From: Lama guanicoe
Lineage: Eukaryota
Direction of reading: 5' to 3'
Length of the DNA: 64,000 bases
Assembly (NCBI GenBank): GCA_013239625.1
Contig: MU053802.1
Coordinates: forward strand, 200,905 to 264,904
In this document: one piece after another, positions 1 to 64,000 of the stretch
How positions within the stretch are numbered: position 1 is the first letter of the stretch
How the letters are laid out: each line of letters begins with the position of its first letter
Program-made: the position numbers and the translations under genes
The notes under the pieces: model-generated
The model's database searches: none
The model's input: the letters and a program-made list of their open reading frames with translations, nothing else
What the model was told of the DNA's origin: nothing

Positions 1-2191
1 TTAATTTTGTAACCTGCTACCTTGCTGAATTCTTCAATCAGCTCTAGTAGCTTTTGTGTGGACCTTTTAGGGTTTTCTATATATAGTAACATGTCATCAG
101 CATATAATGACACTTTTACCTCTTCTTTTCCAATTCGGATCCCTTTTATTTCTTTCTCTTGCCTGACTGCTGTGGCTAGGATTTCTAGGACTATTTTGAA
201 TAGGAGTGGTGATAGTGGGCATCCTTGTCTTGTCCCAGATTTTAGTGGGAAGCTTTTGAGTTTTTCACCGTTGGGTACTATGCTGGCTGTAGGTTTGTCA
301 TATATAGCTTTTATTATGTTGAGATATGTTCCCTCTATACCCACTTTGGTGAGAGTTTTTATCATAAATGGNNNNNNNNNNNNNNNNNNNNNNNNNNNNN
401 NNNNNNNNNNNNNNNNNNNNNNNNNNNNNNNNNNNNNNNNNNNNNNNNNNNNNNNNNNNNNNNNNNNNNNNNNNNNNNNNNNNNNNNNNNNNNNNNNNNN
501 NNNNNNNNNNNNNNNNNNNNNNNNNNNNNNNNNNNNNNNNNNNNNNNNNNNNNNNNNNNNNNNNNNNNNNNNNNNNNNNNNNGTTCATCAGTGATATTGG
601 CCTATAATTCTCTTTTTTTGTAGTGTCTTTGCCTGGTTTTGGTATCAGGGTGTTGGTGGCTTCATAGAATGGGTTTGAGAGTATTCCCTCCTTTTCAATC
701 TTCTGGAAGAGTTTGAGAAGGACTGGTATGAGTTCTCCTTTGTATGTTTGGTAGAATTCTCTGGTGAAGGCATCCGGTCCTGGACTTTTATTTGTAGGGA
801 GGTTTTTAATTGCTATTTCTATTTCCTTTCTAGTGATCAGATTGTTCAAGTGTTCAGTTTCTTCTTGATTCAGTTTTGGTGGACAGTATGTTTCCAGAAA
901 CTTGTCCATCTCCTCTAGGATATCCAGTTTGGTTCCATATAGTTTTTCATAATATTCTCATATGATATTCTGTATTTCTATTTTGTTTGTTGTAATTTCT
1001 CCATTTTCCTTATTTTGCTAATTTGTGCTCTCTCTTTTTTCTTCTTTGTGGGTTTGGCCAGAGAGTTGTCGATTTTATTTACTTTTTCAAAAAAGCAGCT
1101 TTTGGTTTTGTTGATTTTGATTTTTTCTATGGTCTTGTTAATCTCTATTGTATTTAATTCCTCTCTGATCTTTATTATTTCCTTCCTTCTGCTGCTTTTT
1201 GGGGCTTTTTGTTCTTCTTTTTCTAATTGATTCAGGTGGTGGGTTAACTTGTTTATTTGAGATTGTTCTTCTTTTTTGAGGAAGGCCTGTATCGCTATAA
1301 ACTTCCCTCTTAGCACTGCCTTTGCTGTGTCCCATAGGTTTTGAGTGGTTGTGCTTTCATTATCATTTGTCTCAAGGTATTTTTTAATTTCAGCTTTGAT
1401 TTCCTCATTGATCCATTGTTTTTTCAATAACATATTGTTTAATCTCCATGCTTTCCTTTTTTTCTCCTTTGTTTCTCTGTTGTTGATTTCCAGTTTCATG
1501 GCATTGTGGTCAGTAAAGATGCTTGAGATAATTTCTATCTTCTTAAATTTGTTGAGGTTTCTTTTGTGTCCAAGTACATGATCGATCCTGGAAAATGTTC
1601 CATGTGCACTTGAAAAGAATGTATATTCTATTTTTTGGGGGTGTAAAGCTCTGAAAATATCCACCAAATCTAGTTTTTCTATTGTAGTATTTAATTTCTC
1701 TGTTGCCTTGTTTATTTTCTGTCTGGAAGATCTGTCTAGTGATGTTAATGCAGTGTTAAAATCTCCAACTATGATTGTATTCCCATCAATATCCCCCTTT
1801 ATCTCTGTTAGTAATTCTTGTATGTACTTAGGTGCTCCTATATTGGGTGCATATATATTAACGAGTGTAATATCTTCATCTTGTATCACTCCTTTAATCA
1901 TTATAAAATGTCCTTCTTTATCTTTCTTTATGGCCTTTGTTTTAAAGTCTATTTTGTCTGAAATCAGTACTGCAACACCTGCTTTTTTGGCTTTTCCATT
2001 TGCATGGAATATCCTTTTCCATCCTTTCACTCTCAATCTATATGTGTCCTTCTCCCAAAGCAGGTCTCTTGTATGCAGCATATTGAAGGTTCTTGCTTTA
2101 GTATCCAGTCTGCCACTCTATGTCTTTTGACTAGAGAATTTAGTCCATTAACATTTACAGTAATTAATGATAGATGTGTGTTTATTGCCAT
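1..2191 (-). pseudogene. L1 ORF2p (APE endonuclease and start of the RT region), frameshifted
   Basis: ATG GCA ATA AAC at 2191, then ...TVNVNGLN. ORF track fragments show [33 protein letters not shown] and [10 protein letters not shown]. These are split across several frames, and the segment contains N-gap 372-582. Confidence 0.95.
372..582. other. Assembly gap (N run)
   Basis: Run of N inside L1 ORF2. Confidence 1.
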
Positions 2192-2603
2192 TTTGAACTT
2201 ATCTTTGCAGTTGAATTGGTATATCCTCTTTGTTCCTTTCTTCTTCCTTTTGTGGTTTGGTAATTTTCCTTTGTATTATCATGGATTTTATTTAATTTTT
2301 GTGACTCCCTTGTAAATTTTTGACTTGTGGTTACCCTTTTTTGTAAATCTATTAACCCATTACTATAACTGTTTTCATTAAACTGATAGTAACATGATCT
2401 CAAACCCATCCTACTGTTAAAAAATATTTTAAAAAGAAAGAAAATAATATTCTATATTTCCCTGCCTCCCTCTCCCACTCTCAGTGATTTGTATGTCTTC
2501 TTTCTTCTTTTATAATTTTGTGTTTTCTTTATTTGTAATTTATGAGTTATCACCTTTCCAGTTGTGAGTTTCTCATTTCTGTAGCATCCTGCTGCTTTTC
2601 TAT

Positions 2604-3507
2604 TTAGAATAGCCCTTTCAATATTTCTTTTAACATGGGCTTAGTGTTGCTAAATTCTTGCAGCTTTTTTTTTTGTCTGTGAAACTCTTTATTTGTCCTT
2701 CTGTCCTAAAGGATAGCCTTGCTGGATATAGTATCCCAGACTGCATCTTTTTTCAATCAGGTCTTTGAATATATCTTGCCACTCCCTTCTGGCCTGTAGT
2801 GTTTGTGTAGAGAAATCAGCTGAGAGCCTTATGGGGGTTCCCTTGTAACTTACTCTTTGCTTTTCTCTTGCTGCCTTTAGAATCATTTCTTTATCCTTGA
2901 CTCTGGCCATCTTGATTATGATATGTCTTGGTGTGGGTCTATTTGGGTTCTTCCTGTTTGGGACCCTCTGAGCTTCCTGTGCTTGGATATCTGATTCCTT
3001 CTGTAAGTTTGGGGAGTTTTCACTCATGATTTCTTCAAAAACCTTTTCAATCCCCTTTGATCCTTCTTCCCTTTCTGGGACCCCTATTATGGGAAGATTG
3101 GGACATTTTATATTATCCCATAAGTCCCTTATGGTATTTTCATTAATTTTTATTTGCTTATCTTGTAGTTCTTCTGAATGGGTCCTTTCTATTGCCCTGT
3201 CTTCTAGATCACTAATTCGTTCCTCTGCATTAACTAGTCGGCTTTGCACAGCTATTAGATCATTCCTCATCTCTGTCAATGAGTTTACCCATTCTGCTTG
3301 GCTCTTCTTTATAGCTTCAATTTCATTTTTGACATATTTTATATCTCTAAACAGTATCTTTTTTAATTCCTTCAGCAATTTGATCACTCCTTTTTTGAAA
3401 TCTTGATCTAGTAGGCTATCGATGTCTATTTCATTGATCTTTCTTTCAGGGGATTCCTCTTGTTCTTTTAATTTGGAAAGGTGTCTCTGCTTCTTCATCT
3501 TGCTCAT
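2604..3507 (-). pseudogene. L1 ORF1p (RNA-binding chaperone), frameshifted near the C-terminus
   Basis: ORF 2689..3507 contains RISDLED, DLWDNIK, IIGVPE, PTPRHIIIKM, ILKAAREK, YKGTPIRLSADFS and ARREW. It shifts frame before the expected LYPARLSF motif. The native-frame stop follows ...LKEILKGLF at 2604-2606. Confidence 0.92.
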
Positions 3508-6073
3508 ACCTCTCTGGCACTGTGGTTTATGGAGTATCAGTTGTCTATTTTGGATCTTAAGATTTTTATCTATCTAATGCCTATTTACGAATAGAACTTA
3601 GGGAAAAAAAGAAAAAATAGAGAGAGAGAAAGAATTTTAAAACAAGGGAGAAAGCGGGTTTGAAAACAGTATATAATGAATAATGGAAGAGCTAGTTGAA
3701 GCAGAGTATTAATCGGGTTGAGACGTCCTTTAAAACCTTAAAAAAAAAGTGGGGGGGAGATGAATAGATGTATTTGAAGCCTGTGTCCAATCAATAACAG
3801 GACATCAAAACCCAAGAGAAATAGAAATGGATTAAGAAGTAAAAATTAAGAGAGTAATAGAAAATAGAACAGGTAAAAACAGGTTTAAAAAAAAAGGGGG
3901 GGTTGTCGGTGTTCTCCTGGAGTCTGTGTGCTTTTAATGTGAAGTCTTTCTGTCTTCGTCCTGTTTTGGAAGCTCAGCTTTTTGTTTTCCGAGGCCGTCC
4001 ATTGGCGCCCTGTTCTGTGCTGCTCCCAGCACCTGTAGGGAAGCAGATTGCGCCTCCTCCTAACACGGGGTCAGGTGCAGCTCTCCTGTGCTGCTGGTGG
4101 GAGGGTCACTGCCCCTCCGGATGCCGCAGTCAGATGTTGCAGACTGGCCAGGCAGGAGGGCGGGTCGTGCCCCCTCCCAGCACCTCGGTCAGGGGCTGTG
4201 TTCCTGCCTGAATGGCGGGGGGCCACTCTCCCTCTGCCTGCGCTGCCGGTAGCTCCGCTGCTTTGTGCGGCTGCGCGCTCTGCCAGCGCGCCGCCCTGGT
4301 TGGCGCGCCACCCTGTTTGGCACTCCGCCTTGGTCGCGCTCCGCGGGTGGGCTCAGGGAAGATGGAGGGACAGCCTTGTCCCTGCTCGGAGCCAAAACCC
4401 AGTTCCTCGTTTTTCTTTGTGGAGCAAGTTCTCTGAGGGACCAGGATGGAAGGATCCTATCTGCCTCTGGCTGTAGGCCCGTCTCAGTCTGGTCTTTGAG
4501 GCTGCTAAGCCCTTCGGTGTGGACGCAGGTTTCACCCCCGCCCCCGCCTGGGTGCTCAGCACCAGACAATATGGCGACTGTGACTTGGCCCGCCTCTCTT
4601 CCCCGAAAAGTTTCCGCGGGTTTTCAGAGATGGGGGTAAGCACCCTTCCCCCAAGAGCACATCAACCTTGCTGTTTTATGGAGGGCCCAGGTTGTTCTGC
4701 CCTGTGCACCCACAGCCACAGCGCCCAGCCCCTTGCAGTCCCACAGGGCTGCTTCCGTGCAGCCTCCCTTGTCCTCTGCCCGGCTTGTGCAGCCTGGCCC
4801 TGCCCGCCGCTGCTGGCCCGCGTCTCAGGCTGGGTGTCGGGGGGATGCTCTGTGCCCGTTTAACTTAGTTCTGTCAGACAAGGCTGCTCTGCACAGATCC
4901 GAGCCTCGGAGGCTCCCCCTCCATCCCGCTGGTCTCTCAGTTGGAAAAAGGAGACCCAGCAAGCGAGCACCAGTCCTCCTTTGCTGCTCCCTCCCCGCGT
5001 GACCCGTCCCGCGCTGCTTTGCCTTTTGTTCATTGTTTTTTCCTTTTCTCCACCAGATTTTTGGCATTTTAATCTTTTGAAGAGGGTGATGTTCTGTCGG
5101 AGTTCCGCAGGTGCTCTGGTTGGCTGAGTGGGTCTGTAGATGTATGTGGGTCTTGGTGTATTTGTGGGAGAGGGTGACTTACGAGCGTCCTTCTACTCTG
5201 CCATCTTCTCCGTCTCCCGGGTTACAAGTTCTTTATCACCTACAAAATCCCACAAAGATAGTAGTTTATATTGTTTTAAGGGAATTGAAAATATACACAT
5301 TTTTATTGTTGTTCATCTTCCAGTTGATAAGCACACATTTCCTGTATCATCAAAAGAGAAGTGACAGTATTTACAGTCTGCCTCCTATTTGTTACCTGCC
5401 TTTCAGAAACTTGCCCTTTGGGACTCAGGGTCCTACTTGACAAGCCACAACCTTGTATACTTTAGTGTGAACCCATTCAGTACTCCTTTCAAGATTAAGT
5501 TCTAAGGAATAGCTTTGTAAAGGACAGGTTAGATCTTAATAGAGCTTCAAGTATAAATCAATAAGGAGAAAAATATTGGAGTAAAAAGTAACCAGGCACT
5601 TCTGACTGGTTGTGTTCTCCAGCAATTTCTAACAAAAGAAAAAAGCCAGACTCCAAAGGGATATTCAGTAGTACAACCCTCTCCTCTCTGTATTAAAGCT
5701 GAGATACACCAGACCTTATTTTGTAAACTCTTTCTCTCTTTCTAGGTAATCCGTCAATAACTGGACCAAAGGTTGATGAATCAGATGTCATCACCCATAA
5801 TGAACTGTCAACTTCCTAGTTATTTTCTGAGTTTATTCAACCAACTCACTTTTTTTCTGCTTGCAATTGAGTGTTAATTTGCTCAACTAAAGTGTTTTAT
5901 ACTATATGTCAATGAGCAAATATTACATTTTTGTTAATCAATTAGCTAGCCCTCTCCTGTACCCTACAAAGAAAGTTTCCTCAACTGATACCAATAATCC
6001 CAGTAAACTTAATATAACTACCAATAATTAAATGTATGGAAATAAATTTTAAACATTAGAATCTATGTAAAAC

Positions 6074-6317
6074 GGTGGCAGAACATAGCTCTAGTGGTAA
6101 AGCACATGCCCAGCATGCATGAGGTCCTGGGTTCAATCCCAGTCCCTCCTCCAAATGTAAATAAATAAACCTAATTACTTCCCTCTTATAAAACAAACAA
6201 ACAAAAAAAAAAGATGAACACTTGCAACCCCTGACGAGTTAATGGATATGAACAATGATTATCCATGACTGCTAACATTAAAAAGAAAAGTAAAAGTGAA
6301 AAAAAGACATAAAATAA
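6074..6317 (+). mobile_element. tRNA-derived SINE (camelid vic-1-like) with extended 3' tail
   Basis: A-box-like TAGCTCTAGTGG and B-box GGTTCAATCC, followed by AATAAATAAACCTAATTAC and an A-rich tail. TSD CTATGTAAAAC at 6063-6073 and 6318-6328. Confidence 0.9.
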
Positions 6318-7218
6318 CTATGTAAAACTTCAGTGATTAATATACCCATCATATCTCTGAATTAGAATAGCAGACAATTAAAATTTTATAGTTATTTTAC
6401 CACTTGTGATCTTAGTACCTGGAACAACATTTCCAAAAGTGAATTCTACACGTTAAGTATCAGGAAAAAGAGGACTCCATCAACAAAAGAAAATGGAGGA
6501 AAAGCTGTGTTAAGCAAAGTTAAGCATGTATCTTTGATACAAGCTATTTCAAAGCATTTTGAGTACACAGGAGTTGTACAGAGTATGCAGGATTTCCAAT
6601 TTGGAAGCAGATGCTTTTCTTTCTTGGACCAGTACAGCATTAGTGTTCCCCAGAACATTGTTATTAAGACCTCCCTTTAATCTTTGTTCACTACTTTATC
6701 TGGTAGCAAACATACAGTAAATAGTTCACTAGCACTGTGGTTAGAACTAATTTTTTTGCAACAAAGTTATAAATTCCACCTAATAAAGTTTAAATTTATA
6801 TACTATTAATGACAGTACTTGCAAGGAAAAATCTTTCAGGGCTCAATTCTGAAGTTGAAATAAGGAATATTTTTTCTACGTTGGCAAGGAAACACAATTA
6901 GACTATGAAGTCATGCAACTATTTAATAACAAGTATAAAATGACCATGCTTTCTGCTCTTTTACTCATTAAAGCAAAAAAATAAATAAAGCTTACTATCC
7001 TTGTACTTGAAATATGATTTCTAGCAATTTATTTTCAATTATCCCTATAAGTGTTCCAGAGTTCTCTCAATTTCATTTTATGATTAGTTACTTTGAACTG
7101 AATATATCAGTCCCTTACCAGCATGGAGGCAAGTAGACAGCTGAGTAAACTGGGGCTCATTTGTCTGGAAGAGCACAGTCAGGCACAGCTCTGTTTCTGA
7201 GTTTGGATGGTGAAATAC

Positions 7219-7342
7219 CTGGACATCTGCACAGCTTCCTTGCCTGTGCAGTATCTCCTTTGCTTAATCACATTTGCTGACCAATTGCTGGATGTATGCC
7301 ATTATCATCATGAGAGTGGAGAATAGAGTCCAGAAACATCCC
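7219..7342 (-). pseudogene. TLL1: TLL1 exon 8 equivalent (end of astacin domain), in-frame stop
   Basis: Reads [40 protein letters not shown], versus human [41 protein letters not shown]. It is one G short at the acceptor end. Confidence 0.95.
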
Positions 7343-9860
7343 CTGGAAAAAATCAGAAGCAAGCTACATATAAGCCACTACATTGACACATATATTCCTT
7401 ACAAATAGGTTTTTTCCCCAAACTCAAGTCAACCAAAGGAGAAATATATCAGAGTTGAGATTTAAACAGTGTGCCAGACTTTCAAAACACTTTCATCAAA
7501 GTAGAAACATATTGCATGTTAAATGTGTATGCCTAGCATAAAGTCAGTGACAGCATTCACTTCTTTCTTAGAAATGTATATTATATGTACAAAATCTAAA
7601 ATTCTATATAGCCCCCTATTAAGTTTTTTTGGTCTCTCAAGATCTAAAAAGAGTTACCTTCCTAATTTGTGAAACAATTCTTCCTCATTGAGTGCTATTT
7701 TCTTAAGAACAGCTTATAATAAATATTTTCAAATTACTAAAATTGTTAAAGTGAAACAAAATATGTATATTGATTTTTTAAATTAAACTGTTAATTTAAC
7801 CTAAGTATTTTGAGAAGTTCACGTATTATAGTATTTGTTAAAAGAACAGGGAAAAACAAAGTGTCAAACTTTAGAATAGTTTAAAGCAAAATAATTTTGT
7901 GATACATATACACACTCAAACACACACATAGACTTACAACGTAAAAACTTCATGGTAAAATTGATAAGCCAAAAAAAAAAAAAAAAACCAAAAAAAAGCA
8001 AGGCCCTGACAGTGCTAAGCTACAGATACTGAATTGTTTTGCACCCAAGGTTGTGATAGAAACTTGCTAATTTTCTTAATATGCATGACTAAACATTCTG
8101 AACCTAGTGCACTAAAGATACAGCCTAATTTTGCAATAAATATCTACATTTACAACTCTAAAGAAAGTACTGAGCTTAAAGTTAAATGGACTGGGACATT
8201 ATTCCAACTGGTGAGGATGGAGCGTGTATATCAGAATTTTCCAAAAAAGAAATACTTTTTATAAAAATGTTTTAAATTAAGAGATTCAATTATTTAAAAA
8301 TCTTTTAAATTGAAACGAATGACATGACAGGTTTTTCCCAAAATTTATAGTGGAATAAATTGTACTTAAAATGCAGATTAAAAGAACAACACTTTAGTTC
8401 TACTTACTTCTTCTCTTAAGAAGTATTTACTGAGCATTGTTATAGGCCTGGATTTATAACAATAAATAAAAGAAACAAAAATTACCCCCCTTCTGGTTTT
8501 CACATTCTAATAGAAGGAGAAAGTCCTGAGACAAGACTGATAACTGAGAGAGTGACAGGTACTATCACAAGAAAGAGAAGATGGATATTGGTTATCCACT
8601 GATGGGACAGCCTGTAAATACAGTGATGAAAGAAAAACTCACTTGGAAACTGATATTTTAGCCAAACACGAAGGAAGTGAAGGTGAGGGAAACGTGGGTA
8701 ACTGGGAGCAGAGAGTCACAGAGAGAAAGGACTTTAACAAATACAACAGCCTGAGATGGGAGGACCTGTAAAGGGCTTGAGTGCCAGACAGAAAGTTTAA
8801 CTTTCCCAAGGAAAACTCTTAATATGTGGAGGATGGTAAACAGAGATGTGACATGATCTATGAGTGATTTATAACTAACCACCCTAGCTTCTAGGTGAGG
8901 ATAGTGATCTTTATACAAAACCCAATTACTCAAATACAGAATGAAACTCTTTAAAACCAAATGTAAGTCTCTACACAACTCCATATGTATACTATCTGTG
9001 ATGAAGGGAGGGATGGGGAACTAATGATTCATGGGAATTGACCATCAAACATGAGAGCTGTCACACACTTAGTAAGATGCCACTCCTGTCAGGCCAATGC
9101 AACTGAAGGGGAAGGTGAGCTACAGGGGAGCATTGGGAAAAGTCATTCTTCACCTCTGCTGCACAAATCAACAGGTACATTAAGTAGGGAAGTTCACATT
9201 AATGGAGTGTTACAACTTCTGCAGTACTTCAATACTAACAAAGTGTTCACCATTTTCTATTTCTATTTCTAAAAAAAATTGTAATCTTTGAAAAGTTTTG
9301 GGTTTTTTTCCAGTTTTCAAAAAAGAGTCCATTTAAAAGGATCAAGGACATCTTGGAGTAGATATATTCAAACTCAGACAATAGAATGATGAATTTTGGT
9401 TCATTCAGTCTACTGAGATAAACTGCCTTCCATTTGTATGGGGTCAATCACCCAATCTTTTGATCTTTCTTTACGGTCAAAAAGTTAAGAAGTCTCTCCC
9501 TCAACATCCAGGCCATTAAGGAATGTAGGCTCTTCTGAACATTCTCTCAGAAAGACCATAGATGGGGTCACTTAATAACTTTCATTTGTTTTCCCTACAG
9601 TAGAAGAGTGAATTAACTATGCTTTTTATGAAATTTCATAAAATGTTAGTACTCTTTTATTAATTAAAAATGGGCAGTGCCAGTTTGCAAGCATCTACAT
9701 TACAAATTACCTACACATACAAAATGTCCCTTGTATCCTGTCCTGTTCTTCTCACAGTAAGTACCTAAATCTGCTCATGGTCAACACTGATGAAAACAAC
9801 TAAAACTTTTATATACTATTTTGGTTCAGAATAGAAGAAACTATAAAACTTCAAATACTT

Positions 9861-12103
9861 ACAATAACAGAATGAAGGACAAAAGCCATGTGTTCATCTA
9901 ATTGATACAGAAAAAGCATTTGACAAAATTCAACATCCTTTCATGATAAAAGCACTCAATGAACTGGTAATAGAAGGAAAGTACCTCATCATAAAAGGTA
10001 ATGCATGAAAAGCCTACAGCTAACATCATAGTCAATGGTGAAAAAGTGAAAGCTTTTCATCTAAGTTAGGATAATTGCTGTCACTGTTTCTATTCAGTAT
10101 AGTATTGAAAATCCTAGTCAGCAAATTAGGCAAGAAAAGAATCAAAAGGCATCAAATTGAAAGGAAAGGAAAATCATTTCTGTAGATGACATGATCTTAT
10201 ACGTAGAAAATCCTAGAGAGTCCACTAAAAACCTGTCAGAACTAATAAAGGAATTCAGCAAAACTTCAGGATACAAAATCAGCACCCAAAAACCTGTCAC
10301 ATTTCTATACAGCAACAGTGAACCATCTGAAAAGGAAAGTAAGACAACAATTCCATTTAAAATACAATCAAAAAGAATAAAATACTTGGGAATAAACTTA
10401 ACCAAGGAGGCCAAAGACTTATACACTGAAAAGTACAAAGAATCACTGAAAGAAATTTAAAAAGACACAAATGAATGGAAAAACAATCTATATTTATGGA
10501 CTGATTGACTTAATTTGCTAAGATATCCACACAAAATGATCAACACAATCCCTACCAAAACCCCAACATCATCTACTGTGAAAATAGGAAAAAAAAAAAG
10601 GTTCTAAAATTCATATGTAATCTTATAGGACCTTGAATAGCCAAAAGTTTTTTTTTAAAAAAAAAAAAAACCAAAAACCAAAGTTGGAGGACTTACACTT
10701 CCTGATTTCAAAATATATTACAAAACTGAAGTTACTAATACAGTGTGGTATTGGCAAAAAGACAGACCTACAGACCAATGGACTAGAATAGGAATCCCAG
10801 AAATAAATCCTAGTGTATATTCTGAGAGACCTTTAACAAAAGGGTCAAGACTATTCAATGGGGAAAAGACAATCTTTCCAACAAATGATGTTGGGAAAAC
10901 TGGCTATCCATGTACAAAAAAACAAAGGCCTTTATCAAGGCCGTTCACAAAAAATAATTCAAAATAGATTAAAGATCTAAATATAAAATTCCCAAATCAT
11001 AAAACTCTTAGAAGAAAACAAAGGGAAAACTTGGTGACATTGACTATGGCAATGATTTCTTGGTTATGACACCAAAAGCAGAGATGACAAAAGCAAAAAT
11101 GGGTAAGGGGGACCACATCAAACTAAAAATCTTGTGCTGAGCAAAGGAAATATTCAACAGAGTGAAAAGGAGGGAGAATATTTGCAAAATATATATCTGA
11201 TGAAAGGCCAGAATATATAAAGAAATCTTACAACCCAACAGCAGAAAAATGCAATAATCTGATTTTTAAACTGGGCAGAAGATTTGAATAGGGATTTCTT
11301 TAAAGATGATATACAAATGGCTAGGCATATAAAAAGATCACTAATCATCAGAGAAATGCAAGTCAAAACCAAAACGAGACAACATGTCACACACATTAGA
11401 GAGGCTACTATCAAAAAAATTTAAAAAATAACCAGAAAATAAGTCATGTTGGTGAAATATGGAGAAACTGAAACCCTTTGGTACTGTTGACCGGACTGTA
11501 AAATAGTGCAGCTCCTGAGAAAACATTATGGAGCCTCTTCAAAAAATTAAAACTAGAACTACCACCTAATCCAGCAATCCCGCTGCTGTGTATATATTAA
11601 AAAGAAAGGAAAACAGGGTCTGGAAGAGACATTTGCAGACACATGTTCATGACACCACTGTTCACAGTAGCCAAGAGGTGCAAGTGACTCAAATGTCTAT
11701 CAATAAATGAATGAACAAACAAAATACGGTATACATATCCAATGGAATGTTATTCCACCTTAGAAATTAAGGAAATTCTGTTACTTGCTGTGACATAGAA
11801 GACCCTTAAGGACATTATGCTAGATGAAATAAGCCAGCCACAAAAAGATAAATACTGTCTCCAAAGTAGCCAAATTCATACAAACAGAAAGTGGAATGTG
11901 GTTACCAGAGGCTGGGGGAGGGGAAAGTGGAGCGTTGCCATGTAATGGGGGTAGAGTTTCAGTTTTGCAAGATGAAAACCTTCTGGGGACCTGTTTCACA
12001 ACAACGCAAATGTACTTAATACTACTAAATTGTACTCTTAAAAATAGTTACTATGGTAAATGTGACACTGAGGTTTCTTAACCACAGTAAAAAAAAAAAA
12101 AAA
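9861..12103 (+). mobile_element. Older 5'-truncated L1 (L1M-type; ORF2 RT/C-terminal remnant, 3'UTR and polyA)
   Basis: Remnants include [42 protein letters not shown] and WYWQKDRPTDQW. PolyA at ~12089-12103. TSD TCAAATACTT at 9851-9860 and 12104-12113. Confidence 0.92.
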
Positions 12104-13194
12104 TCAAATACTTTGGAGGTGGTGGCTGAGAACTGTACCAAATATTTCCTATCCTAAAATTCATTTATTTAAACATATGAATGAATCAGTAAACATTTTC
12201 TTTAAAAAGCAGAACAAAAAATAATGTGAATTGCATCAATGCTTTTAACAGATAGATATAATTACTTTCACTCTAGGAATATAAGTTTATTTGGAAAAAG
12301 TGAATAGGAACATTTTGAAACAATAAGAAAAAAAGGCACTAGCAATACCCAAGTAGGTATAGGGGGCAATAAACTGCAAGATCCCCATGGTTTATAGAAA
12401 AGAAACAATTTAAACATATAAAAGGAGTACAGAATAAGGGAAAATATGTATTTCAAGCTTTCTTATAGGTTCACTGTCTATCAGGGAAAGAACACATTAC
12501 TTCTTCCACTCTGCAGCACCTCCTCTGTTCCAAAAAATCAAAACTCATTTTATTTCTAATTAATATAATTCAACAGTATTTTTTAAAAAGCACTTTGGTT
12601 AAACTGGGACCAAATCCCCATTTTTCACGTTTCTAAGGAAAACTCGATTCCAAACACTGACCTAAAAACAAAGCTTTGCAACTCTTTAAGTTTAATTTCA
12701 GGCCAAATTTATGGGTATATTTTTACTAAAGCTTAAATTCAATTCCAGAGATAGTAAATATTTGGATAGTTATTATATTTGAACAAATATATATTGTACA
12801 TTTCAGAAGAAAATGATTTTTAAAATACAGTTACCACTCAATTATTTTAATAATGAAGTTTGGCCTTTAAAAAAAGCATAATTTTAAAATGTATTCAAGT
12901 ATTAAGAGTTTGTTTATATCCTTCTCTAGTTTTTACCAATAGTTAAAAAAAAAAAAGACAGGGGAATTAATTTGATTTTTTCAGTCTTCTTTCTAATCCT
13001 GCCTTTAGAAGCACATTAATGAGTTGTGAAATGGACACAGTGATCAAAAAGAGTGAGTGGAATAGACATACAAGTATAAAATGGGCATAGAATGGGAACA
13101 AGAGATGACTTCAATGGTTTTAACAGCTCCAAATTACTTACCATGAACTACTTCCTGATAACCTCTTCTTTAGAACCCAAATTTATCAGACTCT

Positions 13195-13450
13195 TTTATT
13201 TTATTTTATTGAGTTATAGTCATTTACAATGTTGTGTCAATTTCCAGTGTAGAGCACAATTTTTCAGTTATACACAAACATACCTATATTCATTGTCACA
13301 TTCTTTTTCACTGTGAGCTACCATGATGAAAGATCTTAGATATATTTCCCTGTGCTATACAGTATAAACTTGTTCATCTATTCTACATATGCCTGTCAGT
13401 ATCTACAAATTTTGAACTCCCAGTCTGTCCCTTCCCACCCCTTCCCCCCT
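13195..13450 (-). mobile_element. Short L1 3'-end fragment
   Basis: Starts T-rich, then TTGAGTTATAGTCATTTACAATGTTGTGTCAATTTCCAGTGTA...CCCTTCCCACCCC, the same 3' end as other copies in the window. Flanked by near-direct repeats CAGACTCTT and CAGACCCTT. Confidence 0.8.
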
Positions 13451-14027
13451 GCAGACCCTTAAAAATAAACATCAGTTACTAATGAAATAAGTTGAAGGTT
13501 AACAAATGGCAAAATTCTAAATTCTATGAAGTAAAATAGCTTCCTAAAACACTCTCTGAGAATTATTCTACTATAGCAATTTTTGAGTATAATTAGTACT
13601 TGAGCAACAGAAAATACATAGTAGAGAACATAAGTCACATAGACAGCATAACACTCCAACTCAGCAACTGAGCTCTCTGTTTGATTTGAAAGGCCTAAAT
13701 TTCATTAAAAGTGCTTTGTCAGTTTAACATTCTGATTGCTTTGGTAATCATTTTCATTGAATTTTTTTATGATTTAGGAATATTAAATTTTAAATAATTC
13801 ATATCATTTTAACTTTTACTTTGAATCTATTAATTTGATAGGAAATGTGAAAATGTGTTTTTTACATCTCAAAAGCCCGGTGTCAGTTATAAATGTCAAT
13901 TAGTATTTTTTGTACCTTGTGGCAGCAATATTTGAAAGTGGTTCTAGTTGTAAAGTTAAATCTAGTTTTATGAGGGGCCACACAGAGGATAGGAATTAAA
14001 AGTCAAAAGGTATAAGCTGAGAATTCA

Positions 14028-14128
<101 letters not shown>

Positions 14129-15707
14129 CTGAGAATCAGGCACAGGAAACTGTCCATAAGCCTCTTAACAGAAAAGAGAACAGAAGAGCCATTCCTGGCC
14201 TGTATCTGCTCTGTATCTGTATCTGATCACTGATCTTCATGTGGTTGTATTTACACACTAACACTCAGGCACATGCAAAAGGGTACATCCAGTGCCACTG
14301 TGTGTGAATGAATACCATTCTGAAAAAGCAATATTGCATTCATTAATAAGTTAATTTCAGCAAAATGGTAGATTGCCAAAGACATACTTTGGGTTTGTTT
14401 TCTTTGTATACTCTTTCACTTTTTCATAATATTTGTTTCTTTAAAATTTTAAATGTTGGGTTTTTTTTCACAGTACTACGACTGTAAAAAGTTACATTTT
14501 TATCTAATGAGTTCCCCACCTTTCTCTTATGACTACATTTGCCAAGACCAAAAAAAGAAAAAAGAAAAAAAGTGCTTCCTATGATACATTGGGGAAAACA
14601 AAACAACAGTATTTGTACGTACACACAACACTGCAGCTGTTTGCTATGTGATTTTGTCACTAAAGATAAAATACCATCAATAAATATATATTAAAAATTT
14701 TTTTAACTTTAAGTTAAAAATGAAAATTAAAAAATTCACACATCCTTAGCACAGCAAAAAAAAAAAAAGATAAAATAACAGCAGCAAGTTCACCCAAAAC
14801 AAACAAGATTCTCTTTGAAGAAAAAGCAGCTCTACTTGGAGGACTTTTTTGATCAAGAAGAATATGTTTCTGAACTTAATTTTTCTTTTTTTCACTTTTC
14901 ACAACTGTTATTTTAGCTTCTGGCTATTGTTGTATTAATAGATTTCTCAACTGCCTATTAGTGTTTGGATTGTAATGTATTTCTTGAAATTTGAAAATAA
15001 CGTAGAGTTAAGCACATAGATCTACATCTGTGGTTCAGAAGCAGAGTGTTTCCTGAGGTTTAGTTTAGGTTTCAGTGATTCATGTTTCACAAGTTCAGCA
15101 GCCAAAGATGGCCACTTTTACAGCTCATTTTGAAACATCAAAATGTAAAGGTGAGATTTAGGATTTCAAATTCAAGATTTGAGTTAAAAAACAGAACTAT
15201 TACAACACTTACCTATTTTAATTTTATTCCAACTGACACATTACTGCCAAATGTAAAATATCACATCAAGGAAAAAGTTTTCCAGAAAGACAATAAAGAA
15301 ACTGAGTGATGCCACAGAGTATAATTTTTCCTACATGTGATAAGGAAATCTGATACACTCACTTGAGTATTAAAGATGAAACAATCAGCCTGAAGTTACA
15401 GAACCCAAGTCCCAGAGTTAAGTGTGTTAGTCCACCTTATAATGAATTCACACAATAAGCAGTTTTCAATGAACTAAGCAGGCCATATGATGAAACCTAT
15501 GTTCTGCAAGTCTCTGGTTTGTCTGTCTGTATCACAACCTTTCTCAGGAAATACCCTACATTATCTCAACCTCTGAAAGAAGCAACTGTTAAAACTCTTC
15601 TTCATAAAAAATGGTCAGTATATTTTAGCATATTCAATTCTAAGGTGAGGTTTTCATAAAGGTATAGAGCTGATTTTATAACTATTAATCTATAACCCAC
15701 TAGAGAG

Positions 15708-16190
15708 TTTTTTTTTTAAGGGCTCAGCTTTCTATTGGATGTGTTCCTACAGAAATTTAGTCAAAAAGACCAAAGCCCATGTCGTGATCAGACTCCTTGG
15801 ACTCTTCTTTCTCGCTTCCACTTTCTTCTCGGCAGCAGCGGCGGCGGCGGCGGCGGTGGGCCCACCGGCCTCCACGTTGCATATGAGGCTCCCGATGCTG
15901 ACGTTGGCCAGAGCCTTTGCAAACAAGCCCGGCCTGAAAGGCTCGAAGTTCACTCCAGCTGCTTTAATGAGGGGGTTGATCTTGTGCTCCGTGACAGTCA
16001 CTTCTTCATCGTGCACGATGAGGGCCAGCAGATGCAGGCGAGCTCGGAGACCGAGGCCATGGCGCGGGAGAGCCACAGGCGGGCGCTGCCGGGCGCGGTG
16101 CTAGTCGCTGGATGAAGTGAGGGCCTCACCCCAACGCAGCCTTAGTTCCCTCGGAAGAACCGAGCACCTTGGCGGCAGCTGAGGAAAGAG
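15708..16190 (-). pseudogene. RPLP1: Processed pseudogene of 60S acidic ribosomal protein P1
   Basis: Intronless, with a 5'TOP-like start CTCTTTCCTCAGCTGCC. ATG at 16060 (MASVSELACI), then LIVHDEEVTVTEHKINPLIKAAGVNFEPFRPGLFAKALANV and terminal DMGFGLFD* (stop 15757-15759). PolyA remnant at 15708-15717. It carries two frameshifts and a shortened Ala/Gly hinge. Confidence 0.96.
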
Positions 16191-17471
16191 AAAATCTATC
16201 TAATTCTAGATGGCCCTCAGTATTTTGTGCAATATCAACACTCAAAACCTTTAATAATTTACATTAATTTTAATGAGGTGTAAATACAGCATTAGTATAG
16301 CAAAAAGATGAAAGAATTGTTTCATGAAATTGTAGCCAATAATGGTAATTTCAAACTAAATTTAGAAGTCATGAAATGATCGGAATGATTAGTGAGTCAA
16401 AGATCAATTCCTATAAAAAGCATAATCCTTCTTATCATTGAAAAATACAACACAGGGCAAATTTGACATGAAAAGTGAGCACCAAAACAAATCAAAATGC
16501 AACATTATTACTATAACAGTCACAAATGTACATACAAATACTCAAAAAAAGTCTAATTTCAGGAATGCAACTACAGATTTCAGTATCTTTGGGCAAGTTC
16601 CAACTTCAGTTTTCACACCTCTAAAGTAATGAAGTACATGTTCTTCAAAACCCCTTTAAGTTCTTATATTCTTTTATCTTAGGATTACACACAATATACA
16701 TTAGCTCATGTGTAAGTTGTCAATGCCTTCCTGATCGCCTACTTATAAAGCAGTATGCTGAGTGTCACGAGGGACACAGAAGTAGGCTCCCTGCCCTCAT
16801 CAGTGGCGAAGGCAGACATTTCAACTGGCAGTGAAATGGAGCTATTACAGCTGTTGCAGAGCAAAGTCCCACTGTGGGAAGCTCAGAAATGGGTGAGAAT
16901 AAAGTATGTGATAGACTTCCACTGATGAGAAAGGAAAGACGTTCAAGCAGCTAAAATGTCACAAAAACAAACATGAAGATACGACAGTAAATGGAGAAAG
17001 ATAGTTTAGCAGGATAAAACAAGTGAAATGTAAAACTTTGAAAATAGCCAAATTAATAAAAGAATATGAGTACACATATGAATTTGTTACAAACAGAATT
17101 TGAGCAATGAAATAATAAGTGACTGGGGCTTTGGGTGTATTTGTTTTACAAAATTGAAGCACAGGAAACAGAAAAGATGTATTGATCTGAATACATTATA
17201 TATTTAGAAATATGTATATCCACTCCTACTAGATAACCAGAGGAAGGAAGGACAGTCTAGATTTGGCCTTTTAAATACTAAATACACATAAAGTACTAGG
17301 AGGGACTTCAAATGTAATCAAAACTTGTCAAACTAAAATTAGAGTAATTCAGAAGGAAACATTGCTTAAATAAGTCATAGCTAAAAATTATGGCACTATC
17401 CAAAAATATATAGAAAAATAATAATCTATAATTTTCCTTAATGTCAGTTAGGGCCAAAATTAAAACCCATT

Positions 17472-17768
17472 TTTTTAAATTGAAGTGTAGTTAATTTACA
17501 ATGTTGTGTTAGTTTCAGGTATATCACATAGTGATTCAATTATACTTATACATATTCTTTTTTTTATTATAGGCTGTTACGAGGTACTGAATATAGTCCC
17601 CTGTGCTACACAGTAGGACCTTGTTATATACTTTATATATAATAGTATCTGCAAATCCCAAACTCCTAATTTATTAAAAAATATGGAATTTGCATGTAAT
17701 CTTTGTGCAGGGACCCTGCTCATATCTGCATCTTTCCAATTTTATATATGTGCCTCTGAAGGAAGCAC
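17472..17768 (-). pseudogene. RNU6: U6 snRNA / L1 3'-end chimeric retrocopy
   Basis: The minus strand reads GTGCTTCCTTCAGAGGCACATATATAAAATTGGAAAGATGCAG...GCAAATTCCATATTTTT (U6-like, ~17676-17768). This is fused directly to an L1 3'UTR ending ...TAAATTAACTACACTTCAATTTAAAAAAA. Near-TSD AAAACCCATT / AACACCCATT. Confidence 0.88.
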
Positions 17769-19793
17769 AACACCCATTAGTTTTTAAGTTAAGTTAAATT
17801 TCTGGGAAAATGTGGTAGAAACAAAGCCAGATGTTGTAATTCTCCCAAAACCTAGTAAAATACATATTTCTACCACCCACAAAATATGTGTCATTAGGGC
17901 AAGAACTATTTCCTCCAAAGGAATTAAGGAGTTATTTTTACTTCCCTACATGAACTATAATAGAAGGTATTCAAATAGCTATAGCTGATTAGAGAAAATT
18001 TCTCTTTATAGAAGAATTTCAGCCAATAAGTGTAGAAGGAATAAAAGAAAAGAATAATAGAAAATCACAATTTTGCAATGAGGAGAACTTGTACAATGCA
18101 GGGACCTGGCCGTCACCACCTAAATCCACTGATCATAATAGCATCACTAAAGTGGTAGATCCAGGCACTTGTACCCCTTGATGTGATGCAGGGTAAAGTA
18201 GACAGCACACCCTATGTTCTTAGCAAACAAATAAACAAAAATGGAGGCTAAATTTAAATATTCAAATGTTTAAATATGAGTTTAAATTAACTGGAAATAC
18301 AGAGAGAAAAGCATGAAAAATTTTACAATGAAAAATCTTTTAAAGTATCCATCATTATTTGGAGAACTACTGTGACTGTAACTTGACTAGATTATGGGAT
18401 TTGTGGAGACATGTGGGAGCAGAAGAAGTGGCAGGTGGAAGCTGTGGTAAGCTCATGGAATTCCTTAAATGTTATATCAAAGAATCTGGATTTTATTCTC
18501 AGGCTAGCCTTTCCCAAAATGTGTTCTGGGATGTTGATATACATTCTTCACTATTAAAAGGGTGAGATGGGTATTTCATTTTTTAAATAAGTTTAGGGAA
18601 CATTGTATTCTATATTCCTTTCAGTTGGCTGAATACCAGTATTTTGTATTCTGTATTCTGCTTTATTAGATCACTAAGAAATTCTCCACCAGAATAAAAC
18701 AGACTTTTTAAAAAGTGCTTTGATGTTCAAAACTCTTCTTACTCCTGCTAAATTCCTAATTCTTTAGATCAGAACTGATACTCTCTAGCACAGCCTAAAA
18801 TTGTGAATATTACACCATATAGACAGTAAATGAAATAAGGATAAGATAGACATGGTTTCAGATTCTGAGACCAGTTCCCTTGGGATTCACATCCAGACAA
18901 CAGCATGGTTTAGATCTCAGCATAGAAAGTGAACAGGCTAACACAAAATGCAATCTGTTCTGGAGCACATTCAGGTCTGTAGTCACTAACTTTTCTTGGT
19001 AGCATTTCATAACTTTTATTATTACTGTTTTATTTTTCCTAAATTTGCATGATTATTTTTTCTTATTTATATATCACTGTTGATATGAATATCTTACAAC
19101 TTGCATACACTTCAGACAAGAAATATTGAGTTTATGCCCCCTATGTGTGTGTCCCTAACATCTCTATGTTCTTAATATCCTGGAATAAAGCATCTTTGAT
19201 TTGGAAAATTAATTCTTGAAAGTAGGCACTTTTAAGTATTTTATTAATAATCAAGGGAATTAGAACTTTGAACTGAAGACTTTAAAAAGAAACTCTAAAA
19301 TATACAGATAGTGATTAATATATTCTATACTTTACATATTAACTAATCATGAAGCCAGAAGGCAATTCCTCTGAATGTTTTCTTATATATATCTTTGGAA
19401 GGGTCAAAAATATTTTCAACTATTTTTAATCTAATTAATTCATTTGCCAATAAGTGGATTTTATTTCAAAACAAACAGCCATGATATGTTTTCATGTGAC
19501 AAAAGTTTATGTACCTCCATGCTTGATAAAATCACTGTGTGATAACAATGTACTGGAAATAAAGGTCAACAATAAAATAAACACCTAATATAATTTTTTA
19601 ATAATGAGAAGCTGAAAATAAATTGCAATATTTCAAATGTTCCAAATTACATTCTAAAAAACTTACATTGAAAAGCAACTAACAAAATCAAAATGAATAA
19701 TGGACTTTCAGAATCTATCCTGTCCATGCTGTACATCTTAATGGCAAACTGAACTGCTGTAATATTCACTGTGCACCAAGTCAAGTGTCTGCA

Positions 19794-19949
19794 GGGTGGG
19801 GAGGGTATATCTCAAGCAGTAGAGTGTGTGCTTAGAATACGGGAGGTCCTGGGTTCAATCCTCAGTACCTCCTCTAAAAATAAATCAACTTAATTACCTC
19901 TCTTATCCCTACCAAATTAAAATAATTAAATAATATGATTTTTTTTAAA
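19794..19949 (+). mobile_element. tRNA-derived SINE (vic-1-like)
   Basis: GGGTGGGGAGGGTATATCTCAAGCAGTAGAG...GGTTCAATCC. TSD AAGTCAAGT(G/A)TCTGCA at 19778-19793 and 19950-19965. Confidence 0.9.
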
Positions 19950-19984
19950 AAGTCAAGTATCTGCAACTTTAAACACTAATAAAC

Positions 19985-20065
19985 TAGATCCAATTCTTCT
20001 CATCCTCTCTATAAGTTGATAGATGGCCCCATGTTTCTTTGACATGCCATGGTCTCCAAATTCAC
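19985..20065 (-). pseudogene. TLL1: TLL1 exon 3 equivalent
   Basis: 81 nt reading (G)[26 protein letters not shown], versus human [27 protein letters not shown]. The donor A|gtttat is weak. Confidence 0.9.
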
Positions 20066-22044
20066 CTTAAAGAATAAAGGACATGGTTAAGTTAAACTCA
20101 CTGTAAATTAAAGTTCTTTTAAATAAGCCACAGGAATAGGCTACAGTGCTCTCTCTGGAGGTCTCTTTTTATGTGGCCTTATGAATATCTATAAATCTTG
20201 GAAAAGGGAAAAATTCTACAATAACAAATTTTAGCAACAAAAACTAAGTGGGTAGGAGAGACCCAGAGAGCAATCCAACTGACTTTTATTTGGACATCAT
20301 GGCAACAAAGTCATCTATTGATAATTTGAGCCATTTTTCTTCACTGTGACCTTGACATCACATAGTATTGTATAGGATGACAGCACATTGTTCTGTCCTG
20401 TGGAGTGCATTCCAGGTACTTTCCCAGTGCAAACTAAAAATTTTCAGATGCCAAGTCCGCAAATGGGAATAAAGACATTAGAAGAGCATGATGTATGTCA
20501 ATTACTTTTCAATGAAACTGGAAAATAAAAAGAGCATGTGTATAGCGCAAGTTTTGCTCCAAAGCTTAGATTTCTTAAAGCATATGATGTTTTGTAAGAT
20601 AATCACATAAAATTTGAAAATTAGTTTCTATGATTTATAAAAACCAATAATTTATAATTAGAATAAAGTCACAAGGTGAGATTCCAAAAGGATGTCCACC
20701 TGCAAAATACATTCTGTATGCTATGCAATTTGCAAAAATTATTTTAAAAGATGTAAAGAATTTCATAGCTCAAAAGGTAGAGGAAAGAGTGGGGATAAGG
20801 AAATATGTTTTCTTGTAATTTTAAGAACAAAGTTATAATTAGAAAGCAGATCATTTGGTGAAAATTGAACTCTAATTCTCATTCCAAGACTTTAATAAAA
20901 TACCTCAAATTTTATCCCCTGTTTTGCCTTCTCCTTGAATTTTCGATTGACAAATAATAAAACATATCATTGAGCAAACAACTAATATGATCAGTAATGA
21001 TATCAGAACAAGGGTTTCATGAGCATGTGGACACAATGAAAGGGGACCAGAAATTCATGGAAACAACAGACTCTTCTGCACTTTGAACTATTTCCTTCCA
21101 ATGCCCTTTCCCTCTTTAAGACTAAAACTTAATTACCTATATTCAAACTAATGAAAAACAAAAACAATATCAAAAATTGTTCTGTATAAGCCTCATAGGA
21201 AAATCAATTAAGTCCTTAGAATGCAAATAGGTCAGAGTGCTTGTTCCCTGACTAACAGTCTGCTTAATTATGTGCATTACATAGTCACATTTTTGCTGTG
21301 CCCCTTGAGAAAATTTTTGAAATTTTTTAATTGCACATTTTAGAAAGATGAAGTAATACTTAAATGTATTCATTCCTAAGCAGTTACAAGAAACATTTTT
21401 AAAGGATGGTAAAAATGTATTTGAAATGACAATTGTGTAAAAATTATATTGCAAATTAGGCCTGAAACACATATATATAGCAATAGAATGAGGCTAATCC
21501 TGAGGAAAAATTAAATATCTTAGTTACTATTAAGGTGATTATAAGAATGAGTAATTATAGACTAGGGAAAAACATTTTAAGGTTATCAAAGGCAATAATG
21601 TTTTAAATATTTTTGTAATTTTGAATAATTTTTAAAGCAATTGAGATAAAATTCTGAGTAGGTAGTTCACTGAAATAGAAAAAAAGAAAATTCATAAGTG
21701 ATTATTTCTCACATATTCTAAAAATTCTAAAATGAAAAATATACAAACCAAATGAATATTTATGGGAGAGACAACACATTTTGAAATAAAAAATACAGTT
21801 CAGCAAAAACTAAGAAGGAAAGGAAAAGATAGAGTAGGGAAAAGCTAAAATACAGACTACTTCCACAATGTTTGGAATCCAACTGAACAGTGCAAATTAC
21901 TTTTAAATTCATAACATTCACATATATATTTTGAAAATACATTTTTTAATGATTGATAGTGTAATCTTATTTTATGCTATTTATCTAAAATAATGGTATT
22001 TTCTTCCAAATATTACACTTTCAGAGTTTAACTATAAATGAAAT

Positions 22045-22648
22045 TGATGCAGGTAAACAGATGTGGGGATGAGGACTGTCATGTCCCAAGTCTCGGTTGA
22101 GCCCCTGTGGGTCCTTGGCTTCATGCAGGAAAAAATTCAAGGGCGAGCCACAGTTGAATGAAGGTAGATTTATTCAGAGAGATACACTGAAAGGCAAGAG
22201 AAAGGCCATGAATTGTGGGGGTTGGATGCTCAGATTAAAGGTAGTACACACTCCTTAGACAGAATGTGGGCTGGTCTCTGAAGAGGGAGGGAGAGAAAGG
22301 GGTGGCCTTGAGGCACATGTTGCTGGTTTTTATGGGCTTGATAGCTTCATATGCTACTAAGCGGAAGGACCAGCCTAAGGGGAAGGGGCTGGGATTCCCA
22401 GGGATTTGGCCATTTCCCACCCTTTGACCTTTTGTGGCTAGCCTTGGGACTGCCATGGTGCCTGTGGGCATGTTATTCACCACCTCTCTATTACAATGGG
22501 CATATAATGAAGCTCAAGATCTGCCAGAAGTTAAATATCTTCATCCTGAGCCCCAAGGCCTACTGGGGTTTGAATCTTTCACCATTTTGATGTAATTGCT
22601 ATAGCATCCCTTGAATGGCTGTGCCCTGCCCCCTTCCATCCTGTCTCA
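22045..22648 (-). mobile_element. Solo LTR, ERV1-type
   Basis: TG...CA termini (minus strand starts TGAGACAGGATGGAAGG), a 4-bp TSD AAAT on both sides, and AATAAA on the minus strand near 22170. It is GC-richer than its flanks. Confidence 0.85.
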
Positions 22649-23286
22649 AAATGACAAAATTATATAGTAGTAAAATATTCTAAATCACAGAAAATAAATG
22701 CCCCAGTCCAAAGAGAGGAAAATGAGTTAAAGAAATGACTTGAATAGGTCTTGACTCCAACCATTTTTAATAAAGACTGAAAATGGAACATGGTAAGTCT
22801 AAGCTTTTGTTGAGTTGTATCATTGCTCTGTTATCTCAAATCCATTGTCTCTGTGTCAGTGTTAAGTGTGAGATAGCAGTTTAAGAGTCTGTCAATGAAC
22901 GTATCTACAGGAATGCACTATCTGTGATTACACTACAAAGCAGTTTTCCTCCTATATTTGGTCTCTGTTTTAGAAAAGCCTTTCATGGCTCATACTTTTC
23001 ACTATAACTAAGGCTAAAGCATATTATTTTTAAGAATGTATTATTTTAAATGATTTCCTCAAGTTTTATTATCTTAAATTTCTTACACATAATAATTGTA
23101 TTTCAAGTATATACAATAATGTATTTATCCTCAAAAACTGCATGCTAACCTATTTAACATTAAAAAGCTATGTTGTCTACAATTAACCTCAAAATATTTT
23201 ATACCTCCTTCTGCATGTATGCATGCACACACACACACAGAGCAAATAAAGCAAACTTAACAACTATTGAATCTTCAAGGTGTGTG

Positions 23287-23489
23287 NNNNNNNNNNNNNN
23301 NNNNNNNNNNNNNNNNNNNNNNNNNNNNNNNNNNNNNNNNNNNNNNNNNNNNNNNNNNNNNNNNNNNNNNNNNNNNNNNNNNNNNNNNNNNNNNNNNNNN
23401 NNNNNNNNNNNNNNNNNNNNNNNNNNNNNNNNNNNNNNNNNNNNNNNNNNNNNNNNNNNNNNNNNNNNNNNNNNNNNNNNNNNNNNNNN
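23287..23489. other. Assembly gap (N run)
   Basis: Run of N, entered through a TG repeat. Confidence 1.
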
Positions 23490-24265
23490 TGGCATTGGAA
23501 TGAGGAGAGATTCAATAAAACCAAAAAGCATGACATTGAATAAATGTTTTAGCTATAACAACAAAAAGAAGTTTTACATTTTTAACCTTGCGATTTTCCT
23601 CTAAAATAAAATAGAATAAAAAATATCAAAATAATCTATTTTTTAAAATTTTAACAAAAATATTTTAAAATGAGAACCCAAATAATTTTTTAAATATTAC
23701 AAATCTCATATAAGCATAATTCAAACATGTTCAAACAATTAAATTGAAGTTGTCTTCTGGGTTTTCATAAAAATTATAAAGATAGAAAAGTTTTTCTAAA
23801 TAATCTTGTGCATAATTACTGTAAGAATAATTTACATTTTGCATCTCAGCATCCAAATAGGAGGCAACTGAATACAATGCTCAAGAGGATGAAATTTGGC
23901 TTTTCTCAGAATTGAGTTTTGGTCCTCACTCAGCCATTTCCTGGCTACATGAAAATAAGAAAACTACATAACCTTGTAATCCTCTACACTTGAAAATCAC
24001 AGTAATATTAGCAGCTACCCTCATGGGGTCATTATGAGGATACAAAGAGTTAACACTTGAAAAGTACTTAAATCAGGCCTGGTATGAGGTAAATGCTTTG
24101 TTGTATACATTAATTAATAAAATTAAAACTATGAACAAAACCTAAGTTTCATATAGGCTCATCTATATCAAGGGAATCAAGAGTTGATGAGTAGGCATTA
24201 AAAATGCTCCCAAGAGCATTTTAACATTTGAAGAGTAGATGAATGCAAACTGAATCAAATAATCA

Positions 24266-24400
<135 letters not shown>

Positions 24401-26749
24401 TTAGAAGGTAAATTACTTAAGAACAAAAATCAGTGCAAACAAAGCTAATAAGAGAAGTATTGCAAATATAAAGAACTGTAGTCCTTATAGACATATTTCA
24501 GAAAGTAAGGGTAACCAAACATAGTGCACCTGTTACAATGTAATATGAAAGGATGTGACTCTTGTTTACTTTGATGTTTGAGGGGAGAAGGAGAAAGTCA
24601 TTTCTTTGAATGGAATGGTCTCTGATTTATAGAGGATCCTAAGGAAAGAGAATTCAGCAATCATGGCTCATTTGCAAATAAGTGAAAATCTGATAGGAAT
24701 GCCTGAATTCACAGTGCATGCCCGTGATCAGCAGCGGGTCAGGAAAGAGAAATAGAATTAACCTCTGAACCATGTGCTATTATAATTTTATAAAGTGAAG
24801 TGTAATTAAGACAAAGGACTATTATGCTGTTACAGCAAGTCATTCATCACATTTTTATACGTTGTAATGCACTTTCTCTAAAGACCGCATTGACTCAGAA
24901 TCTCTATTAAATGAATAAAAAACTACCAAAAGTAATATTCATATCAACTTTTTTTAAGGTAATGACTAGGTGCTGGTGTTTGATTTTTAATGACAAATAA
25001 AACATCCCTATTTTCAGGAGCATCAAAATCATTACCCTGATCCTGGAAACACTCTGACTTTATCTTTTATAATCAGGAGTTTATGCTACTTAAAGCAAAG
25101 CTCTATGAACCACTGTGAATTTATTTAAAACCAGTATGTAAATTCTCTACTAAGGTCAGAAATGTACATTTGCATAACAAAAAATGGCCTCCTTGTTTAT
25201 TTGAGTCTAAAAGTAGATTAATCAATCTCTCTGTACTGCCAGATGTCAAAATATAATAACTTTAGGAAACATAACAAACTTAAAAGAGTAAATTAATCAT
25301 GAAGTAGTAGAACATTGATGAATGCCTTGGAAATTCTGGGATACTTGTTTCTTGATACAGGTTACAAATTTTCTTTTAAAAGCTTTTGTTCAGATTTTTC
25401 TCTTGCAAAACCAAAACGGCAAGGAGGAATTTATATTAAAAATTTAAACTGGAAATTGACACAACATTGTAAACTAACTATAACTCAATAAAACAAAAAT
25501 TTTTTTAAATTTAGAAAATGACAAAACTCATGCTTTTCAAATCACTGTCTTTTACTAAATTCAAATCTTAATACGTATGAATTTTAGCTATGAAGAACTA
25601 ATTAATAGTTAGTTTATAAAAATTTAAACTTCAATCCCGAAAGCCATACAATGCTTTAGAATATGAGCAAAAACTTATCGTATAAAATTGTATGCTTAGT
25701 TTAGTTCACTTATACAAAACTGATACGAAAAAATACTCAATAGAATCCTCACATCAACCCCTCCCTTCTGCCCCACCCTCAGTGAAAGGCAGAAGGAGAG
25801 CGATGCTTATCATCTTTCACTAGCACAGACTCTGGATGAGAGGTGTCCATAGGGCAGCTCACAGCGCTGGCTGAGGAGTGGTCCTGATGCCTGACACTGA
25901 ATCCACATGCTAACCAGCTTCATACACACGCAGCAGAACCTCTGAGTCTCCACCTGCCCTACAGCCAGTTGCCCTAAGAAGTAGATGGCCTATCCAAATA
26001 AAATGCTTTGCAATTATATAAAAGGCTTGTTAGTTTTTATAAAAATAAATTTTGCGCTGCCTTTTTATTCAAGATTTTTCACTATGCTAAGGAAAATCAA
26101 AGTTTACTAGTTATTTAAATCTTCCATCATGTGTATTTATTATGCAAATCATTGTGAGTGCTGACTGGCAGTGAATCTCAGTCTGGCTCTTCCTTCCCTA
26201 GGGACAATTAGGGACACTGAATAAGTGCTTCTCTAACATTTATTTGCCCAGGAATCCCAGTGAATCTTGTTAAATTGCATGCTCTGATTTAGTAGTTCTG
26301 GGGAGATGCCTCAGATCTCCATTTTTAACAAGCTCTCAATATTACAATTAATTATCATTATCATTACCTTTATTAGTATTTTTTTAGTATTTTTTTCTGT
26401 GAGAATAAATTTTACTCCTCTCTGAATCAGGTAGTTGATTTAAAAGCTTAGCACTCAACCAAATAAAATATAGTTTTCAGTACTACGTTTATATAATAAA
26501 AGTAGTAGTAAGAAGAAACTCTAATATGTTTTAGATTTTTATCTTCTTGAAGTGACTTTTTCCATGCAATAGGATTCATGCCTTGATGGATTTTTTCAAA
26601 CAAAGGTCAGCAGTCCAAGTCGATAAAACACTTCACAGAAGAAAAACATTACTCCTGGAAGAAGAGGTGGTTTAGCAGTCGGTTGTGGTTTTGTTTTAGG
26701 CGTGAGGAGGGGTGAGCTCGTGGTCCCACTACTCCACCAACTTGACTGG

Positions 26750-27280
26750 AAATGAACTTTTCTATATTGATGAACTTTTACAAAGTGAACACGCTTCTGT
26801 AACCATAGCCTAAATCCAAACCTGTCAAGTACTGTGAAGTCTCCTTGTGTCCTGTCCCAGTCAAATAATCTATTCACTCCAGAGTTAACTACTGTTCTGA
26901 CTTTGTGATCAGTGGTTAGTTTGGCTTGTTTTTGAATTTAATAGAAACAGGATTATATATCTGCTCTCACCTTCCCCTGATGCCTTCATACAGCATTGTG
27001 TTTGTGAGATGTATACTACTTTGTGTGTGGCATTAGCTTTCTCATTTTCACTGAAGTTTAAGATACTATCATAAGAATATACTGCAGTTTATTTCTCTGT
27101 TCTACTGCTGATGGACATTTGGGTTATGTGCAGTTTGGGGCTCCTTAAATAATGCTGCTATGGTAAATCTTGTACATAGCTTTCCCTGCGCATAGCACAC
27201 ATTTCTTTCTGTTAGTTGTATACCTCCGAGTGGAGTTACTTAGCTATTGGGTAGGTGTGTTTTCACCTTTTCTTAAAGGT
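26750..27280 (-). mobile_element. Old L1M 3' region fragment
   Basis: Contains typical degraded L1M 3' motifs (CTGATGGACATTTGGGTT...TTTGGGGCT...AATAATGCTGCTATG...ATACCT..GAGTGGA). Confidence 0.65.
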
Positions 27281-27564
27281 GAAAATAGATACTTTCATCT
27301 CCTAGGGTGAGTTCTTTGGTCACAAGAGAAAAGGACTTTGTGAAAATGTTCCAGTTCCAGTAGCTTTTAATGGAAGCTTGTGGGGCCTTGCTGTCATTCA
27401 CCAGCACAGAGTAGCATGTCACAATAGCCTTGTCATAAGACAAGTGTCACATCCATTTTATGAGATCTACATAATAAGTAGGTCAGGCATCTTTATCCTC
27501 ATCATTCAAGTGATGAGACTGAGGTGAACCAACTTAGTGGCAGGGCTCTCACAAGAACCAGATG

Positions 27565-27790
27565 ATGACAGCTAACAATTTTACCACCTGCTTACTGTGA
27601 GCTTGATATTGTGCAAGGTTCTTTACGTACTAGATTTCATTTACTCTTACAGGAGCTTCATGAGGTATAGTCTCCATTATCATCCCCATTTCATAGATAA
27701 GAAACCTAGGCTTAAAGAGGTTAAATAAATTGTTCAAGATCACATGGCCGTAACCCAGCAATGCAGTTGGATTGTGAGGTCTTTGAACTC
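27565..27790 (-). mobile_element. MIR SINE remnant
   Basis: ATTATCATCCCCATTTCATAGATAAGAAACCTAGGCTTAAAGAGGTTAAATAAATTGTTCAAGATCACATGG matches the MIR core. Confidence 0.7.
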
Positions 27791-30700
27791 CATGAAATAT
27801 TTCTGTGAAAAGCCTGTCATCCATTCTTGTATCATTTGTTCATTTGTGTTTTCAACAGACAAGTTTTTGAGCCCCTCCTTGAACCCCATGCTCATCATGA
27901 AATCCACCTGCAGTGATCTCCTGGCCTTGTTTGAACTGCGTGTGCTAGTTGAGAGAAAGGGATGTGCTGTGGCTCACCCTAAACCCTGTCTACTTGACTG
28001 CTGAGTCTAGCGTTCTCCCCTGGTCTGTGGTGATAGTTAGTGTTTTTATGGGGCTAATTGGGCTCCCTTATCACTGCTGTTTGGGGCTACACTTGGGATT
28101 GGGTCACTGATTTTTCTACACATCTTGTGTCTTTGTTGGCATAACTGACACAATTTTAGTAATGTGAATTCTAAATAGAGATGTTTATGTTGGTTCTTAA
28201 AAGCTGAAAAGAAGTATAGTATACTTAAAGGCATAACAATAATTATAGGAGTCTCAGTAGTAGAAAGTTGAGTACGCGTATCCAAAAACCCTTTAGTAAA
28301 CCATAGGATAAGTAATCCTAGCTGCTGTAACAAATAGTCCTTGAAATTTCAGTAGTTTAATATCATCAGCAATTTCTGTCTTTCTCACATCCTAATTCCG
28401 CATGTCTCAGTGGAGTTGGAGTGGGACTCTGCTCCACATAGTCATTTAGGGACCCAGGAGGCTTTCTGTCATCAACACATGGTTTTGAGGTCCTCCTGGC
28501 CTTTTCAGTCAATAAGGAAAGGAAATAGATGGTTAGCATGCTTCCTTTTAACTGCCTAATCACAGGAGTGTTACCTCCCTTCAGCCCACATTGTGTTGGT
28601 AAGAACCAGCACATCCAGCTAAACTAGGTCCAAGACGGGTAGGAAGTGTGGTTTGCTTGTGTGCCCAGAAAGAAATGTAAATGCATTTGGTAGGTGTCTA
28701 GCCAGTCTCTACCAGAAACTCCCCTTCTAACAGCCAGATATCCTGTCTACTCTTCCTTGAACAAAGACCTACTCAGCCCCTCCCCAAAGCAAACAGCCCA
28801 GAGTCCCATTCAGAATGGTAAGGATTTCCAGGTGAAGCATGGTTCTCTTTGTCAGGTTTTGGTGTAGCTCCTCATTGTCTACTAATCAGTGAATTGAAAG
28901 CCAAGTCACTTCCTACTTCACCCCGTATATGACAGTGAATCTGCAAGAACACTCCTATCCAGAAAGGAAAGAGTAAGGAAGCTACTGCAATCAGTAACAC
29001 AGAATTGAAAGCCACTGAAAGACCTAAGGAAGACCCCCTACCTTCAAGTTGGGCATTTTCCTTAATTAGGCCATTATTCTGCTCTTAAGGAGGAACTGCT
29101 TTATAAATGTGTTGTTCCATGGAGCTCCTGGTTCCAGTGGTCTTGTGTCCCTTCACCACTTGCTTCAACCGATGTGGGTTTTGGTGGGGAGGGGACGTCC
29201 ATTGAGAATGCACTCTTCTCCACCCGCTTTCTGCCTGCAGTTAGGTGGTTCTAAGGCTGCCAGACAAGTCTCTAGCTTTTTTTTTTTTAAGTAGAGTTGT
29301 GGTTTCTTTGTCATCACAGCTCCTTCAAAAAGTTTTTATGCTTCTGATATGTTTGGTTCCAGGCAGTCCCATGTGCCAGTAACTATGATTACAGAACATT
29401 AGTTTTTGTTGGTTTTTTTCTCAGTTTAATTGCAGGTGTCTGGTTATTATGAGGAGCAATAATCTTAAGTTTGAAGATGACACCTCTAATGTGATATTTG
29501 CCAAGGAACTGAGTCACTCTTCAACCAGGAGTTCTCATGAAATCCTGCTTTTTCACAGCATTTTTCAGTGCTGAATCTTACTGTTTGAGTCCAGAGGCAG
29601 AGAGTGAACCTAAGAGGCCCTGAGTTTCTAGACTCTGTTCCCTTGGATTCCTTCATTAAAGACCAGCCCATTCTGTCTTGAGCTCATCTGTTTCACATAG
29701 TATCTTGCCAGCAGTAGCCAGTAGTTGCCGGCACTTCAACACTCCCTGTCCTCTCCTGCCGTTCTCAGACTCTGCCGAGGGCCCCAGGCTCAGGCGCCAG
29801 TGGTCGGCCTTGTGAACCACTGTAGGTGACAGCTTAGCAAATGTTTTGTCACTTTTCATAAAATGTGAGTTTGCCCCTCTCCAGCCTCTACATCAGTTTC
29901 CTTGCCACCCAGAACCTGACCACTAAGCCCATGACATGAATTTTAACTTCTGGTCACCATCACCTCACATTCTAAGGGACAGAACTGGTGATGGCCCCGT
30001 GTAGACTGGAGGCCGAGTGGAGTGCGGTTCAGCTGGTGAGGGGCAATGCATGGGCATCAGTGTTAGTGAGTGGCCGGCGCCACGAAGAAGGAAGGGCACT
30101 TAGGTTTTCTGACCATCCCAGCTACTTCTCACAGTTATTTCTAGCAATTGTTGAGAAGCCAATCTACCTCATTGAATCGGTAGCCTCTTAAATTTTTTGT
30201 AATCTTATTTTATAAATTACAAAATGAAGTGACCTCATTGACCATGATTAAGGTGATTTGAAAATGACAATATCTGTATTTTTGGAGCTCCCATAATATG
30301 CTGATGTTCACCCACATTTATAACATTTCCTTAAGGGGTATTTCTCATATTTTAAAAATGTAATGTTCTGAAATGTTACATTGCATTGAAGTATTTTAAG
30401 CCACAGGAATGATTTCATTTAAAAATCCTAGTGATTTTGTTTTAAGATTTTCTTACACTGTGATGAAATTCATGCATTTTAATATTTATATTTTATGCTT
30501 CATTGATGTAAATTATGGTTGCTTCTTTAGTTTCTACTGGAAATGTATGACATGTTTTTCCTGCCTCAAATGTATGTTGACTTTATAATATGGATAAAAG
30601 ATATATTACAAAAGGGCCATTTAGATTCATTTTTTATTTTTCTTAAACAAAAGCAATCTCAGTCTTATTTGGTTTGGCTTTCCTTTGAAGTAGGTCTTCA

Positions 30701-30976
30701 AGTCAACCATGAAATCCCTAATATTATACTGTATTAAAATTATTATCTGAAGTTTAAAACAATTATGTGACACTATGTGAGTATATTCTGTTAACCAGAA
30801 TTGTAATATATTTAACATTAATGACCTAATTTGAGAGTTACAGGTATTAAATATATTTAATAGTATTATATATGTTAATAATTAAATGTGTTTTCTTGTA
30901 TATCATGTGTAAACATATATGTTAATTTTGAGGAGTCATACAGGGTTCATCCTCTGTGTCCTGTTTTGTTTTATAG

Positions 30977-31258
30977 CTATAAGAAACTGGCTGAGAATAA
31001 AGAAGCTGAATTTATTAACCCTTCACCCCTTAAGATGAATCCAAATGTTATGTCTCAAGAAGCACAAAATGTGAATCAATTTTTGGACAAAAATGAAGAG
31101 CATATAGTGTTACAAAAGTCAACAAATGAAGGTACAGAAAATAACTGTCCAAGAGTAAATACTGTGGAAGAACAAATAGATAAAATGTACCTTTATATTT
31201 TGAAGAAAAAAAATCTGTTAGTCCTTGATAATTACCCGAGGATGACAAAATACATAAG
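30977..31258 (+). pseudogene. CEP162: CEP162 exon A
   Basis: Reads YKKLAENKEAEFINPSPLKMNPNVMSQEAQNVNQFLDKNEEHIVLQKSTNE...EEQIDKMYLYILKKK. A 1-nt loss follows, and the homologous frame has TGA TAA. Boundaries ttatag / gtaagt. Confidence 0.92.
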
Positions 31259-32116
31259 GTAAGTGTTTATAGTTTATATTGAATTGACATAGTGATAAAA
31301 GAAGTTACATAAATACTGCTGATAGGTATGTACTTCGTGAGCCAGCGGGACTGATTACAGACTAAACTCCACGTGGATCCTGGGTATCTGTGAGCAGTAG
31401 CTGTTACAACATCCTGTTTTCCCCAGATTTTAAAATGCCACTGTAGCATTAACTTTCATTTAGAAGCCATTCTTTACATTTTTTATTTTTTAAATAAACA
31501 TAGTCCAGAATTTGAGTAACATAAGAAAATTAAGTTTATTCTAGTGCTTTTTATTCAATCTTAACCCTATGTGTTTTGCAAAAGGTGAGTTGGCATTTCA
31601 TATAAATGCTGTTAGCGACTGTTGAGAAACTTATACTTCACTGTTCCTTGTTTCTGTGTTCTTGATTTATTCTGATTTATAGTCTCTGTGACCCCAGTAT
31701 TGCATTTTTATTTTACGGTTTTGATCTATGTGTTTACCATAAACTAACCATAAACTACCTTCAGTTCCTTGTGGAATAAGGCAGGGTGCTAATCAGCTTT
31801 TACCTTGAGAAAGCTGGAGAAAAAAATATAAGACTTTAAGTCATTTCAGCTGTGCTATTCACCACTCTCCTCCATGTTCATTCTTGTAATTACATGTCTT
31901 GCTGTCTGGCAAGCCTATTTTGTTTTATTATTTTGCTTTTTTTTACTCCTTCAGAATACTAAAATTCTGATGAATTAGGCTTGGAGAAATTGAATATCAT
32001 TGCTTGCCTTCTACAAACCGTGTTCTTCAGTAATCACTAAGGTTTTGCCATCTGTTAAATCATATTTACAACTGTCACTGATGTTTAAGTACTAAAGAGT
32101 TTGTACTTGTGCACAG

Positions 32117-32377
32117 ACTTTTAGATCTCGACTGATTTCTGGAGAAGCAGGGGCTGGGACTGGTACACAGCTACCACACAGGAAGGACAGAAGTGCCCTT
32201 CCTTGTTTAAAAGAACACCCCAGAGTGGATTATATGCATCAGTGAGGAGCTCAGACTATGGCAAACCCAGCTCACCATTCAAGACATTTTCTACTCTTGA
32301 AAAGAGAACTTCAAAGAGCATTATGAAAAGCAAAATCTTGAGATCCATCCCTGCCTCAAATCAAGCTAGGAAAAAAG
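32117..32377 (+). pseudogene. CEP162: CEP162 exon B
   Basis: Reads TFRSRLISGE...DRSA, then after a frameshift FKRTPQSGLYASVRSSDYGKPSSPFKTFSTLEKRTS...ASNQARKK. Boundaries cacag / gtaatt. Confidence 0.93.
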
Positions 32378-33375
32378 GTAATTATACACACTTTTCATAA
32401 TAAAATTCTGTACATATAATGTATTATTTTGTTTTCCTTATTCTCTACTTTCCCTGTTTCCTTCTTTCCTTCTGTGAACTTTCCTTATTTGTAGAAAAAA
32501 ATTAATCTTAAGTTCAATTGGTGCTATATTCCATCTCTGAAAGATAGATTCAGTTTAGTTCAGTTCAGGTTTGTTTTTTTTTTAATCATTAGTTCTAGGT
32601 TTTCCTGAATGAGACCCAGAAAGTATGGGAGGTGAATATGAGATTGGAGAGTCAAACCCCTCCTCATCTGGTTGGCTTTGTAATATCCAAAATGTTTGCC
32701 AGAAAAGAGCTATCAATTCAGAATGCAAAGGGCAACATGCAAATGAAGGTGGATACAGAGAGAAATATCCGGATGTGAGTTTGATCTAGTGTTGGGGAGT
32801 CCGGATGTTTTATCAATCACCTGGGTGCGTTTATACATCCCAGTGCCTCTCAGTTATTTCCTGGTGTAATCATCCATTTTGGCGGGAGGAAAGGGCAATT
32901 TCCCACGTAGGAGCCCACGGCACTATTAATAGGAATAGAAATACTCAAGTCAGACCAGTGTTCCTGCTGCCTTTAGACTCTGGTGGGGCCGGGAGGGCAG
33001 TAGAGCCAGATGTGCTTCATGTTTTCCTTTGTGATTCAGCCAAATAGGCGACCTAGGCCATCACTGCTGCCTGCTGTGACGGAGGAGAGCTAGCCTCACT
33101 GGGAAACTCACTTCCAGCTTAAAGTGTCTCCCCTGCCTTTCCCTGCAGCGATCCATCCCAGGACCACGTGGACTCTATTAGAATTCTTTCAGCAGTGAAG
33201 CCTCTCCTCTCCTGTCTGTGTGGCTGTGCGTCCACTGTAGCAGCCTGCGCATGTCAGTTGTAGGGCTTGTCTCTGTCCGCGTGCAGGAGAGCAGCCGGGG
33301 TGGTGGCTGTTCTGTGCACAAGGGAATCAGATTCTGCTGGCTTGGTGCAGCATCCTTTCCTCCTGGTCTTAACGT

Positions 33376-33427
33376 GGGGACCTCAGATCCCTTCCCCTAA
33401 CGGGGACCTCAGATCCCTTCCCCTTAC
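33376..33427 (+). repeat. 26-bp tandem duplication (2 copies)
   Basis: GGGGACCTCAGATCCCTTCCCCT(A/T)AC occurs twice. Confidence 0.9.
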
Positions 33428-33749
33428 AGTCGCCTTGTGTTCTCTTACTTACTCTTCCTTTTCTGTGGAGCACCTGCTTGTGCGGCTGTCATCTAGTCAT
33501 TGTTGTTAGTAACTAACCCTCTGCTGGATCTAGTGCTTAATGATGTTAAGAAAAACATTCAGAACGTTTCCCAAATTTTAGAATCATCAAGAGGAGTGTA
33601 GAGGTTTTATTCATTAATGTTTTAGGAGTATTCATCCTGTCTGTACCTTTGAGAGCAAGAGAATGAAATTTTGTTTTTAATATTACTTACTCTATTATAT
33701 TTATTTTAGATAAAGTAACTCCCAACATTTCTGAAGTTTACTTTATACA

Positions 33750-34830
33750 AATTCGTTCATATAACATGTGTTTTTGGGCACCGACCTGGGTCTAGGCACT
33801 GTTGGACGCCCTCTAGGTACGTTGGTAAACAAGGCAGCGCCACGTCCCCTCCCCCATCTCGTGGAGTTGTCATCTGATGAGGAGGGACAGACACTTAACA
33901 ACAAGGATACAAATCAGTAAATGATGTTACATGCTAAGGAGAAATAGAAAGCAGAGCAAGAGTGTCAGTGGAGTCCAGCAGGTCACCACTTGAAATAAGA
34001 TAGCGTCGGCCTCAGTGAGAGAGCCCTTTGAATGAAGACTTGTAGGAGTAATTGGGATTAGCTGTGTGGGTGTGTGTGGGAAGCATATTCCAGAAAAATG
34101 AAACAGTCAGTCCAAAAGTCCCAAAGAGGGAGGAATGCCTGGCATTTTGGGGGTCAACATAGAAGCCCACATGGCTGGGGCAGAGTGGGCAGAGAGGGGA
34201 GGGGGAGGGGAGATCGGGCATCACAGGGACAGGCACGGTCGGCTTTTCTAGGGCATTAAGCAGCCTTGGGCTTTCATTCAGTGTGGAAAGGTGAGCACCT
34301 GGGAAGTTGTGAGCATGGCAGTGACTTCACCTGATGTATCCTTTAGATAGATTTCTCGGGCTGATGCCATTGAACATATGCTCACAAATATAGACACACA
34401 CCATAGAGGCATAGGAAGAAGCACAGAGACCAGTTAAAAGAGGATTTGAGGAATCCGGGCTGGGAGTGATGGGGCCCAATCCAGGGTGGTGGCAGTGGTG
34501 GTAATGAGAAGCTATTGGATGGGGATGTATTTTAGAAGATAGAGTCAAAAGTCTAAAAGAGTGGTTTGGGGTTGTGAGAGAGGCATCATGGGTGATGGCA
34601 GGGTATGTGGCTTGAGCAGCTGGAAGAATGTGGTTCCTCTCCAGCTGGGATGGAGCGGGAGGCAGAGTGGGCTTGGGGGTGGAGGGAGGACCAGGAGTTG
34701 AGCTGCTGAGATGCTAATTGTGAGATGCCTGTTCTGTGTGCAAGTGGAGATGGCAAGGAGGTGGTTAGATGGGATTCTAGGGCTGAGAGGGAGGTGTGGA
34801 CTGTAGGTATCGAGTGTTGTTAAAAATGAA
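33750..34830 (-). mobile_element. L2 LINE remnant, resuming at ~35420-35750 after an L1 3' end and a SINE
   Basis: Purine-rich degraded L2-like motifs (CTAGGCACTG..., GGGAAGCATATTCCAG, CAAGTGGAGATGGCAAGGAGGTGGTTAGAT, AATGAGGACTGA). Confidence 0.6.
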
Positions 34831-34848
34831 TATTTTTGAAGCCTTGGG

Positions 34849-35210
34849 TTTTTTTTTAATTGCAGTGTAATGGATTTACAGCATTGGGTTAGTTTCAGGA
34901 GTACAGCAAAATGAATCAGTTTTTTCACAGATTATATTCTGTTACAGGCTATTACAAGACATTGGGTAGAGTTCCCTGTGCTGTACAGTAAGTCCTTGTT
35001 GCTTTACAATTTTATGTACAGTAGTTTGTGTCCATTAATCCTGTACCTTTAATTTGTCCTCCCCCTCACCTCCCCTTGTTAACCACAAGTTTCTTTTCTG
35101 TCTGTGAGTCTTTCTGTTTTCATATATGTTCATTTGTATTATTTTTGAGATTCCCCATGCAAGTGATCTATAGCATTTGTTTTTCTCCATCTGACTTACT
35201 TCATAAGATG
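34849..35210 (-). mobile_element. L1 3'-end fragment
   Basis: PolyT, then TAATTGCAGTGTAATGGATTTACAGCATTGGGTTAGTTTCAGG...GTTCCCTGTGCTGTACAGTA...CTGACTTACTTCA. Confidence 0.78.
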
Positions 35211-35249
35211 TAATATTATTCTCTGAGACTTGACAAAGATTATCAAGGG

Positions 35250-35405
35250 TGTGGGGAGGGTATAGCTCATATGGTAGAGTGTATGCTTAGCATGCACGAG
35301 ATCCTGGGTTCAATCCCCGGTATCTCCATTTAAAAAAAAAAAAGAAGAAATTAAGTAAATAAATCTAATTATCTCCCTACCCCCCAAAAAAAAACTAAAA
35401 AAAAA
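35250..35405 (+). mobile_element. tRNA-derived SINE (vic-1-like)
   Basis: GGGGAGGGTATAGCTCA...GGTAGAGT...GGTTCAATCCCC with A tails. TSD AAAGA(TT/GA)ATCAAGGG. Confidence 0.9.
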
Positions 35406-38400
35406 AAAGAGAATCAAGGGAGCATATCTGGAAAGAAAAAGCAAACCCAAGGCCTGAGCCCAGGGCATGCTGACCTAAAGAGGGAGGGGGTAACCTGCAA
35501 GGACAAAGCAATGTTGAGGCAACCTGAGCACGTGCACTTCTGAAGCCATGTGGGTAGAGTATATGGAGAGGAGTAGATCTGTTGTGTCCACTGCTGCTGA
35601 GAGAGAATGAGGACTGACAGCTGACCTTGGAGTTTAGCAGGAAGGAGGCCATCGGCATTGGACAAGCAGTTTCCATGGGCAGGTGGCTGTGAAAGACAAA
35701 CAGAGTGGGAACAGGAGAAGTGGAATTGGCTGCTTAATGGTATAGACCTGCTGGAGGAAAGGGTGTAAAAGGTTGGGGGGAGGGGGCAGTCAGGAAGACT
35801 TTTCATTTGCCTTGTTTTGAATTTAATGAGAGAAATCATGGTATGAATGAATAACAGAATGTTTGTGCTTTTTGGAAAGATGCAGTAGCCGGGAAGAAGT
35901 GCATGATGAGGGGAGTCATAGAGCCGTGTCCTCGAGTGGAGGGGCTGTAATGGGGTCCAGGGCACAATGGGAGGGTTGGCTTCAGGTGGGAACATGGACA
36001 ATTCACCTGTGGAAAAGCAGAAAGGAGGAGGGGAGAGGTGGGTGTGGGTACTCATAGGGGCAGAAGTGGTGAGAGATGGGGGTGATTTCCTTCAGTTGCC
36101 TCCACTTCCTCTGAGAAGTAAAACATGCTGTGATGAGGCGGCAGTGAGGATGGGGCCAGGGTGCTGGAGGGGAGCAGTTGTGGGGGGGTTCTCCTGGAGG
36201 GCTGGGCTCCCAGCAGCAGGAAGTCTGCAACAGGTTGGTGACCGTGAATGTGAGCTGGGAGCAGGCAGGCAGGAGGGGTGTGTGTGTGTGTGTGTATCTA
36301 TGAGTGTACAGCCACTTTCTCCCACATGCCTGCGGGTGTTGATAGTTGTGTAGTTGGATTTACCAAGAGAAGTGGTTTTTGCCCAATGAGTGCAGTGGAC
36401 TGAGAGAGGAGCAGGAAGGAGCTGCCCATGTGTTTGGGATGTAAGTGGGGTCATGAAGGAAGAAGAGACATCGGGGGTGTGGACAGTATGAGACACACAG
36501 GATCAACAGAGTGAGTCCCGGGGGCCCAAGTGCTGTGGGCATCCAGGTGCCAGAGGGCACGCCTGGTGGGGGTAGGACTGCCAGAGGGTAAATGCCTAAG
36601 ACTGAGATTCGGGCGCAGTTGCATTACTGGTAACAGAAAAAGAACCAGAAAAACCAGTGGGAGAGAGCAGCTAGGGTGGAGAGACGTGCACAGGGAGTGA
36701 GTTGAAGGGTCTCTGGTGCGCAGTTGGAAATTACTAAGAGTGAAGCCAGACATCAGGTCACAGTCGATGGAAATGAGAGGGATGGCATAGAGGTTGATAG
36801 GTGAAGGCAACAATATTTTTATGAACATTTTCCCTGATTTCAAAATTTCATAGTGTTTGCTACTGCTAAAATAAATAAAAACATATCACTAAAATTCATA
36901 TTTATTTGAGTACAATGGCAAACTGTGATTTTCTGTTTTTGTACTGATCTACTTTTTTCATTAAAGTCTCTGTTAAGTAGGATTTAAAAAAAAAATCTGT
37001 CTTTTTGTTGGAAAATTGCCCAGAGTGATTTTACTTTTATTCCAAAGAACTGGAATTCCTTGGGGGTGGTTGTTACTTGTCACAGGTTGGGTGCCAGAGA
37101 AGCAGCCTCTGAGCCAAAAGCGCGTGTACAGAAAGTCTAGAGACTGTGCTTGGCATCAGCCCTGGTTCCCAGGGAGCAGCACCTCGTGACTGGCACTGAT
37201 GCAGTTCAAAGTCTTCTCTTTCATGTAACCAGGAAGCCTGGGCCAGTTAATTCAGAGCCGGTGCACCTGTGCAAGGAACCTGACCCCTTCTTCTTTCCTG
37301 CTGCAAAATCCCTAGTCTGTGACTTCAGTCTTCCTTGTCACAAGATGGCTGCACAACCTCCAGCCCTGTCAGGAGGAAGAGGGTGAAAGCTAAAAGGTAT
37401 ACACCCATTAACTCAGCAGCTTAATCAGAGAAGTAGTCGCTGTCCTGGAAGCCCAGTGTTGGAAATTTTTGCTTTCATCTTACTGGTCAGAACTTTGATC
37501 CTGTGCCGTTGTCCCCCACCCAACCCCGGATGCGTGGAGTCCAGGGAGAGGGGTGTTTTTAACTGGCACATTGCTGCCTGGGGCAGAATTTTAGTGGGGA
37601 GGAAGAGGAGGTTGGCAGCTAGCAGTGTCTGCCATGTGGTGATTTTCCTTTTTATCCTAAATTAATTTTTTTTTACTGTCTACTCTTGTGTTTTTATTTT
37701 TAGATTAGTATGTTTGTTGTCACAAAAGGAATAGTTGCTCATTATTTAAATTCAAAAATACAGAAAAGTAAAAAGGAACAATAATTTAGCCAGAAACAGC
37801 TGGTGTCATAGTGGGTGAGCCTCATTCCATGCCTGTTGTGTGTGTGTCCTTCTGCAGATGGAAGGAAGCAGGGATGAGAACTGGAAGGAAGGAGACAGGC
37901 AGGCACGTGGACAAATAAAAATGGACAAAGCATTTTATAAGAACAGATCACACTTTATCAGTTCTTTTCATTAAAATATTAGGTTTCATTTTACTTAAAT
38001 CTGTAAGAAGAAAAAGAAACTTCATCCTGAGAAATGTTACATCCCAAAAGGTCCTTCAAGAACATAGATTATGAAAACCCCTGAAAGACTGCCAAAGCTA
38101 TATTGTTATTTTTAACTGCTTTTTCCAATATTATACACAATCAATTTTCCCTTCTATTAAATACGTAGTAAAACTTATTACATCCCCCACTCGCATGAAT
38201 CCTACCCATTTTTGTCGGTTTTTTTAATAAGTATATCATTTATAACTTTATTTTATATACTATATATAATGTATGTGTCATATAACATTATATATATTTA
38301 TGTATGATTATATTATTTATAATTAATATATTTATTATATTCTCTCCAGCAGCTGTAATTCCCTTAAGCATTTGAAAGTGGATCTTGGTTCTGGTTATTA

Positions 38401-39932
38401 CAGAGCCAGAATGCTTTTCACCAGTCCATTAGCCATTGCTCCTCCATTCTGGAATTATTTTGATTGCCGTATAATTTGACTGAATTTTTTTAATCCATTT
38501 TTTTTAAGAAGGGCTCAGAAGTCCCAAATTCTGCAGTGTTTTCATGTTTGAATTTCATATCTAAGCAACTTTTCTTTCCTGTATAAAAGGAAAAGATACT
38601 GTCCATGTACTATTACTGAAAAATAACAACTTAGAGAAATCAAAATGAAGAATTCAGGAAGGGAGAATTCTGGTGTGAAAGCACTGGCTGGCTGCAGCTG
38701 GAGCAAGAACCACCCGCCACACTCCCGCCGCCCCGTCCTGGGAGATCACAGTGCTGGTGGGTCTGACCCCTTCACTGGCCACGTTAATGGTCCTCTAGTG
38801 ACTTGGAGGGATTAATGGCCTGATTTTACATTGACTGAAACAGATCCTTTATGAATGCTTTAAGAGGTTTCTACGGAAAACCTTCTAAATCAAACTGCCC
38901 AATTAAATGTGATTACTACTCTATAAGGAAAAAACCTGGAAAAGATTTGAAGGAAATCTTGGGGTGAGGTATTTTTGGGGACTTGTTTCTTTTTTTGACT
39001 TTTCTGTAGTTTCCAAATCTTTAAGAACCACTTATTTCAATTTTAATGAAAGAAGTAAACTTTGCATTTAAAAAGTTAACACCCTAAAGAAATTATATTA
39101 AAAATATAAAATTTTAATTCTTCATTTATCTCGAAGGCAGTCAGGGAAACGTTCACTGGGGGTCAGTTCAGGACCTGCAGGGTTTGAGTATGGGCCTCCA
39201 GATCTCTTCTAGGGAGTTCCCTGAAACTTTCTTTTTGTATTACTAACTGAATAATTATTGGCCTTAGAACTATTTCTGCTGTTTGGGGATTTATGAGGTA
39301 GCTTAAAAGCCAAAAATTTGACCAAAATATACATAAATAACATTTTTTTCTAATGTGATGAATGATATCACAGTATTAGAGCAGGACTATCATTTATTTC
39401 TTTAATCAAACTTGAACTTGTTGTTATAGTTTCCATGCAATTTATATTATTCCAGTGATACTATACCTTGATATACTTTATACAGAAAAATGTCCTATAA
39501 AGCCCACTTAATCGGAACTAAAATTCTTCATAAAGTTATCAGCTGCTCTTTGATTCCTCTTTTAGATATTTTTAGTTATTTATGTGAACATTTAAAAGAG
39601 TAATTTATTTAAATTGACAAAACCTGAAATTATCCCATCCACATTCTCCTCACATTTATTTAGCTCCATGTGTCATTGGACATGAGCCTTGTGTCAGTTG
39701 GCCTCCGCGTCAAATGGAGTAGAAGCGGGTTCCGGGCAGGGGTCCCGCATGCAAGGTCCTGCGTGCAGGGGGACAGCTGTGTGAGGGCACTTGTTATGCA
39801 CCTGCCTGCTGTGAGATCCTCTCTTGTCTTAGTGCTCCTGTTGTATTAGTGATTCTTGTTACATAATTGCCGAATACACATTCAACGTAGTTTGTATTTG
39901 TGGTGCTTTTATCCATTGTTAATGACATTTAG

Positions 39933-40052
39933 GAATATCTGAAGCAGGACTCACCAAGCCAGCAACTCCAGCCTCCCACGGGGAAAGCTGCGTGGCTCCC
40001 CGAGAAGTCTGAGGGCCCCTCAGAAACTGATGTCTGTGTTCAGTTTCTGAAT
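39933..40052 (+). pseudogene. CEP162: CEP162 exon C
   Basis: Reads ISEAGLTKPA...ESC, then after a frameshift KSEGPSETDVCVQFLN, versus human KKSENPTETDSCIQFQT. Confidence 0.82.
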
Positions 40053-40312
40053 GTAGGTGTTGAACTTCACAGTAATATTCATAATGGTTGTATGGTCTAT
40101 AATTATATGTTAAAATTAAATTATAAATAATGAAATTTCTTCTGCACTGAGTGATACTGCACTCACTCACTCTTACTGAACATTTATTGATTTTCTTGTG
40201 TAGTAGAACATTGTTAACCGTGTCATTTTCATTTGTGTTTTTATTCCCTAACCCACTGTGTTCAAATCTAATATATAACTCAACATACCAAAGTAATGCT
40301 TTTCCTTAAAAG

Positions 40313-40542
40313 GATTCTTCAGGCTACCATGGTGAGAACAAGGAAGCAAAACTGACTATGTTTGAAAGAGTTCAGGAAGCAGAGGGAAAATGCAGAGGGG
40401 CACAGGCCCTTGGGCAGTGGATTACAGTCACATTCTCAGAAAAAGAGAGAGAGCTTTGGAAGATAAGATGGGGGAAGTACAGAGACAGCAGGAGAAGGAA
40501 CTATTCCAACCTAGTCAAGACAATTATATCCTTCGAGCCAAG
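40313..40542 (+). pseudogene. CEP162: CEP162 exon D
   Basis: Reads DSSGYHGENKEAKLTMFERVQEAEGKCRGAQAL...FSEKEREL, then after a +2 shift EDKMGEVQRQQEKELFQPSQDNYILRAK. Confidence 0.92.
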
Positions 40543-41066
40543 GTACTAGACACATTGCCCTACTTTTCCTTTTACTTATGGAAAAAGAACTAGTACTCCC
40601 TGCTAAATGCATTGTCACCCTCTGTCCCTGTGGCTCTTTGACTTGATGCGTTTGCTGCCAGTGACTTGGTTCCCGTGAGTGCCTCTCAACAGAAGAGCCT
40701 AAATCAAACCCCTGGGGAAAAATCAGAATTTAAACTGGCTCATATTGATCCTTCTCTTGTCAGCAGTCCTTTTTGAAAATAAATCCCTTAGTTCACGGTG
40801 GTGACCTTCAAGGAAGACAGAGTTTCAGAAAGATTGCTGTAGAAGGGCTAAGTTCAGAGAATGACACTGTGTAGCATTTCTGGGTTAATTACATCATCAG
40901 AGCTATCAGCACAAAACATCCTGTAATGAATTAACTGTCGCTGGTGTTAAACTAATTCCAGTGTGGTCGTAAGACAGTTCTAGGTCTGTGTACCTTGTGT
41001 TTTCTTTTATTCTTCCTCACTTCATCATTTCCTTTCCCAAATAAAATAATTTCTGCATTTTCTTAG

Positions 41067-41201
41067 TGAAGTAGCATTGAAGAATCAAACAAGAAACAAA
41101 GGTGGTTGCCTTTTGAGGAAACATCGGCTCCTGCCACAGAGGAAAATTAAAATAAAAAAAAGAAATAGGAACAAGAGACATTTGTTCAGGGACGTCAACA
41201 G
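41067..41201 (+). pseudogene. CEP162: CEP162 exon E
   Basis: Reads *SSIEESNKKQRWLPFEETSAPATEE... The first codon is TGA and further indels follow. Donor gtaggg. Confidence 0.88.
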
Positions 41202-41359
41202 GTAGGGTTCTTCAGCACATAATGAGTTTGTTATGAGATCCTTTGGTTTTGAAAATAAGGCATTTAAAAATATTTGCGTCCATTTAACAGGTAATGGGAA
41301 TTCTGGCAATATGAGGAAGTAATCATTTGACTGGTCCGTACATTTGTCATGGGCAGAAT

Positions 41360-41540
41360 TAAAGTAGTTAAGAGCATGGGTTCTGGATTCAGAGTCTGGT
41401 TTTAGGCTTGGCTTCACTACCTGCTGTGCAGACTTAGGCAAGTCACATCCCCCGTCTGAGCCAGTTTTCCCATCTGTGAAATGGGAATGAGACTGACAGT
41501 ACCTGTCTCATAAGAGTGGTTGTGAAATTAAGATAAGACA
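41360..41540 (+). mobile_element. MIR SINE remnant
   Basis: GTAGTTAAGAGCATGGGTTCTGGA...TTAGGCAAGTCAC...CTGAGCCAGTTTTCCCATCTGTGAAATGGGAAT. Confidence 0.75.
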
Positions 41541-43023
41541 GCGCCTCATCTCCCAGAGCCCTGCAGCGAAGGCAGGCTGATTCTGCCCCCAGCCTGCCTG
41601 CCAGGGGAGCCGCCCTTCCCTAGTCAGAGTTAAAAGACTACAGATTAAGGAAGTTTTCACTGGTGTAGTGAGCCAGGGGCCCAGAGGTGCCCACAGCCCC
41701 GTAGGAAACCAGGCTTCTGAGAGTGCAGGGCCTACACCCTGGCTGTGCCTGAGGGACACAGGGCCATTGTCACAGCTGCTGCTAAACCCGCTGGTCAGGG
41801 CTTGGATGGGCCGGTGGGGCCTTCCATGGGCTCAGAGAACAGAGGCCCGGCAGGCTTTCCTTGGCTACCAGTTTTCTCTTGCTTTACACTTAAAAGCCAC
41901 TTGTGTGACATTAAAGCCACATTAGGAAATATATATATTTAAATCATAAAAAAGACAGTGCAGGCCAACCTGAGTGCCCTCCGCACACTAACCAGTTAAT
42001 GCGTGTTGCCTGTGACTAATGTTATAGCCATGTTTCCTTAGAAACTGTCCCATTTTTCTTTCATTTTTTGTAATGATTTTCAGTAGATAATATTGACTAG
42101 TTTTGATATTATATTCAGAAATATGAATCGGACATTAATTGCCAATGCCCTGAGATTGAAAAAAATTTGACTTAAAATTGGGAGAAAATGTACGTGTCCT
42201 GTAGAAGTCAGACATTTGTTCTGTGTGATGCATCTTGGTGACGCTAACCTGACAGACAGGCAGGACAGGTTTGGTGATCTCCAGCACGAGCTTCACCTTC
42301 ATTTCCTCTCCACCACCCCACCCCCTTCTGTCTCATTACTTTTTCTCCTTTGACAGTAGTAGCCTAAGCCTTGAGCCTGCCAATAAGAAGCACTTTCACT
42401 CCAGGGACATCCAGAGAAAGTGCTACCGCATCAGAGACAACAGCATTTACTGCAAATGAGATAGTACTGATTTCGCAGGACACAAGGCCCTGGAGTTACT
42501 GAGAGCCATCCAGACCCTCTGCCTGCAGTTTTGAGCTCACACGGAGCATGGCGTTTTAAGGAACAGACCCATGATTATGCCAGCCACCCCACACACACAC
42601 AGAACACAAAACTTGTGTATCAACATATGTATGTATTTTTCTGGGTTTCAAGAATTCTGCATAATTAAGCTCAGACTACCTGCCAGGCATTAGGCCAGGT
42701 GAGGTGAGATAGTTCAGAGCTTCATTAGATTCACAAATGTCCTTGGTTTTCATCAGACTCTTAATTTTAAAGAGGTTAATAAACCAGAGCATCTAAGCAC
42801 AGATTGCCATTGATCTCACTGTCTGATTCCCTCTTTAGCTCAAGCCAGGTGCTGAGCTGGGTCTAGGCTTTGCTTTGCCTCAGCCTGGTCTTCTGGAAAC
42901 ACCTAGTCTCTACCTCCTTGCTTACAGAGAGTTCCAGAAACAAGCCTGTCTACCCACTGTGGCTCCATCCAGTTTCCTCACCACAGAAAGATGGGCCAAA
43001 AACAGAAAAAAAGAAGGTACAAA

Positions 43024-43547
43024 TGTCACCAAGTCCAAACTCAAGTCTGCTCACTGCAAAAAAGCCAGTAAATTAGGAGACAGGGTCTTGAGGCAATGAA
43101 CAGTTACTTTATTTAGAAAGCCATTCAGAAAGCTGGCAGACCAAGAAGATGGCAGATTAAGGTCCTGGAGAACCATCTTCCCCAAGTCAGAATTCAGGCT
43201 CCTTTCCTACTTGCTTGGTTGTTGCAAACTTCTTGACATAAGAATTCTTTGTTCTTGGAATCCTGTGTTCTTGCAGCTGTCCACGTAGGTCAGATCATGG
43301 TGCCCCTGTAAACTTCCAACAAAAGAAATGTTATTTTGTATTCTGCAACTTGTTATCTTTATGTGAATGGAAATGTGTTAATGTCCTTAAAAGTCAGAGC
43401 CTTGGGAACAGGCTCTCCTCTATATTTCAGGCTATTGGCAGCATACCACAAAAGGAGCTGGCAAGACTGAGCCTAGAAAACAGAGCACAGGGTTAAAGTC
43501 AAAGGAACAGATCTAATATGGAGTCGGGTTTGTTCTTTTTTATCACA
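43024..43547 (-). mobile_element. Solo LTR, ERV1-type
   Basis: TG...CA termini (minus strand starts TGTGATAAAAAAGAACAAACCCGACTCCATATTAG), a 4-bp TSD CAAA on both sides, and AATAAA on the minus strand near 43110. Confidence 0.85.
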
Positions 43548-43912
43548 CAAACATCCCCCCTGGCCTTTCCATCCCTGATGTGCAAAATCAGGACGTGGTT
43601 TTTCCTGCAGTCACTCGCCCACTTACCCCTGTGAAATGCAGTACATTATACTGCCAGGCTCGTTGGCTTTGGGAAGTTCTGCAACTTTTTTGTTTACTAA
43701 GCATTTGGAGCATTTTGGAAACAGTTGTTTTCAGCTAGCAAATTGTCCTCTGAGAAAATTGAAAGTTTGAAAAAGGTTTTAAAGCTTACTCAAAAACTGA
43801 AGAAATGTCAAGACTAAAAATATTTAAAGGATGTATCTTTCATGAGCACATATGCTAATGTTATATAGGTCCTGCTGACTTAACTACAATGTAACTTTCT
43901 ATTTATAAAAAG

Positions 43913-44020
43913 GAAAATGAAAAATTGTATAATCAAGTGAAAGATCTCCATGAACAATAAAAATGAAGAGTGAATGTTCAAGGAAAACCAGAGCTTATTC
44001 AGCAAATTAGCATCCTGAAA
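43913..44020 (+). pseudogene. CEP162: CEP162 exon F
   Basis: Reads ENEKLYNQVKDLHEQ, then a deletion and stop, with MFKENQSLFSKLAS in a shifted frame. Donor gtaagt. Confidence 0.9.
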
Positions 44021-44357
44021 GTAAGTCCTTTTTAAATTCTTAAAATCAAATCAATTCTTTCTAAGCATTTTATTGTTATATTAACAATATTTAGTTATAC
44101 TTGGAAATTTTAAAAATTTTACATTGATTTTCAGTTTTGTAACTTTCATGTTTTTAGTTTTCAGTGGATTTTCTTTTGGCGTTAGACAACTAATACATAC
44201 TTCAGTATTTTCAGCATATTCATATTTGAATTTGACATCAGTCTCAGGAAATTGAACAGCCCTCTTGATCCGTCATTAAGCCTGGGACATTTATGTAATG
44301 CATCTCAGTAATGATGCTTTTAGTAATAATAGTAAAATAAATATACAGTATCATTTA

Positions 44358-44780
44358 CTGTCTTAGGTCAGGTTCCAAACAAGTAGAGCCTGAGCTGGGG
44401 GTCCTTGTGGAGGTGATTTCCTGCAGGATAACTCTCAGGAGAAGGGGAGCAAGAGATGCAAGGTGGGGGTGGGCAGGGGGAGGGAGGGCAAGTGAGACCT
44501 TGGTCTCAGCCAGAGGCTGGCGTCATTCTTCCCTCACCAGGAAGCTCAGGAGAGCAGACTGCACCCCAGAGTTGGTCCCCAAATGAGGCAAGTGGGGCAA
44601 AGCCATCTGTGCCCCCCAGCCAGTCAGTCCCTGGCTGAAGTGTGCTCTAGGAAGTGGGTGGGGGTATCTCTAGGCCGGGGGGCAGGGGCTGCCATTTGGT
44701 GAGGATGTTTCTCCAGAGGAGGGGAGCCTCAGTGGTGAGAACCAGCACTCACTGTGGCGGGCTGGCAGAGCTCACACTGT
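44358..44780. mobile_element. Probable MaLR (MLT-like) LTR remnant
   Basis: Starts TGTCTTAGGTCAGGTTCC...AGAGCCTGAG, with a GC-rich body typical of MLT/LTR16-like elements. Confidence 0.5.
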
Positions 44781-47204
44781 AAGGGATTTTGGATGTTACT
44801 ACACCCACCTTTAACATGTTAAGTGAAGGAGCTGAACCAACAGCCGTGGGCAAGCTAGGGTCCTGCCTTCTTTTAAGAAGTGACTAACCATTTCACCAAA
44901 ACATGCAAATAGGACTGCTGTCAGAAGAAACTTCTTTGGCTGTGAATGTCATGTATGTTACACATATTCACATACTTCTTCCATTTTTCTGTAAGATAAC
45001 TTAGGGCACTGAGGCAGGGCTGCTGTTAGATCACACTGATCTTTCATGCAAAATAGAAAAAGACACACATTGTACAGACAAAGCTAGAAAGTACACAGGT
45101 TGGCAAGGGAAAAAATCTCCTTTCCCTAGGCCAAGGCTAATCTGCCTAGTTCTGAAGCATGATGATTTACATCTGCTTTCTTCCCAAATGCTTCAGTAAA
45201 GTTTCAAAATTTCACATCTTATATTGCCTGTTTTTTAAAAGGGAAGATCTATTCCAGGGTCCAAAACTGGAGCTCTAAATAATTTTCACAATGAAATAAA
45301 TGATTTTTTTAGTACATTGGCGTTAGATGATCATATATGGAGTCCTAACGTCCTTTTATAATGTCTCTGGAAAAATAGAAAAATTGATTCTAAGGTTCAG
45401 GTAGTGGACTGTATATGGTTGGTTAGTTTCCATGTGTCTGACTGGCAGTGTGTGCTTCTCAGAAGGGAGTCTATAATGACATGACAGGGGGCAGAGACCC
45501 CACAGGAAAATGCAGCAAATCTTTGTAGGACATTGATTTGTTTTTTCCTCTGAGAATTGGCAGGAAGTATTTTTATATTCCTAATAAGCCAACACTCTGA
45601 GGGTTTGCATTCTTTTAGATCCCACATCAGTGTTTCCCTTAGAGTGTACTCCTCACTTAGTGATTTGCTCTTTACAGAAAACAAACTTTTTATCTTCAGT
45701 GACACAGAGTTCCACTGTGAGTTAGTTTTGAATTTTTAAGAACTGAGTATTTTGTATTGAAAGGAGTAAGGACCAGAGTGGTGGACAATCAGGTCAGAGA
45801 GGTGGCCAGAGGCCCCTGAGTGTGTCTCACAGTAAAATCTTGAAGAACCGCAGTAACTCTCGTGAAATGACATCCATAGAAGGTCACACAGAAGATTCAA
45901 CAATGAAATGATGAAGCCAAAACCCATGATAATACAGGGCTTTATGGATGGATTTATTTTCTTTGTAAGGCTGGATTTTAAGGTAGTGTGATACAAAATT
46001 TCTGACAATTTTTATTTTGAAACTGAACTGTACCAACTGTCCTGCCATGAATCCGAGAATTCCTTCAGCAGTTCTGAGTTGAGTCCCATGTTCATTTACT
46101 GAGCAACTGCCCTCTGCTTAGTGCCGTCAGGTAACCAGGTGGTGACATCAGTCTCGGTCCCCACAGAGCTTGCAGCTTGTTAAAGAGAAAAGGCCTGCAC
46201 ACAGGTCAGGGTCATGGAAAACAAAGCACTGAGTGCTGTGCTGGAGGGACATGGAAGGTTCGTGGGCGTGTGGGGAGAGGTTACCAGGAAGAGCCGCACT
46301 TGAACTCAGTCTTGAAGGATAAGTGTGACTCTGTGAAGCAGAGGAATGAGGATATTGAGAGTTGTGTGGAATGTTGGGCCAAGCCTTTTTTTTTCCCTGC
46401 ATTTGTGACACAAAGGTGAGCAAAATCAAGTTTTGCTTTCAAGTAAATATATACAGTGTCAGGTGCTGATGAGTGTTTTGAGAAGAAAATAAAGCAGCAC
46501 ACCTGGTGGCCAGGTTGGGGGCTGCCATTTTAGAAAGAGGGATCAGGGAAGGCCTTCCTGGGGCCGCACCTGAGCAGAAGCCCTGAGCCAGTGCGGGAGC
46601 GAGACACCCGGCTCTGGGGGGCAGAGCTGCAGGCAGGGGAAGCAGTCAGTGCAAACACCCTGGGGTAGGAGTGTACTGAGCATGTTCCCAGCCAACCAGG
46701 AGGTCTCTGCAGCCGGAGTGGAGCAGGAGGGGGAAGATTTGTGGGACATGCGTCAGAGGAGCAGGCAACACTGGGTTGTGCGACACTGAAGGTCATAGTA
46801 ATAAGGACTTCAGATTTACCCTAACACAGGGGAGCCACAAGAGAGTTTCAGATGAAGGAGTGATATTAATGGAATCTTCAAAACAATTCACCTCTTCTTG
46901 TGTGGAGGGCGGACTGCAGGTGCTGGGAGTGGAAGAGGCGGGCTAGTTAGGGGGTCGTCGTCATCCGGGAGCAGTGAGAGCAGCGGTGGGGAGGGCCCCG
47001 CTGCTGTACTGGGCACATGCTCAGATCTGGCTCCCGCGGGCTCCGGGACGCTCGTCATCATTTGGAGGGGGCGGGGTAAAATCAGAGTTGAAATTTTGGA
47101 AAGATGACCAGCAGCAGAATAGGATGAATTGGGTAAAAGAGAGCCTATATCGCAATCTGTCGTGATTAGGAATAAGTTGCTTTTGTATTTCTAGGAATAT
47201 CAAG

Positions 47205-47330
47205 AAAGAGAAAACAGGTTTATTGGAAGACCTCAAAAGACTGAAGCAAGACAAGCAAGCTCTTGAAGCAGACTTGGGAAAAACGAAGAAAGAGAGAGAC
47301 CAAGCCAGAGAGCAGGTGCCCGCACCACAG
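47205..47330 (+). pseudogene. CEP162: CEP162 exon G
   Basis: Reads KEKTGLLEDLKRLKQDKQALEADLGKTKKERDQAREQV. The expected donor GT reads GG (cag|ggagca). Confidence 0.9.
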
Positions 47331-48345
47331 GGAGCACACCGAGCTGGGATGAGTACTTTATACTTGTAACTGTGCTGAACTTGAGTGTAAGTTATAGCAA
47401 CTAATATAAGCAAAACGCTATTCCTAGAAGTATATTGTTATTTTAGGTACTTTTGAAAATTAGTTATTAAGAGGTATGTACATTTGATTGGTTTCAGCAG
47501 CAATAAATGCAAGAGTTGAAGAAACTCAAAAATTATTTTGAATTCCTGGCATTGTGTGTGCAGTTGTTTGCAGTCCTCCCAGCTGGACCGCGACCTTCCA
47601 GGGCCGGACTCCCTTTTTATCCCTGGGCCTGAAACATAAGCTCTCAAGTGTTTGACAAGTGAACAGGTGTTTGTAGAAAACAAGAGGGTGAATATGGCGT
47701 TCCCCACCGGGGAAAACAAAGGAGGAGTAAGGTAAGAATGCAGAAAAGTTTAATATTTAAAAAAAAAATTAGAAATAAACAGGAGGTTCCTGGTAGGGGT
47801 TTCAGGGAGAAGAAGCGTTTGAGCTGGGTCCTGGCAGGTGGAGGGCCTCAGGAGGAGAGGAGGGAGGCTGCGCAGCTGTGTCTCGTGGGCGTGTCACTGA
47901 GCGCACCTGTCCTGGGCCGCAGGCGGGCAAGGCACGGGGCCGGAAAGGTCGATCAGAGGAGCACTTATTGCCAAATGAAGGCTCTTTTCTCTGTGATTTT
48001 ATGATCTTCAGTGTAAGATACGTACAAAAAAATTCACTAACATGTTCGTAAGAAATGTACTCTCCTCTTCTGCAAAATACAGTAATAATCATTGCTCCCA
48101 TCATGTGTTTGTCGTGTTAAGTAAAATCATACAAACTTTGAGAATTCAGACTGTGAACACAACCTTCTTTTACTAACACACGGCACTGTGCACAAACTTG
48201 CTACATCCATTGTTTGTTTTTGCCCCTTATATTTTCATGATGCTTTCATTAAATAGGCATTGGTTTTCATGTGAAATCTTTTAATTTAGTTATTTCCATA
48301 TTTTGAAAAATTACATTCAGGTTATTGAGTTACTTTATCTTATAG

Positions 48346-48503
48346 GTGAAAAATTATATGAAATAAAAATTTTGGAAGAAACACATAAGAAATGAGTGGC
48401 CTGCAGAAAAGATTACAGCAGTGTGCTGAAAACCAGGAGCTTCTGGGTAATGATACAGTTCAGCTTAAGAAAGCAACAGAATAAACAGAAGCTGACACCT
48501 GAG
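48346..48503 (+). pseudogene. CEP162: CEP162 exon H
   Basis: Reads GEKLYEIKILEETH, then after a shift EMSGLQKRLQQCAENQELL. Boundaries tatag / gtgata. Confidence 0.92.
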
Positions 48504-48673
48504 GTGATAATGGTTCTGGAACATGCTCCTGTAGATGAACACTGTTCACCAAAATAGTCAGCTCGGAGACTTGTGTCACTGAACCAGTGCTCTAAATGCT
48601 GTTAATTAAAACAGCTCATTTGGGTTTGGCTTGCTTTACTTTGTTAAGTCTGATTTAGATTAGACTGAGAATA

Positions 48674-48986
48674 CAGTCCACTGTCCATATCTAGAGGCCC
48701 GCTATCCAGCAGATTGAACGAACTGTGGATGGAAAATATACAGAAAAAAATGGAAAGTTTCAAAAAGCAATACTTGAATTGGCCACAGGCTGGCAACTAC
48801 TTACATACTATTCACGTTGCCTCGATACTGTGAGTAATCTAGAGAGGATTTAAAGTACACGGGTGGGAGCACGTAAGATCCGTGCAAGTCTTCTGAAATT
48901 TTATAAAAGAGGTGTCAGAATCCAAGGATGTTGGCATCAGGGGGAAGTCCTGGAACCAGTGGCCTAAGGTTACCAAGGGATGACTG
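48674..48986. mobile_element. TcMar-Tigger MITE (MER2/Tigger3-like), copy 1
   Basis: (TA)CAGTC... and ...GGGATGACTG termini, with internal AAAAAGCAATACTTGAATT, GTAATCTAGAGAGGATTTAAAGTA and TCCTGGAACCA. Confidence 0.75.
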
Positions 48987-49194
48987 GAAGCTCAGGCTCC
49001 TGATCCTAGCCTGGCACGTACCAATGTGCTCTGAATACTGCCTGTACCACAATGCCCTGGTGACTCTCCTCCAGCCCTGCCAGAATGCCCTCTTCTTCTG
49101 GAAGAGACCAAGCTCACTGCACTTCATGTCTGACCTCTAGAAATACCTATTATATTCTGAGCATGGCTCTCCTTCAATAAGAAGGGATGCATTG

Positions 49195-49840
49195 CCACTA
49201 CAGAAGACAGGATGGAGGTTCCTTAAAAAACTAAAAATGCACTTAACATATGATCCAGCCTTCCCACGCCTGGGGATAGGACAGGAGAAAACTCTAATTC
49301 AAGAAGTCACATGCACCTCAATGCTCACAGCAGCCCTATTTATAATAGCCCAGATGTGGAACCAACCCAAACGCCGATCGGCTGGTGACTGGATAAAAAA
49401 GTAGTGGTCTACTTATGCCATGGAATACTACTCAGCCATGAAAAAGGATAAAAGAATGCCATTTGCGGCCACATGGATGAACACAGAGATAGTCATCCTG
49501 AGTGAACTAAGCCAGAAGAAAGAAAAATGTCATATGATACCACTACCATGCGGAATCAAAAAACAGACAGAAATGAACTTAACAACAAAAGAACAACAGA
49601 CCCACAGACATAGAGAAACAAACTTATGGTTACCAGGGAGAGAAGGGGGTGGGAAGGGGAAAATATGGGAATTGGAAAATGGCCCCTCTTGGGGAGTGAT
49701 GGAAATGGTAGCTATCTTGATGGTGGTGATGGTTTTCTGGGTGTAGACATCTATGAAATTTCATCAAATACTACACGTGAGATGTGTCTAATATACGGAA
49801 CAGAAATTGTACCACAATAAAAGTGTTATAAAAAAAAAAG
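49195..49840 (+). mobile_element. L1 3' fragment, copy 1 of duplicated module
   Basis: Encodes WRFLKKLK...YDPA...CTSMLTAALFIIA...MEYYSAMKK, with AATAAA and polyA. Near-TSD AAGAAGGGATGCATTG / AAGATGGGCTGCATTG. Confidence 0.88.
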
Positions 49841-51345
49841 ATGGGCTGCATTGTGTCCTATGTTTCTATGTGTCTTCAGGGAGGCCTCAAGAGGGCAGTG
49901 CTGGCCTTCCTGCCAACATGATGATATGAAGCCCGAACAATCCATCGATGGGGAGAAGGTAAGAGCCATGGTCACATCTGGACCCCAAGCTTAGACATGG
50001 TGATTGGGTGACATTTATAGACAATCCCGCGAGGTTCCGGCCAGAGCTAGAGGCCGGAACAGCAAACTGGCAGTGGCACTAAGGAGCATGGTGGCGCAGA
50101 GGCTGGACTGGGGGCCCGCAGGCTCCTCCCAGGAGGAGCCTCAGTGTTTGGGAGGTGGCTAACGTGCCTGCTTCATGTCACCAGCAAGTGATGCCACCTG
50201 TGGAAAATCAGCTGGACTCCTGAGCCGGGTCAGCCCTGGGAGATGCGGTAAAGGCTCCTAGCAGAGGGGGTGCCAGACGGACAGTGAACCAAGCAACAGG
50301 CTTCTGAGTTTGGGGCCTGTGTTTATCGTGCTTTCCGTGTCTCACTGCATCTCAGTGTCACCCGGAGGAATTGGGGCTGTGTTTAGAGGCTGATGGCCTC
50401 TGGATTCCTCATTAGCCTGGTAAGGCCCCCAGCCCTCTCAGGCCAGACCTTGGCAAGCGCCTTCCCTTGTTCTAACAAAAGCCTTCCCACCCTTGCCTGT
50501 GGTGAGCTTTTGTTTTCTTAATTGATGGGAAGGAATATACCTTACAGCCTCCTCAAGCCCTTCCTTAGGGCTTCTGCCCTTAGGCCCCGGCAAGGGGGCC
50601 AAACCACCACCCCCCGCTGCCCTGGGCCCTGCAATACAGAAGGTCCCCCTGGCCCTGACACTCCCTCAGGCCATGCCCTCCACGGGGTGGAGTCAGCAGG
50701 GCCAAGGGGACACGCCCATTGGCTCCACCCCATGCTCCAGACACCCAGGACCCTGAATACCCTGCCCCAGCAGCCCCTTACCCACCTCTAGTGTCTGCAC
50801 CTGCCCTCCCCAGAGTTCAGCTTCCCAGGACTCACACAGAGGCCAACGGGCAGCTGTTGGCATGGAGGGTATGGATAAAGCCCGGATGTGAGTTCTGAGT
50901 GTCCCCCTGTGCACATCCAAGGCCCCTTGGGGCATGGGATGGACCCAGCATTGGGAAGAAAAGGTCCAGGCTAGTGGTCAGAGACTGGGAATCGGCTCTC
51001 CCCACACTGTCGCTTTCTTTGCGGGACTCCCTTGAGTCTGGGAATTCTAAAGCTGAGCCTGGCCTTCCCCCTTATAATGAATGTGTGTTTGTAAAGCCAG
51101 GAGTGTAGAACCTACTGCACTTAAAATGTTGACATATATAGGATGGGAATTCCCAGGAATTCTCTGGCCCTGCACTTCCAAAGGTTCAGAGCAGTTATGT
51201 TGGCTCTGCTGAGACTGCAAGAGGCAAAGACCATCTCCAGAGGGGAGGGGCTACTGCTTCATGCTCCGAAGTCAGGAGCTTCTGAGCGGATGAAACAATG
51301 GACACTGAGACCCTCGATTGTAAGTTGGTTTAGAATGACGCAAAG

Positions 51346-51556
51346 GTGTTTGTGACGTGAGTTGCGTGCGCGCTCGCGTGCACCTCGGCAAGTGTGTGGC
51401 ACGTGACAGTGACTTTGCGTGTGTGTGCGCGCCTGAGGACGTGTGTGGTTGTGTGTATGTTATGGGTGTGTGTGTGGCACATGACTCCGTGTGTGTGCGT
51501 GGGGATGTATGTGGAGCAGAGGCAGTGTGTCTGCACGTGTGTTTGTGTGTTTGTGC
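51346..51556 (+). repeat. Degenerate (TG/CG)n low-complexity tract
   Basis: Alternating purine-pyrimidine runs (GTGTGTGCGCGC...). Confidence 0.8.
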
Positions 51557-52156
51557 TTGCATTAGTTTTAACAGTAGCAGAAGCTGTCCTTTAGAAGTCT
51601 GAAGTAGTAAATATTGTATGGTGTCCCTCACTGTATAATTCAAAATGAAAATAATCTTCAATCACCAGAAATGTAGTCCTCATCCCGATTCTGATTTTTT
51701 CACCCATATTGATTATGTCTTCATTTTACTGATGAGGAAACTAGCTTAGTGATGTTAACTGACTCACCCAAGGGCATGGAGCTCGCGAGCCCAGGGCCAG
51801 GACGCAGTGCAAGCGGCGCGGCTCCAGAGGCCTGGAGCCCCGCTCCCGACCGCACGTGGCCTCTTGGCCGGGGGAACAGATTCTGATGGGCCGGGGCCAG
51901 CGTGCTGGCTGCCCAAGCCGCGGACTCTGGAAGTCTTGTGGAGAGTACCAGACAGCACACGAGGGTAAAGGGCTGCTCAGAAATCACATAGGTTCCTAGA
52001 TCTTCGATGAGTAAGGAGGCTCACTGCTCAGCCTCGATCCCTTTGCTGGTGGCTAAAAGGGACCAAGGCCCACGAGAGCGCTTCTGGGAGCTGCCTGCCA
52101 AAACCTGGAACAGGACTGCTCAGGACTGGCTATGCAGCAGGAGCAGAGGGAAGCAT

Positions 52157-52175
52157 TGTCGCCACCTGGTGGACA
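52157..52175 (-). promoter_or_regulatory. Candidate CTCF site
   Basis: The minus strand TGTCCACCAGGTGGCGACA matches the CCASYAGRKGGCR core. Motif match only. Confidence 0.5.
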
Positions 52176-53555
52176 TCCTGGGTAGTGGCAGTGGGAGGCC
52201 TAGCACCCCTGGTATGGAGGTGGCAGGACGAGGTCCTAGGGGATGATCGTTTTCACATGTCTTAAAAATCATTGCTTGATATACTTTATCCATCTTGGGG
52301 TTTATTCTAGGATGTTAAATATGGTCTGTATTACTCCTTCTTAGCTGGATTTATGAATTTTTTTTGAGGTTTCTTCTCAATGATTTGGAAGCTATATTGC
52401 CTTTTAATGAAAATTCTCTCTAAATTTTTATAAATCATCTCTAAGTTCATAACTCTATATGTAATTGGACCAGTATTGCTATAAGAGTCTCAAAAGTGAA
52501 ATCATCTATTAGATCTTGATTCTCAATCATGATACATTTAGCATATTTTACCTCTCTGCTCTTCCCAATTGTGTGTGTGTGTGCACGTGCACTACACTTA
52601 CTGCTTTTTAGACAGTTGCTTTAAGTTTGTTACATTCACAATGAAACTACAGGTATAAACATCTTGGATTTCATTGCTCGCTACCACTACTTAATCCCAT
52701 GTGTTTCCCACTTTTGAGTTATTTACTTCTTTCCCAATCAAATGGAGACATGATTGGCTAATTTTTTTCGAGTGGTGGACTAGGAAGCCTTCCCTGACTA
52801 TACACAGCTTTATGTGCTTGCCATATCTCGGCTTCATTGAGAAGCATGTTTTTACTGTTTCTCGGACGGGCTTCCACTTTGAACCACTAAACCATCACCG
52901 CACTCTTTCGGTCCATGCTTATTCCTGAACAAGTGAGCTCTCTACTGGAGTAAAGATGCTTCCCGTCAGAGATGTGTGGCTTCCTGTCCCGAGGTCCAAA
53001 AGAAGAGAAAAGGAAAGATTCCTGGTTCCGATGGTTCCATTTTGTCAGCTGAGAGATCTAGTTATCCGTGTGGCTGCGGTGGAATCTGCAATATCTTGCC
53101 TCAGAGTTCCCTTTTTCTGGCTCACTAGGGGAGCCGCATTAGCTGGGGTCAGGGCGCTCTGGCCCTTGTCAGGGTCCCAGTGCTGAGGCAGCCCCTCCCC
53201 CCACCCCCACTCCTTGTTGTTTTGATCGTGCAAACTGGGTGCCAGCCCTGCGAACCCGGCACCTGGCAGCCAATATTGCCCCCCCACCGTGCAACGTGTC
53301 CCCAGTTCCTCGGCGTCCCTCACTGCTACCAGCTAGCTCCAGGAAGGGTGCGAGCTGGCTTCCACTGCCGTCCTTCCTCCTTCCTGTCCAGGCGGGCCCT
53401 CCTTTTGTGCTTGTTGGCCAGAAACCTCGTCTCCTGCACTGCATACGCTGAAGAAATTCCTCAGCGTTTCCAGACGCTAGAGGGCTCTCTTCTCCTCTCT
53501 TTGGTCCCCTTCAGCGCTTACAGTGGAAACTTAGGCGGTGGGAAGTGCTTGGGGG

Positions 53556-54935
53556 TTCTCCGTATCTAGCGGCTCCCTATCCAACAGATTCATCTAAGTG
53601 TGAATTTAAAATATTCGGGAAAAAACAGAAAGTTTTAAAAAGCAACCCTTGAATTTACCATACCCTGGCAACTACTTTCATAGCATTGATGTTGTATTGG
53701 ATACCGTGAGTAATCTAGATATGATTTGAAGTACACAGGAGGTCACAGCGAAAGAGAATATGACAACGAATGTATGTGTATGTTCGTGTATAACTGAAAA
53801 ATTGTGCTGTACACTGGAATTTAATGCAACATTGTAAAATGTCTATAACTCGATAAAAAAATTTTGTATATATATATATGTATATATATATATAAAACTA
53901 CATGGGATTGTGCATATGAGTTCCATGCAAGTCCTATGACATTTTGCACAAAAGGCGTCAGGATCCATGGATGTTGACGTCTGGGGGAATTCCTGGAACC
54001 AGTGTCCCGTGGTTACAAATGGATGCCTGGAAGTCCAGGCTCCTTATCCCAGTCTGTCATTTACCCATGTGGTCTGAATCCTGCCTCTACCTCAGTCTCC
54101 CTGTCACTCTCCTCCAGCCCTGCCAGACTGCCCTCTGATTCTTGAACAGGCCTCACTCACTGAGCTTCATGTCTGGCCCCTAGAAATACCCGTTACTTTC
54201 TGAGCATGGCTCTGCTTTAATAAAGCGGGCTGCACTGTGACTTGAGAACACAGTGTAGTGATTCCTTTAAAACTGAAAATGGACATAACTCATGATCCAG
54301 CCTTCCCACTCCCAGGCATATGTCAGGAGAAAACTCTAATTCAAAAAGTCACATGCACCTCAATGTTCACAGCAGCACTATTTATAAAAGCCAGGACATG
54401 GCAGCAACTGAAATGTCCATCGACAAGTGACTGGATAAAGAAGTAGTAGTATATTTAGACAAAGGAATCCTACTCAGCCATTAAAAAGAACAAAATAATG
54501 CCATTTGCAGCAACATGGATGGACATAGAGATAGTCATTCTAAGTGAAGAAAGCCAGAAAAAGAGAAAAATGTCATATGATATCACTTATATGTGAAATC
54601 TAAAATAAGACACAAATGAACTTAACTACGAAAGAGAAACAGACCCATAGACATAGAGAAACAAATTTTCGGTTACCAGGGAGAGAAGGGGATGAGAAGG
54701 GATAAAGATGGGAATTCGAAAAGTGCCCCTCTTGGGGAGTGATGGAAATGTTAGCTATCTTGATGGTGGTGATGATTTTCTGGATGTAGACATCAATCAA
54801 ATTCATCAAATAGTAAATGTGAAATATGTGTAATTTACTGTACAGGAATCATACCACAATAAAGGTGCCTGTAAAAAAAAAAAAGAAAAGATTGGCGACA
54901 TTGTGTCCTACGTTTTTATGTGTCTTCAGTGAGTG
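53556..54935 (+). repeat. Second copy of the Tigger-MITE + unique spacer + L1 3' module, paralogous to 48680-49885
   Basis: Same order and shared non-repeat spacers (CTCTCCTCCAGCCCTGCCAGA, CTTCATGTCTG..CTAGAAATACC, CTGAGCATGGCTCT, CATTGTGTCCTA.GTTT.TATGTGTCTTCAG). An extra L1 3' end with (TA)n is inserted at ~53742-53895. Confidence 0.9.
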
Positions 54936-56999
54936 GGTCTTCAAGTTTCCGGTCTACCATATTTTCTGAACCACAAGTGCCCTACATCCCTTTTCTTTGA
55001 TAAACTGTCAGTGGGTGGCATTTATTCCCGTGGCTTCAACTTCTCTCTGTCCACTGATTAACTGTCAAATCTTTTCCAGCATGGACATCTCAGTTCAGCC
55101 CCACAAATATACTTGTAATTGACAAATAGACATTCCCACTTGATTAACCCATAAAAATCTCAAGCTCTGTATGTTTGGATTTACACTCGCTCAGAACTAG
55201 GTTTACTTCTTCAAACAATGGTATCACAATCCCATCTGTTTTTCGAGCCATACATCTGGGAGTTTTCCTTTACTTTTCCACTCCCTCACCCCCGTCAGTA
55301 CTACAATTCTCTTCCTTAATATCCCCCAACTAAGTCCCTGCCCCTCGCTCCCCACTGCATTAATTCACACCCCTTGCTAGTCTCCCCAGTGCTGTTCTTT
55401 AGAGTGAACAATCCACTTTGCTCACTTTTAATGACTAATCTGTGTCACTCTCCTCCTTAAAACCCCAAAGAATTCCCCGCGGCGTATGTGAGGAAGTCCA
55501 CGCTCCCTGATTTAACGTTACACCTTCTCATCACCTACTTGCTGCTTTTTTTCAGCCTCAGCTTCTGTTAGTTCCTCACAGCCTCTAGCCTCACTGACCT
55601 TCCTTCCCTAAGTGCAAAGTGCTCTTAGACACGACCAGGCGTCTGCACAAGACACGCAAGATGCTGAGAATCCTGTCCCCAACATGCACTCTCCTGGTCT
55701 ACAGATTTGCTGGAATCCTTCAGATGTCAGTGAAGAAAACATTTGCTGTCTTACACCTTCCCTACCTTCTAGAACCCTGCCCCAGGCAGTGCAAGAGCCC
55801 CTCTGAACATACAGTATACATGATGCCAAGTGACTCTTGCCAAATTGTTTTGAAAACCTATTTAAATTTGTCTCTTCCACGACACACTGTGATCTCCTTG
55901 AGGGATGGGGGGCTGTGTGGTATTTGTGTAGACAGCTAATGTCTGGCACAGACCCCGGGCCATTGGAAACCGTCTGCTTACTCATCAATAATTGTCGTCT
56001 TTGCGATGAAAGAAAGACTACATGATCTCTGATCTTACACCATCCGGCAAGGGTCAAAATAATTTCACATAGAACTACACAGGCAAAATATGTGTATTCT
56101 TTTCCTCTTTGTGAGCCCGAAATCATAGGCATTCTGGAACGTAGGTGCCACTCTTAGCTGTCTGTCCCGTAGGCTGTCACGTCCAGCTTCAACATATTTT
56201 TTAGAGGTTGTAGGGATACGTGTACATCACCCCATCTTACAGCAAACGGTGCTTCAGCCTGACCAAGTTTAATGTCCATATAAAAATCAGAAATCTTCGA
56301 AACTGAAGCCTGAAGAAACATTTCCCTTCTCTCCTTCCAGTCTGTCTGCCATCTTCATCCCACATTCCCACTGCTCTTCTGCGTCAGGCCACCTTCTATT
56401 TAGAAACATTTTCGGTGGGACACTTGGATGAGAACTAATTACAGCAGTCATGAAAATGGTCCCATGAACATAGGCTCTGCACAACAAGGATGTTTGACGG
56501 GAGGCCTCAGCCGCGGCCTGCAGGGTCTGTTCACGTTTTCTGCCTGGCTTCCCTGCAGACGTTCGGCAGAAAATCAAGCCTGCAGTTAAAGTCATAGAAG
56601 GCCCAAGAAATCCAGAAAAACAGAGTGAGAGTCATCTCATTGGGAATATTTTTGAAAACCATCCACTAATAGGAAGAAGAGATTTAAGAGGTTCGTTTCA
56701 GAGCAGATGATGTCCAACTGCAGGTGGGTCAGTTTTCTCATTGTTGCTTGCTAGTTGGCTTTCTGCTGCTTCTAACACACCACTGTTTAGAGAAGTGGCC
56801 TGAGTCGGCCCTCAGAGCAGAAAGGTGAGCTGGGCCTGGAGACAGCCAAGCTCCTCTGCTGTGTAGTGACCCGCTGAGAAGGAAGGGATGGCCCAGGGCT
56901 TCCTCTGACTCTCTCCCTCAGTTATAAACTCTATGAAGGGAAAATGGAACAAAAAATCTTAATTCAATATGGAATTGTCAAAGTATAAAAATAATTGTC

Positions 57000-57165
57000 T
57001 TTGGAGGGGATGGAATAGTTCAAGGGGTTGAGTACGTGCTGGGTTCAATTCGCAGTACCTCAATGTAAAAAATAATAAGAAAAGGTCTTTAAAATAAAAG
57101 AAAAATAACAAAGAAGAAAAGAGATCTCAAACAACCCCAGTTTAAAAAGAAAAAAAAAGTCTTTT
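57000..57165 (+). mobile_element. Degenerate tRNA-derived SINE
   Basis: GGAGGGGATGGAATAGTTCAAGGGGTTGAGTACGTGCTGGGTTCAATTCGCAGTACCTC with an A tail. Near-TSD AAAAATAATTGTC / AAAAATAGTAGTC. Confidence 0.7.
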
Positions 57166-60100
57166 AAAAATAGTAGTCAGCTCAGTCTTTTGCTAGATTA
57201 GGAGTTTGGGATTAAGAGATACACACTACTATGAATAAAATGAATAACCAACTCCCAGGTCCTTAATAACTTATTTCAACCTGAATCCTTTCTCTTTTTT
57301 CCCCTAAGCAACCCGTGGAAGCATCTGAAATTCTCATCTTATAAAAGAATTCATTTAAAGGCGGTTTGAAAGTTACTGGTTAAAACAGTTATTTATGGTT
57401 CCATGAATATAAGTCTAGTAAGAAGTACAGACAATAAACTAGTAAGCAAATAAATATATGATGTACTGCCAGGTACTAACAATTGCCACAAAGAAACATA
57501 AAGTATATTAGGAGAGAAAATGATTGAATAGGAAATATGTGTGTGCTAGTTTAAATAATGTGATCCGATAAGTCCTCTCTGAGGGTAAAATGATTTGAAC
57601 AAAGTCCTGAATGAAGCAAAAGAATAAGCCACGTAGGTAACAGACAAGAAAACCTCCCAGGCCGGGAGAAGTGTAAGTACGAGACTTGGAGTTACAAACA
57701 CTGCCGTCCTGATGTGGACCATCTGGGCGGTGAAGATGGGCTGGAGAAGAACGGTGAGACCTGAGGCTGCAGAGACGGGTGAGGGACCGGACCACACAGG
57801 GCCTTGTTAGGGATTCCGGATATCCTTCTGAATACAATGGAAAATCACGAGAGTATTTCACAAAGCGGAACATCTTGATCCGATTCATAATTTAATAAGA
57901 GGGTTGTGGGTAACATATGGGGAATAAGCAATGGAAGCAGGGCAAGGTAAGCTGATGGGAAGCCAGTGGGAAGAATGCTGCTGCCCTGGAGACAGACACC
58001 GAGGTTGGGCAGGGATGATGGCGGGAGACAGGCTGGAAAGGGGACACGATTTGACAGTAATGATCACAGGCCTTAGTGCTCGAGTTGGATAGAGACACAG
58101 AGTGGTTCATGGTGATGGGTATGTGATATTTGGGACTGAGCCACAGTTTTTGTGCAGAGACCTGACAGGAGAATAAAGTGGGGACGTTGACGTTGGGAAG
58201 AAGGGTTGGTGGGTGTTGAATTCCCCCTACAGCTGCATCTCTGTTTCTCTGTAGATGAAGTCAGCAGAGCAGGGATGGGTGTTCCTGCGTCTGCAAAGAA
58301 TTGCGTGTCGTCCTCATCGACAAATTCGAGAGGCCGACCTGCCCATCCAATTGCAACATCTTGAATCTGCTTCTTTCTATCCAGGAGGAGATTTCCAACT
58401 AAGATGCCAATCAAAAATTCCCGTGTCCAGAGTTAGAGCTGTGTGCCTTTGGGTTGATCTCAGAGATGCCTCCAAAGAGGCTTGGTGTGCTCTCTCTCCC
58501 TCTGAGCACACAGTTCCCTTCAGTCTGGTGGGTCTCAGCAGAGAAGATTTCAGAAATAGCCCCTCTCAGGCCCTGGGGACGAACCTCCTGCTTGGCCGAG
58601 CTCTGAAAATGAGCACGAGTTCCAGGCAAAGGGCGTTCTCCAGGCCGCCATCTGGCAGATTACATGGGGACAGTGTACAAAAGAGTGTGAGGGTTGATGG
58701 TATAAATGGATTTTAATTTTTGCTCTGTGTCTGATTCTGTCCTTCCATTTTGTTAAGGAAGTGTTGTTAGGCCAGACATGATTCTCCTTTTTTCTTTCTA
58801 TTTGATCATCCAAGAGGTTTAGATAGGGTATTTGTTTTAGGGTAAGAATCTTAAAAAAAAAAAAACCTTGCATATTGGTCTTGTTAGGTATTTGGGCAAG
58901 TAAATTCTCCCAGCAATATTGAAACCACTTGTTCCTCCAGGGGGTCTCCAAAGGTATACATTTTCCAAATCTGACCCAAGACCAATGAGCCTTTTCTTTT
59001 TTTTAAGCACTTCACCATGGACAATAGATGTCACTAAAGAAGGTGAGAAAAGAGCAGGTCCGAATCATCCAGTGTCCCTCCCAAAAAGCCCAGAGAAGTA
59101 AAGAGGAGATGAACGAGAGAAATGGTTTATTTATACACACGCAGGAGCCAACCAGAAAGGTAACTACCATGTCAAATGGTGAAAGTTAAAGGCTTTGTTA
59201 TCAACCTAACTTAATAGGGCAAAATGAAAGGAGAGAACTGGCTTCCATGACAGATTTTCTTCTGCATCTATTGAATCTCAGGTATCTTCAGCTTAAAGTG
59301 CTATTGTATTAACCGTGGGTTCCATCTGACTTTCCATTCCTCGAACTTTGTTCTTCTTTTTCAAGATTCACTCATGTATTCTGACCCCCTGGATTTTCCA
59401 CGTGAATTTTCAATTGATTGTCAATTCCTGCAAAACACCACCTGGGATTTGGGTAGGCATTCTTTGAATCCTTAGATCTATTCGTGGACTGTTGTCATCT
59501 TAGTAGAATGAAGCCTCCTGCTCCATGAATATGGGATTATTCTCTGTGAATGTAGGTCTTAATTTCTCTCAACAGAATCTCTCCTTTATTGTAGTCTTCA
59601 GTGTCCAAGTCTGGTACTTCTTCCACACTTGTATTGGATGCTGATTCAGAAGAGACACGACCTCCTGGAGAACCTCTGCTACCAAGGAGCAGACATGGAA
59701 CTGAGTCCTGAGAAGGCTTTAAATTCTTTTAAAAATAAGATTAATGTACTTAAATTATTCCATAGATGAGTAATGAATAGGTCACAATAACATAGGATTT
59801 TAATCCTTTTAGAATTAGTAGAGTAATACAGACACATTACAAAAAATTGAAATATTGCCTAAAAGTGAAGAGATTTGTAATTCCCACCCACAGAGGTGAC
59901 TGTCATGAATGATTTGGTGTTTATGTCTCAGTCTGTGTGTCTCTCAGTATGTCTCTCTCCATCTCTGTCTCTCACACACTCACAATCAGATCAATTTCCA
60001 TCTATGCTGATTTCACACATATGTGGTCATGCAGATGGGACCCTGGGTGCAGACTGTGGGTCTGCATACTTCCACCCTGAGGCCTCCCTTGACGTTGGGT

Positions 60101-61233
60101 TGAGACCAGGCACCCACTTTTCCAACTGTACAGCGTCCATTCATCCACATGAACCAGAACGAATGGACCCCCTCCCCTCTCCATCAATATTAGTGTTGCT
60201 TTAATTCCGACTGTTTCAACCAGTGCTGTGATGATCACCCTTGAAAAGGCATCTTTGAATAGGTGTGTAAGGATTTTAGTGGGATGAACTGTAAGGATCA
60301 GAACTTCTGGGGAAGAGATGCATCTGTGGCCCTTTGATGCGTCCTGCACCCTGTTCTCCTGAAGAGGAGCGTCCCTTCACTCTTCCCTCCAGGGGATCTG
60401 CTGGAGCCTCTGTCTGCTTACATTGTCACCAGGGCTGGTTGTCACCTGACTGAAGACCCGCTAGTGTGATGGTGACCGGTGCTGTCTCTGCAGTGTTTCC
60501 TTCTGCCTGTGTTCTCACCTGAGAGGTCAAGCATCTCCAACACACACTGGCCACCTGCATTGCCTCTCATTGGAACTGCCCATGCCTGTTGTGTTTCTGT
60601 TTAGAACACTGGGTTTTGAAAGGATTTTGGACTACAGGGATGGGAAATCTTTCTCCAACCTCGGGTTATGAGGAATGCATTTTCCAGGTTGTGGTTTGAT
60701 TTTCAAGCAGTTTTTCTGGGCTTTTGTTAATTTTTTTGAATTGTTTTGTTTTGTTTTTGCCACAGGAAGGGCGAAACATCTCCCTTGTGTCTTCTGGCTG
60801 TGGTGTCACGGGGGGAACAGCAGTGTCTACCCTGAGATTATGCACAGAGTTACTAAAAGGGCTTCATTTTGTGCATCACATCTTTAATCCTCCTGGATAT
60901 CCCCTTAAAAAAATAATAAATTGCTGTTTCAAGTGAAAACAAAAAAAAATCATCAGCTCCAGCTTAAAACATGTGGGCAGGGACAAAAAAAAAAAGCTTT
61001 TTTAAAGTTTCATTGAAAGGGAACAGCCAGGAGAGGTAAAGACACACAGAGAGAAAGAGGACTTTGGGTTGTCAGGGGCTGGGTGAGGAGGGAGGGGAGT
61101 GCGGTCTTTGGATCCAAGGTTTCACTTTGAAGAAAGAAATAGTGTGAAACTAGATGGTAGTGATGGTCGCACAACATTGTGAATGGCCCTAATGCTCCTG
61201 AATTGCACAATTTAAAAGGGGAAAAGCCTATAT

Positions 61234-62848
61234 TTTATTAATGAAACTCTAAAAAGAAAAATAAAGGATACCATAAATGATGTGAAACAAACAAAGGAAA
61301 CTAAAGAAAACCAAACAAAAACATCTCCAGCGGAAGGGACATCACGTTTGGGAGGGAGAGGGGGAGGACTGATGGTGGGATTTTGAACATTTTGCAGAAG
61401 AAGGTGTGGGTGGGCGCAGAGGGGGCTCTGCCCCAGGTGGTGGTGATGCCTGAACTGGTTCTCCGTTGCCCAGCAGTCCAGCTGCAGATACAGGTTCAGG
61501 AGGAGCTGCAGGAGCGGCAGGAGGGAGCTCGGGGTCTCCTGCTGGATCAAGATCGTCCTTTTTTTGGTCTCTGACATCTTCCCCTGCCCCTGCCTCCTCT
61601 GTAACTATTGGATGTGGAGAGAGTTTTAAGTCTTGTGGAAGAGCTCATGCTGTGAGAGAGGAAAAATTTACCCACCTGCCTCCCTTTCCATGTGCCTCTT
61701 CAAGCACAGAAACCTTCCCAGAGCTTTCCAGACAGCTCCCACCCAGAAAGTGCCCACAGGATGTGTTCTGTGACTGAATTTTTCCAGACAGGTGGTCTGA
61801 GGCCATTCTTTGCTCTCGTTCCAACATTAGCCTCTGGGGACACTTCCCTGTGTGACCCAGCCCTCACCCCTCCCTCACCTGCACACATGCACCAGCCCTG
61901 CCTTTCTGACCTTCGGGCTCTGCTTCAGGGGCTCCTGGTCCTCCACCTGACTTGCAGCGAGGTGGGCACAGTGCTGCAGGTCAGAGCCGAGTGTGCTGAG
62001 CTACCCGTCAGCCCCAGGCAGGTCCCTGGGAAAGCCCTGGGTGAGGTCTGGGTCGGAGACCTACCCCACTGATTTCTGGGCCATGGTGGTGGGGACCCCT
62101 CCATATCCAGACCCACCTGGAGCCTGCGCTGGACTTAAGAGTGGCACACCAGCCCTTCACTTGGGGAGGGGGCGTTGGTGTTCTTATTCATCAGCTTCTG
62201 TTCAATATGTGGTATCTGGCTCTGCAATGACAGTGACCAGCAGCTGACCCGGCCTGGAAGTCTCAGAGCCCTGCCTGGCCAGGAACACTCCTGATTCTGT
62301 CCAATCGACCCTCTGCTGCCAGATCAGACCGGTACCTTGTTCAGCTCAGACACCCGAGAGGGAAAAGACATACCCAGAGTGCATGGGCTCCACCTCGGGC
62401 AGCAGGACCCTTCCCTGGCTCTCCACATCCCAGCCAGCCAGCTTTGACCTGGGCTGTGGATGTGACCGGCCCCCCAGGCCTCTGACATGCACTTGCTTGA
62501 GGCAGAAATCCATCCCCAACATGACTTCCCCACCTCCACCAGCCAGGAAGGGGCCGTGGGGCTACCTGGGTGGGATATGAGTGGTGGCCCGGCCTGAGCG
62601 GGCCTGCCCTGGGCCTCCCTGTGTTACCTTTGGGTCTCTCTGGCCAAAAGGCCAGAGGCGCCTTGGGTGAGACCTGACCCAGTGCCAGCAGCGTTGGTAC
62701 AGCCCCTCGCTGCGGGCTTTCCGGGGACTTCAGCCTCGGGATTTTGGGATGCAGCAGAACATGCCTCTGTCTCCAACCAGGTGAGCTGAGTAGGGACTTC
62801 TCTACAGAGCGGGTGCTTGGTGACTTCGGTTCCAAGTTCTGTTGGGCT
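61234..62848 (-). pseudogene. Truncated RALGDS-derived (RalGDS-like family) multi-exon gene with in-frame stops
   Basis: Exon 62628-62762 reads MFCCIPKSRG*SPRKARSEGLYQRCWHWVRSHPRRLWPFGQRDPK|gtaaca. Exon 62117-62221 reads SQIPHIEQKLMNK...S*VQRRLQ. Segment ~61911-62015 reads GSDLQHCAHLAASQVEDQEP/EAEPE (RalGDS PGSDLERRAHLLLAQLEHSEPIEAEPE). The last exon 61342-61649 is Pro/Ala-rich, and minus-strand AATAAA lies at 61234-61239. Confidence 0.75.
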
Positions 62849-63629
62849 CTGTTGCCAGGGAAGTGAGGTCACTTCCTGGGGTCCACTTATCCAAGCTTCC
62901 TCCTGACACAAAGCTCCCCATGGGCCTTTCTGGGCTGCTGATCTCTCATTTCTCACTCCATGTCATGTCCACACAGAGTGACACAAACTCAGCCCCCCCC
63001 ATAGTCCTTGGGAGGCCTGGATGCAGCCAGCACCACAGCTCTGAAGACACAGCTGTGTTCAGACCTGGCTGCCCTCACTCAGCAGTGCCATCATCATGAA
63101 CAAGCCTCGTGCCTCTCAGGTTCTCCCCAATCCCCAATCGGCACAGTGGGGATCATTCTGGCCCCTGTTTCCTAGAGAAGCCATCCTGTCTCTAGACCTA
63201 GAAACATCTACTGCATCTGTCACCCCCATGGGCTGGCATCACAGGGAGCTCGTGCACAGACTCAGCAAAGGAAGGACCCCACAGAGGGCTGGCCAGGGTC
63301 TGCCATGAGTTCTGAAGAAAGTCACTTTCCTTGCTGCTTGCTTCCCAGCTCCCTGTCCTGAGACTGAAATTAAATACAACTTTGACATCGTCCGCTCTTG
63401 CATACAGCCTCCAAGGTCATTCTGTCATGTTGATGTACAGGCCCAATGTCCCATCTCGGACTCTGTGGTGGGCTGCCCCACAATGTCTTCCTATGCTTTG
63501 CCTTCTGTTCCCATGCCCTTGTGGGATCCCCACATCCTCCCCTGGAGGGTGGATGGACTTTGAGACCAGGTTATGACATGCAGGCTGACTTGTGAAAATG
63601 TGAGTTCCACTCCTTCCCAGCTCCAGTGT

Positions 63630-63786
63630 TCCTTGTCTCTGTCTCTAAGTGCATCTCTCTCTGACTTGTCTCTCTCTCTGTTTCTCTGTCTCCCCCTGCT
63701 TCTCTGTGTTTCAGTCTGTCTGTCTCTTTTCCTGTATGTATGTGTGTATATATTTATGTGTATATGTGTGTATTTATGTGTGTGTA
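63630..63786 (+). repeat. Degenerate (TC)n then (TG/TA)n microsatellite
   Basis: Direct inspection. Confidence 0.8.
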
Positions 63787-64000
63787 TTTTTTGGGCCCAG
63801 GGCAGGTCACTTCTGAAAATCCCTTGATGACATATTGATTATTTTGTATTCATGTTATGAAGGAAAAGCCCAGCTGGGCTAACGAGCTAAGTCACAAATC
63901 TAAGTGTGATAAGTGTCGGTTTACTGATATAAGTTCTGCTGGGCTAACTTGTAAATCTGAAGTTTAGTGTCAGTTTACTGGGCTAACAAGCTAACTCATA

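What the first reader, a model, noticed from the sequence alone, without database searches (positions are those of the whole stretch)
5219..63200. Mosaic duplication hub: intron-containing fragments of TLL1, CEP162 and a RALGDS-like gene within ~60 kb
Seen in sequence: three unrelated, intron-retaining, incomplete and disabled gene pieces in alternating orientation, plus unassigned exon-like segments between them. Established: human TLL1 (4q32), CEP162 (6q14) and RALGDS (9q34) are unlinked. Inference: this is an acceptor region for DNA-level duplicative transposition, like pericentromeric, subtelomeric or Y-linked duplicon mosaics. It may be organised around the lineage-expanded RalGDS-like gene acting as a core duplicon. 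It could be a camelid-specific segmental-duplication system.
Basis: partly seen in the sequence, partly recalled or inferred. Interest (0 to 1): 0.75.

Follow-up and report, generated by a model that had tools for sequence, protein, structure and literature searches.

The report
Camelid duplication mosaic around RALGDS-derived gene
This stretch is a real, old patchwork of broken pieces of unrelated genes, built step by step beside a many-copy gene derived from RALGDS in a llama-type genome; it resembles the duplication hubs known from primates, but this copy is dead and a driving role for the gene is not shown.

Summary
The mosaic is real. The window holds disabled, intron-bearing pieces of TLL1 (5.2-26.7 kb, minus) and CEP162 (27.3-49.1 kb, plus) and a dead three-exon RALGDS-derived gene (61.2-62.8 kb, minus). 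Source loci lie on three other scaffolds. Every junction recurs on other, diverged scaffolds, so misassembly is unlikely.

The CEP162 piece left its source on the camelid stem, roughly 30-40 Myr ago under an assumed clock. Its last scrap sits inside a unit of at least 18.5 kb that is collinear on 9 other scaffolds. The gene family itself hits 84 scaffolds. This scaffold carries three generations of the family (long decayed, intact 303-aa, dead) plus ANO6 and WHAMM/JMY debris.

The family is structurally core-like, but copies of the window's type evolve neutrally; expression and chromosome position are untested. The family's first-exon module is not camelid-specific: bat protein models fuse it to PACS2 and COPS2 pieces.

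This scan noted the gene family in another genome (e1-7855600) and similar mosaics in this one (e1-7858905, e1-7859014). Verdict: new member of a known kind.

The parts
1..5218 (-). LINE-1 insertion that splits the TLL1 fragment; younger than the C1709/C2397 split
   Evidence: L1-type ORFs (label from recall). C2397 runs straight across the site.
5219..26657 (-). TLL1 fragment with introns; it continues left of the window
   Evidence: 83-88% to C8970:3,549,249-3,577,231. Source exons aa 54-729 have no stops.
24271..24381 (-). TLL1 exon for aa 57-94, 2-base deletion
19980..20066 (-). TLL1 exon for aa 94-122, no gap
14029..14129 (-). TLL1 exon for aa 271-306, 7-base deletion
7218..7344 (-). TLL1 exon for aa 307-347, 1-base deletion and a stop
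15700..16190 (-). RPLP1 retrocopy inserted after the TLL1 duplication
   Evidence: PDB E 7e-29. Present in C2397, absent from the source stretch.
26670..27295 (.). Spacer from a fourth source (old LINE-like DNA; label from recall) joining TLL1 to CEP162
   Evidence: Same spacer-to-CEP162 junction in C6062 and C2397; C6062 has about 9 kb more between TLL1 and the spacer.
27296..49124 (+). CEP162 fragment, aa ~370-885 of 1405, with introns, stops and frameshifts
   Evidence: 78-84% to C4240:1,230,818-1,253,943, which holds exons for aa 1-1405.
48680..49880 (+). Module A: CEP162 intron end (MER2/L2-like; labels from recall), break at ~49,124, then an L1 3' end
   Evidence: Alignment to the source and to three other copies.
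49880..53570 (.). Segment Y, source unknown, part of the common amplified unit
   Evidence: 34 scaffolds among 38 candidates scored. The module-to-Y junction is also on C8444.
53570..54933 (+). Module B: second copy of the module, with the same CEP162 break point
   Evidence: 81% to module A. The scrap hits 31 further scaffolds among 40 candidates scored.
54934..60242 (.). Segment X, source unknown, part of the amplified unit
   Evidence: 28 scaffolds among 30 candidates scored, 89-94%. No Pfam, PDB or Atlas assignment.
60243..61276 (.). About 1-kb direct repeat R (3' end of the gene). A second copy lies 4,034 bases to the right, just outside the window, marking a former head-to-tail monomer
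   Evidence: 76% identity
61212..62762 (-). Dead RALGDS-derived three-exon gene (exons 62,628-62,762; 61,911-62,221; 61,212-61,604): MFCC first exon, fused RALGDS exon remnants, Pro/Ala tail; no REM or RasGEF domain

Best explanation
The window is one recombinant edge of an old, stepwise-built family of duplication blocks in a New World camelid, and a RALGDS-derived gene module is the smallest part the blocks share.

(1) Shown: an intron-bearing RALGDS duplicate with an added first exon lost its middle and its GEF exons, giving a 4-kb three-exon monomer.
(2) Shown, date inferred: on the camelid stem a CEP162 segment was copied at DNA level, broken in an intron and joined through an L1 end to segment X and the gene.
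(3) Shown: this composite was recopied to at least five loci, and TLL1 segments came to lie beside four of them.
(4) Inferred: in one lineage segment Y replaced most of CEP162 by exchange within the MER2-like repeat, and that unit of at least 18.5 kb was copied dozens of times.
(5) Inferred from discordant distances: the window arose by unequal exchange at the 1-kb module between a CEP162-long copy and a Y-bearing unit.
(6) Shown: a stretch of at least 76 kb was later copied again (C2397).

The window's pieces are pseudogenes. Their effect is structural: they supply homology for further unequal recombination. Any selected function would lie in the intact copies elsewhere.
For: Source loci lie on three separate scaffolds.

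Every junction recurs on diverged scaffolds: TLL1-spacer-CEP162 on C2397 (96%) and the spacer-CEP162 junction on C6062; CEP162-L1-X on C8494, C5183 and C6062; module-to-Y on C8444.

The duplicates carry 7 of 14, 7 of 14, 6 of 11, 13 of 20 and 13 of 17 camelid-derived CEP162 residues (derived of derived plus ancestral). K2P to source: CEP162 0.132-0.145, TLL1 0.10-0.125; C1709 vs C2397 0.014-0.038.

The window's CEP162 part is closest to C6062 apart from C2397 (0.085, bootstrap 95), but its X part is farthest from C6062 (0.145) and closest to C8494 (0.087).

5 of 5 CEP162 copies have a family member in the same fetched stretch. TLL1 pieces lie beside 4 of those 5. C1709 carries three family members. 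The family hits 84 scaffolds, a lower bound.
Against: Y, X, the gene and the right flank are collinear on 9 other scaffolds, so most window-type copies spread as one large block and not as a core with variable flanks; what lies beyond that block in those copies was not read.

Window-type copies show pN 0.087 vs pS 0.088 (10 copies, 72 codons), and 0 of 12 copies examined have an open three-exon frame under my splice model.

The distal CEP162 block (2,019 columns) gives 0.107-0.113 among all four lineages and does not reproduce the C6062 grouping.

Adjacency is not causation, and the loci were found by searching outward from this window. There is no read-level check, and C2397 ends before the module-A-to-Y junction.
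Confidence: 0.62

Rival explanations
1. No core: the RALGDS-derived gene is one passenger in a large pseudogene-rich block (the ANO6-bearing block) that was amplified in repeat-rich chromosome regions. TLL1 and CEP162 landed there because the region is unstable, not because of the gene.
For: A unit of at least 18.5 kb is collinear on 9 scaffolds. An ANO6 exon lies 17 kb right of the gene. The copies evolve neutrally. Pseudogene-rich blocks with other genes are described for alpaca chromosomes 11, 17 and 36 (PMC13751797, passages).
Against: The family also occurs outside that block: the intact copy L101 has a different 3' flank, and the long copy sits between TLL1 pieces with WHAMM/JMY-like DNA. 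The right flanks of C8494 and C6062 (CEP162-long copies) differ from the window's within about 1 kb of the gene.
Confidence: 0.27
2. Y-linked or other sex-chromosome ampliconic region that captured autosomal pieces.
For: Small, repeat-rich scaffold (289,692 bases) and a many-copy gene. Testis-type ampliconic behaviour is recalled knowledge.
Against: A copy lies at 43.2 Mb on C6476 and another at 7.6 Mb on C2129. Alpaca gene models lie on five sequences of 18-97 Mb. This excludes a Y-only family, not a Y location for C1709.
Confidence: 0.05
3. Misassembly of a short-read scaffold in a repeat-rich region.
For: The assembly has 55,231 contigs. Two identical gene copies on C3763 are each flanked by gaps. 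No second locus shows the exact CEP162-module A-Y path.
Against: No gap between 23.5 and 64 kb. Each junction recurs on scaffolds 4-15% divergent. Modules A and B are only 81% identical, too different to confuse an assembler.
Confidence: 0.04
4. The mosaic encodes a working fusion gene (CEP162 exons spliced to Y or X exons).
For: An AG-flanked, acceptor-like tract follows each module.
Against: All 8 CEP162 exons found have gaps, several have stops, and the RALGDS-like gene is on the other strand and dead.
Confidence: 0.02

Closest known systems
Primate core duplicons, especially LCR16a/NPIP (PMC7419210, abstract and Background read; PMC6920530, passages)
   Same: Mosaic blocks of unrelated, incomplete gene segments around a shared lineage-expanded gene whose exon structure has changed; two structural versions of the gene; dispersed copies.
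   Different: Much older (78-88% identity to source loci). The window's copy and its clade are dead and neutral. Expression and positive selection are not shown. Copies appear to be on several chromosomes.
Pseudogene-rich repetitive blocks of alpaca chromosomes 11, 17 and 36 (PMC13751797, passages; one supplement file searched)
   Same: New World camelid genome; many fragmented, duplicated gene pieces in repeat-rich domains.
   Different: Those blocks hold NEK10, ATF5, FMN2, ACTB, uS3m and ABHD17A pieces and are reported absent from camel assemblies. RALGDS and ANO6 do not occur in its main text; these two, TLL1 and CEP162 do not occur in the supplement file searched. The junctions here date to the stem, so camels should share them.
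RGL4/Rgr and 'RALGDS-like' mammalian paralogs (rabbit P0120, donkey P0122; PMC3141262, passages)
   Same: Same first-exon module and RALGDS-derived exons. RGL4 is noted as one of three Ras-module genes that vary among mammals.
   Different: The camelid short form has no REM or RasGEF domain and ends in a Pro/Ala tract with a hydrophobic tail. Only the decayed long copy keeps DNA similarity across the GEF region.
Human CDRT15/CDRT15L2 (likeness of the N-terminus is recalled, not tested)
   Same: Three exons (PMC10403009, passage), first found in the CMT1A duplication region. Rat Ralgdsl11 and Cdrt15l2 lie about 40 kb apart (PMC13477028, table passage).
   Different: No CDRT15 sequence came up in any call, so homology is only a lead.

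Membership tests
Core duplicon (primate sense) | Element shared by all duplication blocks of the group, with flanks of differing origin | tested here: inconclusive
   5 of 5 CEP162 copies have a family member nearby, and flanks differ among them and at L101. But 9 scaffolds share at least 18.5 kb around the gene, and no genome-wide decomposition was possible.
Core duplicon (primate sense) | Core gene keeps an open reading frame | tested here: inconclusive
   Met by the copy at C1709:26.5-28.1 kb (303 aa, GT-AG) and by alpaca models. Not met by the window copy; 0 of 12 window-type copies are open.
Core duplicon (primate sense) | Transcriptionally active, often testis-derived | not tested
   No read-level result was obtained. 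Alpaca RefSeq models exist but are predictions.
Core duplicon (primate sense) | Positive selection in many members | tested here: inconclusive
   Window-type copies: pN 0.087, pS 0.088. One pair of intact-type copies: pN 0.047, pS 0.121, intron 0.047. Too little data.
Core duplicon (primate sense) | Copies mostly confined to one chromosome (stated for the human families in PMC6920530) | tested here: not met
   Alpaca models lie on five sequences of 18.1, 35.8, 55.6, 86.2 and 96.8 Mb. Interchromosomal cores appear in one title (PMC5088589, search listing only).
Core duplicon (primate sense) | Independent, recurrent expansion in separate lineages with new flanks or fusions | tested here: inconclusive
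   Multi-member clusters in a molossid bat, armadillo and donkey; bat models fused to PACS2 C2 and COPS2 pieces. Protein models only; their DNA was not seen.
Segmental duplication (at least 1 kb and 90% identity; definition recalled) | At least 90% identity to another locus | tested here: met
   Met for C1709/C2397 (95-96% over 76 kb) and for X (89-94%). Not met against the source loci (78-88%), which are ancient duplications.
Duplicated (non-processed) pseudogene | Introns retained, intact source elsewhere, frame broken | tested here: met
RALGDS/RGL Ral-GEF family | RasGEF (CDC25) domain | tested here: not met
   No PF00617 match at any family locus; the one shared scaffold, C4142, has its match 2.8 Mb away. 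None in alpaca models. The long copy keeps only about 60% DNA similarity there.
RALGDS/RGL Ral-GEF family | Descent from RALGDS | tested here: met
   DNA hits to the C1217 locus only, of four loci tested; protein match in the GSDL exon.
Pericentromeric, subtelomeric or Y-linked mosaic | Chromosomal position | not testable with these tools
   Contigs are unplaced. No telomere-repeat doublet in the 189 kb of C1709 scanned.

The most novel reading that the evidence does not exclude
The RALGDS-derived first-exon module is an ancient placental-mammal core duplicon. It would have expanded independently in camelids, bats, equids, xenarthrans and rodents (and possibly persists as human RGL4 or CDRT15 in low-copy repeats), each time gathering or fusing with pieces of unrelated genes: CEP162, TLL1, ANO6 and WHAMM/JMY here, PACS2 and COPS2 in bats. 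Core-driven interspersed duplication would then not be a primate peculiarity, and one module could be followed across the placental tree.
Probability: 0.3. Interest if true: 0.78.

Novelty: new member of a known kind. Interest (0 to 1): 0.46.

Why it matters
Core-centred mosaic duplications are described mainly in apes, and one source states that tandem clusters predominate in most other mammals (PMC7419210, Background). A dated, junction-resolved camelid example shows the same architecture built over tens of millions of years. It offers a direct test of whether cores drive duplication or ride along, because the family has intact, dead and ancestral forms in one genome. In practice, these TLL1, CEP162 and ANO6 copies will confound annotation, read mapping and copy-number calls in camelids.

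Tried and rejected
Naming segments X and Y failed. Pfam gave no relevant family for the stop-free frames scanned (one sub-threshold hit, taken as chance). PDB gave nothing for three frames and a weak E 0.3 hit for a fourth. The Atlas gave no usable hit. Their source loci were not found, because only the best 30-38 candidates are scored.

My first idea that Y is a window-specific insertion was rejected. The idea that the MFCC exon is an alternative first exon of RALGDS itself found no support in the 10.7 kb upstream of exon 2.

The idea that no GEF-region remnant exists on these scaffolds was corrected.

The two identical gene copies on C3763 are gap-flanked and were not counted as a recent tandem duplication.

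The run search listed RNA runs holding only 5-9% of the words. No lay-over result was obtained, so these rows are no evidence of expression.

The first pN/pS figure for window-type copies included an inserted column and was replaced.

TLL1 copy number is a lower bound: 40 of 3,800 candidates were scored and most were a repeat.

Literature searches found no paper on this mosaic or on a camelid RALGDS-like expansion. The original CDRT15 paper was not held. Subscription papers and most supplements were not searchable and may bear on novelty.
Full report
Setting. The window is G000:C1709:200,905-264,904, on a scaffold of 289,692 bases in a 2.05-Gb assembly. The genome's intact CEP162 matches alpaca at 35 of 37 sites where alpaca and dromedary differ, so it is a New World camelid. 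I read 189 kb of C1709 plus 6 kb near its start, all of C2397, and 100-120 kb each of five other scaffolds.

Observation. TLL1 occupies 5,219-26,657 on the minus strand at 83-88% identity to C8970 (21.8 Mb), whose exons for aa 54-729 have no stops; I did not read the rest of that gene. Four of seven source exons tested are present, three of them frameshifted, and three exons are deleted. CEP162 occupies 27,296-49,124 on the plus strand at 78-84% to C4240 (8.36 Mb), which holds exons for aa 1-1405. Eight of eleven exons tested are present, all gapped. The third piece is a three-exon gene at 61,212-62,762 on the minus strand. It matches the genome's RALGDS locus (C1217) at exon 2 and at the exon that closes the REM region, with about 2.6 kb between them deleted. 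The three paralogous loci tested and 20 shuffles gave nothing comparable. It has no RasGEF domain and a stop at codon 11. That the human genes are unlinked is recalled; here the three sources lie on separate scaffolds.

Not a misassembly. C2397 repeats C1709:167-250 kb in the same order at 95-96%, including the TLL1-spacer-CEP162 junction. C6062 shares the spacer-CEP162 junction, and C8494, C5183 and C6062 share the CEP162-L1-X junction base for base. The module-to-Y junction recurs on C8444. The one path with no second witness is CEP162-module A-Y itself, because C2397 ends just before it. I have no read-level check.

The amplified unit. The gene region hits 37 scaffolds, X 28, Y 34 and the right flank 39, each from 30-40 candidates scored (counts for 14, 44 and 53). 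Nine other scaffolds carry all four parts in the window's order and spacing (C2129, C8494, C4371, C2810, C4123, C6062, C1369, C3277, C7464), so the unit is at least 18.5 kb. It contains a 300-base scrap of the last CEP162 intron with the same break point as the long copies. The CEP162 junction therefore predates the main amplification. An ANO6 exon lies 17 kb further right, which suggests the unit belongs to the ANO6-POFUT2 block noted earlier in this genome (e1-7858905); I did not test POFUT2.

The gene family. A protein search with an alpaca model hit 70 scaffolds (127 of 5,648 candidates scored), 84 together. C1709 alone holds three forms. (a) A long decayed copy at 169-177 kb has the first exon, a REM remnant and about 60% DNA similarity across the RALGDS GEF region; it is also on C2397. 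(b) An intact 303-aa copy lies at 26.5-28.1 kb; an alpaca model of this type has a hydrophobic C-terminal tail. (c) The window's dead copy. Among window-type copies, 0 of 12 are open under my splice model and pN equals pS (0.087 vs 0.088). For the intact type I could compare one pair only: pN 0.047, pS 0.121, intron 0.047, which settles nothing.

Order and age. CEP162 copies are 0.132-0.145 (K2P) from the source and 0.085-0.114 from each other, apart from the recent pair. TLL1 copies are 0.10-0.125 from the source. C1709 and C2397 differ by 0.014-0.038 (columns near gaps were dropped, so these are low estimates). The copies share half to three quarters of the amino-acid changes common to alpaca and dromedary. 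The duplication therefore falls on the camelid stem, before the split of camels from South American camelids (11-25 Myr; PMC13751797, passage). With a recalled rate of about 2e-9 per site per year this is roughly 30-40 Myr; the date is an inference. In the main CEP162 alignment the window groups with C6062, but in X it is farthest from C6062 and closest to C8494. I read this as unequal exchange at the 1-kb module. A shorter distal CEP162 block did not resolve the grouping.

Is the gene a core duplicon? In favour: all 5 CEP162 copies have a family member in the same stretch, TLL1 pieces lie beside 4 of the 5 (C1709, C2397, C6062, C5183), flanks differ among these loci, and WHAMM/JMY-like and ANO6 debris lies near further copies. 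Against: most window-type copies spread inside one large block, they are neutral, expression is untested, and the loci were ascertained from this window. By the features given in PMC6920530 (passages) and PMC7419210 (abstract, Background), it works like a core structurally, but membership is not established.

Beyond camelids. A search of cluster representatives returned 33 hits. Of the 20 looked up, 14 carry names, from alpaca, rabbit (with RasGEF), donkey, three bat genera, anteater and armadillo. Two molossid models join the same first-exon module to a PACS2-type C2 domain and to the COPS2 N-terminus. The rat assembly paper lists Ralgdsl11 next to Cdrt15l2 (PMC13477028, table passage). A likeness to human CDRT15 is recalled and untested. 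These are protein models; I saw none of their DNA.

Novelty. Ten literature searches found no description of this mosaic or of a camelid RALGDS-like expansion. The alpaca VicPac3.1 paper has no RALGDS mention in its main text (PMC6598621, passages). Pseudogene-rich blocks in alpaca are in print for other genes (PMC13751797). The class is known from primates. This scan had noted the gene family in another genome and two similar mosaics in this one.

Verdict. A real, old, dead mosaic and a new member of a known kind; interest 0.46. The bolder reading, a placental-wide core duplicon, has a probability of about 0.3 and would deserve about 0.78.

Noticed in passing
L023:8056-10000 and L024:1-6362 (C1709:168,960-177,266, +); also C2397:65,859-73,981: Long decayed RALGDS-like copy with first exon, REM remnant and GEF-region DNA similarity; it looks like the ancestral form of the short gene.
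   Followed up: partly
L101:2495-4128 (C1709:26,495-28,128, -): Intact 303-aa three-exon copy of the family on the same scaffold, about 235 kb from the window copy.
   Followed up: partly
L028:6224-6412 (C1709:281,128-281,316, +): ANO6 exon 17 kb right of the gene; probable link to the ANO6-POFUT2 block.
   Followed up: partly
L022:2089-3036 (-) and L022:7881-8696 (-): Frameshifted WHAMM/JMY N-terminal region (looks like JMY, from recall) and a PFN1-like copy between the two TLL1 pieces.
   Followed up: partly
C1709:119,156-149,922 and 185,251-227,561 (L018-L026 and window): TLL1 is present as two pieces that overlap by 8 kb and differ by K2P 0.11, so it was copied twice or duplicated early.
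   Followed up: partly
window 22,045-22,650; C6062:463,746-464,370; C8494:151,868-152,486; C5183:3,412,608-3,417,541: The same 600-base LTR-like family sits at different sites in the paralogs; the TLL1 source lacks it at the window's site. In C5183 the insert and a CEP162 exon are triplicated in tandem.
   Followed up: partly
window 15,700-16,190: RPLP1 retrocopy at the edge of a 6.5-kb deletion of TLL1, shared with C2397.
   Followed up: partly
window 49,880-49,958 and 51,160-51,330 (+); 56,340-56,720; 58,255-58,430: Exon-like, splice-flanked stretches in Y and X that no library named.
   Followed up: partly
P0121, P0124, P0112, P0118: Molossid bat models fuse the first-exon module to PACS2 and COPS2 pieces, or repeat it in tandem 5 to 13 times.
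   Followed up: partly
CEP162 tree: The C1709/C2397 lineage has a shorter branch (about 0.035) than its sister C6062 (0.055); cause unknown.
   Followed up: no
L072-L073 and L081-L082 (C8494:116-132 kb; C5183:3,373-3,390 kb): About 16 kb of shared, unidentified DNA left of the longer CEP162 pieces; a further donor locus is likely.
   Followed up: no

Follow-up and report, generated by a model that had tools for sequence, protein, structure and literature searches.

Several annotated mammalian proteins share parts with the sequence described here. In primates, RGL4 (Ral-GDS-related protein) opens with an Arg-rich first exon starting MF(S/P)CC, and the same exon is found in the rabbit RalGDS-like protein XP_051695423.1. 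These RGL4-type proteins keep the RasGEF domain (PF00617). RALGDS, represented here by siamang isoforms (P0160-P0165), lacks the MFCC exon. In equids, a REM-only family annotated as 'RalGDS-like' (the P0053 cluster, 63 members) carries the same first exon, has been amplified and has no CDC25 domain. This equid family retains a complete REM domain (PF00618) and lacks the hydrophobic tail. Human CDRT15 is a protein of 188 aa that is predicted to be at the plasma membrane and is called 'hardly studied' (PMC10403009). Acylation of Cys3 and Cys4 in a short N-terminal motif has been linked to membrane anchoring in GAP-43 (PMC2994833).

The nearest relatives of the present locus are found in camelids. 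In the alpaca (Vicugna pacos), a family of 'uncharacterized' proteins, named in UniRef 'Skin secretory protein xP2-like', includes XP_072816817.1, XP_072796879.1 and XP_072821441.1, and Camelus ferus has XP_032326716.1. The xP2-like label probably reflects only Ala/Pro/Glu repeats. The alpaca family is colinear over its full length with a remnant on the minus strand of a 64-kb stretch of the guanaco (Lama guanicoe) genome, called the window below, to which all coordinates refer. The two have the same exon 1, read-through exon 2, last exon and tail. Unlike the alpaca family, the window copy carries three stops, four frameshifts and a shorter Pro/Ala-rich linker. This remnant is a pseudogene of a multicopy, RALGDS-derived camelid family without a GEF domain.

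The family differs from each of the other systems. It has no RasGEF domain, which RGL4-type proteins keep. It shares with RALGDS the REM tail and, via a family profile, exon 2, and lacks the REM core, the CDC25 domain and the RA domain. It differs from the equid family in the extent of REM and in the tail. A colobus CDRT15-like protein (P0146) has the first exon in common with the window (E 9e-08; E 2.6e-11) and, like the window family, has no GEF domain, a Pro/Glu-rich body and a hydrophobic helix. GAP-43 is alike in its Cys3/Cys4 N-terminal motif, and the resemblance is one of motif only. The truncated architecture is already annotated in many mammals, with primate CDRT15-like as a named relative that lacks the GEF domain. 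Among the papers covered by title and abstract opening, a set with few subscription papers, none describes the family or a link between CDRT15 and RGL4, and those found for RGL4/Rgr included nothing relevant.

A decayed copy of a camelid gene family

The remnant runs from an ATG at 62762 to the AATAAA (Table 1). Alpaca protein P0006 aligns with the window end to end, with 162 of 246 residues identical, in a frameshift-aware alignment that takes the exons as 62762-62628, 62221-61911 and 61604 onward. Relative to P0006, the window copy carries stops at 62732-62730 (TGA), 62137 (TAA) and 62003 (TAG) and frameshifts near 62035, 61928, 61368 and 61307. The set of lesions was identical when P0004 or P0020 was used as the reference. 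An earlier reading of this DNA, made from sequence only, had spoken of a gene derived from an ancestor of about 200 aa. The seven inactivating lesions do not fit the first term, and the three exons total 799 bases, or about 265 codons. The window copy would yield no protein because the frame closes at codon 11.

Table 1. Features of the pseudogene and its upstream region, in window coordinates
Feature	Position	Strand	Remarks
Conserved upstream stretch	62763..62960	-	Leaders of over-extended gene models align, E down to 5e-10
Inverted ETS-like pair around a one-mismatch CRE-like core	62859-62876	-	About 100 bases before the ATG; motif chosen after looking
Candidate UTR exon of the earlier reading	63079..63171	-	Unsupported
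Coding exon 1	62628..62762	-	MFCC, Arg/Trp-rich, 45 codons, RGL4/Rgr type; TGA at codon 11 (62732-62730)
Coding exon 2, alpaca-type	61911..62221	-	RALGDS exon-2-like part 62221-62117, then former intron, then REM tail
REM-domain tail	61929..62033	-	Sole part with direct significant RALGDS similarity
Last coding exon	61249..61604	-	Acidic stretch, Pro/Ala-rich linker, frameshifts near 61368 and 61307
T-rich tail stretch	61246..61326	-	60% T; hydrophobic C-terminal helix in intact relatives; out of frame here
Polyadenylation signal AATAAA	61234..61239	-	About 10 bases past the end of the hydrophobic-tail frame

The Cys/Arg-rich MFCC N-terminus noted earlier was recovered. The ATG opens an exon with 11 Arg/Lys in the window copy; the 3' boundary of this exon is the GT donor at 62628. 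When this exon was used as a query (X for the stop), all five candidates matched at E ~1e-15, more than expected by chance. The five are alpaca RefSeq models named 'uncharacterized', of 267-321 aa and 76-80% identity. Exon 1 was also matched by horse P0053 and by the macaque RGL4-type protein P0113 (0 of 1000 shuffles as high for each), and did not match RALGDS (937 of 1000 shuffles as high). On these comparisons, the MFCC exon is the first exon of RGL4/Rgr-type genes and does not come from RALGDS. Two TGA stops had been proposed to result from deamination of CGA codons. This is plausible for codon 11, where 19 of the 20 alpaca proteins have Arg. The second TGA (61647) is intronic in the alpaca models.

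Intact paralogues, previously only suspected, exist in the alpaca, where 20 different RefSeq proteins of 227-381 aa are free of stops and come from contigs of seven different lengths. Some of them are isoforms of one gene, so the figure is not a gene count. Near-identical alpaca copies show 81-89% identity to P0004, with highly variable C-termini, and the Camelus ferus model P0030 is also related. A tree was built from 84 columns and 28 rows, the window plus 27 of 167 proteins hand-picked for lineage spread; P0029, a repeat-driven false match, was excluded from this tree and from the alignments. The window was placed as sister to all four alpaca rows (93/90, just below the starred threshold; recovered in 96% of bootstrap trees), with a long terminal branch of 0.4. 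The camelid, ruminant, bat, equid and primate sequences each formed a group of their own, and the tree did not resolve the deep branches. The description as a member of a fast-evolving multicopy family was borne out, with stop-free paralogues in a camelid. It is very likely that the locus is a decayed, intron-containing duplicate from this camelid family, the stop-free members of which likely encode a non-catalytic protein predicted to be located at membranes.

A retroposed copy was ruled out, as introns are present. No second copy of the family was found elsewhere within the 64-kb window. The frameshift near 61928 is common to the window and its relative P0027. Similarity between these two is alike in translated intron (65/80 matching) and exon (29/34), as expected without selection on the protein. 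Part of 61200-63200 is contained in 20 of the 24 sequencing runs listed, with a best share of 0.51. Among the listed runs, the five recorded as RNA have shares of 0.09-0.18 and one guessed to be RNA has 0.23, figures that are not evidence of expression.

Exon structure and relation to RALGDS

Exon 2 is bounded by an AG acceptor at 62221 and, after the REM tail, a GT donor at 61911. It contains the TAA and TAG stops as well as the frameshifts near 62035 and 61928. The REM-tail sequence lies at about 62050-61911 and is similar to RALGDS (0 of 1000 shuffles as high). A profile of camelid and ruminant sequences, plus four further proteins, matched RALGDS residues 211-248 with 24.5 bits (0 of 500 shuffles). 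The claim that only the tail of the REM exon is kept was upheld, with the REM core deleted. The deletion was seen by alignment, and Pfam gave no family, PF00618 included, for P0004, P0006 and P0020. The first part of exon 2 had likewise been called RalGDS-like. Compared directly with RALGDS, this part scores no better than chance (707 of 1000 shuffles as high), and the relation stands through the family profile only (20.5 bits, 0 of 500 shuffles); this profile has equid rows, and the link is transitive.

A coding structure in four parts had been proposed for the locus. In every one of the 20 alpaca models the coding sequence is divided into three exons, the proposed second intron is read through, and the last-exon acceptor is of the 61604 type and not of the 61649 type. 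In the window, the acceptor at 61649 is immediately followed by the TGA at 61647. The acceptor implied for the third of the four parts (62003-62001) corresponds to a Gln codon of the RALGDS REM tail and is a TAG stop here. Homology to the last REM exon of RALGDS begins about 17 residues before this position. Since the homology starts upstream of the implied acceptor, a deletion has fused intron 2 with the interior of the REM exon, so that exon 2 reads through. Among the proteins examined, 9 of 13 from ruminants and 17 of 24 from bats show the read-through as well. Splicing into four exons is seen in deer (3 of the 13 ruminant models), where the old donor is joined to a later acceptor in the REM tail (counterpart CAG 61973). 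Ruminant models use both last-exon acceptors, including the counterpart of 61649. A four-exon isoform is thus possible in the family, with an acceptor different from the one proposed.

The Pro-rich part of the last exon is not significantly similar to RALGDS (622 of 1000 shuffles as high). It had been read as ending at a stop at 61344-61342. This TGA follows a +1 frameshift, and intact relatives continue into a hydrophobic tail. The original frame ran into this tail as well, ending near 61251. The polyadenylation signal was correctly located, with a single AATAAA at 61239-61234. A C-terminal hydrophobic helix was found in 8 of 20 alpaca, 6 of 12 ruminant and none of 16 GEF-bearing proteins; several bat and xenarthran proteins have it too. 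The second membrane anchor that such a helix suggests may be a by-product of the T-rich 3' end, because 12 of 20 alpaca proteins are without it and each of the three frames of the tail DNA reads as hydrophobic.

Absence of the CDC25 domain was confirmed, as no RasGEF or REM match was obtained from Pfam in the last-exon frame of the window or in alpaca P0004 and P0006. The RALGDS catalytic region gave no match to the window at the threshold used (tblastn). RasGEF (PF00617) and RA (PF00788) are both absent from the window family. The stop-free members cannot be GEFs.

Relatives across mammals and competing explanations

A profile of 18 N-termini matched 79 proteins among 8000 scored candidates. 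The pattern M-x(1,2)-CC was present in 61 of the 79, a count that is partly circular, since MF(S)CC starts went into the making of the profile. The hits that bear RasGEF are primate Ral-GDS-related proteins, and those with REM only are equid and lemming forms. Hits without either domain came from alpaca, cattle, buffalo, sheep, deer, reindeer, bats, armadillo and tamandua, and two further hits are named CDRT15-like. In rabbit P0033 and primate RGL4-type proteins, the MFCC exon is followed by a RasGEF domain. It stands before a body with REM only in horse and lemming, and before a Pro-rich body without GEF domain in ruminants, bats and xenarthrans. The automatic names given to the family include xP2-like, fibrous sheath CABYR-binding protein-like, PTPN23-like, GPI-anchored protein 58 and CDRT15-like. 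All intact members are gene predictions, and their sequence is for the most part of low complexity. Pfam found no family in the window last exon or in the GEF-less members tested from alpaca, cattle, deer, bat, armadillo and colobus. No usable match for P0006 was obtained in the ESM Atlas. A metagenome scan with the family alignment gave 294 pattern matches, none of which was confirmed.

Some models have unusual architectures. In Molossus molossus P0036 and P0082, the MF(S)CC exon and exon 2 are modelled before a PACS N-terminal C2 domain (PF25332), a fusion for which exon shuffling and a model artefact are both possible. Molossus nigricans P0022, P0024 and P0094 and Leopardus geoffroyi P0159 consist of numerous tandem copies of exons 1 and 2 or of units that contain REM. 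These models suggest that the family forms tandem arrays in mammals other than camelids.

How the family arose can be sketched from these comparisons. It very likely descends from an RGL4/Rgr-type paralogue of RALGDS with the MF(S)CC first exon ahead of RALGDS exons. An internal deletion, as the alignment shows, took most of REM, so that exon 2 reads past its old donor into the REM tail. The gene ends before the CDC25 region, at the T-rich stretch and polyadenylation signal. The product is predicted to be a disordered chain rich in Pro, Ala and Glu. It would be held at the membrane by S-acylation of the Cys pair together with an amphipathic Arg/Trp segment, and some copies would have the C-terminal hydrophobic helix as a second anchor. 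Palmitoylation of Cys3/Cys4 is a reasonable prediction. Copies appear to have spread by genomic duplication and often died, in keeping with their introns, their presence on several contigs and their lineage-specific clades. Germ-line expression is a guess based on the pattern of lineage-specific amplification.

Alternatively, the whole family may be passenger sequence in duplicated blocks, with stop-free copies that are merely young and no selected protein function. The near identity of the alpaca copies, their very variable C-termini and the lack of any Pfam or Atlas match would agree with this, as would a tail that is hydrophobic in any frame and ruminant last exons that are partly read in a different frame from alpaca. 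Set against it, the exon-1 motif and the exon-2 read-through have stayed open in camelids (20 of 20), ruminants and bats in the proportions given above, and alpaca and deer share a tail motif in the same frame. Over such evolutionary distances, this retention is hard to obtain without selection, and we regard passenger status as rather doubtful.

A second alternative concerns the N-terminus, which could be a mitochondrial or nucleolar targeting sequence and not an acylated anchor. An Arg-rich, acid-poor and amphipathic profile fits presequences. The first 45 residues of family members contain 9-14 Arg/Lys and 1-2 Asp/Glu, and an amphipathic 11-mer has a moment of 0.66-0.99. Targeting peptides have no need of a conserved Cys pair at positions 3-5, where Cys3 is shared by 90% or more of 18 sequences in an alignment, and targeting of this kind is unlikely.

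An ancestor of about 200 aa with four exons, ending at the TGA at 61344, is very unlikely. The exon-2 donor at 62117 is strong (5.6, on a rough matrix), and the deer models splice a donor of this type to the REM tail while several ruminant models use the upstream last-exon acceptor. Against three alpaca proteins, the four-exon form scored below the three-exon form (503 vs 596, 528 vs 631 and 466 vs 580), in a comparison that favours the proteins' own junctions. The terminal stop lies after a frameshift, and none of the 20 alpaca models is a stop-free copy with these junctions. Continued activity of the window copy, through a non-coding transcript or small RNAs, is highly improbable, given that exon and intron have diverged similarly from P0027, even with splice sites, polyadenylation signal and conserved upstream stretch still recognisable.

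The decayed-duplicate reading can be extended to placentals in general. P0146 aligns into intron 1 of the window, where alpaca models instead splice at the exon-1 donor, and it has no REM-tail match. This points to an origin of P0146 by read-through of the first donor, which would be a separate truncation; the comparison with CDRT15 is one with the colobus protein. An RGL4-type gene may have been cut repeatedly to a membrane-targeting first exon and a disordered spacer, by intron-1 read-through in primates, retention of REM only in equids and intron-2 read-through in camelids, ruminants and bats. Several lineages would be capped by the T-rich tail, which encodes a hydrophobic helix whichever frame is read. 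The products would be selected as doubly anchored tethers or decoys in germ cells or early embryos and amplified separately in each lineage, with CDRT15 as a human relative that has gone unrecognised. This extension is speculative and, taken as a whole, rather unlikely. On its own, one dead copy such as this is of little consequence. It does draw attention to a family that is spread across mammals, has been amplified repeatedly and stands under many unrelated names in public annotation. If intact members are made and selected, a signalling gene would have been recycled for its targeting exon, and CDRT15 would gain an origin.

Upstream sequence and other features of the window

About 200 bases before the ATG are conserved. 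The leaders that align there belong to bats, cattle, buffalo and other records, and the stretch is likely the proximal promoter and 5' leader by this conservation. The ETS/CRE-like pattern within it was picked after being seen; its chance figure is no test, and the pattern is a lead only. The leaders of three relatives read D-V-T-S at the CRE-like site, as an intact CRE core would allow. The CG core, conserved according to PMC3464117, is absent from the palindrome of the window. Further upstream, the candidate UTR exon put forward by the sequence-only reading did not hold up. Its donor has a score of -0.2 on a rough matrix, against a 95th percentile of 3.0 for GT sites nearby, its acceptor has 9 of 20 pyrimidines, and the leaders of relatives match it at chance level (E 0.03-0.05).

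Other features were observed in the window. Two N runs (372-582 and 23287-23489, 414 bases in total) lie far from the pseudogene. The 5' half of a LINE-1 element occupies 298-5200 on the minus strand, with long open frames for ORF1 (2689-3573, PF02994) and the ORF2 endonuclease (978-2117, PF03372). The GC-rich segment at 4001-5000 is likely its 5' UTR. A 60S acidic ribosomal protein gene, which we take to be of the RPLP1 type, is present without introns at 15747-16100 on the minus strand (PF00428, E 2.7e-13) and is likely a retrocopy. A direct duplication of about 1 kb joins 48852-49883 and 53895-54933 at 81% identity, with a further match of 184 bases just upstream. By eye, this duplication includes sequence like the 3' end of L1.
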